Made by a program: the position numbers and the translations under genes. From Octopus sinensis (lineage: Eukaryota): DNA of 64,000 nt. Under the pieces are notes generated by a model. That model was not told where the DNA came from. It made no database searches and saw nothing but the letters and a program-made list of their open reading frames with translations. How positions within the stretch are numbered: position 1 is the stretch's first letter; each line of letters opens with the position of its first letter. Shown piece by piece: positions 1-64,000 of the stretch. The stretch is from positions 16,864,001 to 16,928,000 of the forward strand of contig NC_043016.1 in the NCBI RefSeq assembly GCF_006345805.1, in the 5' to 3' direction.

Positions 1-751
1 TTCTTGGTCTCTTGTTCTGAAGGTTCTAAGAATCCATCCGGCCAGCCGTCTACATTTCATTGCCAATTTAGCAACATGTACATGAAAGGTTGCGTCATCA
101 CTCATGTAAATACCCAGGTCACGCACTGATTGTGCCTCTGGAATTGCAATCCCTCCAGGTCCTGTGTATTTATTGGGTATTGCATTTAGTTTTTCATGCT
201 GATAGCATAAAGCTTGAAACTTTTCAGCATTGAACTGCATGCTATTCTTTTCAGCCCACTTGTATATTTTGTCCAGCTCACATTGCAGGTGCTTAGTGTC
301 TTCAGGGTTCTGTATTGCCTGTGAAACTTTTGTATCATCTGCATAACTTGTGATCGTGGCTCTCTGCATGGCTGAGGGCATGTCTGAGAGGGCCATTATG
401 AACAGTAGTGGTCCCAAAACAGTGCCCTGCGGAACACCGCTCACTATTTGCGTGTTAATGGAAGTGGCCCCATTGGCTACTACCACCTGGCTTCTATCCT
501 TCAGAAAGTCATGAAGCCATTCTCCCAATTTTCCAACTATGTCAAGATCACGCAGTTTGTGACATATCATTCCATGATCGACTTTATCAAAGGCCTTTGC
601 AAAGTCAAGATATGACTTCCACATTTGAGTGGTTGAGCAGTCATTTCAGCACCCAGTCATAGTGTTGTAGGAGTTGAGTTAGGCAGCTTCTTCCTGGTCG
701 GAAACCATGTTGGGTGTCAGGCAGCAAGTCATTTTCTTCAAGGAAGGTGAT
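1..751 (-). mobile_element. CR1-group LINE, RT fragment (decayed)
   Basis: Minus-strand translation gives YLDFAKAFDKVDH (~573-612), GVPQGTVLGPLL (~401-438), YADD (~332-343) and the C-terminal VRDLGI..GWILRTFRTRD; interrupted by frameshifts. Confidence 0.9.
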
Positions 752-1546
752 TTATATATATATATTTTTATTTATTCATTTTTTAATGTTTTTTTATTTT
801 ATTTTTTATTAAATATATAACTATAAAAGTATTAAAAAGTTTAATATAAGATATACTTTTATCTTATATAAAACTTTTTAATACTTTTTGATAGTTATAT
901 ATATTAAAAAAAATTTTTTTTAATAAATAAATAAATAAAAAAAATAAAATAAAAATATATATATATAAATTAATAATTTAAAATTTTTACTTTAAATTTA
1001 AATAATTTAAATTTTAAATTTTATATATTTTGTATATTATATTAATTAATTGTAGTTCTATGTTTTGATTTATGTTTTTCACTTTGATTTGCCTAATAGT
1101 GGTTTTATCTCTAATTTAATTTATATTTATACTGTAAAATTAGATTTAATCCTAAATCTAATTTTTCCCTGTAAGTTTGGATTTACTCCCTAATATCATT
1201 ATTATACATATATATATATTTATATATATATATATACATATAGATATACATATATAGACATATATATATACACACACATATATACTCAAATATACATATA
1301 TATATATATACATACACACACATATATATATACATATTATACACATTTATATATACATATATATGCACATATATGTACATATATATACTCATATAGATAT
1401 ATATATATATATACAGATATGTATACCATACATATACACACATATGTATATATACACACTTATATACATACATATATATATATATATAAACAATTGCATA
1501 TATATATATACACACACAATTACATATATACACACATAATTACACA

Positions 1547-1577
<31 letters not shown>

Positions 1578-1640
1578 GAGAGAGAGAGATTTATATACAT
1601 GTGCATATGTACATACATGTTCATGTAAGTGCTTTGTATA
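752..1640. repeat. AT low-complexity and (TA)n/(CA)n microsatellite, enclosing an AT-rich repeat unit at ~1050-1200
   Basis: Visible dinucleotide runs; 1085-1200 recurs at ~45715-45830. Confidence 0.85.
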
Positions 1641-1850
1641 TATATACGTAAGCATAATTGTATATGTAGACATGTATACATATATCCACGTATAGCTTCC
1701 TGGTTAGCGCCATTGAAGCGTTTAAGTTTTGATAGCTATCTTTCTGTATATGAATATATTTGTAACTATATTTTCCTGGTGCAGCAATTTTCTTGCTGAA
1801 GCACTTAGTGGACTACTTCTATAACTGTGTGTATGTGTATACACACATAT

Positions 1851-1881
<31 letters not shown>

Positions 1882-1889
1882 ATTTTGAT

Positions 1890-2031
1890 ATATGTTGGTT
1901 GAGTGATAAGAAACTGGCTTCCCAACCACATGGTACCAGGTTCAGTTCCACTGCATGGCACGTTGGGCAAGTACTTGTTCTATAGCCTCGGGTCAACGAA
2001 AGCCTTGTGAGTGGATTTGGTAGACGGAAAT

Positions 2032-2035
<4 letters not shown>
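1890..2035 (+). mobile_element. tRNA-derived SINE, 5' half
   Basis: B-box-like GGTTCAGTTCC followed by the family core ttgggcaagt..ctatagcctcggg..aagccttgtgagtggatttggtagacggaaa, shared with more than 10 copies in the window. Confidence 0.85.
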
Positions 2036-2069
<34 letters not shown>

Positions 2070-2074
2070 CGTGC

Positions 2075-2126
<52 letters not shown>

Positions 2127-2681
2127 ACGTGCGTGAGAGAGTGAGAAAGATTCTCTATGTGGGTGGTTGTACTCCAGCATGGTTACAGTCTGACAACTTG
2201 AACAGAATAAACGATTCATAAGAGATATATAGAAGCCTTCGCGCACGCGCTCGTTCACACAAATGAGAAAGAGAATGAAGACGAATTAAAGAAGACGGTT
2301 TTTCAGTTGGGCAGTTTATTTTTAGCTGTCCCAGGACAGCTCCCCCGGCCGCTACCTACATACTTACGAATGACATATGAGACAAATGAACAAGAAACAA
2401 GGTCAATTAAGACAATGTACAATTAAGAAGGCCAAAATGCAATGCGACTTTTGGGAAGATTTAAGAGCTTCTTAAAAGCAAATATATAAAAGGAAAACTG
2501 GGGAGATTTAAATAATAATTAGAATAAAAAGTAGAAGTTATGTAGTTAATTTGTTGCTGAGGTCCATGGTAGTAATATGTATGTGTGTGTGCGTGCGTAC
2601 ATATATAGTTATCTACGTACTTGAAGATATATTATATATGTAAATACACATACACACACAATACTATATATATATATATAG

Positions 2682-2853
2682 TTATAATTAGGATTCAGCA
2701 AAGATTTGCTTTAACCACATACCGAAGTTTAGAAATAGCAGCCAAAGAACCTTAGCTATTTTCTTATGGTAGAAGAAATAGCTAAGGTTCTTTGGCTGCT
2801 ATTTCTAAACTTCGGTATGTGGGAAAGCAAATCTTTGCTGACCCTAATTATAA
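2682..2853. repeat. Fold-back palindrome, ~83-bp arms
   Basis: 2682-2764 is the near reverse complement of 2771-2853; same repeat family as 3875-3965. Confidence 0.9.
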
Positions 2854-3001
2854 TTACACACGTAATTATAAAATATTACCTAAGTTTACCGAAAATGGTC
2901 TTTTTTCATGCCGAATTCTACTTGGTAAAATTATTGATTACTAGTTAATTAATTGATTTTAACCTTTATTATTATTGAAATATATATATATAAACAAAAT
3001 G

Positions 3002-3340
3002 TGCAGGAGTAGGTGTGTGGTAAGTATCTTACTTTCCAACCAAATGGTTCCGGTTGAGCCCCACGGCGTGGTACCTTCGGCATGCGCCTTTTCCTATTGC
3101 CTTGGGCCAAATAAAGCCGAACAAAATGGGTTTAGTAGACGGAACTGATATACATGTTTGTGTCTCGCTTGACAACCGATGCTGGTGCATTTACGTCCCC
3201 GTAACTTGGTAGTTCAGCGCAAAACGGTTAGAAGAAATAAGTACTAGGTTTATAAAGAATAATTCCTGGGGTCGATTTTCTCGAATAGAAGCGATGCTCC
3301 AGCATGGCCGCAGTCAAATGACTGAAACGAGTAAGAGTAG
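3002..3340 (+). mobile_element. tRNA-derived SINE, full length
   Basis: A/B-box-like head, family core, 3' tail gatgctccagcatggccgcagtcaaatgactgaaac. Confidence 0.85.
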
Positions 3341-3479
3341 GATGTGTGTGTTTGTGTGTATATATACATGTATGCATATTATATGAGTGTGTATATATAA
3401 ATATGTATATGTATATATGTGCGTGTCTATGTACATATATGTGTGTATATAGACGTGTTTATACATTAAATATATACAC

Positions 3480-3514
<35 letters not shown>

Positions 3515-3526
3515 ATATATATACAT

Positions 3527-3762
3527 ATCATCATTATTTAACGTCCGTTCTCCATGCTAGCATGGGTTGGACGGTTCAACTGGGGTCTGTGAGGCCAGAT
3601 GGCTGCACCAGGCCCAGTTTGATCTGGCAGTGTTTCTACAGCTGGATGCCCTTCCTAACGCCAGCCACTCCGTGAGTGTAGTGGGTGCTTTTTAAGTGCC
3701 ACCAGCACAGAGGCCAGGCGAGGCTGGCAACGGCCACAATCGGTTGGTGCTTTTTACGTGCC
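3527..3762 (-). mobile_element. RTE-LINE 3' UTR/terminus (solo)
   Basis: Reverse complement of the (GAT)n-tailed 3' end attached to the RTE ORF at 11700-12003. Confidence 0.8.
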
Positions 3763-4040
3763 AATATATATATATGAATAAATATATGTAAATACATATA
3801 TATATATATATATATAAATAAATATATATAAATACATATATATATGAATAAATTAAAAATGCTATAATTATAAGCATAATTATAATTAGGGTTCAGCAAA
3901 ATTTGCTTCACCACATACCAAAATTTAGAAATAGCAGTTAAATACTATTCTACTACCATAAGATATCTCCCAGACAGCAATATCCTACAACTCATGCAGG
4001 CAAAGAGAAAAATATAAGGAATCCACCCGGCTTTGATCAA

Positions 4041-4112
4041 CTATATACGTGTTTGTGGATTAAAGAGATGTAAAGTTTATCCTTCCTCACTTATTTCCAT
4101 CTTCAGTATAAT
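4041..4112 (-). ncRNA. Degenerate type I hammerhead-like motif in an AT-rich repeat (3875-4215)
   Basis: Minus strand reads CTGAAGA-TGGA..TCCA-CAAA-CACGTA-TA; GAAA is mutated to CAAA and stem I is poor. Confidence 0.4.
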
Positions 4113-4243
4113 ATTTCAATTATAAATTTGAGAGCTCTAAAATTAAGATATTCATTTGACCAAGAGCCATCAAATAGACTAATATCCCAAAACAATACTT
4201 CCGAATTTATATTATATTATATTTATATATTGTATATATATGC

Positions 4244-4287
<44 letters not shown>

Positions 4288-4309
4288 ATTATATATATAT
4301 ATTATATAT

Positions 4310-4367
<58 letters not shown>

Positions 4368-4408
4368 CACATATATACATATACAATGTGCACATATATA
4401 AATATACT

Positions 4409-5200
4409 GGGAGTAGTAATCCAAGCGCTGAGGATGAATGTCTTCCAGAGGACCATCATGGTTTCCTTCTCTCTGGTTTTGAATGTTCTCAGGGTCCATC
4501 TGGCCAGTAGTCTGCACTTTGTCGCTATAATGGCAATGTGCACTTGGATATCCAGGTCCTCACTGATTTAGGCTCTGGGATTGTAATTCCCTGTGGACCA
4601 GTGTTACCCTGTAAGTTTCATATACAGTTTTTGATGCTGGTAGCACAGGGCCTGGAATTTTTCAGCATTAAGCTGCATATTATTATCCTCAGCTCATCTG
4701 TAAATTGAGCCCAACTCCTGCTGCAGGTGTGCAACATGGCTGGGGTTCTGTATTTTCTGTGATACTTTTATATCATCTGCATAGCTAGCAAGGGTGGCTC
4801 TCTGGGCAGTTGAGGACATATCTGAGAGGGCCACTATGAAAAGCATTGGCCTCAAGAGGAACACTACTCACTATTTTTGTTTTCATTGAGATGGCTCCAT
4901 TGGCCATTACTGCCTGACTTCTATCTTTCAGGAAGTCATGAAATCACTCTCCAGTTTCTAGCATATAATACCACAATCCACTTTGTCAAAAGCTTTTGCA
5001 AAATCAAGGTATATTACGCTCACATTTCAGATGTTGAGTAACTGCCTCAACACTCAGTCATAATGCTGTAAGAGCTGGGTCAGACATCCCCTACTTGGTT
5101 CAAAGTCATGAATGTCTTCCAGAGGACCAACACTCAGCAAATTATTTTCTTCAAGGAATGCGATTAGCTTCCCTCTGACTATCCGTTCCATGACTTTGCT
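4409..5200 (-). mobile_element. CR1-group LINE, RT fragment (decayed)
   Basis: YLDFAKAFD at ~4986-5014; collinear with 1-751 and 5740-7475. Confidence 0.85.
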
Positions 5201-5556
5201 GCTGTGTGAAGAAAGAGAGATAGGCCTATATAGTTTTTGGCATCTGCTCAGCTAACCCCTTTATGGATTGGGCATATCAAGGTCTCTTTCATTCCTTTGT
5301 TGTTTTACCCTTGCTATCAATATATATATATATGTATAAATATATATATATGTATAAATATATATATATATTATATATATATATCATCATCATCATCATT
5401 TAGCGTCTGCTTTCCATGCTAGCATGGGTTGGACGGTTCAACTGGGGTCTGTGAAGCCGTGAGTGTAGTGGGTGCTTTTTACGTGCCATATATATTAAAT
5501 ATAGATATATATAAATATAGATATATATATAAATGTATATATATATATAATATATA

Positions 5557-5596
<40 letters not shown>

Positions 5597-5619
5597 GTAT
5601 TATATATATAATATAATAA

Positions 5620-5650
<31 letters not shown>

Positions 5651-5739
5651 TGTATATATATATAATATATATATAAATATATATATATATTATATATATA
5701 AATGTATATATGAATATAATATATATATAATATATATAT

Positions 5740-7475
5740 ATCGACCACATCGACCACATCGACCACATCGACCACATAGACATAACAGAGAGGGATGTAA
5801 TATCTGCCATAGAAGAAATGAGAATAAACTCAGCTGCTGCCCAGATGGATTCCCAGCAGTCCTCCTAAAAACATGCCGGCATGCCCTAGCGGGACCACTG
5901 AGATGCTCTTCAGTGGTTCCTTGGCTAACGGTAAACTGCCCAGGGCGCTAAAAGAAGGCACCATATGCCCTATCCACAAAGGAGGGAGTAGAGCAGGAGG
6001 CCAAAACCTACAGGCCAGTCTCCCTGACGTCACACATAAGTAAGGTCATGGAACGAATCATCAGAAAAAACTGATCACGTTCCTCGAAGAAACTAACCGT
6101 CTCACTGACACAACAGCATGGCTTTCGCCCAGGAAGAAGCTGCCTTACGCAGCTGTTCAACACTACGACTGGTTACTGAAACAACTACTGGATCGCTCAC
6201 AGGTGGATGTGGTATATCTCGACTTTGCGAAGGCCTTTGACAAAGTCGACCACGGAGTGATATGTCACAAATTACTCAGACTCGGCATAACAGGAAAAGT
6301 AGTGAGTGGATACATGACTTCCTGAAGGACAGAACCAGATGGTTGCAGCCAATGAGCCCTCTCGGGAAAGACACCAATAGCAAGCGGGGGTGGCCACAGG
6401 GCACAGTCTTGGGACCCTTGCTGTTTTTGGTGGCGCTCTCTGACATGCCCTTGTAGCACAAACAACATCCCATCCCTCACTAGCTATGCTGATGACACAA
6501 AGGTAGCACAGGCAATTAAAAACCCCAGCTGATGCTGACCTTTTACAACAAGATCTGGATGCCATATACAAATGGGCTGAAGAAAACAACATGCAATTTA
6601 ATGCTGGTAATTTCAAGCCTTACATATCAAGCTGTAACACATATACATTACAACACAACTATACTGGTCCAGGAGGGATCGAAATCCCAGTATCGAAATC
6701 AATACGGGACCTGGGGATAGACATGATGACGATGGCATCTTTTTCTTCACACATCGCGAAGGTGGCGACAATGTGCAGACGACTCACTGGCTGGATCCTG
6801 AGGACATTCCGGACAAGAGACTGCGAGACCATGTTGACACTATGGAGGACATTTGTCCTAAGCCGCCTAGACTACTGCTCCCAACTGTGGTCACCGCATA
6901 GTGTCAAACTAACCACAGAGCTTGAGACAATCCAAAGACATTTCACCCAGAGGATTTCCACCATGAAAGAAAAAAACTATTGGGAGAGGCTTAGGGAACT
7001 CAATTTGTACTCCTTGGAACGAAGACGAGAGAGATATGCAGTGATATACATATGGAAATCCTGGAGGGACTAGCACCACAATTTTGGAATTGAGAGCTGT
7101 TCCAATCCCGTACAGGACGTCACTGTGTGGTGCCCAAAGGTCCCGTCTTCCACATCCAGGGTAAGGAGCGGATACTGTAATAGCCTGGGGTTCAGGGGCC
7201 CTCAGCTTTTCAACAAACTGCCAAGAAAACTAAGAGATCTACATGATGCGGATGTGGACATTTTCAAAAAACATCTAGACAAGCTGCTTTCCGGGATCCC
7301 AGATGAACCCACTGCAAGGTACGAAGGTAACCTAAGGGCAGCAGCTACAAACTCTCTCTTAGATCAGTGGCCAGCCACGGCAACTGGACTTAGAGAGGGT
7401 AGCAACAAGGGCGGTGCCCCAGCATGGCCTCAGCCGGATGGCTGAACAAGTAAAAGAGTAAAAGAGTAAAAGAGT
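5740..7475 (+). mobile_element. 5'-truncated CR1-group LINE with intact 3' end
   Basis: YRPVSLT (~6012), YLDFAKAFDKVDHG (~6214), YADD (6485-6496), ORF 6591-7073 (SRLDYCSQLWSP..SLERRRERY), 3' stem-loop at 7430-7445 and (GAGTAAAA)3 tail. Confidence 0.92.
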
Positions 7476-7852
7476 ATATATATATTATAATGATATATAT
7501 ATATAATATATAAAAAATATATAATAAATATATATATATATATATAAATGTATATATATATATAAATATATAATATAAAATATATATATATATATAATAT
7601 ATAATATAAATATATATATATATATATATATAAATGTATAATATAATAAATATATAATATAAATATATATATATATATATATATAAATGTATATATAATA
7701 TAATATATAATATAAATATATATATATAATATATTATAAATATATATATATATATAATATTAATATATAATATAATATATATATAATATATAATATAAAT
7801 ATATATATATATATAATATATAATATAAATATATATATATATATAATATATA

Positions 7853-7884
<32 letters not shown>

Positions 7885-7972
7885 CTATATATAAATATAT
7901 ATTATATATATATATATAAAATATATATATATAAATATATATATAAATATATATATTTATATTATATATAAA

Positions 7973-8125
7973 TTGATTGATTGATTGATTGATTGATTCT
8001 AGTTTCAGCTTATGAGCTGGTGCCATGCTGGGGCACCGCCATTTGGTGTTGCTACTTGGTTTCACTTCATGGAGGCTTCTAGCAACTGCTATTTGGTGCA
8101 TGAGAGAGTTCGATGCAGCTGCATA
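7973..8125 (-). mobile_element. 3' terminus of a CR1-group LINE with (CAAT)n tail
   Basis: Minus strand ggcggtgccccagcatggcaccagctcataagctgaaactag matches the 3' end at 7410-7450. Confidence 0.7.
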
Positions 8126-8444
8126 TATAAAAGAATAATATATAATATAATATATATATTTATATTATATATAAATATATATATAAATATATAATATAAA
8201 TATATATATTTATATTATATATAAATATATATTTATATTATATATAAATATATAATATATATATATATCAATATATATATATATATATAATACATATATA
8301 TATAAATAAACACAAAGTAATTTAGGGATTATGGGTACAACCTACTAAGGGATAGTATTTATCCATATATGAATATATATATATATATATTGATAGTAAA
8401 GGTAAGACAACAAAAGAATGAAAGAGACCTTGATATGCCCAATC

Positions 8445-9025
8445 CATATCAAACTCCATTCTTCACCAAGTGCCCATATTAGAGGAGGTTCTTAGTAATA
8501 ACAGTGTAGCACAAAACGGCGGTGCACCAGCATGGCCGCAGCTTGAGCTGAAACTAGAGAGAAAATAAAATATATTATAAATTTTTTTTTCTCTTGTTTC
8601 AGCTCAGGGCTGCGGCCATGCTAATGCACCACCGTTTTGTGGTACACTGTTATTACTAAGAACCTCCTCTAATATGTGGCACTTGGTGAAGAATGGAGTT
8701 TGATATAGCTACCCTCATTTGCACCTCTTGCTGTGAGGTAGGTTCATCTGGGACTCTCGACAGGAAGATGTCCAGCTTTGATTTAAAAACCCCTACATCT
8801 TCTTTGTGCAAGTTCCTCAGACTCTTTGGGAGAATATTAAAAAGCTGTGGGCCCTTGAAGTAACTGGTCCTGAAGCATGATGGCATTGCTGGGATCTTTG
8901 GGCCTATGCAGTGTCGTCCCGTTCTGGCATTGTTGTAGCTTTCAATGCCAAAATTTGGCACAATTCCTTCCAGGATCTTCCAGACATATATTACTGCATA
9001 CCTCTCCAGGGAGTAGAGTCTTAGC
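8445..9025 (-). mobile_element. CR1-group LINE 3' fragment (8585-9025) plus an inverted copy of its last ~125 bp (8445-8570)
   Basis: ORF 8656-8961 (FKGPQLFNILPKSLRNL..KSKLDIFLSRVPDEP); the two arms are reverse complements, tail-to-tail. Confidence 0.85.
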
Positions 9026-9029
9026 TGTG

Positions 9030-9176
9030 TATATATATATATATATTATATAAATAAATATATATATATAATATAAACTGGCAAAATGACTATTCAGAAA
9101 TACAACATATATATATAGATAGATAGATAATTATATATATAATATATATTTATATATATATATATAGATAGATAAT

Positions 9177-9207
<31 letters not shown>

Positions 9208-9572
9208 CATATATATATAGATAGATAATTATATATATAATATATATTTATATATATATATATAGATAATTATATATATAATATATATTTATATATATAT
9301 ATATTATAGATAATTATATATATAAATATATATTTATATAATATATACATATATATATAGATAGATAATTATATAATAAATATATATTTATATTATATAT
9401 ATAGATAGATAATTATAATATAAATATATTTTTAATATATATATACATATATAATAGATAGATATTATATATATAAATATATATTATATATATATATATA
9501 GATAATTATATATATATAAATATATATTTATATATATATATATATATAGATAGATAATTATATATATAAATA

Positions 9573-9607
<35 letters not shown>

Positions 9608-10188
9608 TAGATAATTATATATATAAATATATATTTATATATATAATATATATAGATAGATAATTATATATATAAATATATATTTATATATATATATATA
9701 TATATATAGATAGATAATTATATATCTAAATTATATTTAATAATATATATATATATATATATATAGATAATTATATATTAAATATATATTTATATATATA
9801 TATATATATCTATATATATATAGATAATTATATATATAAATATATATTTATATAGATATATATATATAATATATATATAGATAGATAATTATATATAAAA
9901 ATATATATTTATATATATATATATATATATATAGATAGATAGATAATTATATATAGATAGATAATTATATATATAAATATATATTTATATATATTATATA
10001 TATAGATAGATAATTAATATAGATAGATAATTATATATATAATATATATTTATATATATATATATATATATATAGATAGATAATTATATATATAATATAT
10101 ATTTATATAAATATATAATAGATGATAATATATATATAAATATATATTTATTAATATATAGATAGATAATTATATATATAAATATATT

Positions 10189-10230
<42 letters not shown>

Positions 10231-10425
10231 TAATTATATATATAAATATATATTATATATATATTATATATATATAATATAGATAGATAATTATATAAAA
10301 TATATATTTTATATATATATATATATATATAGATAGATAATTATATATATAAATATATATTTTATATATATATATATAATTATTATATATATATATATAT
10401 ATAGATATATATATATAATAGATAA

Positions 10426-10485
<60 letters not shown>

Positions 10486-10559
10486 AATATTCATATATAT
10501 ATATTCTAAATATATATAAATATATATTATTTATATATATATATATTATAAATAATATA

Positions 10560-10593
<34 letters not shown>

Positions 10594-10722
10594 AATATAT
10601 ATTTATTATATATATAATATATATAATATATATATATAAATATATATTTATTTATATATATATATATATATAATATAAATATATATTTATTTATATATAT
10701 ATATATTATATATATAAATATA

Positions 10723-10753
<31 letters not shown>

Positions 10754-10763
10754 CTTAAATATA

Positions 10764-10805
<42 letters not shown>

Positions 10806-10807
10806 TA

Positions 10808-10868
<61 letters not shown>

Positions 10869-10874
10869 AATATA

Positions 10875-10916
<42 letters not shown>

Positions 10917-10941
10917 TAGATAATTATATATATAAATATCT

Positions 10942-10980
<39 letters not shown>
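9030..10980. repeat. ~1.95-kb (TA)n array with GATA-containing higher-order units
   Basis: Recurrent atagatagataattatatatataaatatatattt units embedded in TA runs. Confidence 0.9.
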
Positions 10981-10984
<4 letters not shown>

Positions 10985-10986
<2 letters not shown>

Positions 10987-12003
10987 AGAGGTGCAGCAAC
11001 ATTAAGGGAAATTAACAGATAAGATAGCTCTCATGTGCGGCAGATGCCCAGGGACAATAGACACAACAGACACTCAGAAAACAGATTCCATCACACTCCA
11101 GGGAGAGAACTAGAAGTAGTTGATAGTTTCGCTACCTGGAGACCAAGTTAGTAGCGCAGGTGGATGCACAGAGAGTATCACCACTAGAATACGAATAGCC
11201 TGGGCAAAGTTCAGAAAGCTCCTACCCTACTGGCAACAAAAGGTCTCTCCCTCAGAGCAAAAGGTAGATTGTATGATGCATGTGTGCGAACTGCCATGCT
11301 TCACGTAATGAAACCTGGGCTGTGACTGCAGAAGACATGCGTAGACTTGAAAGAAATGAAGCTAGCATGATCCGCTGGATGTGTAGTGTCAGTGTGCACG
11401 CAAACAGAGTGTAAGTATCCTGAGAGAAATGCTGGATATAAGAAGCATCAAGATGTGGTGTGCAAGAGCGACGCTTGCGATGGTATGGTCATGTGCTGCG
11501 GATGGATGAAGAGAGATGTGTGAAGAAGTGCCACTCCCAAACAGTTGAAGGTATCAGGGGAGAGGTAGACCCAGGAAGACATGGGATGAGGTGGTCAAGC
11601 ATGACCTCAGAGCATTGGGCCTCACTGAGGCAATGGCGAAGGACCGAGATCTCTGGAGATATGCTGTGACTACAAAGACCCGGGCTGCTTTCTGCAGCAA
11701 TTCCACATACCCCCTACCCATTCTAAGTACCCCGGATCCCCAAGTACCCCGGACCTCGTTGCCCCCGTGCCGCTGACACGTTAAAATGCTCGAACCGATC
11801 GTGACGATGCCGGACCCTCCGGCCCCTGTGCAGGTGGCACGTAAAAAGCACCCAATCCACTCACGGAGTGGTTGGCGTTAGGAAGGGCATCCAGCCGTAG
11901 AACTCTGCCAGATTCAGACTGGAGCCTGGAGCGGCCCTGCTTCCCAGACCCGGTCAAACCGTCCAACCCGTGCTAGCGCGGAAAGCGGACGTTTACGATA
12001 TGA
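10985..12003 (+). mobile_element. RTE-clade LINE, 3' fragment
   Basis: GDQVSSAGGCTESITTRIRIAWAKFR, QERRLRWYGHVLRMDE, then 3' UTR ending gcggacgtttacgatatgatgat. Confidence 0.9.
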
Positions 12004-12049
12004 TGATATATATATAATATTTATGTATATATATATATAATATATTAAT

Positions 12050-12092
<43 letters not shown>

Positions 12093-12141
12093 TATATTTA
12101 TGTATATATATTATATATATATATATATATAAATATATATT

Positions 12142-12177
<36 letters not shown>

Positions 12178-12239
12178 TATATTTATGGTATATATAATAT
12201 ATATATATATATATATAAATATATATTTATGTATATATA

Positions 12240-12282
<43 letters not shown>

Positions 12283-12287
12283 TATAT

Positions 12288-12368
<81 letters not shown>

Positions 12369-12424
12369 TAGAAAGATAGATATATAGAAAGATAGATATA
12401 TAAATTATATATATAATACATATA

Positions 12425-13830
12425 TAAAACTTAGATATGTTTCGACCAAAGATAGGTCCAGGCCATGTCTAACTTGACAGCACCACCTGATAGGATTATC
12501 TAAATCCTTTTAAAGTCATGTTTTGTGGTATTATGGTCCATTCGAGTAGTGAGTTCTTGCTGAGAGAGTTGTATCCAGGTATGGGTGGCTTATCTGGTAT
12601 TCCTTGAAGAAATCTGTCCAGACTCCGTTTAAAGGTGATGGGATCCTTTTCCTCTTTGATCTCTTTTGGGACAATGTTAAACAGGGCAGGGCCTGTTGAG
12701 GAAAAGAAATTATGTTGCTATGTACCTATATACTGTCATCCTGAATTGGGCAGGGGACGTATGGCCCGTGGTCCCAGCATTGGATGAACCTTGAAACTAA
12801 TGTTTAGGTCGTTTGGGCAAAGTTGGCGGTATATTCTCCACATCGTACAAATGATGTACCGCTCACGGCGACGCTGGAGAGAGTAGAGTTTCAAGACTTT
12901 AAGGCGATCCCAATAATCGAGAGCAGCCATGCCTTCAATTCGTTTAGTGAGTGCCCTCTGGGGTGATTCAGTCCTCGAGATGATTTGTCTTGTATGGGGA
13001 GACACAGTGGGCAGCAGTATTCGAGGTGTGGCCGTACAAAGGAGAAAAGTGGTATGATGATACCTTGTTCTCTGGACCGGAAAGTTCTTAAGATCCAGGA
13101 ACTCATCCTACGAGCTATATCGACCTTATTGTTGATGTGTGCACTCCAACTGAGATTGTCATCAACAATTACACCCAGGTCTCTGATATTGTTAGAGGCT
13201 GTGAGCGGTTTCCCTGAAGGAAGAGAACATGGTTGTTTTAGAGTGGACTTTCTTCCAAAATGCATCAGCTCAAATTTTCCCTCATTCAGTTGCATTTTGT
13301 TTCTGTCTGCCCATTGACTCACAGCATGTAGATCAGACTGGAGTTGAGTTCGGTCTGCTTCTTCATTGACGATTTGCTGGAGCTTAGTGTCACCAGGAAA
13401 TATTTTCACTTTGCAGTAATGTACGACACTGGAAAGGTCGTTTATGTAAATTATAAAGAGGAGCGGGCCCAAGACAGTTCTGTGGGGGACACCGCTGGTG
13501 ACTTTTGCTGGGTTTGAGTGGACTCCATAGACTACAACATGTTGTGTTCCATTCGCCAGGAAATACTTAATCCAGTGTAGAACTTTTCCACGGATTCCGA
13601 CATTTGCCAATTTTGAGAATAGGATATTATGGTCAACCCTATCGAAAGCTTTACTGAAGTCAAGATATATGACATCAGAGTTCGAACCTGATCCCAAGGT
13701 TTTAAGAATATCTTCAATGTTGTGTAAGAGGTGTGTTAGACAGTCCCTGCCACAGCGAAAGCCATGCTGATTGTCATTTAGGAGTTTGTGAGTCCCCAGG
13801 AAGTCAGCTATCCTTGATCTTAACACTTTT
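12425..13830 (-). mobile_element. CR1-group LINE RT and 3' end (pseudogenised)
   Basis: ORF 12891-13946 contains QHGFR, IYLDFSKAFDRVDH, SGVPHRTVLGPLLF; catalytic YADD appears as FPGD; SLQRRRERY in ORF 12736-13005. The Met-Cys-Val N-terminus of the long ORF is microsatellite. Confidence 0.92.
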
Positions 13831-14090
13831 TCAAATACACACATACATATATATATACACACACATACATATATACACACACACATATATATATATACAC
13901 CACACACACATACCCACACATATATGCATAACACACACACACACACACATATATATGCCTAACACACACACACACACATATATATGCCTAACACACACAC
14001 ACATGCCTAACACACACACACACACATATATATACCTAACACACACACATACATATATATGCCCAACACACACATACATATATATGCCTA

Positions 14091-14126
<36 letters not shown>

Positions 14127-14179
14127 GCATAACACATATATATCTATGTATGTATTTGTAGGTATGTGTTTGCCCTTTC

Positions 14180-14355
14180 ACCATCACTTGACAACCGATG
14201 CTCGTACATTCACGTCCCCGTATCCTAGCGGTTCGGCAAAAAAAACCGATGGAATAAGTACTAAGCTTAGAAAGAATAAGTCCTCGTGTTGATTTGTTTG
14301 ACTACTGGTGGTGCTCCAGCATGCCTTAGTCAAATGACTGAAACAAGTAAAAGAA
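14180..14355 (+). mobile_element. tRNA-derived SINE, 3' half
   Basis: cttgacaaccga..acgtccccgta..gaataagtac..gctccagcatg..gtcaaatgactgaaacaagtaaaaga. Confidence 0.8.
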
Positions 14356-14426
14356 AAAAAGAACATATAGGTGCGTGTGCGTGTGTATGTGTAATATATA
14401 TATTTGTGAATGTATGTGTGTGTGTG

Positions 14427-14457
<31 letters not shown>

Positions 14458-15717
14458 ATATACGATAGCAAGTGGCAGTTATACTAAAATATATTCAAAT
14501 ACTCTCGGATACATTTATCAATGTATACCAACTGTTAATATATTGATATACCTATAAACATGTATACAAATGTATCTATTCATAAATACATATTTTCATT
14601 TATCTATTCATTTACTTGAGGAAATGACAGCAATAATAAAACAAATATATACATACATACATATAATATATATATATATACAAACATATAATATACGAGT
14701 GAGTGAACAATCGAAAGAAAAGAGCATTTAACATATCAAAGAACTGAATGAAACAGTTTGGAATAATAAAAGTATATATTAAGTGTATATAAATTATACT
14801 AACCGTATGTATATAGGATAATGTATAAATGAGTGATTTTAATATCCTGGTTGTCCGAAGCAGTAACGACTGTCCCAATTGAATATGTGTGACAGTAACA
14901 AGCACTTGGACTTGGCCGATTATGGTTTAGAGGGGTGTGTAGGATAGGTCGCTGCTTGAAGGAAGTGCTTGTGTGATGGGAAAGACAGAAGAAAGAACTA
15001 GTGAGAGATGTATGTATGTGTGTACGCACGTATATATGTATCTGTGTGTGTGTGTGTGTTTGTGTATGTATGTATGTGCGTATGTATGTGCGTGTGTATA
15101 GATAATTACAAGTAGTGACGTTTGAATCTGCACACATACACACACACGCACATATTTGTATATATGGATGTATGTATATGTGTTTTTCTTTCTTTCTTTC
15201 TTTCTTTCTGTCTGTCTCTCGTTGTATATGTGTGTGTGTGTGTGTGTGTATTATGTATATACGTATGTAAAAAAGCCAAGGGAGCGCCACTGGCTGCTGC
15301 AGTTGCTTAGCAGATGCTGGGGGTGGGGGTGGGGAGGAGGCAGGAACGAGGGGGATGACTAAGCCACAGGCCTAAGCCGCGACAAAACGCTGTAACCGAG
15401 ATAAAGGATGACAAATTCATCCTCGATGCCCGACAGGTCTGTACGAAGCCACAAGTACCCTCTGCGGTAGGGGGAAAAAAAAGGCTGATGGGAAGCTTTC
15501 TGCAAATTATAATAATGTGTACGCGACAGGATGAAGATAATGAGCGCTAGCCGAAAGGTCGGACCCCAAATTAACTTACAGAGCTTTCATACACAAGCAC
15601 ACCTCGTTCACTTTGTTTCCTCTTAACTTTCAGAAAAAGGGGGAGTTTTCACAGATTTCAGATGTGTGTAAGCGATTATATCGGAATTTAAAGTGTGTGT
15701 GTGAGTGTATGTGTGTG

Positions 15718-16022
15718 TGTTCAGTCCCACTTTCTGCTATAGCCTTGGGCTGACCAAAGCCTTCTGAGTGGATTTGATGGACGGAAACTGAAAGAAGCCC
15801 GTTGCATATATCTGTGTGTGTGGGTGTGTTTTTCTGTCTGTTTGTGCCCCACCACTGCTTAACAATTGGTGTTGGTGTTTTTGTATTCCCGTGACTTTGC
15901 TGTTCGACAAAAGTAACGGACAGAATAAGTAGCAGGCTTTAAGAGCTTTATTCATTTCACTAAGAATTCAAAGCGGTGCCCCAACATGGCCGCAGTCTAA
16001 TGATTGAAACAAGTAAAAGATA
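15718..16022 (+). mobile_element. tRNA-derived SINE, head-truncated
   Basis: Family core and 3' tail present. Confidence 0.85.
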
Positions 16023-16024
16023 AA

Positions 16025-16507
16025 TGTGTATATGTATGTATGTATGTATGTATCTATGTATGTATGTATGTATGTATGTATGTATGTATGTATTTATGTA
16101 TGTATGTATGTATGTGAGTGTATGTATGTATGTATGTATGTATGTGTGTATGTGTGTGTGTATGTGTATGTGTATGTATGTATGTATGTATGTATTTATG
16201 TATGTGTGTGTGTATGTATGTATGTATGTATGTATGTGTATATGTATGTATGTATGTATGTAAGTATGTATGTATGAATGTATGTATATATATGTATGTA
16301 CGTATGTATGTATGTATGTGTATATGTATGTATGTATGTGTGTGTATGTATGTATGTATGTATGTATGTATGTATGTGTATATGTATGTGTATATGTATG
16401 TATGTATGTATGCATGTATGCATGCATGCATGCATATATGTATGCCTGCATGTATGCATGTATGTATGTATGTATGTGTATATGTATGTATGTATGTATG
16501 TATGTAT
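16025..16507. repeat. (TATG)n microsatellite between two tail-to-tail SINEs
   Basis: Direct inspection. Confidence 0.9.
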
Positions 16508-16903
16508 ACTCTTTTACTTGTTTCAGTCATTTGACTGTGGCCATGCTGGAGCACTGCCTTTAGTCGAGCAAATCGACCCCAGGACTTATTCTTTGTAAGC
16601 CTAGTACTGATTCTATCGGTCTCTTTTGCCAAACCACTAAGTTACGGGGACATAAACACACCAGCATCGGTTGTCAAGTGATGTTGGGGAGGGGTGCAAA
16701 CACAGACACACAAACATATACATACACACACATATATATATACATATATACGACGGGCTTCTTTCAGTTTCCGTCTACCAAATCCACTCACAAGGCATTG
16801 GTCGGCCCCGGGCTATAGTAGAAGACACTTGCCCAAGATGCCACGCAGTGGACTGAACCCAGAACCATGTGGTTGGTTAGCAAGCTACTTACCACACAGC
16901 CCT
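16508..16903 (-). mobile_element. tRNA-derived SINE, full length
   Basis: Reverse complement of the complete family sequence including A/B-box head. Confidence 0.88.
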
Positions 16904-16969
16904 CCTATGCGTGTGTATGTATGCATATATGTATGTATGTATATAATATGTATATATATATATATTATA

Positions 16970-17026
<57 letters not shown>

Positions 17027-17120
17027 ATAGTTAATACAAACATAAAAACACAAAGAGAAAACACAACAACGCGAGGACGTGGAACAAATATAGTTATTGG
17101 ATGCTCAGGAAAGAAGGAGG

Positions 17121-17156
17121 GTTTTTACGATTCAAGTGGAGCTCTTCGTCAGAAAC
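17121..17156 (-). ncRNA. Degenerate minimal hammerhead-like motif
   Basis: Minus strand GTTT-CTGACGA-A-GAG ctcca CTT-GAAT-CG-TA-AAA; GAAA is mutated to GAAT. Confidence 0.4.
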
Positions 17157-17475
17157 ATAGGAAAAGGAAAGATCCAGAGAGGGAAGACGGAGAAAAAAAA
17201 TCGCCAACGGTACACACGCGGTCACACATATATACACATTATGTATATATGTTTATATATAATACAAAATAGAAAAGGAGAAATACATCGAAATCAATAT
17301 CAATTACCAGATAATACTCAATCCATACTTTGTAACTATGTTTATATATATATATATATATATTATATTATATATATATATATAGTATTAATATGCATGT
17401 GTGTATATATGTATGCATATATGTGTGTATGTATATATATGTGTTCGTGTGTGTGTGTGTGTTTTCATCTTATTC

Positions 17476-17511
17476 CTTTCTGATGAAGAACATAGACTTG
17501 AAACGTAAAAG
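17476..17511 (+). ncRNA. Degenerate minimal hammerhead-like motif
   Basis: CTTT-CTGATGA-A-gaacatagactt-GAAA-CG-TA-AAAG; core and 4-bp stem I intact, stem II decayed. Confidence 0.5.
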
Positions 17512-17639
17512 ACTTTTCCATTTTTCTCAAGCGTTAAACTAATACACCTGCTTGTTGTTCCTACACCTGTCTTTTGTTTTTGTTTTTCTTTTTGTAAATT
17601 TGAACTACACACACACACACACACACACACACTTAAGAT

Positions 17640-18160
17640 TCCAAATGATGTCATCTGTAGTGCAGTGTTGTATTGCCTAATTTAGTTTTGGAAGTGCTTG
17701 GAATCTTGGTCAGTTGATGAGAACAGTTTCCTCGATAGCTCTGGAGGTTGGGGGATTGCAGGGAGTTGAACCTTTCTACCACTGCAGCACAGTGCAGGTG
17801 TCTCTCCAGGCCACTTCCTTGCTTTACCATGTATGCACTCAGTTGTCATTGCACCAATGGAAACTCTAGTGTCATCTGCATAATGAACTGCTGGACCATA
17901 ATTGAAAGCTGCTTCATAGAAGTTGCTTCTCTGAGCTGTTGCAACTGCTCTTTGTTCTGCAGTGGAGATCCTATTCCTTGTCAGCCATGCATACCTCTGT
18001 TCATCACTTTGAGATGCTCTGGCTTTTGTAGTGCACGGTCTGTTCGTTTCTTGGTATGCTTCCCTTTCTGCAACTGTCTCTCTTTCCCTGCACAGAGACA
18101 TTCTTTTGACTGACCTTGACATTGCAGACAAATTTGACGCTTTCCTTTTAGGCATGGTTA
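17640..18160 (-). mobile_element. Helitron RepHel N-terminal (zinc-finger-like) fragment
   Basis: ORF 17682-18155: AAFNY..IGAMTTECIHGKARKWPGETPALCCSGRKVQLP..SKHF matches the typical Helitron C-x-H-C..KWxxE..CCxxGKV region. Confidence 0.8.
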
Positions 18161-18224
18161 CATAAGTATACAGAAATACACGGGTGCAGAAGATAGTAAA
18201 TAATGAAAATAACTGAGTAACGGA

Positions 18225-18670
18225 AATTATATTTCTTAATATGACGGGCAGAAAGTAAATAAGAAATTTTTATGGAAAATAAAGAATTGTGCGCGTTCAA
18301 GCGAAATTTGTCACTTAGTGAACCAAAGAACCAGTATCAAAGTAAGCAGAAAAAAGCCGTTAACAACAGAAAAACACAAAACTGTTGCAAAAGTAAATAA
18401 GAAATTTTAAGGAAATTAACCAAGTGTACCGATTTAAGTGAAATTTTTGAAGTTACTTCTGTCAGTAAATTATGAACTTACTTTCATCAGTAATTCTGTC
18501 AATAACAAAAAAGCACAAACTGTTTCAAAAGTAAATAAGAAATTTGTAGGCAAATTTAACAAAGTGTACGGATTGAAGTGAAATTTATGAAGATACTTCT
18601 GTCAGTAAATATGTATGAGATTACTTTCATCAGTAATTGTGAACTTCTTTCCATCAGTAATTTGTCCTTG
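18225..18670. repeat. ~140-bp imperfect direct repeats upstream of the Helitron fragment
   Basis: aaagtaaataagaaattt recurs at ~18253, ~18389 and ~18528; the last two copies are followed by similar ttctgtcagtaaat..actttcatcagtaatt blocks. Confidence 0.7.
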
Positions 18671-19299
18671 TAGTTTGTAAATAGCGATTGAAACCTTACA
18701 GTGAAAACAATAGAGAGTAAGAGAGTAAGAGAGAAAGAGAGGGGGGAGGGAGAGAGCGCTAGCTAGTTAGAGAGATAAGATAGATATAGAAAGATAAGTT
18801 ATAGACAGATACAAAGAGGTAGATAGTTATAGAGATAGAGGTGGATAAAGAGATATAGATAGAGAGGTATAGAGAGATAGAGATATGCATGAAAAGTGAA
18901 TACACAGAAAATGCCTTCACAAAACTATCAAAATCTCCAGCTAAATATACACATGGATGAAAGAGGGCTAGAGAGAGAAAATTAAAATGACCTCATGATA
19001 ATTATGAATTGGTTCCAATTTCTGGATTAAAGCAAAAAAATAAGCTTTCTTTCTTAGTCAACACAATACACAGGGTGGGGTGGGGCGGAATATAAGTCCA
19101 AATAATTGTACATAATGTCCGAAGTAAGTTTACACGTCCACATACAAATATTTGCACATATAAACCCAAATGTATTAATTGTCTATAAATTTTTATAGCA
19201 TGCTGACTACTTAATAAAAATCATTAACGTGATTTTTATCCTTATATTCTTTTATGAATTAATAAATAATATATCTATCTATCTATATATATATATATG

Positions 19300-19690
19300 C
19301 AGTTCCCAAAACACCAGTAGAAATCTCTTAAAATGCAAGCACGGCTTGAAAATCTCCATTCTGGAGTTCAGTATGGCCCTGGTATGTGTGAGATTTTCAG
19401 GATGTGTGGCTATGCATAGCTTTCAGCATTTTGTTCCATGGATGTAGGGACCTGGGCGCTTGAGGATTTTCCATCTGATCGAGTGTGGAATTCCATCTTC
19501 CTTTAGTTGCCAGACATGGCATGTCACCAATGTTATGTATCTCCTTTCTAGGATCCTGAAGGAGGAATATGGTTGGAAACATGTTTCTTAAAGGAATTTC
19601 CTGTGCAAAAATGTATTTCCTTGGATGCGTGATGATAGTATCCAGGGAAAAAGATACCCAATGCCCAGATGTTTACCTGAATAGCAGGAG
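19300..19690 (-). mobile_element. Penelope-like element, GIY-YIG C-terminal fragment
   Basis: Minus strand gives HVWQLKEDGIPHSIRWKILK..YIHGTKC*KLC..LNSRMEIFKPCLHFKRFLL. Confidence 0.75.
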
Positions 19691-19719
19691 TTGGGTGTTT
19701 AATCATTGCCTGCATGGAA

Positions 19720-20280
19720 GGAAAATTCCTAATGTCATTCCCCTCTTCATAAAAGGTGATTGCATATCACCTGTCAACTACTGTCCTGTCAGCCTTACTA
19801 GCCGCATCACCAAACTGATGGAGTTCAGTGTCAGAGAAACACTCCAGAACTTTTGGAGCTGTCACAACCTTATTCAACCTTCACAATTTGGATTTATCTC
19901 CAATTCCAGCTGTTGTAACCAACTCATCAAATTTCTTGCGGACATCACCCGAGTTACTGATGATGGCTCATGGGTGGATGTTATCAATCTTGACTTTGCT
20001 AAAGCCTTCAATTCTGTGCAACACAAATGATTCATGACAAACCTGTCTGCAATGGGTGAAAGATGACCTCTATAATTGGCTGAAGTCCTTCATTCTTGGT
20101 TGAAAAGAGGTAGTAATGGTTCTACGACATCATTCTTCATCCTACGAGATTATTTCTGGCATACCACAGGGATCCATTTTTGGACTCCTACTCTTTGTTG
20201 CATATATCAATGACATGGATGCTAACTTGAGAAATGTTACAGTGTTGAAATATACAGATGACATCAAGCTGTACTGAGCA
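19720..20280 (+). mobile_element. CR1-group LINE RT fragment
   Basis: IPLFIKGD..NYCPVSLTS..QFGF..VDVINLDFAKAFNSV (ORF 19569-20030). Confidence 0.85.
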
Positions 20281-20313
20281 CAATTTCTTTCGTATATATA
20301 TATATATATATAT

Positions 20314-20838
20314 CATCATCATCATCATCATCGTTTAGCATCCGCTTTCCATGCTGGCATGGGTTGGACGGTGCAACTGGGGTCTGGGAAGCCAGAAGGC
20401 TGCACCAGGCCCAGTCTGATCTGGCAATGTTTCTACGGCTGGATGCAATAATATATATGTATATATATGTATAACCATCCGAACGTGGCCGTTGCCAGCT
20501 CCGACCCGATTGGCCTCGTGCCGGTGGCACGTATAAAGCACCATCCGATCGTGGCTGTTGCCAGCCTCGCCTGGCCCCCGTGCCGGTGGCACGTAAAAAA
20601 CACCATCCGATTGTGGCCATTTGCCAGCCTCGTCTGGCACCTGTGCTGGTGGCACATAAAAAGCACCCACTACACTCACGGAGTGGTTGGCGTTAGGAAG
20701 GGCATCCAGCCATAGAAACATTGCCCGATTAGACTGGGCCTGATGAAGCCTTCCAGCTTCCCAGACCCCAGTTGAACCGTCCAACCCATGCTAGCATGGA
20801 AAGCGGACGCTAAATGATGATGATGATGATGATGATGA
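20314..20838. mobile_element. Two RTE 3' UTR/termini in opposite orientation
   Basis: (CAT)n-headed minus copy 20314-20448; plus copy 20475-20838 with three ~60-bp internal repeats and a (GAT)n tail. Confidence 0.85.
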
Positions 20839-21141
20839 TATAAATAAAACATACACCTGTACTCTAATTAAATATTCTAAATGACCTGAGATGCTCATCC
20901 TGTCTTGGTTTTGTTTTCGTTTTCCTTTAACATATTTATACCTGCTGACTTGGAAGCCAACTACAGACCCTGGCTCCAGCCTCATCTGGGAACTTGGAAC
21001 CTAACGAACAACCAATTATAGCACTTATGCAGCATACTTATTGGTTTAAATCATCGGGGACCTAAACCCCACATATTCTTTATCTATTTATGTGTATATA
21101 TATATGGACACACACACACACACAAATATATATATACATAT

Positions 21142-21316
21142 ATGATTAAGTAAATTGCAAAAAAAATAATAAAACCATATATATGTTTCTTTATTACCCA
21201 CAAGGGGCTAAACATAGAGGGGACAAACTAGGACAGACAAACGAATAAAACCGTATATAATTTGTATATACCAATTATATACGTTTTTATTATCTTTTTG
21301 CAATTTACTTAATCAT
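21142..21316. repeat. Fold-back palindrome with a SINE fragment inserted in the left arm
   Basis: Centre 21267/21268; insert 21185-21243 flanked by an aataaaacc(a/g)tatata duplication. Confidence 0.8.
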
Positions 21317-21739
21317 TGGTATATTGTTAAATCCTATCAATTAACATATCATTAATTTGAGTTATAAACTCTGTTTCTTATTACAGGTATGGTCTTTTTT
21401 AATTAAAATGTAATCTTGTGCTCAGGCACTCAGATTTTCAATCCCTTGGCATGGCTCCTTTGGCAAACATTTTCTACTATAGCTCTGGGCTGTCCAAAGG
21501 CTTAAGAGTAGACAAGAACTAAAAGATGGCTCATAAGTCGATCTTATATATATACATATACATACATATATATGTCTATATGTATATATATATATATATA
21601 TATATAGATAGATAGATAGATAGATATGGGCCATCCAAAAGCTTGAGAGTGGATTGGTTGAAAGGAACTGAAAGAAGCATCTTATGTCTGTGCGTGTATA
21701 TATATATATATACATATATATATATGTGTGTGTGTGCGT

Positions 21740-21821
21740 GTATATATATAATAGATAGATAGATAGACAGATAGATAGATAGATAGATAGATAGACAGAT
21801 AGATAGACAGATAGATAGATA

Positions 21822-21863
<42 letters not shown>

Positions 21864-21885
21864 TATATATATATATATATATTAT

Positions 21886-21965
<80 letters not shown>

Positions 21966-22022
21966 CAGACAGATAGATAGATAGATAGATGGATAGATAG
22001 ATAGACAGACAGACAGGCAGAC

Positions 22023-22071
<49 letters not shown>

Positions 22072-22078
22072 GATAGAC

Positions 22079-22113
<35 letters not shown>

Positions 22114-22140
22114 TAGATAGATAGATAGATAGATATAAAT
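21740..22140. repeat. (GATA/GACA)n microsatellite
   Basis: Direct inspection. Confidence 0.9.
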
Positions 22141-22227
22141 ATTTTACAGTAATATCACCACCAAGCAGTGTTTAGGCATAAGCAAACTTTTAGGTAGTTA
22201 AAATGTTTGTGACAGTTGAAATATGTC

Positions 22228-22260
<33 letters not shown>

Positions 22261-23019
22261 TACTGACTGTCAAACAGACAGAGACAGACAGGCTGCTAGA
22301 CATAGTGGGAAGGGACATGAGACAGAAGGCAGATGGGAAGAAAACTATAGAAAAAGATTGTGAGAAAAACTGAGTGAAGTTCTGAGGCATGAAGATGAGG
22401 AGGGAAGTGAATGGTTGCAATGACAACAACACAGTTAGAAGTTAAAATAGGAGGGAATCTGAAAGTGTCCTATATAGAAACTTAGTTGTTGAATGAATGG
22501 GGGAGGAGGAGGTGGGATGGGGGTGGGGTGGAGAGAGCTAAAGAAAAGCCCAGGGTGATGGTATTGATGCTGGTTTTAAAGCTGCTTATGTGGACTGATG
22601 AAGAGAATGAGTAAAAAGACAGGAGGAATGGGGGCTGAGAAGAGAGGCCCCTCCCTCAAAATTCAGACATAGCAGAAGATTGTTTCCACCTCTTCCCACT
22701 GAATATTTGAAGATGAATAAGCCACAAACCATCTGTTCTGCCTAGGTTAGGGTCAGTGGGGAGGGGGGGGTTAGGGTTAAGTTTAAATTCAAACTGAAAA
22801 ATACCAAAGCCTTAGAACTGCCTCTCTTGCTGAGAGTTTTGTCCCACAACCACTTATCAAGAAGACAAACTTGAGTTTATGTCCAGATAAATGTTTCTTT
22901 CTTTCCCATATTAGTTAAGAATTTAAAATGTCTAATACTATTTTAAGATTAGCACATACACTAGAGTGCTTTGTTTGGCTCTATGTATGTCATAGCATCA
23001 TCATCATCATCATAGGCAC

Positions 23020-23420
23020 AGACGCAGGCGTAGCTGTGTGGTGAGATGCTTGCTCTCCAACCATATTGTTCCGGGTTCAGTCCCACTGCGTGGCACCTTG
23101 AGCAAGTGTCTTCTACTATAGCCTCGGGCTGACCAAAGCCTTGTGAGTCGATTTGGTAGACGGAAACTGAAAGAAGCCCATTATGTATGTGTATATATAT
23201 CATGTGTGTGTGTCTTTATATGTGTATTTGTCCCTCACCACCTCTTGACAACCAATGTTGATGTGTTTATATCCTCATAACCTAGTGGCTCAGCAAAAGA
23301 GATTGATAGAATAAGTACTAGTTTTAAAAACAAAGTTATGGGTCGATTTGCTTTTCTAAAACTTTGCAAGACAGTGTTCCAGCATGGCCACAGTCAAATG
23401 ACTGAAACAAGATAAAAAAG
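23020..23420 (+). mobile_element. tRNA-derived SINE, full length
   Basis: gcaggcgtagctgtgtggt head, B-box gggttcagtccc, core and 3' tail. Confidence 0.88.
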
Positions 23421-23504
23421 GATAAAAAAAAAAGATACTATTTTAAGTTTATCACAAATACTAGAGAGTGTTGTGTAACTCTATGTATCTCAACATCACC
23501 ACTA

Positions 23505-23870
23505 CCATCATCATCATCATTATACTTTAATATGTTTTCCATGCTGGCATGGGTTGGATGGTTTGACCAGAGGTGGCAAACTGGAAAGCTGCACCAGGTT
23601 CCAGTCTGATTTGGCTTGGTTTCTATGGCTGGTTGCCCTTCTTAACATGCCAACCACTTTATAGTGTGTGCTGGGTGCTTTTAACTTTCCACTGGCACAA
23701 GCACTGTTGTGTGGAACTGGTACTACATGGTATCAGCATGACTGCTTTTTACAGGTACCCAGTGCACAAGACTCTTGCAGGCTGATCCTTTTGACCAGGG
23801 GTTGTGGCTGTAACACTTCCATTGCGAAAGATGGGTCTTCTTGAGTACAGCAAGGTGCCAGATATTTTGG
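23505..23870 (-). mobile_element. RTE-LINE 3' UTR (diverged)
   Basis: (CAT)n then ttccatgctggcatgggttggatgg..cccttcttaacatgccaacc. Confidence 0.7.
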
Positions 23871-24212
23871 TCCTTTTCCATCTTGTCCAAAAGGTTCAGC
23901 ATTCTGAACGTCACTACATACACACATCGTCCTCATTGGCACCACTCATGTCATCAATAGAACTGAGACTGTACCAAAGCAGGACGTCCTGGAGACAAAA
24001 TAAAGGCAGAAGCTGAGGTCTATTGTTAACTGGTGGTGTAAGAAGGAAAAGCTAGGAACTGAAGTTTTTCTGTGGGAACATTTTCATGATAAGTGGGGGA
24101 GAGGCAGACTGTAAAAACTCAGTTGTTAGAAGAGACTGGATGTAACATTGGAAAGCTTAGAAATATTAGGACAGAGAGAAATGTAAAGTGTGGCTAAGGA
24201 ATTCTTATATTC

Positions 24213-24680
24213 TTTTAGTCTTTTACTTGTTTCAGTCATTAGACCATGGCCATGCTGGAGCACCTCCTTGAGGAATTTTTAGTCAAAAGAATCGACCACA
24301 GCACTTATTTTCTTTTTAAGCCTGGTACTTATTGTATCAGTCACATTTGCTGAACCACTAAGTTGTGGGATCATAAACACAGTAACACCGCTTGTCAAGC
24401 GATGATGGGGGAACAAACACAAACACACAAACATATACATATAGATATTTATATATATATGTATATATATGACTTGTTTCAGTCATTTGACTGTGGCCAT
24501 GCTGGAGCACTGCCTTTACTTGAGCAAATCGACTCCAGGACTTATTCTTTGTAAGCCTAATACTTATTCTATCGGTCACATTTGCTGAACCAATAAGTTA
24601 CAGGAACATAAACACACCAGCATCGGTTGTCAAGTGATGTTGGGGGGGGGGAGGTACAGACACAGACACACAAACACACA
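24213..24680 (-). mobile_element. Two tandem SINE 3' halves
   Basis: ttgtttcagtcatt..ggccatgctggagca at ~24227 and ~24474. Confidence 0.8.
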
Positions 24681-24687
24681 CACACAC

Positions 24688-24776
<89 letters not shown>

Positions 24777-24942
24777 AATCCAAACGGGAAACAAAAAAAA
24801 CACAACAATGGAACATTACACACACATATATATATACATATATATATAATATATATATATATATATACTATATATATATATATATAATATTATTAGTGAA
24901 TTGAAGAAATGGAGTTGAACGAAGATTGAACAGAAATCGTTT

Positions 24943-25033
24943 TATTTCATTCTACACGTGTTTCGAAAGGCACAATTTACCAAATTCCAATTGAATAATG
25001 GACCATATTGTGTCTTTCTCTTCAGGAAGAATA
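24943..25033 (-). ncRNA. Type I hammerhead ribozyme (mirror copy)
   Basis: Reverse complement of 25199-25291; one base missing in stem I and one in loop II. Confidence 0.75.
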
Positions 25034-25198
25034 GGAATCCGTTGGAATAAACAAAAACAGAACAGAGGCGGAGCAAAACAAATCGAACTAGGCTCCTAAG
25101 AGCCCATGGCCAAACTCTTGGCCATGGGCTCTTAGGAGCCTAGTTCGATTTGTTTTGCTCCGCCTCTGTTCTGTTTTTGTTTATTCCAACGGATTTCC

Positions 25199-25291
25199 TA
25201 TTTCTTCCTGAAGAGAAAGACACAATATGGTCTCATTATTCAATTGGAATTTGGTAAATTGTGCCTTTCGAAACACGTGTAGAATGAAATA
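25199..25291 (+). ncRNA. Type I hammerhead ribozyme, PLE/retrozyme type
   Basis: Stem I TATTTCTTC/GAA(T)GAAATA; core CTGAAGA 25208-14; stem II GAAAGaCACAAT/ATTGTGcCTTTC; GAAA 25270-73; palindromic ACACGTGT stem III; GUA cleavage triplet ending at 25281. Confidence 0.85.
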
Positions 25292-25521
25292 AACGATTTC
25301 TGTTCAATCTTCGTTCAACTCCATTTCTTCAATTCACTAATAATATTAAAATTCAATTATCCGCACCAACGCACGGTTGCAACACATATGGTTGTACCTC
25401 CAACCGTGCTGTCTTCTGCTGTGATTTTTGCTACCAAGGTAGCGGTTAAACTTTGATTATCTTAATCTGCAACAAGATTATTCATCTTTCTATTTCACAT
25501 TATATATATATATACATATAT

Positions 25522-25682
25522 ATACGACAGGCTTCTTTCAGTTTCCGTCTACCAAATCCACTCACAAGGCTTTGGTCGGCCCGAGGCTATAGTAGAAGAA
25601 ACTTGCCCAAGGTGCCACGCAGTGGGACTGAACCTGGAACCATGTGGTTTGTAAGCCAGCTACTTACCACACAACCACTCCT
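25522..25682 (-). mobile_element. tRNA-derived SINE, 5' half
   Basis: Reverse complement of head and core. Confidence 0.85.
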
Positions 25683-25697
25683 ATGTACATGTATATA

Positions 25698-25730
<33 letters not shown>

Positions 25731-25797
25731 GGAGAGTAATGTAGTTCACTGGAAGCATTATGTATTGTTTGTAAAATATAATGTGTCTTGAATGGCC

Positions 25798-25990
25798 CAA
25801 CAATGCAGGGTGGACTATTATAATAACCGTTATAATTTAATTATTCATAGTCACTGCTATAATATTTCAGAATATAAAATTCCTTCTTCAGATATTCTTA
25901 GATGGAGTCACAGCTATATTCTGAATATTATATCAGACTATGAATAATTAAATTATAACAGTTATTATAATATTCCACCCTGCATTGTTG
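25798..25990. repeat. Inverted repeat (~78-bp arms, 38-bp spacer) overlapping a hammerhead core on the minus strand
   Basis: 25798-25876 pairs with 25915-25990; minus strand 25891-25865 reads CTGAAGA-A-GGAAT tttat ATTCT-GAAA. Confidence 0.85.
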
Positions 25991-25992
25991 TG

Positions 25993-26054
<62 letters not shown>

Positions 26055-26056
<2 letters not shown>

Positions 26057-26190
26057 GATGGGCTTCTTTCATTTTCAGTATACCAGATCCACTCACAAGG
26101 CTTTGGCCAGCCTGAGGCTATAATAGAAGACACTTGTCCAAGGTGTCATGCAGTGGGGCTGAACCTGGAAATATTTGGCTGGGAAGCAAG
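26055..26190 (-). mobile_element. tRNA-derived SINE, 5' half
   Basis: Family core on the minus strand. Confidence 0.75.
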
Positions 26191-26379
26191 CTTCTCAGAA
26201 ATTTACTAACTGTAACAATCTTTCTGTGCAATAGATAGCAAGATAGATAGATAGATGAGTGTATAGCTACATATGTAGCTGTGTAAAGAAGTACTGATCT
26301 CTAACCTGTAAAACCAAATTCAGCATACCAAATTCAGACTGGAACTTTGTACAGAATCCAGCTTACCAGTTCCAGTCAA

Positions 26380-28085
26380 ACTATCTAACCAATGCCAACT
26401 TCATGACACCTCCTTCTATTGCCCTCTGCCCTCCAACCCCATGCCTAACTACCAACAGACTGTATCCTCCGCTATCCATGACCTCATTTCCTTCTCCCAT
26501 CTTCCTCTCACTGCCTCCAACCTCATTGTCCACACTCCACACACACCCACTATTTACTTCCTTCCCAAAATCCACAAGCCCAACAACCCTGACCACCCCA
26601 TCATCTTTGCCTGCAACTGTTCCACGGAATTGATCTCTAAATACCTCGACTGTGTCTTTGACTCCCTAGTGGCTTCCCTCTCCTCACACATCCACAACAC
26701 TGACCATGCTCTCCATCTCTTTAACTCTTTTTCCTTTCCTTCTGGACTCTAAATTTCTGTCCACTCTTGATATCAAGATTTTATATACTGTGATCCCACA
26801 CAACGAAGGACTTCTTGCTCTGATACACTTTCTAGACCTTCGACCTGACCCTCCAACCTGACACCTCCACACTTCTTTGTTTGGCCAAGCTTGTTCTCCC
26901 CTTCAACTGCTTTTTGTACACAGGGGATTTTTGCCAACAGTTCTCGGGAGTAGCCATGGGAATGAGAATGGGCTCCAACTATGCGAACTTGTTTGTTGGC
27001 TATGTTGAGGCCCAAATATTCTCACAATTCATTGGTCACACTCCCAAACTATATGGTTGTTATATCAATGACTGTATTGTCGAGACCTCTCTCTCCCATG
27101 AACAACTAAACTCCTTCCTCTCTTTTGTCCAATCCTTCCATCCTGTGCTCGAATTCTCCTGCAGTATCTCTAACTCTTCTGTTGAGTTTCTCGACACTTC
27201 TGTCAGTATACACCACTCCACTCTCACTAACTCCGTCCACTACAAACACACTCACACTCCTACCTTAACTTCTTCTCTTCCCACCCTACCCACTCTATCT
27301 CCTTCTCCCAATCCCTCTGTCTGTGCAGGCTCTGCAGTGACAACCATGACTTTGAAATCCAGTCTCAACTCATGACTCACCACTTCATCCTACCACTATC
27401 CACACTGCCCTTGCCAGGGCATGATCCGTGGACCGTGCCTCTGCCCATTCTCCCTGCACCCGCCCCACCATTGCCCATCTCCCGTTTCCCCTCACCTACC
27501 ACCCCTCTGCTCCGCCCCTCCAACATGCCATTCTCTGAGCCTTTCGGTGACTTTAGTCCAACCCCTCTACCTCGCACATCTTCCCCAACCTACACCTTCC
27601 CTCCTTCAAATGAACCCATAACCTGTGTTACCTTATGGTCCACAGTTTTTTCCCTAACTCTACTGCCCAGCCTGGCTCGTTTTCCTGCTCCTACCCACAC
27701 TGCTGCACCTGCCCCTACCTCTCCAACAATACCATCCTCATAGGCACCCATCATTGTCCATATCACATAACCGACTACTTTACCTGCACTTCTCGTAACG
27801 TCATTTACCGCATCTCCTGCTCTCTCTCTGCCCTTTCCTGTATATTGGTCATATGGGACTGTTTCGCAGAGCACCTCCAAGGCATCAGACTCGGCAATGA
27901 CACCTGGTCCCATGCCATTTGTGGTCTACCGGTCATTCACTACAACATCTGTCTGTATTTAGACTGTCTTTGCACAGGGCCATCCAGACTCCTGCCTTTG
28001 CCGTGAACTGGAATTAATCTTCTCTCTGCACTCTTTTGTGCCACAAAGGCTTAACCCCACTCTCTTCATCTGACATCTACCTCAC
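26380..28085 (+). mobile_element. Penelope-like element, RT plus GIY-YIG (pseudogenised)
   Basis: YFLPKIHKPNNP..PIIFAC, LYTVIPH, GVAMGMRMGSNYANLFVG, YIND (for YIDD), FLDTSV, FTCTSRNVIYRISCS; many frameshifts. Confidence 0.92.
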
Positions 28086-28746
28086 CTCCTCTGTTCATTG
28101 ATACCACCCCACACCACACATACTAGCATTGACCACTTCCCAGCACCCACACCACACACCCACACACTCAAACATTCTTCAATAGTGTCACAATACATAC
28201 GATTATATGAGCAGCTACACACACTGTCTAACTCAGTACATACACCACATGCCATCATGTACACTCCTACCTACACATACACAAGCACATAGTACCTGAG
28301 CACAGGGTATATATACATACACATGCAACACGCATTTACACACGCAACATTCGGTGACAAATAACTTTCACCCTCATATATATATAGACATGCACACTTT
28401 TTGGTTACAGGCACACACACACTCACACACACACGCACGCACGCACACACACACACACACGTCTACACAACACATTACAAAGTACACCTCCACTGCTGCA
28501 TACAACACACATACATACATACGCACACACTTTAGAGACTCACACATTTACATATGCACACACTCACACATGTCAGAGTCACTAGACCCTATTCATACAC
28601 ACACACACCCCATTCTCACATACACACACATACGTACACGCACACCGTCTTTTGGGATCACCAGCACTTTATTATCTCCCTTTCTTTCAACCCCGTTATT
28701 ATTATTATTATCTCCCTTTCTTTCAACACCGTTATTATTATTATTA

Positions 28747-28788
<42 letters not shown>

Positions 28789-28835
28789 TATTATTATTAT
28801 TATATTATTATTATATTATTATTATTATTATCATC
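28085..28835. repeat. (CA)n and (ATT)n simple repeats, with a short tandem duplication at 28667-28740
   Basis: Direct inspection. Confidence 0.8.
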
Positions 28836-29301
28836 TCCCTTTCTTTCAAACTATTTTCTAATCATTTGCCATGTTGGACAGCTGAAATGTACAAATTTTT
28901 AATTCTCTCTCTGTTTATCTTCTCTTATTCCATTCTTTTAAAGAGCATGGCTTGAAACATAAAAGACTATTTAATTTTTTCAAACGTCAAACTAATACAC
29001 TTGCATGTTGTTCATGTGTGTATGTATGTATATATATATATATATATATATACAAATTGAGATAGGGGTTGTAAATGCAACCCTGAAGTACCCAACAAAG
29101 TTAATACATAAATGTTAAGGATTGCGATGCAATCAATTCATTTACTGTATTATATGGGCAAAGGTAAAATGATTTACCACAAATTACTAATTCAAGATAA
29201 GAAAATGGAGAAATACATCTAAATCAAATATCAATTACCAGATAATACTCAATCACATACTTTATTAAACCACCACATAAGAGACTGTAGGGTTACATAT
29301 A

Positions 29302-29647
29302 AAAAGCAGAACAAATCAGTGTACATACAGTAGTGTACATAAAAAAGTGTACATAAAAGAGTAATATATGTAGACTGATTTATATTACATAATCTCCGAA
29401 GAGGCTTATGATATTTTGTAAATGTCTCATTTATATATATATTGACCTACCATAAAAGGCTAATATTGGTAAAATGAGACATACTTATCTACATGGCCGA
29501 AACAGCTGTAAGATGTAATCTATACTTATATTTATATTTACTTATATTTATATTCTCTTTTATATATATTCTACTTATACATCATTACTCTTTTATGTAC
29601 ACTTTTTTATGTACACTACTGTATGTACACTGATTTGTTCTGCTTTT
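29302..29647. repeat. Perfect 64-bp inverted repeats (29302-29365 / 29584-29647) enclosing a hammerhead
   Basis: Base-by-base reverse-complement identity. Confidence 0.95.
29384..29519 (+). ncRNA. Type I hammerhead ribozyme with a U4-to-C core variant
   Basis: Stem I ATTAC(ata)ATCT/AGATGTAAT; core CCGAAGA 29396-402; stem II GGCT/GGCC extended by ATGTCTCATTT/AAATGAGACAT; GAAA 29499-502; palindromic ACAGCTGT; GUA ending at 29510. Confidence 0.78.
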
Positions 29648-31901
29648 GAGACTGAGGATTGTAATATGATGCCACAGGGTAGAGGACTTTAGGCATGCTT
29701 GGACTTCATCTGCTCTAGTGTCTTTCGGAATGACAAGAAGAGTTTGCCTGAAATCACCTGAAAACAGAAGCGTTACACCTCCCATTGGAGCCTGACAGTC
29801 TCGGATGTCTTTCAGGGCTCTATCTAATGCTTCCAAAGCTCCCTTGTGAGCCATAGTGCACTCATCCCAGACAATTAGATGACACATTTTAAGTACTTGT
29901 CCCTGATCTGAGCTTTTGTTGATGTTGCATAAAGGCATTTCGGATGCTGCTAAATTGAGAGGGAGTTTAAAAATTGAGTGTGCTGTCCTGCCACCGGGTA
30001 ACAAAGTAGCTGCAATGCCAGAGGAGGCTACAGCTACTGCAATGTCCTGATGCTGCCTAACTTCTGCAAGGAGAAGCTTTGTAATAAATGTTTTTCCTGT
30101 CCCTCCAGGAGCATCGAGGAAGAAGATTCGTCCCTTGCGTTGGCGTACACTGCTAAAAATAGTTCTGTAGGCCTGCAGCTGCTCCGGAAGTAATTTAGGC
30201 TCATTTTCAACAATGTACTTTGAAAGCGCTTGAGTGTCGTAGGTTGTTTCACGAATGACAGCAGTGGGAAGGTTATTTGACCCTGACCTGAATGTTTGTG
30301 GCAGGCCATACGTCGACAATTCATTTCCATCCAGTTTAGCAATTCTGTCTTTAGCCAGGTTGTCTCTATATTTGAGCCATAGAGTGGCCGGATCACACAG
30401 TTCGCATGCCTGTAGTAATACTGCAAATAGTGCCCTGAGACTTTTAGGTGATTGTGATAAAGCAGCTTCTCCTAAAGTTGCATCCCATTGTGCACCATCT
30501 TCTAACAGACCTTGTCGATAGCAGGCTTCTCTGTATGTTGTGCAGACGTGTCCATGAACGGTTTTTAGTGCCTGGAAAGACGTTGGCCCTCTGACCTTAT
30601 GCAGTAGTAGACGAAGATAGAAGCACTCTTGTTGAGTGGGATGCACTGTGTATACTCGCCCAAGGCAAGTGTGAAACTTAATGCCAGGGTATCCATGAAC
30701 ATTTTGACCTGCTTTCCGTGGGGGCCCATTTTTTTCCATTCCAAGTGTAGTACGATGGAATCTGTGGATATAGCAAGGTTTGAGCGAATGGATCCACTTG
30801 ACAAAGCTCGAAGAATGCAGTGAGTGTGCTATCCCTTGGTTCCTCTGCCAACAGAGAAGCATTAGCATCGGTGAAGTACACTCTTTGACCATTTTCCAGG
30901 TGCGCTGCAAGCTGTTGAATGGCGGGGTGTCGTTGGTGAATTGGAAAGCCAAAGATGCGCCAGAAAGCCTCGTTGCTACTTATGTACCGTCCCACCTGAT
31001 AATGCGTCACCTCATCCTGGCAGTATTCTTGTTGAAGTCCAAACATTGCAGCGTCGGAACCCTTGTTTACATATTTGCAAACGTACTTGATGGATTTAAC
31101 GGAGTTGCAAAACTCAACGTTGATGTGGGCATTGAAAGTCTTTGACAAGAGTGAGCAGTATGGAACAATCCATCTATTATCAATATCGTGCTGTCCGATA
31201 GTTGCTGTGAAACCTCCGTCTTCTGGTTTTCTGCGTCTATATGATGGATACCCATCAGCACCTGTCTGAGTTACTTGTAGGAACCTCCTTGGAAATCTTT
31301 TTGAACATATGCTGTCCTTCAAGCATGGTGAGTTTATGTTGAATCCACGCCCACATGGACCATGTTTGCTTTAACTATTTCGTATAGTTCTTTGTCTAAA
31401 GCTGGATCAGGAAGCTCTGCAGAGATTATGTTGTCGATGCCATTAGAATTGATCTACGCTGAGAGCCAAAGCAGGATATGAGCATGTGAAAGGCCCCTTT
31501 TTTGCCACTCGATTGTGTACATGTCACATTGTATGGGCCCAAAGACTTGCCCTTTTTGTATGAACTCCATGAGAGAGATTAACTTCAGATGGAAAACTCG
31601 GGCGTTGAGATTCCGGTTCGAATGTAAGGCAGGTTTGAAAGTGTTCCCAACAGTTATTAGTTGTAGTGGTAGAGTGTTTATGCCGAATATGTACGTATGC
31701 ATGTATATATATATATGTATGTATGCATGTATATATATATATGTATGTATGCCTGTATATATGTACAAAATCCACTGAGAAGGCTTTGGTTGGTCTGAGG
31801 CTATAGCAGAAGACACATGCCAAGTCACCACACAGTGGGACTGAACCCAGGACCATGTGTTTGGAACGTAGTTTGTTACCACACAGCCACATCTGCCCTT
31901 A

Positions 31902-31943
<42 letters not shown>

Positions 31944-32953
31944 TGCGTATGCGTATGTGTGTATGGGTAGATATATTATGCATGTATATATGTGTACATA
32001 TTACATATACATCTATATATATACATCTACACATAAAATACAAAATACAAAGTTATATCTTGATATCGCTAGTGATAACAATACTCAAAATATATAACAG
32101 ACTGGAATTGTAGGCCCGTCTCTTGCAATTTCGATCAATTGGATCTTGTCCTCCCTCTAGTAAAGAAGTGTACGGCTGCAGCGAAATTCATTTTTGGACT
32201 TTCTTCTATCGAAGGCATTTTAACAAAAATGCTTCCGTAAAGACGGTGAAAATATTGTTAATTTCCTCAAACAGGGACACAATTCAATTTTTAAACAATA
32301 ACCAAAGCCCCTTCTCCGAAAGGGGGAGGGTTACGGTTTACAATTATTTAACAAATGCAACACAACAACGTTTCCCTGACGAAGAACCAACAAACGTGAT
32401 TACAAAAGTCAAACAGTAATAATAATAACAACAAACCGTTTTAATTTATCCCCATTTATGTGAAACCATTTATTCAAGTTCAAGTCATTTATGCAATTTC
32501 ATACGAATTGCTAAAACACACACACACACACACACATAATAAGGGTGAAAAATTGAATATTAATTTGATTAATGTGAATTGAAAACCAGTGGTGTAGCAT
32601 ATAAGACCATAGCGGTTCTTCCTCTAGCAAAAAGGACGACCACTTGTTAATGGTTCATCCCTGTTATATAATACTTTCACTTTAATAGTTTCAGTATTAA
32701 AATGAAAGTGTCTGCATTACAAAAGAGAAATGTTTTTGTTTCACTTTTAACACGTAATACTGAAATAGTGGAGAAGATATGATATTGCTGTGGGGTCGCC
32801 CTAGGGAAAAAGTTAAAATATTTTTTTGCCGATGACACTCCTCGGACCTTAAGTAAGATATGTGTAAAATTTGAATGAAATTGGTTGTGTAGTTCTCAAG
32901 TTTTAGGGAAACACACAGACAGACACACATTCTTAGTTTTATATATATAGAGA
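29648..32953 (-). mobile_element. Helitron, internally deleted and 3'-truncated, with Rep (HUH) and PIF1 helicase coding remnants
   Basis: YTIEWQKRGLSHAHILLWL, GYPSYRRR, NRWIVPY..AHINVEFC, LDAPGGTGKTF, ASSGIAATLLPGGRTAHS, IVWDECTM, FSGDFRQ; 5' terminus A|TCTCTATATATATAAAACTAAGAATG at 32953. Confidence 0.93.
31770..31895 (-). mobile_element. SINE 5' half nested in the Helitron
   Basis: Family head and core interrupt the Rep region. Confidence 0.8.
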
Positions 32954-33120
32954 TATACATGTATATATATATAGCTGTATATGTATAGATGTATTTCTAT
33001 AGATATACATGTATGTGTATACATGTATGTCTAGATGTATATATAGATGTACATGTAATATGTACACATATATATACACATAAATACATGCATACATATA
33101 TACACCCATACACACATACA

Positions 33121-33440
33121 TAGGTGCAGGTGTGGCTGTGTGGTAACAAACTTGGTTCCAAAACACATGGTCCTTAGTTCAGTCCCACTGTGTGGTAACT
33201 TGGCATGTGTCTTCTGCTATAACCTCAGACCAACCAAAGCCTTGTCAGTGGATTTTGTAGAGAGAAACTGAAAGAAATCAATTGTATATATATGTATGTA
33301 TATATGTAAGTCTGTGTGTGTGTCTTTGTGTTTCTCCCTCATCACTGCTTCACAACTGGTGTTCGTTTATTTACATCCCCATAACTTACTGGTTTCACAA
33401 GAAGAAACTGTTAGAATAAGTACCAGGCTTATCAAAATAT
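33121..33440 (+). mobile_element. tRNA-derived SINE
   Basis: gcaggtgtggctgtgtggt head, core and 3' half. Confidence 0.82.
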
Positions 33441-33489
33441 AAAAAAGCACTAGGCCGTGTCTCATATTTTTGTTGTATCTATCAATTTA

Positions 33490-33535
<46 letters not shown>

Positions 33536-33624
33536 CACACACACACACACACATGGATTTCGTAGACAGGAACTGAAACAAATCTATCGTATATATATGT
33601 ATGTATATATGTAAGTGTATGTGT

Positions 33625-36314
33625 TTTGGTATTGGCAGCATGAATGACAATGGCCAGAGACGACTTGCATATTGCACATACCATAACCTGTGCATCACTA
33701 ACACATTCTTTGCCAACAAGACATCCCACAAGGCATCTTGGAGACATCCAAGATCTCGCCATTGGCATCAGCTGGATCTCATCATTACACGAAGATCCTT
33801 TCTGAATTCTGTTCAACTGACCCGTAGTTACAACAGCGCGGATTGTGACACAGATCATTCACTAATAAGAAGCAGGGTGAGGATTCTGCCTAAAAAAGTT
33901 CATCACTCCAAGAAAATGGGCCGACCACGCATTAACACTGCCAGAACCTCGGACCCTACACTGCGACAATGTTTTGCTGTTTCTATCAAGGTTGCCCTCA
34001 GTAGCTGCCCAAACTCCTCTGTTGAAGTAGGTGGAATTATATCAGAGAAGCTTTGTATACCATATCAATAGATACTTTTGGCATGAGAGAAAGGCAAAAC
34101 CCAGATTGGTTTAGTGCTGGGCTCTCAGAGCTGGAAACAGTTATCGAAGCAAAGTGTGCAGCTCTGATGCAATAAAAGAGTGATTCTTCTACAAAGTCAC
34201 TTGAAGAACTCAGAAAGGTAAGAAATAAAACCCAACTGACTGCCAGGCGCTGTGCAAACAGGTATTGGCAGGAAATCTGTCAGAGTATCCAGTCAGCAGC
34301 TGACAGTGGCAACACCCGTGGGATGTATGCCGGTTTGAAGAAGGCTCTCGGTCTATCCGCAACCAAGTCAGCCTCTCTGAAATCAACTACTGGAGATCTC
34401 ATCAAGGACCAAAGCAAGCAAATGGATAGATGGGTGGAGTGCTACTAGGATCTCTACTCACGGGAGACCACGGTAGCTGAGGCTGCAATCGAGGGTGTCA
34501 AGATCTTGGCAATCATGTGCGAACTTGAGAGTCTGCCATCTATAGCAGAGCTGACCAAGGCTATTGATTCTCAGCAAGTAACAAGGCTCCAGGAAAAGAC
34601 GGCATCCCCTTAGAGATAATCAAAACCGGCAAAAACAGCATCCTGCTTCGGCACCTTCATGAGCTTCTGTGTCAGTGCTGGGAAGAGGGTACAGTCCCTC
34701 AGGATATGCGGGATGCTAACATCATTACGCTTTACAAAAACAAAGGTGACCATGGTGATTGTAACAATTACCGTGGATATCTATTCTAAGCACTGTTGGA
34801 AAGGCCTTTGCTCGCATTATCCTGTCCAGGCTACAACTGCTTGCTTCTCGAATTTATCCAGAATCGCAGTGTGGCTTTAGAAGAAGCAGATCAACTATTG
34901 ACATGATATTCTCCATACGCCAACTTCAGGAGAAGTCCAGAGAGCAGAAAATGCCATTATATATGGCCTTCATTGATCTGACAAAGGCCTTTGATTTGGT
35001 AAGTAGAAAATGCCTCTTCATCCTGCTCCAAAACATCGGATGTCCATCAAAGCTGCTGAGGATCATCAAATCTTTCCATACAGCACAATGGTTCAACATC
35101 AGCCGCCTTCCAAATTAAAAAAATGGGATAAAGCAAGGTTGTGTCCTTGCTCCTACATTATTTGGCATCTTCTCGCTGCTGCTGTCACATGCCTTTGAGA
35201 CATCAGATGATGGAGTGTTTCTGCACAGTAGAAGTGATGGGAAACTGTTCAAACTCTCGCATCTGCGTGCCAAGACCAAAATCAGAAGCGTCGTGATCAA
35301 GGAGATGCTATTTGTTGATGATGCCGCTCTGGTATCACACACAGAAGAAGCCCTACAAAGGCTCATCAACTGTTTTGAGCAAGAATGTAGCGACTTTGGC
35401 TTAGTTATCAGCCTCAAGAAGACCAACATCATAAGTCAGGCTACATCAGACATCCCAAACATACATATTGGAGACCACAGACTACAGGAGGAGGAGAAGT
35501 TTACCTATCTTGGCTCTACCGTCACCTGCAACATATCCCTTGATGCTGAGCTCAATACATGCATTGGCAAGGCTGTGATGGCCCAACTCTCCAAACGGGC
35601 ATGGGACAAAAATAAGCTGACCAAGACCACAAAAACGAAGATTTACCAGGCATGTGTACTTAGCACTCTACTGTATGGAAGTTATACTTGGACGCCATAC
35701 ACAAGAGCGTTGCCTAAATATCTTTCACCTGCGCTGCCTCCGGAAAATCCTTCACTTCAAATGGCAGAATCATGTCCTCAACAAAGATGTCCTCAAGCAA
35801 GCAGGAATACCAAGCATGTTTGCACTCCTCACACAAGACGTATGAAATGGCTTGGACATGTTAGCCGTATGGAAGTTGGCAGAATCCCCAAGGACATACT
35901 CAACGGAGAGCTTGCTAGGGGCACTAGGTCTGTTGGAAGACTATTCTTACGATACAAGGATGTTTGCAAAAGGGACATGAAGGCCTGCAACATCAATATT
36001 AGCAACTGGGAAGCAGTTGCCAGCAACCGTGGAGATTGGCGACGTACCGTAAAAGAGGGAACACAAAGGAGCGACAGAGAGAGAGAGGAGAAATGGAAAG
36101 AAAAGGAAAGACGTCAACAAGAAACTATGACATTACAACCAGCCAGGCAAAGTCTTCCCTACATTTGCGGTACCTGCCAGAGGGAGTGTTTGTCCAGGAT
36201 AGGACTACACAGCCACAGCAGGAGATGTATTAGGACATGAAATGTAAAAGCCTGACTAGATTATTTTATGTGCAACTCCATTGTCTCCCGAGACAAAAAG
36301 GATGCCAACAACAA
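33625..36314 (+). mobile_element. RTE-clade (BovB-like) LINE, 5'-truncated, APE-RT-C2H2
   Basis: APE end (LCITNTFF..WHQLDLII..DCDTDHSL), YMAFIDLTKAFD, LFVDD, C-terminal CGTCQRECLSRIGLHSHSRRC, 3' tail ccattgtctcccgagacaaaaaggatgcc(aac)n. Confidence 0.93.
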
Positions 36315-36563
36315 TATATATAGATTTCGTAGACAGGAACTGAAACAAATAATTGTATATATATATGTAAGTCTATGTGTGTGTCTTTGTGTTTCTCCCT
36401 CATCACTGCTTCACAACTGCTGTTCATTTATTTACATCTACATAACTTACTGGTTTCACAAGAACAAGCTTATAGAATAAGTACCAGGATTATCAACATA
36501 AAAAAGCACTAGGCTGTGTCTCATATTTTTGTTTGACCACTCAGTTGTATCTATCAATTTATC

Positions 36564-36596
<33 letters not shown>

Positions 36597-36613
36597 CTAT
36601 ATCTATATCTGTA

Positions 36614-36680
<67 letters not shown>

Positions 36681-36681
36681 A

Positions 36682-38000
36682 TCTATATATATATAATACC
36701 CTAATGGGGACCTTAACTCCCAAATTTTAGTAATTTATTTTATGATCCAAAACTAAATCAAAAGTACTGAATGGATCTTTACAAAATTTGGAAATTATAT
36801 TCTATGCATAAGGGCCATAACCCCCATGACAATTCATATATTTTTGCTGTTGATGAAATTTTAACCATAGATATTAGATACAAATGAAATAATATTTATA
36901 AAATTTCATCTTCTTACAAGTTAGAAAGACCCTGCCATGGGGACTTAACACCCACAATTTTGTCATTTTATCTAAGCAAAAACGAATACAGTTGTACTCT
37001 TGGAAGCTGTAGGGTTACCCGAGCATAAAAGTTGAGCATTATTTCTAATTCAATGGTACAACAGTGTAAGAGTTTGCTTTAACATAGACTTACATTGTGA
37101 TTTCTGCATAAATTGTCAAGTAAATGAAAGGCATCTTTGCCTCCACTGATTCAGTTGCAAAGTGTTGAATAAAGTTATTTGATTGCAGACCTCCTTTCAG
37201 TCTTTTTATTATCACTGGGTCACACATAGTCCCCAGATAGTAACATTGATTTCAAGGCCTTCCCAGATGAGTGAATGGTTATTCAAAGACATTCATAGAT
37301 TATAAATTTATTCTGTCCAGTTACATATCAGTATAGTGGTCATTTGCAAACTCCAGATGTGACACTTTAATTTCTTCTTAGCCCTCACGTCACATAGTTG
37401 TTAATGTTGATTTCAGTTGGGTCATGCCCTTCCAATTGCTATAGATTCTTAATGCATCTTACAGCTGTGCCTGTCATTTGCATGGTGAAGAATCCTACAT
37501 TGGGAGTCGTAACGACTAGGGTACTGTAGCAGCTGACTGCTTATTGTGATCATTCATCTTTTGGTTTTCTGTAGCTTTGCTCTCTTTTGCAAACCCAGTG
37601 AACATATATTTCCTATTTCCAAGAAACTCAAACAATAGATATAAGACCTAAGTTAAAAAGATTCTCAACAATTCAACTGGTTGACATTAAGACACCCACC
37701 CCCAATAGGGGCCTTAACTCTCACATTTTAGAGATCCATGACCTTCATTTTTTAGGAGCAAAATCTTTTTAACAGGTTCTCTAAGACTGGAATTTTGGAA
37801 TATGCGCATAAAAATCAGTAGTATGGGATACGTATGGCACGATTATAATTTTGTTTGGGTGTGTAAAGAGGGAAATAACCCTCATCTGCAATTTTGATGA
37901 AATTCGAAACATAGGTATTCTAGTTCATTACAGAAAATATAACAGAAAGGTCTAATTCTTCAAGTGAATGTACCCGGGCAACGCCGGGTATCTCTGCTAG
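36682..38000 (+). mobile_element. Complete non-autonomous Helitron (~1.3 kb)
   Basis: 5' A|TCTATATATATA; 3' hairpin TACCCGG-gcaacg-CCGGGTA (37971-37990), CTAG at 37997-38000, followed by T. Confidence 0.88.
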
Positions 38001-38556
38001 TATATATATAAAAGAGAATTTGTATGTGTGTGTGTGCGTATGTTCCTTATGCATTCCAAAACCGAGTTGCCGATTTTAACGTATGGGGTATCAAAAGATT
38101 GAGTAGGCTTTCGGCTGCCAACTAAACTTTATTTTCATTCACATATTTGCATTACAAACATTTAACATTATAATTTTACTTTTAGGCACCTAGCGTAAAC
38201 AACATTTTATACCACCACCATAACAACGATGACGTCATATTTTCTATATGAGTGTGTTTGCGCGTCCGTTACATATGTTAGGCTGATGACTGACAAGTAT
38301 AAGTGTGTGACGGCCATATGTGTCTGTCAGTATACATACATTTTTGTGACGACTGACACACACATCTAAAGACTGAGACAGACACACACAGGAACAGACA
38401 TAGGCTTGAGGTGTGCGTTAATGTAAGCCAGTGTGTGTCTTAGTATATATATGTTATCTTACCCCTCCCCCAACAGTGAAACGCGCCGATTTTGAAACAG
38501 TTTAGTTTAGTTGTGGTCTGGACTTTAAATGAACAACAGCATTCACTTTGATGTTC
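38001..38556 (+). mobile_element. 5' part of a second Helitron abutting the first
   Basis: TATATATATAAAAGAGAATTTGTATGTGTGTG resembles the Helitron heads at 32953 and 36682. Confidence 0.55.
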
Positions 38557-38558
38557 TA

Positions 38559-40263
38559 CAGTGTTTCCCCGAAAATACGACCTGCTCCAAAAATAAGCCC
38601 TATCGTGATTTTTTAGGATGTTCTAATATAATCCCTACCACGAAAATAAGACCTAATCAAAAATGCATCAGCTTGTTAACAAGACCATGTGATGTTTGCA
38701 AAATAAACCAACAACCGTAGCTTGGCTAAAGTCTGTGCTAAGCGCGCATGCACGGAGTTGACTCCCATGTCCCTCTGGCAAGAAGAGTGCAAAAAGAAAG
38801 AGTTATTCCGTGGAGTAGAAGAAAAGAATTGTGGAAGAGTCACATAACAAGAATCTTACGGTTTTCTGTAAGGAGATGTTGGATCGCCGAATGGTTTGAA
38901 AATGGCGAGTGGAGTACGATCTCAGCAGACAGGTGGATGAGGGAAGTGCTAAGAAGCGTAAGCGTGGATCAGGTCGACAACCGTTATTTTCGGAGTTGGA
39001 AGATATCACCTTGGGATGGATTGCTGACAGAAGAACAAAGGATTTGGCTGTGCGCAAGGCTGATACACAAGAATTTGCTCTTGCAATGGTTCCACAGTTG
39101 GATGTACCCCCAGAGATATTCAAAGCATCATCTCATTGGTTGGATAACTTACTTCGATGATATGAGCTCTCTCTATGAAGATCGACAACACTGTTCATGC
39201 TGGAGGATGCTGAAGTGATTCAACGTGCACTTGCATTCAAGTCCTTCGTTGACGGCATCTACTTTTCTAAATACAGTCTCTCCCATATAATTGCTATTGA
39301 TGAGACTGCAGTATTTATGGGCCAAGAATCCAAAACGATAGTTGAACAGACAGCCTTGTCAATCTACGTTGCCTCAACGGGTTACGAAGGTTCAAGAGTT
39401 ACTTGTATTTTAGCAATTCGTCTTGATGGAACAAAATTCCCACCGCTTATCATCACAAAGGGCAAAGAAGAGAAAATAGAACGAGTTTCGGGCATTTATG
39501 TCCGTGAAAAGGAAAAAGGCTTGGAGCACAAAAGAAAATAGATTGATTTAACTATACTACTTGTTCTACGTGGTTCTCAAAGAGGTCTTTTAGTCTGGGA
39601 TTCGGCCAGTACTCATCGCGCAAAAGATATGAAAACCTTCCTTTCCGAAAGAAGAATTGACCACATAAAGATTCCCGTGAGAATGACTTCATATCTACAA
39701 ACATTCGATCTTGTAATAAACAAGCCCTTCAAGGATTATTTACTGATGGAAGTGAATGAATATATCGAACATAGAATGGAGAGAAATGAGCGTGGAAACT
39801 TTGTCAAACCCAACCTCCAAGAAGTCGTGAATTGATGGAATAAACTTACCGATAGTTGCGTTACCAATGCACTACGTGCAGGGTACTTGGACAAAAAGTG
39901 CTCTTTAAGGAAAGTTATATTGCCAGACATGAGAGATTGGGGTTTATGATTCAACAGAAAATGGATTTGCAAGAAATTCAGTCTGAAGTTCGGGGTTTCG
40001 ATGATTTATGACGATATTCCAGAAGAGGACAAAATGTTTGTACTTGACTAAAAACAAGAAGCAAATAAATAAACTTTTGATAACTAAAAATATAGGTTTC
40101 CTGTATACAATATTTTTTCTATTACACGAGGACATGAGACGTTTTGTCTTTCTTGGATTTTTTCCGCAAAAATATAAGACATCTCCCGAAAATAAGCCCA
40201 AGTGCGTTCTTTTTTTGATGCAACATTAATATAAGACCAGGTCTTATTTTTGGGGAAGCATGG
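38559..40263 (+). mobile_element. pogo-family (Tc1/mariner superfamily) DNA transposon, full length, decayed transposase
   Basis: 24-bp TIRs CAGTGTTTCCCCGAAAATACGACC / GGTCTTATTTTTGGGGAAGCATGG with TA TSD; CENP-B-like HTH (GSGRQPLFSELED..FKASSHWL) and DDE_1 motifs IDETAV, WDSA, YLQTFDLVINKPFK. Confidence 0.93.
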
Positions 40264-41074
40264 TACCAAAATGGAGATTTGGCTGATTTCACAGCACTAA
40301 CAATACTTGCGACTATATCTGAAAAAGAAAAAAATGTTATTCTGGTTATTATAACAAATTCGGAAACTTGGCGAAGTAGAAAGCCTCAGCGGCTCTTTCG
40401 ATATAATTACAGAAATGTCATTCCACTCCTTCTAACCAGTTTCAGGATAATGCTTTTTAAAACAGTCCTTATTGAATATCTGTTATGGTTTCTCATCACT
40501 GTATCAACGCTGCACAACTGCGTTAGTCAGTATTTATTCTATAGCCTAACGCTACACAGTTTGTATATATATAGTAATGTCAAATTAATTTATATCTTGC
40601 TACAAACATCCTTCAGCAAATGTTTTAAATTAACCTTCACAGCAGCATCTTCCTTTCTTTACACTTTGTTCAGCGTTCGTTTCAAAATTGTAAAATAAAT
40701 TATTTTTGTATGAAAATTTTAATTATGCCTTCTGAATTTTCTTGAACTTTCACTTTCTTCACCGTGATATTCCTTCAATCGTAAATTTTATAACATTTAG
40801 TACATGTTGCACATACATGTTACCTTTCTGTACTTTCTTACATTGGTGACGCATACTAACTTTTGCTAAATTAGTGACTTTCCTTTTTTTTTTTAATAGC
40901 GTAACTAAGCTTCATAAAGTATGTTTTGCACCTATATTGAGTACATTTCGTTTCGCTTGAACTTCGTGTGAGTACGTTTTGCTGTTTTCAATATTATCAA
41001 TTCTTTGAATGTGTACGTGTCTGTGAGTGTGTGTGTGTATGTTTCTGCGTTCGTTATGTCTATGGTAAACTATA

Positions 41075-41395
41075 GTAAAGAACATTTTACGCTGTTTTAA
41101 TGAGCTCACATCTAATGAAGTAGCCATCCTTGTGGTTGGTGATCCCCATTGAAAATCATGATATTCTCATTCGTGTTCGAGATAACAAAACCTTAAACGT
41201 GTTTCACAGACTCATCCCTCTTATGATGCTCTCCAGTATTCTCTTATTCTGTGGAATGGGCAAGATGGATATCATCTCAATATTCCACAGATTGAACCTG
41301 CAACAGGAGAGCCAATTACAAAAAAAAAAAAAAAAAAATGATGTTGTCAAATGATTTCTATTCTTACCAACTGATGTTAAGACCAGAACAATCAA
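41075..41395 (+). mobile_element. Helitron Rep N-terminal coding fragment
   Basis: Frameshift-corrected FNELTSNEVAILVVG..DILI..RVSQTHPSYDALQYSLILWNGQDGY..FYSYQLMLR. Confidence 0.75.
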
Positions 41396-41952
41396 GTCAA
41401 ATTACACATATCAAATAAACTTTATTTTCATTTACATATTTTCTACATTATCTCAGTAACCAGCTGTAGTTATTTGAAAGACACTGCTCTACAACGGTCA
41501 GGTTTCATTAGAAAGTGAAAATAGTTTCACACTTTCAATTTGAACCAAAATTACACAGTGTTGGATTACAAGAATGACGATGTGTGAATAATGAGAGTAA
41601 TGTTTCTCCGAATTAGTCACATCTGTATAATAATAAAGAAAGCTGCTTATTATCTACTAAATAAACTATGTTTTCGGTACAACAACTCTTTTTTACAGCT
41701 AAAATAACTTCGGAAACTAGGTTGGGTCATACAATTTTGAGTTCCTTTTCAGACAATATTTCGATTTTCTTCTAATGTTTCACTTTCGTCCGATGGTTCA
41801 TGTATGCGTAGAATTCTATCCAGACAAACATTTATAAAAATGTACGCATAAATATTGCATTAAAATAAGCCACAACCTAAAAAAATTAATTAAAAGACAT
41901 CCATTTCCCTATATGATATGAGGAAATACAGTTTCCCTCTCTATCTCCCCCC

Positions 41953-41984
<32 letters not shown>

Positions 41985-42020
41985 ACGCGCACAAAAAAAA
42001 GATGTATGCATATGTTTTTA

Positions 42021-42106
42021 TGGGCGAAGGTAAAGAATAGGCACACCTGGTGTTTAGGGTTTAGGGTTAGAGTTAGGGTGGTGTACGTATTCTTTACCTC
42101 CGTCTA
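42021..42106. mobile_element. Small MITE-like element with TTAGGG-like centre
   Basis: ggcgaaggtaaagaataggcacacc is an imperfect inverse of ggtgtacgtattctttacctccgtc. Confidence 0.65.
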
Positions 42107-43418
42107 TTTATGTACGTGTATATGAAAGATAGTGTGTGTGTGTGAGATAGAGAGAGAGAGTGCCACTTACATATACATGCAAAAAAATTCATACATTACA
42201 ACACAAACTTTCACTCACTCACTCTCTCTTTCTCTCTCTCTCTATCTCTTTCTTCTACTTTCTGCTCTCACTTCAAAGCGCCTGTCGCCTTTCCACTTTC
42301 TCCTCTCTTTCAATTTCTGCTCTCTTCAAAGCATAAAGAAATTTTAAAATTTTTATGGAAATTAATGAACAATCATATGACCCCCATATGATCAGGTTGA
42401 CAACTTTGCTTCTTCAAATGAAAGAATACCATAAAATAACTTCCTTTGACACACACATGCATACACAGACACTCACACACATACACACACTGTAGGTAAA
42501 ACTTCTGTACAAATTATGTTATTTCTTGCTGTGTACACCTGGAAATTTAAAGCTCAAATCCAATTGAAATGATCCTTTTCTATTGTGTAATTTGTTTGTG
42601 ATGAGCGTATTTAAAAACCTGATCTTTTCGATATAAACTTAAAAGGAGGTTTTCCCAGAAACCCTGTCCTTTATCTCTTCTTTTTAGCATGTCCGAGTTG
42701 ACAATTCCTCTCCTTTGCCTTATTTTTTTTCCTGAATTTCTTCCGATTCCTATGTTTAATTTTCTCCCTTTCCACACAAAATTCATTTTTTACTTTTTTC
42801 AGATTTTTTTTTCTTGATAATCCATGGACAAAAAACAGAGAGTACGAATCTTTAAGAATTTTATTTATCACATCACCCCTTTCAAAAACCTACACACTCC
42901 CAATGTTTCACTTTTAGCTTTTTGGAAAGTGGAAAAGTTTCTTCAGAAATAATGTTGTTTACCTGTTGTTTCTAGCATGTCGGATTTACTGATGGTGGTC
43001 TGGTATTTTTTACATCTGCTATTTCAGTAGAATTCTAGGGAAATTAAAGTTTTGAAAATGTGATTTCTAGACAAAATCATATTAACCCCCTTTTATATGA
43101 TGAAACAACACATAGTTTGTGATCCTTCATAAGAACATAAAGCACTTTCATGCAAACCCATACAAATTGTACCCCCCTCCCTTCACTTTTAAACAAACAA
43201 TAACTTCCAGTAATCCAGTTCACTATATATCAGCTGTGTTGATTCTGCCCATAAGAAAGGAACAAATAAAACAATGTGGCTGGAGGTCATAACACCCAGG
43301 CAGTTCTGGGATGCATTGCTAATACATATATATATTAAATCACTAAAGTTAAAGTCTGGTCGTACCCTTGAGAGAATTCTTTAGAGTGTGCTTTTTATTC
43401 AGATATATGATATATATA

Positions 43419-44613
43419 CATAAAGTATTTGAGGACATACCTTTTTTGGTCATTGCTGAATATTTTGGTCACTCTGTATAATCTTTGTTTCAGAAAATAA
43501 TAATGCCAGATATCTTAGCTTACTCAAGAAATGAAGGAGCATGCTGTAATTGTGGTTATAAATAAGAGCTGAATATAGTGATTTAGAAATATCTTGATTT
43601 TTAAAAGGGAGTTAGAGATTGAAGATGGAAATGTATCACCAATATCAAAGCATAAAAAGCATTTTAAATGTTCTGAAATCATCAGATCACCTGAATATAT
43701 CCAGCAACAGATCATTGATTACAATCCCAGAAAGTTCATGAGATCAATTGTAAAAGATCTCCATGTGTCAGAAGGAACGGTAAGAAATGTTGTCCATGAA
43801 GACATCAGGTATAAGTCTTATATGATGAAGAAAGGTCAATTTATGTTAGAAAGATAAAAAAAAAATCAATACATCAGATCTAAAAGGCTCTTAAACAAAC
43901 TGAAAAATCCAGCAGAAGATTTGATTTAGCTTTTCTCGAACAGGATCAAAAAGTTAACTGAAGAAATGACAGATGGTTATGTGCAAACCCTTCTGAATTT
44001 CCAAGTGTTATGCATACAAAATTTCCTGCAACTGTCATGGTTTTAGGAGTTGTCAGCAATGAAGGGCACGTGATGCCTTCTTACTACTTTCCACAGGGCC
44101 TTGAAGTTAACTCTGCCACCTAGATTGAGATCCTGGAAACAATTGTTAAGCCCTGGATAGACAGTGTATGCAATGGAAGGCCATATGTATTTTAGTAAGA
44201 CTCTGCACTATCACACATGGCTCTAGTAACACAGGAATGGATGGCCGAAAATTTTCCTGATCACACAACCCCTAACATTTGGTCTCCTAATTCCCCAGAT
44301 CTCAATCCATTGAAATATTACACGTGGAGCATTATTGTTGAGAGAGAGGTTAATGGCACCAAATATTCTTTGAAAGCTGCCATAGTCAGAGTAATGTCCA
44401 AAATGAACCAGGACCTCTTGATTCAAGCATGTAGACTATTTAGATCTCATATGGAAGCAGTTGTTGAAGCTGAAGGTGGCTTTATTGAATAACATTATAG
44501 AAAAGAAGGTTTATTTTTATCCTCATAGCAGTTTTTGATAAAGTTATTATCTATTATTATATATCTGTGTTTTTATAAACATAAATCTGTCCTCAAATAT
44601 CTTACGCACACTG
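43419..44613 (+). mobile_element. DD37D (maT) Tc1/mariner-superfamily transposon, decayed
   Basis: HTH (VSEGTVRNVVHEDIRYKSY); DSALSH..WSPNSPDLNPL(K for D)Y with 37 residues between the last two catalytic positions; right TIR tgtcctcaaatatcttacgcacactg+TA, left TIR partial. Confidence 0.85.
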
Positions 44614-44631
44614 TATATATATATATATATG

Positions 44632-45746
44632 AATTAGAGATAAAACCACTATTAGGCAACTCAAACAGTGATAGACATAAACCAATACATGAATAACAAA
44701 TAATATAAATATAATTAATATAATATATCAAAATACTAGCAGTATCGCCTGGCGTTGTTCAGGTTTGTTTCGACTGTTTAAGATTGGAATTTTTGAAAAG
44801 TAAACATTTTGCATTATGTAGCTTGTTATTCTCTTTAAGTGTACATTTTTCTGGTTGAAATACACAGAAAAATGGTGACCCCAGTACGCAAACTTACACT
44901 TAATTTATCGACACCAAAAGGATAAAAGGCAAAGTCACCATTTTTTGGTGTATTTCAACCAGAAAAATGTTCACTTAAAAGTAAAAATTATGCATTATGT
45001 AGCTTGTTATTCTTTTCGGGCTAGCAGTGATGATCAAAAATCCGGCCTGCTAAAATTTGGTTAAAGTGATTCAAACTGCAGACTCAATGCAAAATGGTCA
45101 CATTTAATTCAAAGCGTTAAAAATATTATGAAAACAATTGGTATGTGTTCACAAAGTCCAAACGATTAATACGAAAAAACCCTCCAGGCTACATCCCAAA
45201 AATTAATTTCTTTGCCGAATTTCTACAATGTTTACGGCAATTCGTTTTTATATCTTGATTTTTTATTTTTCATGCAATTTACGCATGCTTGCACGCATGG
45301 TGAACACACTTCACGTCAAACAGCTGACTGAGTAAAGTTCACTATTCAATGCATGGGATAAGGCCTAAACAAACACATCAATTTTTGCACTTGCGAGATG
45401 AATTTTGGAACAGAAATAGCGCAGTTCAATTTTCATTGAAATACACCGAAAAACGGTGACTTTGCCTTTTATCCTTTTGGTGTCGATAAATTAAGTGTAA
45501 GTTTGCGTACTGGGGTCACCATTTTTCTGTGTATTTCAACCAGAAAAATGTACACTTAAAGAGAATAACAATTTTTACTTTTCAAAAATTCCAATGCTAA
45601 ACGGTCGAAACAAATCTGAACAACGCCAGGCGATACTGCTAGTATTTTGATATATTATATTAATTATATTATATTATTTGTTATTCATGTATTGGTTATG
45701 TCTATCACTGTTTGAGTTGCATAATAGTGGTTTTATCTAATTCATA
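44632..45746. repeat. Inverted duplication (~310-330-bp arms, 44632-44959 / 45435-45746)
   Basis: Arms are reverse complements containing a Helitron 3' end and its flank. Confidence 0.9.
45015..45642 (+). mobile_element. Non-autonomous Helitron, 3' portion
   Basis: 3' end caacgccaggcgatactgCTAG|T (CTAG 45639-42), homologous to 37975-38000. Confidence 0.65.
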
Positions 45747-45822
45747 TTTTATATATTCATACTGTGAAATTTGATTTAATACTAAATCTAATTTTTTCCT
45801 GTAAGTTTGGAGCCATACTCCC

Positions 45823-45907
<85 letters not shown>

Positions 45908-46132
45908 TATTATTATTATATATATATATAGATAGATGGACAGCTACATAAATATATATATATGTATGTATCTATCTCTCCATCTATCTGTCTATCTATC
46001 TGTCTGTCTGTCTGTCTGTCTATCATATCTAACTATCTGTCTGTCCATCTGTCTCTTTACATGTTTGTGTGTGTGTATATATATTACACACACACACACC
46101 CACACACCCACGTACATGCACCCACACCCACA

Positions 46133-46262
46133 CAACAGGCTTCTTATGTTTTCTGTCTACCAAATCCACTTATGAGGTTTTGGTCAGCCCAGGGCCATGG
46201 TAGAAGACTCTCACCCAAGATGCCATACTTGGGATTGAACCCAGAACCATGTGGTTCTGATA
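46133..46262 (-). mobile_element. tRNA-derived SINE, 5' half
   Basis: Family core on the minus strand. Confidence 0.75.
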
Positions 46263-46864
46263 CAGCCTCTTCATAATACAGATATCCCCATATAGTTCTC
46301 ATATAACACCAAAAGACAAAACATTATTAATTAGTCAGTAGATAATTACGTGAATTATAATCATAAATAGAAATTATGAGGCCATTAATTAAACAATGGA
46401 CAATTAAATTAATACATAATTATGCAAAGGATAATTAAAAGATTTGTGTCTCTACAATGTTTGAGCTAAATTTGACAATTTATTCTTTGCTCTTGTTTTC
46501 ATGAATTTTATATATTGGTGAACAGATGGTGGCATTGGAAAGCAGAACAATTAAAGTTGTAGTTGAGAGGAAGTTAGCTGAGATGGAGAACAGGAAGCCA
46601 TCTGAACACTGGTTTCAAATTTTGCCACAAGGCCAGCAATTTGAAGGGAGTAGTAAATGAATTGCATTGACCCCAGTACATGACTGGTACTTATGTTCTT
46701 CTGTGATTCTGTCCATTAGTTTGCCTGCAGTGAACAAATACAGCAGTTGAAAGATAGACCCATCATTGTTATTCTTCTCAATATTTTTGTAATTCTGTTC
46801 ATTTGTTTGCCTAATGAATACAGGAGTTGAGAGATAGGCCTATTATTGTTATTCTCCTGAATTA

Positions 46865-47762
46865 TTGGGGCATCCCACAAGTAATGTGTTTTTTTATACT
46901 TCCATCGTTTTTCAAAATTAAGATAAACAAAGCTCTTTTTTAATCTAAAATACACTCTCCTTCATTTTCTACAATGCCTGTCCATCTATCTGGTAAACTT
47001 GCTAGGGCCCTCTTCCAAAATTCACTTGTCTGTGACAAAAAATACTCCTCTGGTACTGTTCTGACCTTATCTACAGAATTCATATTTTTTTCATCCAAAT
47101 GATTTTGAAAAATGCGGAATAAATGATAATCAGATGGGGCAATATCCGGTGAATATGGTGGATAGGGCATCGTTTTCCATTCAAACTGTTCCAGCCTTTG
47201 GAATGTCATCCTCATAGTATGTGGCTGTATGATTAAACTGGGAAAGTTTGTGAGGAATTTGCTGACTTTTCTGATGGCATGCAGGTGTTGATGAATGGGG
47301 GAATTACCAAAATCCAAGCTTCTCTGCAAGTTCCTCAACAATTACAATGGGATTTTGTGCTACCAAGGTTTACAAGACGTCCTTGTCGAGCTCTACAGAT
47401 TTTCTAAGATGAGGCTCATCTTCTAGGCTCTAGTTTCCAGCTTGAAATTTCTAGAACCACTGTTGACACTGGCTTACACTTAATGACTGATCCCCGTATA
47501 CTGCATTAATATACCTTGCACTTTATGATGTGTTATTGCCCTTATTGAACTCATAAAGCAAAATATTCTGAATATGCTCTTTTGTCACTTCCGTTATAAG
47601 AAAGAATAACTTAAAATCAAACTGCACTCTTCAAAACTTGCACTAAGAATAAGGACAGGATAAAACTACTACCTGCTTTTATAGCAAGCTGATCCTGTCT
47701 CCCTCTGACTTTTAGTTCATGCAATTGACAAAAAACCCCGCATTATTTATGGGTCAACCCAA
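46865..47762 (-). mobile_element. Internally deleted mariner (DD34D)
   Basis: YPPYSPDIAPSDYHLF..LPDRWTGIVENEGECI; TIRs ttggggcatcccacaagtaatgtg / cgcattatttatgggtcaacccaa with TA TSD. Confidence 0.9.
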
Positions 47763-48929
47763 TATTTTCTGATTCTGTCCATTAGTTTGCCTGCAATGAA
47801 CAAATATGGTAGTTGAGAGATAGACCTATTCATATTTGGAAAGTTTGCTGCAATCATTTTTTGCTGCAGGAAAATTCATCTCAGGATTTTTGGCTGTAAG
47901 AAAGTTTGCTACAAGACAAAAGATGAATTGGAACCCCTTGGTATATAATTCTTTCAACCAATAAGAAGGGGTAAAGTAATTTCTTAACCCATTTAAAATT
48001 TCTTTATTCATTCAACAATATTTTTTTGTGTAGGCAACCCATTACAATGGTCTTTCAAGTGGGAACTAGCAGAGGTGGTGTGAAATTAGTTGATGATCTT
48101 AATTTTGTTTATAGGATAGATGGAAAATATGGTGAAAAAACATATTGGAAATATGGAAATAGAGAATGTAAACAAAGAGTGCATACCTTGCAGGAAAATG
48201 GTAATTTATCTCTATGTAAAACATTTGGTGAGCATTGCCATCCTTCTCATCCTTCAAAACCAAAAGTTTACATTGCAAAAACGAAATCACCAGCCACTAA
48301 TTCATAAACTTCCGCACGGTCATTAGTTGCAGAAATTTCATCTCGTTTAGATGATAATGCATTGTTACTGATGCCAAGATCATCGCATTTGTCTTGCAAT
48401 ATTAGAGGCTGGAGGCAAAAGAAAAGCCAAGCTCCCTCCAATCCCAACCAGAAGAAGATGGTGGGTATATAATATAGACTTCTTGAAAATGGTGAGAAGT
48501 TATTATTATATGAGAATGGTACACAAGCTGGATTAGATGACTTTGAGAATAATAAGGATTTCGCTTGTGATGGTACTTTTAAATGCAGCCCAGATATATA
48601 TATATATTATCAGTTGTTCACATTACATACTGTCGAACAAAATATTTGCACATATTTTTAATTACTTTTGTCAATTTTAAAAGTTTCATATGTTTTCAAA
48701 TAAATTTATCCTTTTTTTATTTATTTTCTAATATTTGACTCTGTAAAAGACATGCTAAATATATACATAACTATAGTGAGTGTATGTGCATGTGCATCTG
48801 CATCTAATGTTTATATTGTGTTTCATTCCATCTCGCAACAGAGTGGTTTGTTAAATAATGATCACAGATCCCCTCAGGTAGATGGTTCTGCTTAATCGGT
48901 AGAAAAGGTATAGGTAGAAACTCCATAAG

Positions 48930-50150
48930 ATGTGCTCAGTGTAAGCTGTGGGCACACAAAAGGTGCAGCAACATCAAAGGAAGGTTGACAGAGAAATTAA
49001 CTTTGTATGTGAAAGATGCATAGGCATAATAAATGCTGAATATGTGTGGAAAATAGACTCTATCAACTGCCAGGGGGGCACACTAGAGGTAGTAGATAGC
49101 TTCAGGTATCTAGGTGACCAGGTTAGTAGTGGAGGTGGAAGTTCTGAGATCGTAGCTGTGAGAATAAGATTAGGTTGGGCAAAGTTCAGAGAGCTCCTAC
49201 CCCTGCTGGCAACAAAGGGAGTCTCTCTCCAAGTGAAAGGCAGATTGTTTTATGCCTGTTATAACATGGGTTATAACAGCCGAGGACATGTGAAGGCTTG
49301 AGAGAAATGAAGCTGGTATGCTTCGCTGGATGTGCAATGTCAGTGGGCATGTACAACATAGTATGTGTCTTGAGAGAAAAATTGGGCACCAGGGGCATCA
49401 GATGTGGTGTGCAAGAGAGACGAATGTGCTGGTATGATCATATATGGATGAGGACAGCTGTGTAAAGAAGTGCTGATCTCTAACTGTGGAGGGAACCTAT
49501 GATAGAGGTAAACCCAAGAAGAAATGGGACGAGGTGGTGAAGCATGATCTTCAAACTTTGAGCGTCACAGAGACAATGACTAGTGACCAAGACCTTTGGT
49601 GATGTGCCCTGCTTAAGAGGAGTCGTGAAGCTAAGTGCACCAGTGCTGGTGGCACATAAGAAAATCAACCTTGAACATTGGGCCTCACAGAGGTAAATTG
49701 GCTGAGTCCCATTCGATTGTTGGGCCTTACAGAGGCATAGTGGCTGAGTGCCTTTTGAGCATTGGGCCTCAGGGAGGCAAAGTGGCTGAGTTTCTTTCGA
49801 GTGTTGGGCCTCAGGGAGGCAAAGATGCCGAGTTCTTTTCAAGTGTTGAGCCTTACAGAGGCAATGACCAAGACCTTTGGCATCATGTCATGCTTGAGAA
49901 GAAGACCCATCAAGCCAAACAAAATCACAGTCATGGCTGATACCGGTGTCATGCAAATGACATCCATGCTGGTGGCACATAAAAACACCCATTACACTCT
50001 CAGAGTGGTTGACATTTGGAAGGGTATCCAGTCATAGAAAACCATGCCAAATGAGACTGGAGCCTGGTGCAGCCTTCCAGCATGCCAGCCCAGTCAAACC
50101 ATCCAACCCATACCAGCATGGACAACAGATGTTAAATAATGATGATGATG
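48930..50150 (+). mobile_element. RTE-clade LINE, 3' fragment
   Basis: DSFRYLGDQVSSGGG..RLGWAKFRELLPLL; 3' UTR with ~42-bp tandem repeats and a (GAT)n tail. Confidence 0.88.
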
Positions 50151-50220
50151 AATATAATTAGTACCAGATTCAAATAAGTGCTAGATGTGATTTGACCTCC
50201 TAGAATCCATATATATATAT

Positions 50221-50283
<63 letters not shown>

Positions 50284-50630
50284 ACAAAATAGGGAGACAA
50301 TTCCATGTAGAAATCAATTCAGTCTCAATTTGGTTCTGACCACACATAGTATTAATTCCAGTTGAAATACCGAATGTAGTAGGTCCTGAGAAAATGTAAT
50401 AAGGTAGACAATGAAAACAGATATAATAATCCTTTATTTATTTATCCATATGAATAAATAATTTTCCAACCTATGTTTCTGCTTAATTACTAAGAGTATA
50501 CCTATTTTAATTAGTTGATTAAATAAGTAATTAAATAATTGTTAATACAATGCATTTAGTAAAAAAGCTTCTTAACATATAAATATGTATGTATATATAT
50601 ATATACACACACACACACATATATATATGT

Positions 50631-53254
50631 CATCATCATCATCATCATCATTTAGCATCCGCTTTCCATGCTAGCATGGGTTCAACTGGGGTCTGGGAAG
50701 CCAGAAGGCTGCATCAGGCCCAGTCTGATCTGGCAATGTTTCTACGGCTGGATGCCCTTCCTAACGCCAACCACTCCGTGAGTGTAGTGGGTGCTTTTTA
50801 CTTGCCACCGGCACAGATGCCAGACGAGGCTGGCAAACGGCCACGATCGGATGGTGCTTTTTACGTGCCACCAGCACGAGGCCAGTTGGGGCAGTTGCGT
50901 GACACCGGTATCAGCCATGACTGTGATTTTGTTTGGCTTGATGGGTCTTCTTCTCAAGCATGACATGATGCCACCAGCACGAGGCCAGTCAGATGGTTCT
51001 CTTATGTGCCACCGGCACTGGTATCACAATTGCAATTTCCATTGATTTTTGATCGATTTCGATTCTCACTTGCCTCAACAGGTCTTCACAATTAGAGTTT
51101 TGTGTCCCCAGAAGGAAAGGTATGCATAAGTGGACTGGCACAACCCGGGTTATGGTCTCACTTGTCCTGCCGGGTCTTCTCACGCACAGCACACTTCCAA
51201 AGGTCTCGGTCTCTAGTCATTTCCTTGGTGAGACCTAAAGTTCGAAGGTCGTGCTTCACCACCTCATCCCAGGTCTTCCTGGGTCTACCTCTTCCACAGG
51301 TTCCCTCAACCGCTAGGGTGTGGCACTTTTTCACACAACTATCTTCATCCATTCTCACCACGTGTCCATACCAGCGTAGACGTCTCTCTCTTGCACACCA
51401 CAACTGACATTATACATCCATTGGAGCATACTGGCTTCATTTCTTGCGAGCTTACGCATATCCTCAGCAGTCATGGCCCATGTTTCACTGCCATGTAGCA
51501 TGGCTGTTCGTACACATGCATCATACAGTCTGCCTTTTACTCTGTGCGAGAGGCCTTTTGTCACCAGCAGAGGTAAGAGCTCTCTGAACTTTGCCCAAGC
51601 TATTCTTACTCTAGCAGTTACACTTTCAGCACACCCGCACCTGCTACTGACTTGGTCACCTAGGTAACAGAAGCTATCAACTATTTCTAGTTTTTCTCCC
51701 TGGAATGTGGCAGAAGTTGGTCTCAGAGCATTTTCAGTGTTTATTGCTCCTGAGCATCTGCCACATACAAAAACTATCTTCCTAGTTAGCCTTCCTTTGA
51801 CATTGCTGCACCTCTTATGTGTCCATAGCTTACACTTGATGCATCTTATAGAGTTTCTACCTACACCTTTTCTACAGATCGAGCAGGGCCATCTACCTGA
51901 AAGCGTTTGTGATTTGTCTACCTTCCTACTTATTTGGACTTTGGTTTTAGCTAGGTTGACTCTAAGGCCCTTCGATTCTAATCCTTGCTTCCACACCTGA
52001 AACTTCTCCTCCAGTTCTGATAGTGACTCAGCAGTTAGAGCAAGGTCATCAGCATAGAGGAGCTCCCAGGGGCATCCTGTCTTGAATTCCTCTGTTATTG
52101 TCTGGAGGACTATGATAAATAGGAGGGGACTGAGGACTGAGCCTTGGTGGACCCCTACCTCTACCCGGAATTCTTCACTGTACTCATTGCCACCCTCACC
52201 TTACTAGCGGCGTCCCTGTACATGGCTCGCACAGCTCTCACTAACCATTCATCTATCCCTAGTTTCCTCATTGACCACCAGATAAGGGATCAGGGGACCC
52301 TGTCAAAGGCTTTCTCCATGTCAACAAAAGCCAGGTACAGGGGCTTATCTTTGGCTAGGTATTTCTCCTGCAGCTGCCTTACCAGGAATATAGCATCAGT
52401 GGTACTTTTCTCTGGCATAAACCCAAACTGCATCTCATCTAAACTAACTCTCTCTCTAATTAGTTGGGCTATGACCCTCTCCGTAACCTTCATTACCTGA
52501 TCCAACAGCTTGATACCTCTGTAATTATTTGTATCTAGGGTATCACCTTTACCTTTGTAGCAGTTGACTATTATGCTGCTACACCAGTCATTGGGTATGA
52601 CTCCTTCATGTATCACCTGATTAACTATACAGGTGACTAGGCTATAGCCGACACTACCAGATATTTTGAGCATCTCTGCAGTGATTCCTGATGGGCCTGG
52701 GGCCTTCCCTGTCTTCATGCTTCTAATTGCCTTAAGTACCAAGGAACTATCAACTCGGATAGCTGGTCCCTCAGTTGGGTCAACATTCGGCAGACTCTCT
52801 TTATCCCATTCATTTTCCTTATTCAGCAGCCTTTCATAATGGTGTCTCCAAACCTCTCTCTTTGCAGCCTCATTTAGCGCAAGTGAACCATCATCCATGC
52901 GAACACATTTCTCTCCTACCACATCACGATTCTCTCTCACACACTGTCTTGCAACACGAAACACCTCAACTCTTTGGTCCTCACGGCGCAGAACATTGGC
53001 AAATTTTTTCTTATCCGCTTCCCCTCTGACTAAATAGACCTGTCTCCTAGCTTCCCCTTTGGCAGTCTGATACAATTCCCTGCTACCACCGTTCTTCCAG
53101 TCCTTCTAAGCCTGTCTCTTTTCTCTAATAGCCCTGTCTACAACATTGTTCCACCACCACGTTATTTGGGGTCGAGAGGGGACTTTGCACCAGCCACAGA
53201 TCTGGTCAGTGGCTTTCAGCAGGTTGTCCCTTAGAAACGTCCAGTTGTCTTCTA

Positions 53255-53256
<2 letters not shown>
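50631..53256 (-). mobile_element. RTE-clade LINE, ~2.6 kb, 5'-truncated, relatively young
   Basis: ORFs 52290-53075 (GKAPGPSGI..YRGIKLL..QFGF..FVDMEKAFDRVP), HQGSVLSPLLF, LLYADDL (~52045), 51355-51996, RLRWYGHV; 3' UTR and (GAT)n tail. Confidence 0.95.
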
Positions 53257-53319
<63 letters not shown>

Positions 53320-53321
<2 letters not shown>

Positions 53322-53439
53322 TTATTTTATAGAAGGACTAGAACTGTTTCATTCAAATGAAATCATCAGGAAGCTTCCTGATGATTTCATTTGAATGAAA
53401 CAGTTCTAGTCCTGTAGAAGCTCCTTCTATAAAATAAAT
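53320..53439. repeat. Fold-back palindrome, perfect 40-bp arms with no spacer (53334-53413), extended past a 12-nt deletion
   Basis: Centre AAG|CTT at 53373/53374. Confidence 0.95.
53369..53424 (+). ncRNA. Type I hammerhead ribozyme candidate
   Basis: Stem I GG(A)AGCTTC/GAAGCTCC; CTGATGA 53378-84; weak stem II TTC/GAA with U-U closing; GAAA 53397-400; stem III CAG-ttctagtc-CTG; GUA ending at 53416. Confidence 0.72.
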
Positions 53440-53484
53440 TAATTTACTCTGCCATGTATTGAGTACCTTATTTACTGTGGGACC

Positions 53485-53532
<48 letters not shown>

Positions 53533-53534
<2 letters not shown>

Positions 53535-53845
53535 GTAGTTAGAGTGTCAAGCTTATTATCATGAGGTTGTGAGTTCGAATCCCGGACCAGGTTGATTGTG
53601 TTGTGTTCTTGAGCAAGACACTTTATTTAACGTTGCTCCAGTTCACTCAGCTGTAGAAATGAGTTGTGACATTACTGGTGCCAAGCTGTATCAGCCCCTT
53701 TCCCTTTCCCTTGGATAACATTGGTAGCATGGAGAAGGGAAGCTGGTATGCATGAGTGACTGCTGGCGTTCCATAAACAACCTTTCCCAGACTTGTGCCT
53801 CGAAAGGGAACTTTCTAGGTCATTTGTGACCAAAGGGGGGTCTCA
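53533..53845 (+). mobile_element. Second tRNA-derived SINE family (CORE/Meta-like central domain)
   Basis: B-box GAGTTCGAATCCC at 53571-83, then ttcttgagcaagacacttt..ccagttcactcagctgtagaaatgag. Superfamily assignment is from memory and uncertain. Confidence 0.7.
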
Positions 53846-53894
53846 GCATATATATATATATATATATATTGTTATGGCAAACTTTCTGGATACG

Positions 53895-53947
<53 letters not shown>

Positions 53948-54343
53948 CATACATAGACTGTATCTGAAAAGTTTGCTGTAAACAATTTTGTTACACAAAA
54001 AAATATTGTCAAATGAATAAAGAAACTTTAAATGCTTTATCCCTTCTTAGTGGTTGAAACAATTCATCTTTTGTCTTGTGGCAAAATTTCCTTTGCAACA
54101 AACTTTTCTAAGGCCAAAAATCCTGAAGTGGATTTTCCTGTGGCAAAAATGTTTGTGGTAAATTTTCCTAGAATCAGGCCTATCATTGTTTTTCTCCTGA
54201 ATTATTTTGTTTGCCTGCAGTGAACAAATAGGATATTAGAAGGACAGGCCTATTATTGTTATTTTCCTGAATTATTTTTTGCTTCTGTCAGTTAGTTTTC
54301 ATGTAATGAACAAATATGGTAGTTGAGAGATAAGCCTATTATT

Positions 54344-54457
54344 CTTTTCTACTCTAATCACAAGGCCTGAAATTTTTGGGGGAGGGGCCAGTTGATTAGA
54401 TTGACCCCAGTATGCAACTAGTACTTAATTTATTGATGGAAGTCGACCTTGACAGAA
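54344..54457 (-). mobile_element. SINE 3' fragment with a 15-bp TSD
   Basis: Flanked by gataagcctattatt (54329-43) and gataggcctattatt (54458-72). Confidence 0.75.
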
Positions 54458-54947
54458 GATAGGCCTATTATTGTTATTCTCCTGAACATTTTTGTAATTC
54501 TATCCGTTAGTTTTCCTGTAATGAACAAATATGGTAGTTGAAAGGAAATAGGCCTATTATTGTTTTTCTGTGATTCTGTCCATTAGGTTGTCTGCAATCA
54601 TTACACTTGGGCTGTATATGCAACTATTTAATTTTTTGCTGGAGAGTAAAGTTAGACACAGGGTCCTAGGAGTGAGGGGGATTAATGAAGGTAATGTTAT
54701 CTACAGAGTCAGTTTTTTTCTGTTTTTGCCTTTCAAATATCTATGTACAGACTTTGCAGAGGCTTACTGGCTTGTAAGGTGATTCACTTTGGATAAGGCT
54801 ATCTCAATGCAAAACCTACAGCTTGCTGCTCACCATAGCAACCTTAGCTTGCTGAACAGGTAGGGATCCATGTGTAAGGGATGGAATCATATTGCTCAGA
54901 TTCACTCTTACATTAAACCCCTAGTATGGACAAGCAAGAATAAAATC

Positions 54948-55300
54948 CTTGGATGGATGTTAGGCATACGTCATTCACATAAGTTGGAATTTGTCTGTTT
55001 TGATAGGGATTTTAAACTTTTTTTTCATGGTGTCCTTGGAAATGATGGAAAATTGTTTGATAAATGATGAATTTTTATCTCCCCCACTCCCACTCCACTT
55101 TCAGACCGATTTTGGTAAATTTTGTGGGCATTATGCACTTAAAAATGAGGCGAGAAACCTCTACATTAAAGAAAAAGAAAGAAGTTTTTGCTAAATAGAT
55201 ATCCCCCTCATAACTTCAAAGGAAACCATGAAAATAAAATCCCCATCAAAACTGAGAAATTCCAACTTAAGTGGGTGACCTATCCCTGATGTCTGCCAAG
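54948..55300. mobile_element. MITE, ~350 bp, with ~95-bp imperfect TIRs
   Basis: aagttggaatttgtctgttttgatagggatttt is an imperfect inverse of aaaatccccatcaaaactgagaaattccaactt. Confidence 0.7.
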
Positions 55301-55708
55301 CCCTACAGATCACGACCATAACTCCACATGTAAGGATGCTGTTATTCTTTGTGATCTTTCAATATAAAGATCTGCATATTATAATCTGAACAAGGATGAA
55401 ACAGTATCAGTTTAAGAGTTGAAATACGTCTTTAATACACTCCATCCATCAAAAATTAGTTTGAAAGTAATTATTGCTCATTAGCTACAATTAATAAATA
55501 TTTGTAGATTGTAGATAACAGAATGAAAATTAAATAAGGATGCATTTGTGCGTGTGTGTGTTTTTTTATGGGTTCAAATAGTGGAACTGGTCCAAAATTG
55601 TGTGTGCATGTGTTTATGTGTGTGTGTTTATGTGTGTGTGTGTCTGTGTGTGTGTCTGTGTGTGTGTTTATGTGTGTGTGTGTGTAAATAGTAAAATAAA
55701 TAATAGGT

Positions 55709-58408
55709 AGGGCAATTTTTTTGCCTTAAAAATTTCTTGGTTTTAACCTTATTTTTAAACTTTAATTGACAGATTTTAACCTTAGTTTATTCTTATTTTT
55801 ATTAATAAATCCATGGGGCTGTGGCTGCAGACTTGTGAAGACTTGAAAGAAATGAAGCTAGTATGCTGTGCCGGATGTGCAAGAGAGAAGACTGTGCTGG
55901 TATGGTCATGTGATGTGTATGGATGGGGACAGATGTGTAAAGAAGTGCTGATCTCTAACTTTGGAGGGAACCTGTGGAAGCAATCGACCCAGGAAGACAT
56001 GGGATGAGGTGGTGAAATATGGCCTTTGGATGTTATGTCTTGTGGAGATGATGACAAGTGACCAAAACTGTTGGTGATTTACTGTGCTTGAGGAAACACA
56101 TCAAGCCAAATGAAGTTGTAGTTGTGGCTAGTGCTGGTACAAAGATACCCATGTCAGTGACACATAAAAGGCACTTGTGCTGGTGGCACATTAAAGGCAC
56201 CCATGCTGGTGACATGCTAAAGGTATGCTTTGTGGAGTGGTTGGCATTAGGAAGGGCTTCCAGCCATAGAAACCATGCCAAAACGGATTTTTGCTTGGTG
56301 CTGCTCTCCATCTTACCAATCCCATTCAAACCATCTAACCTATACCGCCATAGAAAATGGACGCTAAATGATGATGATAATGATGATGATGGTCATGATG
56401 ATAATGGTGGCAACTAACATTAGGGAGTTTGCTCTAGTTTTGATTACTTTATGACATATAAGAATTATCAATACAATTTAAAAAGATCAATATTGTGGAA
56501 ATTTATTATATGATATAATGTTTTGTATTTGTAGGTAAAAAATTCCTGTCCTTTGCAAAGATTTTTTTCAGCATCCAAAAAGCTCTCTTCTTCCAGAGCC
56601 GATGTTGCTTGGTATTGCCTCAGATCTGTATATTCCACAGGTGAAACGTTGGAGCTCAGATGGACACTCAAATTGATTTTGTCTTTATTGAGTCTAAAGT
56701 CAAAGTAATTCCTGATGCACGTAAATCTTTGTTGAATTTCAATTCTTTGAGGCTTTTGTAAGATTTGTAGATGATGAAGGCTGTTGAATCAGCTTTCAAA
56801 ATTAACTATTTCAACTGCAGATTGTTTAAACAGATTTGGGTAAGGTTAGTCCTGATCTCAAGATTTCGCACAACTTCTTTCACTCTCCACACCAAAGCAT
56901 CGTCGTCCCAAATCCTCTCAACAAATTTTTGTAACTTCTGCAAGATCCTCAGCAAAGTAATTTCAGGCATCAACCAGCTATCCCCACCTGGTCACAATTG
57001 GCTGAGTGGGGGTATCTGATTGTTTTGAATTGCTCTCAATGGTGTTTGCTTTTTAGAGTAGCAGCCTTGGGGGTGGTAACCAGACAATCGATTGGAGGAT
57101 AGAAAACCTTTATTTGTAGAGCATAATTATGCAGCAGATGAGAGAAGCAGGTTACATAGAAGAGCTTGCGGTACATAACTTACAATGTTTCTCTAGCTGC
57201 TATCATATACTGAGCAGCGTCAGACAGTAAAAGGAGAAAATCTTCAAACTTCTTAGCAATTCATGTTTGATCTGTGTGATGATTGTGGCAATTAGGACTG
57301 ATTCAAGTGGCAGACATTCTATTAAAAGCGTTTTTTAAGAATTTTTAACTGAACCAATAAATACATCAACAATTTTTTTGTTATTGATCTCATTTTCCTT
57401 CAAAATTAAAAATATGTTTTGATCAGCCAGGCAGCTCTCGCAATTTTCAGCTGTGCTTGCACTAAGCATATCAACATATTTTCGGCATGTAGATTGAGAT
57501 GGCTGTGGCTTATTGATAGAATCAAGGGACTTCTCAGACTTGGATTCGTAAGCTCAAATAAGGCAATAATGAAAAAATCTTCACAATCAACTTCAAAAAG
57601 ATTCAACAATGTTACAGTGAAAGGAAATGATTAAATTTAATTATCCTCAGATAAAAATTTACATAATAGTTAACAACAAATTTAAATGATACATAAAAAC
57701 TATATACTGAAAAATGATTGAGAAACACCCAGAATACTGTACACAGTAAGGAAAAGTACTTACTTTTGATGGTAAATTTAAAATTCCTAAATAACAGGCA
57801 CAAAACTGTAAGTAGATACACTCACTGTTGGATGGTAATAAATATTCATATTCTGAAAGAGACCTGTTTCATGTATTGGGAAAAGAAGAAGCAAATAATC
57901 AACATTAGCAGTTGGTATTGATTACCAATAGCTAATAATGGTAACTGTACCTTGAAGTTGGAAATTTATTTTATAGAAAATCTATACAGTCTTGCTAGAC
58001 TTTTGTTTCTGTTATAATGATTGGATGCACATGGGGTCAAATAATTTTCAACATTGAAGGGTAGGATAAGCCATAGGAGTGTTAAAAATAGGTCTTAAGT
58101 GGCACTTCAATACAACAAAAAACTGCTAAAAAACCAGAATATACAAAAAATTTAGGTTTAATCAATACATAAAAATATATGTCAATGAATTTATTTATTC
58201 TTTTCAGTATCTAATAAAATAGATTTTCAATTTTTTAAAACCTATTTTAACTTTATTGCATAATTTTAACTTTATTAATTTAAAAAGTGAATAATTAGGA
58301 TCATTAATCATAAAAAAAAGTTTTTATCTTCGATTTTAAGCTTGAAACCAACGTTTTTATAAATTTTAACTTTTGGCAAAAAATTGCCTTAAATAATCAG
58401 CTTTTAGT
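55709..58408 (-). mobile_element. hAT-superfamily transposon, decayed
   Basis: Minus strand gives LLSDAAQYMIAA..VTCFSHLLHN..QPIVTRWG and a C-terminal ATS..ERAFxMLKKIF..R motif (~56540-57300); subterminal aggcaattttttgcc inverted at both ends. Confidence 0.75.
55815..56410 (+). mobile_element. RTE 3' fragment nested in the hAT
   Basis: Homologous to 11330-12003; (GAT)n tail. Confidence 0.78.
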
Positions 58409-58964
58409 GTAATATTTTGGGATGGTTATACTTTTTTGCCATATAAACACATGCACTGTAAACTCATTCTTCACTTCAGATTTATTATTGTTCTTATTTT
58501 ACTGTCCTTTGTCTGAAGTCTTCTGTCACACATCCTGCGACCTCTTTAGTGGCTCTCCATCCCATGTGTATCTCCCTATTCTGTTTAGTCCATTCAGTCT
58601 TTCTATGGTGTGTATCCTTATTTGCACATCAGGATTCGACTGCATAGGGTCTCCTTGACTGAGTTGAAAAAACAGTCATAACAAGTGATGATTCATGGGT
58701 CTATGGCTATGATTGTTAAACTAAGTCTCAGTCTTTGCAGTTGAAGACCTCAACAAGATTTTAAGACATTGAGGAAATTCAAGAGAATGTGATAAGGTAG
58801 CTGCCCCCTATTTCAAAAAGAGAGTTCCAGGAATGCTTCCATCCAAGATAAAGTATGACTCCAGAAAGGGACAACTTCAAAGGAGATTGTATTCCAAAGT
58901 GATATGTATTGTAGTTTTCTTTTTATAACACCAATCCCAATACTATTTGGTCAGGCTTTGTGTG

Positions 58965-59060
58965 TGTGAAGGCACATGGCTTAGTGGTTAGTGTAATCGG
59001 CTCATGATTGTAAGGTCGTGAGTTCAATTCCTGGTGACACACTGTGTCCTTGAGTGGTTC
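58965..59060 (+). mobile_element. tRNA-derived SINE head
   Basis: tggcttagtggttag A-box and gagttcaattcc B-box. Confidence 0.65.
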
Positions 59061-59199
59061 AAAGTTCATCAAATCCATTGTGAGGTAGTTGAAGAATAGA
59101 GGATGGTTGAATCTGAAGTCTCGTAGTTAGTTATTAGCATAACTTCCAGATTTTCTTGTACTGTTGGTTTGTTCTTTGAGACCATAACCTTGTGGCCTA

Positions 59200-59772
59200 A
59201 TCCAGGAGCGTAACCAGCCCACTTATGCGTACCTTTCCTTCATTGGACATTAAACTCTGCTTGCAAAGACCTGTTGAGGCAAGTGAAAACGAAATCGAAA
59301 TTAAATTTGACGACTGGCATCTGTGCTAGTGGAATGCTAAGAGCACCATACGAGTGTGATTGTTGCCAGAGCAGCTGACTGGCTTCCATGCCAGTGGCAC
59401 ATAAAAAGAACCATTCGAGTGTGATCATTACCAGCGTCTCTTTACTGGCACTTGTGCCGGTGGCACGTGAAAATACATTCGAGGAGGTCGTTGCCAGTGC
59501 TACTGGACTGGCTCCTGTGCAGGTGGCACATAAAAAGCACCATTTGAGCATGGTCGTTGCCAGTACTGCCTGACTGGCCCTTGTGCTGGTGGCATGTAAA
59601 AGCAACCATTACACTCTCAGAGTGGTTGGCGTTAGGAAGGGCATCCAGCTGTAGAAACTCTGCCAGATCAGATTGGAGCCTGGTGCAGCCATCTGGTTCG
59701 CCAGCCCTCAGTCAAATTACCCAACCCATGCTAGCATGGAAAGCGGATGTTAAATGATGATGATGATGATGG
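59200..59772 (+). mobile_element. RTE 3' UTR with four ~60-bp internal repeats
   Basis: Homologous to the 50631-51110 UTR; (GAT)n tail. Confidence 0.82.
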
Positions 59773-60599
59773 TTACACATGCGATTGTCCTTAGCTGACC
59801 TTTAAGATTCAGCTTATACATACATTCATGTACATGCTAATGCTTGGACACACAGACACATACATATATATTTACATACACATACGCATACATATATAAA
59901 TATACACAATTATATATATATGTGTATATCTATCTATCTACACACACACACACATATATATATGTGTGTTTGTGTGTATGTGTGTGTGTGTGTATATATG
60001 TATATATATACACACACACATATATACTTATATACACACATGCACACATGTATGGATATGTATGTGCATTCCCATACTTACACATATACAAGTATACGTA
60101 CATACATACACATGCATGCATATACATACACAGATGCATGTATGTATACATGCACACACACACACACACATATGTAGATACATACATTCATGCATACTTA
60201 ACATGTGGACAGGTGTACATATGTATATACAGAAAAACAACTTGACACACGTATACATGTATAGGGAGAAGGGGAGAGGGAGGGAGTTCACTGAATTATT
60301 ATTATTATTATTTCCCTGTGTTGAATCTGGAAATGCAAATTTGGTACAGTAGCAACATCTTGGTATTTTCTTTGCATGCTTGTTTACCAAGTTTTCCTTA
60401 CTTAGCAGACTGCACAAGGCTTATGCCAGATAATATATTATATGGATGTACACTTTTTTTATTATTGACCATTCTATTTCATATTTCATTTTACCCTCTT
60501 TTAATTTCCATCTTAGGTCTGCTAGCGATGTTGTGTGTCACCAGCTTATCTTTAGGAATGAGGAGATATGGTTGCGATAACAAACGTTAAATTGGTTTT

Positions 60600-61480
60600 C
60601 GGAGGCTCCTATGTATGTGTAGAACTCAACTACCATTCTTGGACATTCTAATCAGCAAAACAGACAAAAACATTGAAACAGACATTCATTACAAACCAAC
60701 AGGCTCTAAATAATACTTGCTGTTCTCCTTAAGCCATACCAAACATACGAAGACTAATATTCCTTTTAACCTAGCAAAAAAGATCTGCAAGAAGTTGTTT
60801 CAAATGTTAAAACTCATAATAAAAGACTCCACGAATTAAACAAATGCTACCCGAAAGAAAATATCTGTCAATGTTAATTGGGAATGGACTAGAGCTTGCC
60901 AAGATATAGATATTCAAGAATTGTGAAAAAAAAGAACAAACATTTCATATACACCCAATATTCTAGCCTTTATTACAACACACATCCCCCAAAACACAGA
61001 GGTCTACAACATTATAGAGTAGAACAAACCCTGCCCCAACAGCCAAAATGTCTGGCCACCCTATTTGTGAGACTTGCATCAAACTCATTGAAGACAATAA
61101 ATATAAATTTAAATCAGGATAGATTTTTACCATAAAAAAATTATTTTACCTGTTTGTCAAAAAATGTAATACATGCCGTTAAATATAAAAGATGTAATGA
61201 GGATTACATGGGTCAAATACAAACTCATTCTCAGAAATAGACTTACTATTCATAGACAACAAATATGAGAACCGAATACTAGGCAAACACCACTTAGTGG
61301 ATGCATAGATATATGTGCAAATAATTAATCTTTCAAGTTCCAAGTCTTCCCACTTTGTCTTTGTTCAGTCAATATCACAAATCAAGCATAAATAAACAAA
61401 GAAAATATATTCATAGAAAAGTACAAACCAAAACTGAATAACTTTTTAACAAAGTGCATTCTCCGACAACTATTCACACA
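60600..61480 (+). mobile_element. Penelope-like element, RT C-terminus plus GIY-YIG (decayed)
   Basis: LDILISKTDKNIETDIHYKPT..HTKTNIPFNLAKKIC and NVIHAVK..DYMGQ..RLTIHRQQI. Confidence 0.8.
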
Positions 61481-62367
61481 CAAACTCATGTTTGTTGAAT
61501 CTATACAGCTAACAACAAACTAAACTTTGGACACAACCATGACTGCTAACTGGCAGATTATACCTGTACATAAGTGTTAAATGATTAGAAAAAAGACATT
61601 TAATAGCTAAATTTGATACATGCATACATAATTTGATACATGCATACTTACGTTGTGGTGCACCTGAGCACTGAATACAATTAATTTCATTATTATTTTT
61701 TATTATATTATAAACACAAATCGTAACTATTCAACCACTAGACTACATAGAAACAACCCATGTCCACTCTACCACTCAACAGATTATATTTAGAAAATCT
61801 TATTTTCCAACTATCAGGAGACATGTTCATTCAACCGTGCTGGCCTTGATTTTTCCATGCAAAAAATATAACCATATGGGGAAAGTACAAAAATTTCTAA
61901 GATTTTCCTCTTCTATATTTGACAGATTAAATTCAGATAGCCTTGACTGCTAGGGACTGCCATTAGGCTTGTTCACTTAATCATGACAGCTTTAACTAAT
62001 GACACCAAACATATTGTCATATGATATTTAAGAATGGATGTAGCACAGAACCTACAAAAGTTTCTAACCCTAATCACGTGATCATCCTTGACCAATCAAA
62101 ACATATCCAAAACAGATACTAATTTGAGCCATGTTCTCTCTATAAAAACAAGACAATTTTTGAATTACAATCAGAAGCATAGCTCCATGTCTTTCTATCT
62201 CAACTTTTGAAAATCAGGGAAATTTGAGAAACTAGTTAACCTTTAAAAACTTTTAGATATAAAATATAAGTGAATTCCAGTGCATTTTCAACTTGTTGAG
62301 CACAACCAACTGATGAATGGAAACAGTTTTTTGTGATGTTTTTGCAGCTTTTATAAAAAAAGTATAT

Positions 62368-62900
62368 ACATCATCATTTAACATCCATTTTTCATGCATG
62401 CATGGGTGGGACAGTCCACAGGAGCTGGCCAGGTAGAAAAACTACCTTAGGCTGCTCTGTTTTGGCAGGGATTTTAAGGCTGATGCACTCCTAACACCAA
62501 CCCCTTTGCAGATTGGACTCAGTGCTTTCTACGTGGCACTAGCACAGGTGAGGTCAGTTTTGGTATGATTTTTACTGCTGGATGTCTTTCCAAATGTCAA
62601 CCATGTTACAGTGTGGACTGGATGCTTTTTACATGGCTCCAGCACTGGTGGGGTCACCAAGTAACTTGCAAGACAAGGAATTATGAGAGGGCCGGGGGGG
62701 CATTTGAGGAGAGGAACTCATGTCAGAGGATGAAAGGTTAGAGTGTGACAGAGAGTCAGAGCAGCAGAAACAAATGTCTTGCTACAACAGAGGGGTTTTT
62801 GAAGGAGTTGATCATGTATCAATTGATGAAAGGTTAGAGTGTGACAGAAAAGTAAGGAGGCAGAAACAGGTGTCTTGCTATAGAGCAGGTACATGGTTAC
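62368..62900 (-). mobile_element. RTE-type 3' UTR variant
   Basis: catcatcatttaacatcc..catgcatgggtggg head on the plus strand; two ~100-bp direct repeats at ~62720 and ~62815. Confidence 0.6.
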
Positions 62901-62906
62901 CTAACG

Positions 62907-62954
<48 letters not shown>

Positions 62955-62999
62955 TAGGAAACAGCAAAAGTGTAAGAGAGTGCAGGAGAGAGATGGTAA

Positions 63000-63350
63000 A
63001 GTGCCAGGGTATGTTTAGAGATAACAAGGATCAGAGCATAGATGTGATGGTAGAGTAAAGTCTTTTCTTTATTATGAAGGTTGTAATATGCATGGTCAGA
63101 TGTTGCCAAGCAGGTGCAAGTAGGGACTGGGGTTTGTAGTGACTGGTAAAAATCTGGGTAGAGTGCAGTGAGGGCAGGTAACGGGATTGGAAGACAATCA
63201 TAGTTTATGAGGAGGAAATGTGAGGAAGAAGAAAGATGCTGTTTAGAAGAGGATATGTAATTCAGTTTCTTGGGGGTCAGGTGTGTGAAAAGTTTGTTGC
63301 TACATGTGGGTGGGACACAACATTTCTAGCATTCAGTTTCACTGATGTGG
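63000..63350 (-). mobile_element. Possible PLE 3' end
   Basis: Minus strand LFTHLTPKKLN resembles the L..L.P.GLN end of PLE GIY-YIG ORFs. Confidence 0.4.
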
Positions 63351-63354
63351 GCAG

Positions 63355-63935
63355 GTCTTCACTAGAACCACAAATCACCAAACGTCATGGTCCATTTCCT
63401 CCATGAACACCGACGTCCTAAAATCAGTCCCCTTCACTTCATCCCATGTCTTCCTGGGTCTCCCTCTTCCACAGACACCATCCACTTTCAGTGACAGGCA
63501 CTTCTATATACAACTGTCTTCACTCATAAGCATCTCATGTTCAAACCAATGAATTCTACTCTCCTGCAGACCCCATTTAATCCCTCTTATGCCTAACTTT
63601 TCTCTCAACACAGTTGTACTTTGCCAGTCATGCACATCCAGCAGAGCCTGCTTGCTTCATTCCTCTCCAGTCTATGCATGTCATCTGTAGTCAGAGCCCA
63701 TGTCTCACCTCCATGTAATATAGCTGTACTCACAAACATCATACAATCTACCTTATACTCTGAGAGAGAGAGAGAGAGTCCTTTTGTTGCCAACAGAGGT
63801 AGTAGTTCTTTGAACTTCCTCCATCCTATTCTTCTTCTAGAAACAATACTTTCAGAGCATCCACCACCTTGGCTAATTTGGTCACCCAAATAGCAGAAAC
63901 TATCTACTACCTCAAGAGAGCCTCTTGGGCACACA
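63355..63935 (-). mobile_element. RTE-clade LINE, C-terminal fragment
   Basis: DSFCYLGDQISQGGGCSESI..WRKFKELLPLL..LERNEAS (ORF 63605-63985). Confidence 0.85.
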
Positions 63936-64000
63936 GAAGATCTTATGTCTGTGTGTGTGTATATATATATATACATTGTGTACACCTTATGTGTGTGTGT

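What the first reader, a model, noticed from the sequence alone, without database searches (positions are those of the whole stretch)
2682..53439. Candidate system: hammerhead-bearing repeat units capped by 5' fold-back mirrors
Seen: at least eight hammerhead or hammerhead-like motifs from several dissimilar sequence families in 64 kb (4041, 17121, 17476, 24943/25199, 25865, 28934, 29384, 53369). Five fold-back duplications involve these families (2682, 24885, 25798, 29302, 53320). In all five the mirror arm copies downstream sequence and lies 5' of the ribozyme-sense strand; in four it abuts a (TA)n tract. Established: Penelope-like elements and non-LTR retrozymes carry minimal type I hammerheads with palindromic stem III in their terminal repeats, and PLE termini can be inverted. 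Inference: these are solo PLE terminal units made by reverse transcription with cDNA snap-back at the truncation point. A read-through RNA would form long dsRNA that, where the mirror covers the ribozyme, masks it and could feed ADAR editing (extensive in coleoid cephalopods) or small-RNA pathways. I cannot tell whether these families are already catalogued.
Basis: partly seen in the sequence, partly recalled or inferred. Interest (0 to 1): 0.88.

Follow-up and report, generated by a model that had tools for sequence, protein, structure and literature searches.

The report
Hammerhead-bearing Penelope retroelement ends, folded back
These octopus-type repeats are most likely short, 5'-truncated tail pieces of Penelope-like retrotransposons, each carrying a mostly decayed hammerhead ribozyme motif and often inserted as a head-to-head mirror pair; this layout is already known for these elements.

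Summary
All five fold-backs are real and lie at the stated coordinates. In each, the element's 3' ends face outward and the 5' truncation point sits at the centre.

The hammerhead claim is overstated. Only the 24885-25348 palindrome carries a statistically solid type I hammerhead, one per arm. Its core and three helices are complete. No match appeared in 1500 shuffles, but the Rfam score is only 14.8 bits against a cut-off of 34. The other motifs are degenerate relics. The 17476/28934/17121 family becomes a convincing minimal hammerhead only when an Octopus bimaculoides copy is added.

Pfam missed a decayed Penelope-like element (RT plus GIY-YIG) at 26.3-28.0 kb. A related element on a public contig (L008) shows the whole proposed anatomy:
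- a hammerhead-like motif in its 3' UTR;
- a head-to-head inverted 5'-truncated partner;
- a solo 150-nt terminal unit capped by a 65-nt mirror over the motif.

The link of families A-E to a Penelope master, the snap-back step and the dsRNA/ADAR idea remain untested. I rate this a new member of a known kind, of moderate-low interest.

The parts
24885..25348 (.). Fold-back A: near-perfect palindrome with arms 24885-25114 and 25117-25348 and a 2-4 nt loop. It consists of two head-to-head copies of one unit, with 3' ends outward. The left end abuts a (TA)n tract.
   Evidence: As RNA it folds into a 228-bp hairpin of -398 kcal/mol.
25202..25287 (+). Type I hammerhead candidate in the right arm of A. 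Core CUGAAGA is at 25208-25214. Helix II is 5+6 bp with G10.1-C11.1 and a 31-nt loop. GAAA starts at 25270. Helix III is the palindrome ACACGUGU. H17 is A at 25281. Helix I is 3 bp, a bulge, then 6 bp.
   Evidence: RF00163, 14.8 bits; 0 of 1500 shuffles
24946..25031 (-). Mirror copy of the same hammerhead in the left arm of A (core at 25025-25019).
2684..2857 (.). Fold-back B: two head-to-head copies of the 3'-terminal ~85 nt of family B. Neither arm contains a hammerhead. The left end abuts a (TA)n tract.
3872..4215 (-). Longer solo copy of family B. It has the same 3' terminus (..CCTAATTATAATTA, at 3872). A hammerhead-like relic lies at about 4035-4112: CUGAAGA, a UGGA/UCCA helix II, then CAAACACGUAUA, so G12 is changed to C.
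   Evidence: no Rfam hammerhead hit
29302..29647 (+). Unit C. The left arm 29302-29372 is an inverted copy of the 3'-terminal 29578-29647. The interior carries a hammerhead-like motif at 29384-29520: CCGAAGA, a 96-nt helix II region, then GAAACAGCUGUA. The right edge truncates a Helitron exactly at 29647/29648.
   Evidence: no Rfam hammerhead hit
25798..25990 (-). Fold-back D: arms about 80 bp, 83% identical. An AU-rich hammerhead-like motif lies on the minus strand (core 25891-25885, GAAAUAU at 25868-25862). It starts 3 nt from the centre of symmetry. The right end abuts a (TG)(TA)n tract.
   Evidence: no Rfam hammerhead hit
53320..53439 (+). Fold-back E. The hammerhead-like motif at 53369-53424 has core CUGAUGA at 53378. 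Helix II is weak, with U.U at 10.1/11.1. Helix III is ACAG/CUGU. Helix I is 6+2 bp and exists only in the right arm, because of a 12-nt stretch absent from the left arm. The left end abuts a (TA)n tract.
17455..17608 (+). Unit F: a 150-nt solo unit that begins 25 nt before CUGAUGA (17480). The family consensus is a minimal hammerhead.
17030..17240 (-). Unit G: a diverged relative of F (about 64% identical) with motif CUGACGA..GAAUCGUA. Its 3' end abuts a (TA)n tract. It lies head-to-head with F, 215 bp away.
28887..29013 (+). Unit F2: a decayed copy of F with the 5' core lost (CUUUUAA). It lies 0.9 kb downstream of the Penelope-like endonuclease stop codon, on the same strand.
26312..28003 (+). 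Decayed, frame-shifted, 5'-truncated Penelope-like element. It contains the LPKIHK region, RT motifs, a CX4CxxC linker and the start of a GIY-YIG endonuclease.
   Evidence: Pfam alone finds nothing

Best explanation
The units are 5'-truncated copies of the hammerhead-bearing 3'-terminal region of Penelope-like retroelements, or of short non-autonomous elements that borrow the Penelope RT and GIY-YIG endonuclease.

Proposed mechanism:
1. The endonuclease nicks an AT-rich target, often a (TA)n tract.
2. The RT primes on the AT-rich 3' end of the element's RNA and copies it for 70-340 nt.
3. The enzyme then switches template onto the nascent cDNA (snap-back at a small self-complementary site), or a second cDNA is primed from the other nick.
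4. The result is an inverted duplication with both element 3' ends outward and the truncation point at the centre.

The hammerheads are inherited from the parent element's terminal repeat and are mutated in most copies. In a read-through transcript of a palindromic copy, the ribozyme would be buried in a long perfect hairpin.

Shown: the structures, the motif in A, the shared 3' ends with variable 5' ends, the Penelope-like remnant in the window, and the identical anatomy on L008.

Inferred: the nicking site, the template switch, any cleavage activity and any RNA-level consequence.
For: 1. A carries a complete type I hammerhead with G10.1-C11.1, a long helix II and a palindromic helix III. These are the traits listed for Penelope hammerheads. 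The chance expectation is below 0.001 per window.
2. All five fold-backs have their 3' ends outward.
3. B's two arms and its solo copy end within 2-4 nt of the same terminus, while their 5' extents differ by more than 250 nt. The F, F2 and G copies and an O. bimaculoides copy show the same pattern.
4. The symmetric arms with 0-6 nt loops in A, B and E fit a snap-back.
5. A Penelope-like RT, CX4CxxC linker and GIY-YIG remnant lies at 26.3-28.0 kb. All 10 full-length relatives tested have RVT_1 plus GIY-YIG.
6. L008 carries a Penelope-like element with an intact endonuclease and the motif CCGACGA-A-GGGC-UAAC-GCUC-GAAACGUC starting 129 nt after the stop codon. It also has a head-to-head 5'-truncated partner (arms 97-100% identical) and a solo 150-nt tail capped by a 65-nt mirror with a 1-nt loop.
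7. The F family aligns in register with that 3' UTR. They share GCUCGAAACGUCA and a downstream CTTGTTG block; 3 of 1000 shuffles reach the score of the O. bimaculoides copy.
8. The literature reports inverted 5'-truncated partners, a (TA)n bias and hammerheads in the terminal repeats. Octopus vulgaris has 31 recently active Penelope-like families.
Against: - No Penelope-like element whose 3' end matches families A-E was found. The window's own copy has no recognisable hammerhead in the 130 nt after its stop codon, and F2 lies 0.9 kb further on, behind microsatellite sequence.
- Rfam scores A below threshold and does not report B, C, D or E at all.
- E and D are structurally compatible with TA-flanked miniature DNA transposons. 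A pogo-type transposase fragment and a long-TIR element with TA flanks are in the same window.
- C's mirror copies the distal 71 nt rather than the sequence at the junction, which a simple snap-back does not produce.
- No clear target-site duplications were found.
- About 64 kb sampled from O. bimaculoides and Argonauta showed almost no such palindromes, so how general the pattern is remains unknown.
- The F-to-L008 similarity is significant for only one of the four copies.
Confidence: 0.68

Rival explanations
1. The fold-backs are miniature inverted-repeat (MITE or foldback) derivatives of cut-and-paste DNA transposons that insert at TA. On this view the hammerhead-like strings are chance matches in AT-rich palindromes.
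For: - The window holds a 1.14-kb element with 342-bp terminal inverted repeats and TA flanks next to a (TA)n tract (44617-45756).
- It also holds DDE_1/HTH_Tnp_Tc5 transposase fragments.
- A and E can be read as TA | element | TA.
- With one core mismatch allowed, 18 hammerhead-like loci occur in the window.
- Octopus has active Tc1-mariner elements and MITEs.
Against: - The hammerhead in A is far beyond chance: 0 of 1500 shuffles, and core-only matches occur at 0.003 per window.
- Family B has a one-ended 340-nt copy that shares only the 3' terminus.
- The F family consists of one-ended units with variable 5' ends.
- C and D have no TA flanks.
- The same capped-unit structure occurs on L008, where the unit is demonstrably the 3' UTR of a Penelope-like element.
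Confidence: 0.14
2. The palindromes arose at the DNA level after insertion. Possible routes are hairpin formation or replication template switching near fragile (TA)n tracts, or chance neighbouring insertions in opposite orientation.
For: - (TA)n tracts abut four of the five fold-backs.
- The window also has a SINE-related palindrome with the opposite geometry, 3' ends inward (8446-8706).
- Several SINE pairs lie in inverted orientation.
Against: - Both outer edges of B coincide, within 2-4 nt, with the family's own 3' terminus. A DNA-level duplication of arbitrary extent would not respect that boundary.
- The (TA)n tracts lie at the outer edges, not at the centres of symmetry.
- All five fold-backs show the same polarity.
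- The arms abut with loops of 0-6 nt in A, B and E.
Confidence: 0.08
3. This rival accepts a Penelope origin but proposes a different mechanism. The mirror arm comes from a second, independent cDNA primed at the other strand's nick (twin priming), not from snap-back of one cDNA.
For: - C, and the full-length pair on L008, are asymmetric. In C one arm is 71 nt against a sense copy of at least 275 nt. On L008 the plus copy extends 328 nt further than its partner.
- Published descriptions speak of an adjacent inverted 5'-truncated copy, without implying equal arms.
Against: A, B, E and the L008 solo unit have equal-length arms meeting at loops of 0-6 nt. Two independent cDNAs would have to stop at the same nucleotide to produce that.
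Confidence: 0.3
4. The palindromes are assembly artefacts.
For: The arms of A differ almost only by 1-nt indels, mostly in A/T runs, the typical long-read consensus error. The window has no Ns and has long microsatellites, so it probably comes from a long-read assembly.
Against: - Each palindrome is short and internal, and has unique sequence on at least one side (the other often a (TA)n tract).
- The arms of B, D and E have real substitutions and indels.
- An equivalent structure is present in an unrelated public assembly (L008).
Confidence: 0.03

Closest known systems
Canonical endonuclease-positive Penelope-like elements (Penelope/Poseidon, Neptune, Nematis) and their insertion structures (Evgen'ev and Arkhipova 2005; Craig et al. 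2021, PMC8557442)
   Same: - Strong 5' truncation.
- An inverted 5'-truncated copy abutting the 5' end.
- A bias for (TA)n targets, linked to a CX2-5CxxC motif before the GIY-YIG domain. The window's copy has CX4CxxC.
- Hammerhead motifs near the 3' end.
   Different: The window's units are solos of 70-340 nt without an ORF. Three of them are fully symmetric hairpins. No partial tandem (pseudo-LTR) is seen in the window. Their master elements have not been identified.
Minimal type I hammerheads of metazoan Penelope-like elements (Cervera and de la Pena 2014, PMC4209133); Rfam RF00163
   Same: - Type I topology.
- G10.1-C11.1.
- An enlarged helix II and a short helix I.
- A palindromic 15.2-16.2/loop 3, implying action as a dimer.
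- An unpaired base after A9 in the F family, D and L008.
   Different: In A, helix II carries a 31-nt loop (51 nt inserted relative to the Rfam model), so the Rfam score is 14.8 against a cut-off of 34. Several copies have changes in the catalytic core. A CCGANGA variant (C at position 4) recurs in C and in all L008 copies. No cleavage data exist.
Non-LTR retrozymes of animals (Cervera and de la Pena 2020, PMC7229834; Li et al. 2026 preprint, 10.64898/2026.07.22.740005)
   Same: Short (150-450 nt), AT-rich, non-coding units with a type I hammerhead. They are thought to derive from the terminal repeats of Penelope-like elements.
   Different: Retrozymes are defined by head-to-tail tandem arrays that yield circular RNAs. 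These units are dispersed solos or head-to-head pairs, and TRF and self-BLAST find no tandem copies.
Palindromic miniature DNA transposons such as mariner-derived MADE1-type elements (comparison from my own knowledge)
   Same: Short, near-perfect hairpin-forming palindromes next to TA.
   Different: Those elements are two transposon ends joined by internal deletion and have fixed TA duplications. Here at least families B and F exist as one-ended 5'-truncated copies, and A carries a ribozyme motif known in animals only from retroelements.

Membership tests
Hammerhead ribozyme, type I (RF00163 / minimal hammerhead of Penelope-like elements) | Conserved core CUGANGA ... GAAA ... U-H in type I order | tested here: met
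   Met in full by both arms of A, and by D, E and F. Not met by B (G12->C), C (U4->C), G (A14->U) or F2 (three changes).
Hammerhead ribozyme, type I (RF00163 / minimal hammerhead of Penelope-like elements) | Three helices closing directly on the core | tested here: inconclusive
   A has helix I of 3+6 bp, helix II of 5+6 bp and a palindromic helix III; helices I and II appear in the minimum-energy fold. In E, helix II has U.U at its base and the minimum-energy fold is not a hammerhead. D's helices contain only A-U and G.U pairs. In F, helix II is lost in the window copy but intact (GAGC/GCUC) in the O. bimaculoides copy.
Hammerhead ribozyme, type I (RF00163 / minimal hammerhead of Penelope-like elements) | G10.1-C11.1 pair and a palindromic 15.2-16.2/loop 3 (criteria of Cervera and de la Pena 2014) | tested here: met
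   A has G-C and ACACGUGU. C has G-C and ACAGCUGU. The F-family consensus and L008 have G-C and ACGU. D has G.U and AUAU.
Hammerhead ribozyme, type I (RF00163 / minimal hammerhead of Penelope-like elements) | Score at or above Rfam's gathering cut-off | tested here: not met
   There are no hits at gathering score in the window or in six loci. A scores 14.8 bits against 34. B, C, D and E give no hammerhead hit at E <= 10.
Hammerhead ribozyme, type I (RF00163 / minimal hammerhead of Penelope-like elements) | Self-cleavage at H17 | not testable with these tools
   This needs in vitro transcription of monomer and dimer constructs.
Penelope-like element: terminal (pseudo-LTR / 3' UTR) unit | An RT plus C-terminal GIY-YIG element present in the same genome | tested here: met
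   A decayed copy lies at 26312-28003. It is colinear with P0249 residues 348-460, 504-640 and 766-835. Ten of ten long relatives carry RVT_1 plus GIY-YIG. The literature reports 31 active families in O. vulgaris.
Penelope-like element: terminal (pseudo-LTR / 3' UTR) unit | The unit's sequence equals the 3' end of a coding Penelope-like element | tested here: inconclusive
   The F family aligns in register with the 3' UTR of the L008 element, with P about 0.003 for one copy and non-significant scores for the other three. For A-E no master could be retrieved, because no eukaryotic DNA collection was searchable.
Penelope-like element: terminal (pseudo-LTR / 3' UTR) unit | A 5'-truncation series with a common 3' end | tested here: met
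   Shown for B with three copies and for F/G with four copies, including O. bimaculoides. A, C, D and E are single loci and could not be tested.
Penelope-like element: terminal (pseudo-LTR / 3' UTR) unit | An inverted 5'-truncated copy abutting the 5' end | tested here: met
   Seen in five of five fold-backs, with 3' ends outward. The same is seen on L008 for a full copy and for a solo unit.
Penelope-like element: terminal (pseudo-LTR / 3' UTR) unit | Insertion bias for (TA)n microsatellites | tested here: inconclusive
   Four of 10 fold-back ends lie within 10 bp of a tract, against a 9.7% background; my binomial estimate is P about 0.01. SINE ends reach 19%, and a DNA transposon also abuts a tract.
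Non-LTR retrozyme | Head-to-tail tandem repeats of the hammerhead unit | tested here: not met
   TRF and plus-strand self-BLAST find no tandem copies of any unit.
MITE / foldback DNA transposon | Two-ended copies with a fixed target-site duplication | tested here: inconclusive
   TA flanks are possible for A and E but cannot be told apart from the palindrome itself. There are none for C and D. B and F exist as one-ended copies.

The most novel reading that the evidence does not exclude
In D, E and the L008 solo unit the centre of the fold-back lies only 3-6 nt upstream of the hammerhead core. The folded ribozyme region, or its cDNA complement, may therefore itself make the Penelope RT stop and switch onto the nascent cDNA. 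That would make the hammerhead a determinant of 'hairpin solo' formation. Cephalopod genomes would then be seeded with perfect long-hairpin transcription units that could feed ADAR editing, endogenous siRNA production or new miRNA-like hairpins.
Probability: 0.1. Interest if true: 0.6.

Novelty: new member of a known kind. Interest (0 to 1): 0.35.

Why it matters
If the reading holds, octopus genomes carry several uncatalogued families of short Penelope-derived units with hammerhead motifs. Repeat annotators probably file these as 'unknown' or as MITEs. Recognising them would improve cephalopod repeat libraries.

It would also give natural examples of the poorly understood Penelope integration step that produces inverted structures. 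The symmetric hairpin solos are the simplest products of that step, so they are useful for inferring its mechanism.

The proposed RNA-level consequences (a masked ribozyme, long dsRNA) are predictions only.

Tried and rejected
- Rfam at gathering score on the window and on six fetched loci gave nothing. At the E-value threshold, the whole-window list is dominated by generic hairpin and miRNA models matching the palindromes and microsatellites.
- My first strict descriptor missed A because helix II exceeded my length limit. I corrected this.
- A scan of metagenome contigs for A's hammerhead found nothing.
- Exact-protein look-ups of the Helitron ORF found nothing.
- A search with a LINE RT piece returned no same-species loci; the best hit was 59% identical, from Argonauta and unknown sources.
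- The Pfam census of 113 ORF pieces suggested there was no Penelope-like element. This was wrong: Pfam misses the decayed copy even at E <= 10. It was found by reading translations and confirmed with HMMER.
- I considered that C's arm contains Helitron coding sequence, because of a 'KSRTNQ' versus 'KTNMR' resemblance. I rejected this: nucleotide homology to O. bimaculoides Helitron copies stops exactly at 29648/29649.
- A possible 13-21 bp direct repeat flanking C (GAGACTG.AGG.TT) is weak, with P about 0.06. No flanking repeats were found for A, B, D or E.
- Extended similarity among A, B and C beyond the hammerhead core: none.
- The Penelope-like element on L005/L006 (P0249) has no recognisable hammerhead in its 3' flank.
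- L009 gave nothing clear.
- The retrozyme reading (tandem arrays) was rejected.

Full report
CONTEXT. The window is AT-rich eukaryotic DNA with no Ns. It has 144 merged (TA)n tracts, tRNA-type SINEs, LINE RT fragments, a Helitron and a pogo-type transposase fragment. Its Helitron and LINE copies are about 90% identical at the nucleotide level to copies in the Octopus bimaculoides chromosome assembly, and its SINEs are about 80% identical. The source is therefore an Octopus genome.

FOLD-BACKS.
- A (24885-25348): 230-bp arms, 97.7% identical. They differ by five single-base indels, mostly in A/T runs, plus one mismatch at the centre, and meet at a 2-4 nt loop.
- B (2684-2857): arms of about 85 bp.
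- E (53320-53439): an 80-bp perfect core, plus a 12-nt stretch present only in the right arm.
- D (25798-25990): 80-bp arms at 83% identity around an asymmetric centre.
- C (29302-29647): different in kind. Only the terminal 63-71 bp are mirrored, at 97-100% identity, around a 205-bp non-palindromic interior.

HAMMERHEADS. Rfam reports none at its curated threshold.

A is the only robust case. A structural descriptor finds a complete type I motif on each arm, facing outward. It reads CUGAAGA, then a helix II of 5+6 bp closed by G10.1-C11.1 with a 31-nt loop, then GAA, the palindromic helix III ACACGUGU, A17, and a helix I of 3 bp, a bulge and 6 bp. When the 141 nt around it are searched alone, RF00163 aligns end to end with every core base matched. 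The score is only 14.8 bits, because the model penalises the 51-nt insertion. A descriptor that demands CUGANGAG ... CGAAAC, a palindrome, then GU-H, plus helices I and II, gave no hit in 1500 dinucleotide shuffles; the two core blocks alone occur 0.003 times per window. I accept this as a genuine hammerhead by descent.

The other motifs are weaker.
- D and E retain the core, but D's helices contain only A-U and G.U pairs and E has a U.U-based helix II. Neither gets any Rfam hammerhead hit at E <= 10.
- B has G12->C, C has U4->C, the 17121 unit has A14->U, and 28934 has lost its 5' core.
- Allowing one core mismatch yields 18 loci in the window, most of them unrelated. Such matches carry no weight by themselves.

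The 17476/28934/17121 family is rescued by comparison. A fourth copy from O. bimaculoides (L003) aligns over about 150 nt, and the consensus is CUGAUGA-A-GAGC-RUA-GCUY-GAAACGU-H-AAAG. That is a textbook minimal hammerhead, with the unpaired base after A9. These features match those listed for Penelope hammerheads by Cervera and de la Pena.

POLARITY AND TRUNCATION. Taking the strand that carries the motif as sense, all five fold-backs have the element's 3' ends outward and the 5' break at the centre.

For B this rests on a third copy (3872-4215, minus strand). That copy continues more than 250 nt further 5', and all three copies end within 2-4 nt of ..CCTAATTATAATTA. The F/G family likewise shares a 3' end and varies at the 5' end. 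A shared 3' end with variable 5' ends is the signature of target-primed reverse transcription, not of cut-and-paste transposition.

The outer edges of B coincide with the family terminus on both sides. This argues that the duplication was made at or before integration, not later at the DNA level.

LINK TO PENELOPE-LIKE ELEMENTS. A Pfam census of 113 ORF pieces showed no GIY-YIG domain, but reading the translations revealed a decayed element on the plus strand at 26.3-28.0 kb.
- A full HMMER search with its 179-residue RT piece found 3959 relatives. The ten long ones tested (794-946 residues) all carry RVT_1 followed by a C-terminal GIY-YIG domain.
- The window's three pieces are colinear with one of these relatives, P0249. 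The colinear stretch includes the CX4CxxC linker, which Craig et al. associate with (TA)n targeting.
- The window therefore does contain a Penelope-like element, though its own 3' UTR shows no hammerhead.

More telling is contig L008, which carries a relative 51% identical in the RT piece.
- Its endonuclease ORF is intact.
- 129 nt after the stop codon lies the motif CCGACGA-A-GGGC-UAAC-GCUC-GAAACGUC-AGC, which folds with helices I and II.
- The element ends about 140 nt further on.
- The same contig holds a head-to-head, 5'-truncated partner with arms 97-100% identical.
- It also holds a solo copy of the last 150 nt, capped at its 5' end by a 65-nt mirror (97% complementary, 1-nt loop) that covers the motif.

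The F family aligns in register with this UTR. They share GCUCGAAACGUCA and a downstream block; 3 of 1000 shuffles reach the score of the O. bimaculoides copy, and the other three copies are not significant.

(TA)n TRACTS. Four of ten fold-back ends lie within 10 bp of a tract, against 9.7% of positions. My binomial estimate is P about 0.01. SINE ends also reach 19%, and a TA-flanked long-TIR DNA element abuts a tract too. The association is compatible with Penelope targeting but does not diagnose it. The 3' termini of A, B and E are themselves AT-rich, which would allow annealing to a nicked (TA)n tract; this is an inference.

MECHANISM. Equal arms meeting at loops of 0-6 nt (A, B, E and the L008 solo) are what a switch of the RT onto its own nascent cDNA predicts. 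Unequal arms (C and the L008 full pair) fit a second priming event better. Both may occur.

As RNA, the palindromes would fold into near-perfect hairpins: A at -398 kcal/mol with 228 arm-to-arm pairs. That would sequester the ribozyme. This is a prediction only.

RIVALS. A MITE origin remains possible for D and E individually, and cannot be formally excluded for A on structure alone; A's hammerhead is what argues against it. DNA-level palindrome formation and assembly artefacts are unlikely, for the reasons given under each rival. The window also holds one palindrome of opposite polarity, derived from a SINE (8446-8706), so not every hairpin here is Penelope-related.

VERDICT. The families may be uncatalogued; a 2026 O. 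vulgaris repeat paper mentions Penelope-like elements but no hammerheads or palindromes. I rate this a new member of a known kind.

Noticed in passing
window 26312-28003 (+): A decayed, frame-shifted, 5'-truncated Penelope-like element (LPKIHK region, RT motifs, CX4CxxC linker, start of GIY-YIG).
   Followed up: yes
L008 4647-4858, 7092-10174: A public contig of unknown animal origin (ENA ERZ26695794) carries a Penelope-like element, its head-to-head inverted partner and a solo 150-nt tail with a 65-nt snap-back mirror. All are embedded in a short-period satellite array (unit about 19-21 nt).
   Followed up: yes
window 29396; L008 4763-4787, 4799-4823, 7158-7182, 10035-10058: The variant 5' core CCGANGA (C instead of U at position 4) occurs in unit C and in all four L008 copies. 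It may be a lineage-specific natural variant rather than decay.
   Followed up: partly
window 25894, 53373; L008 4793: The centre of the fold-back lies only 3-6 nt upstream of the hammerhead core in D, E and the L008 solo unit. In A the distance is 92 nt.
   Followed up: no
window 8446-8706: A 261-bp palindrome (91% identical arms) whose arms share the 3'-end block of a tRNA-type SINE. Its 3' ends point inward, the opposite polarity to the five fold-backs, and it has no hammerhead motif.
   Followed up: partly
window 44617-45756: A 1.14-kb element with 342-bp terminal inverted repeats (91.5% identical) and TA on both flanks, next to a (TA)n tract. It is probably a non-autonomous Tc1/mariner- or pogo-type DNA transposon.
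   Followed up: partly
window 29648-31600 (-): A Helitron fragment (Helitron_like_N plus PIF1 helicase), 90-92% identical to O. bimaculoides copies. It is truncated exactly at the outer edge of unit C. The remainder of the helicase is not on the other side of C.
   Followed up: yes
window 17260-17331 and 29188-29263: A 72-76 nt segment (91% identical) lies next to an F-type unit at both loci but in permuted order: before F at 17 kb and after F2 at 29 kb. This hints at a composite or partially tandem element.
   Followed up: partly
window 24885-25348: The two arms of A differ by five 1-nt indels, mostly in A/T runs, plus one central mismatch. This is the pattern of long-read consensus errors, so the arms may be identical in the real DNA.
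   Followed up: no
window 50900-53250 (-): A 5'-truncated LINE with an RT, a PHD-like zinc finger and an RLRWYGHVVRM-type C-terminus. It ends at the (TA)n tract that also borders fold-back E and is unrelated to the fold-back.
   Followed up: partly
window 25032-25200, 8449-8703, 53350-53403: Below their thresholds, Rfam miRNA-precursor models (MIR847, MIR839, mir-2851, MIR8001) match these palindromes simply because they are long hairpins. They are not evidence of miRNA genes.
   Followed up: no
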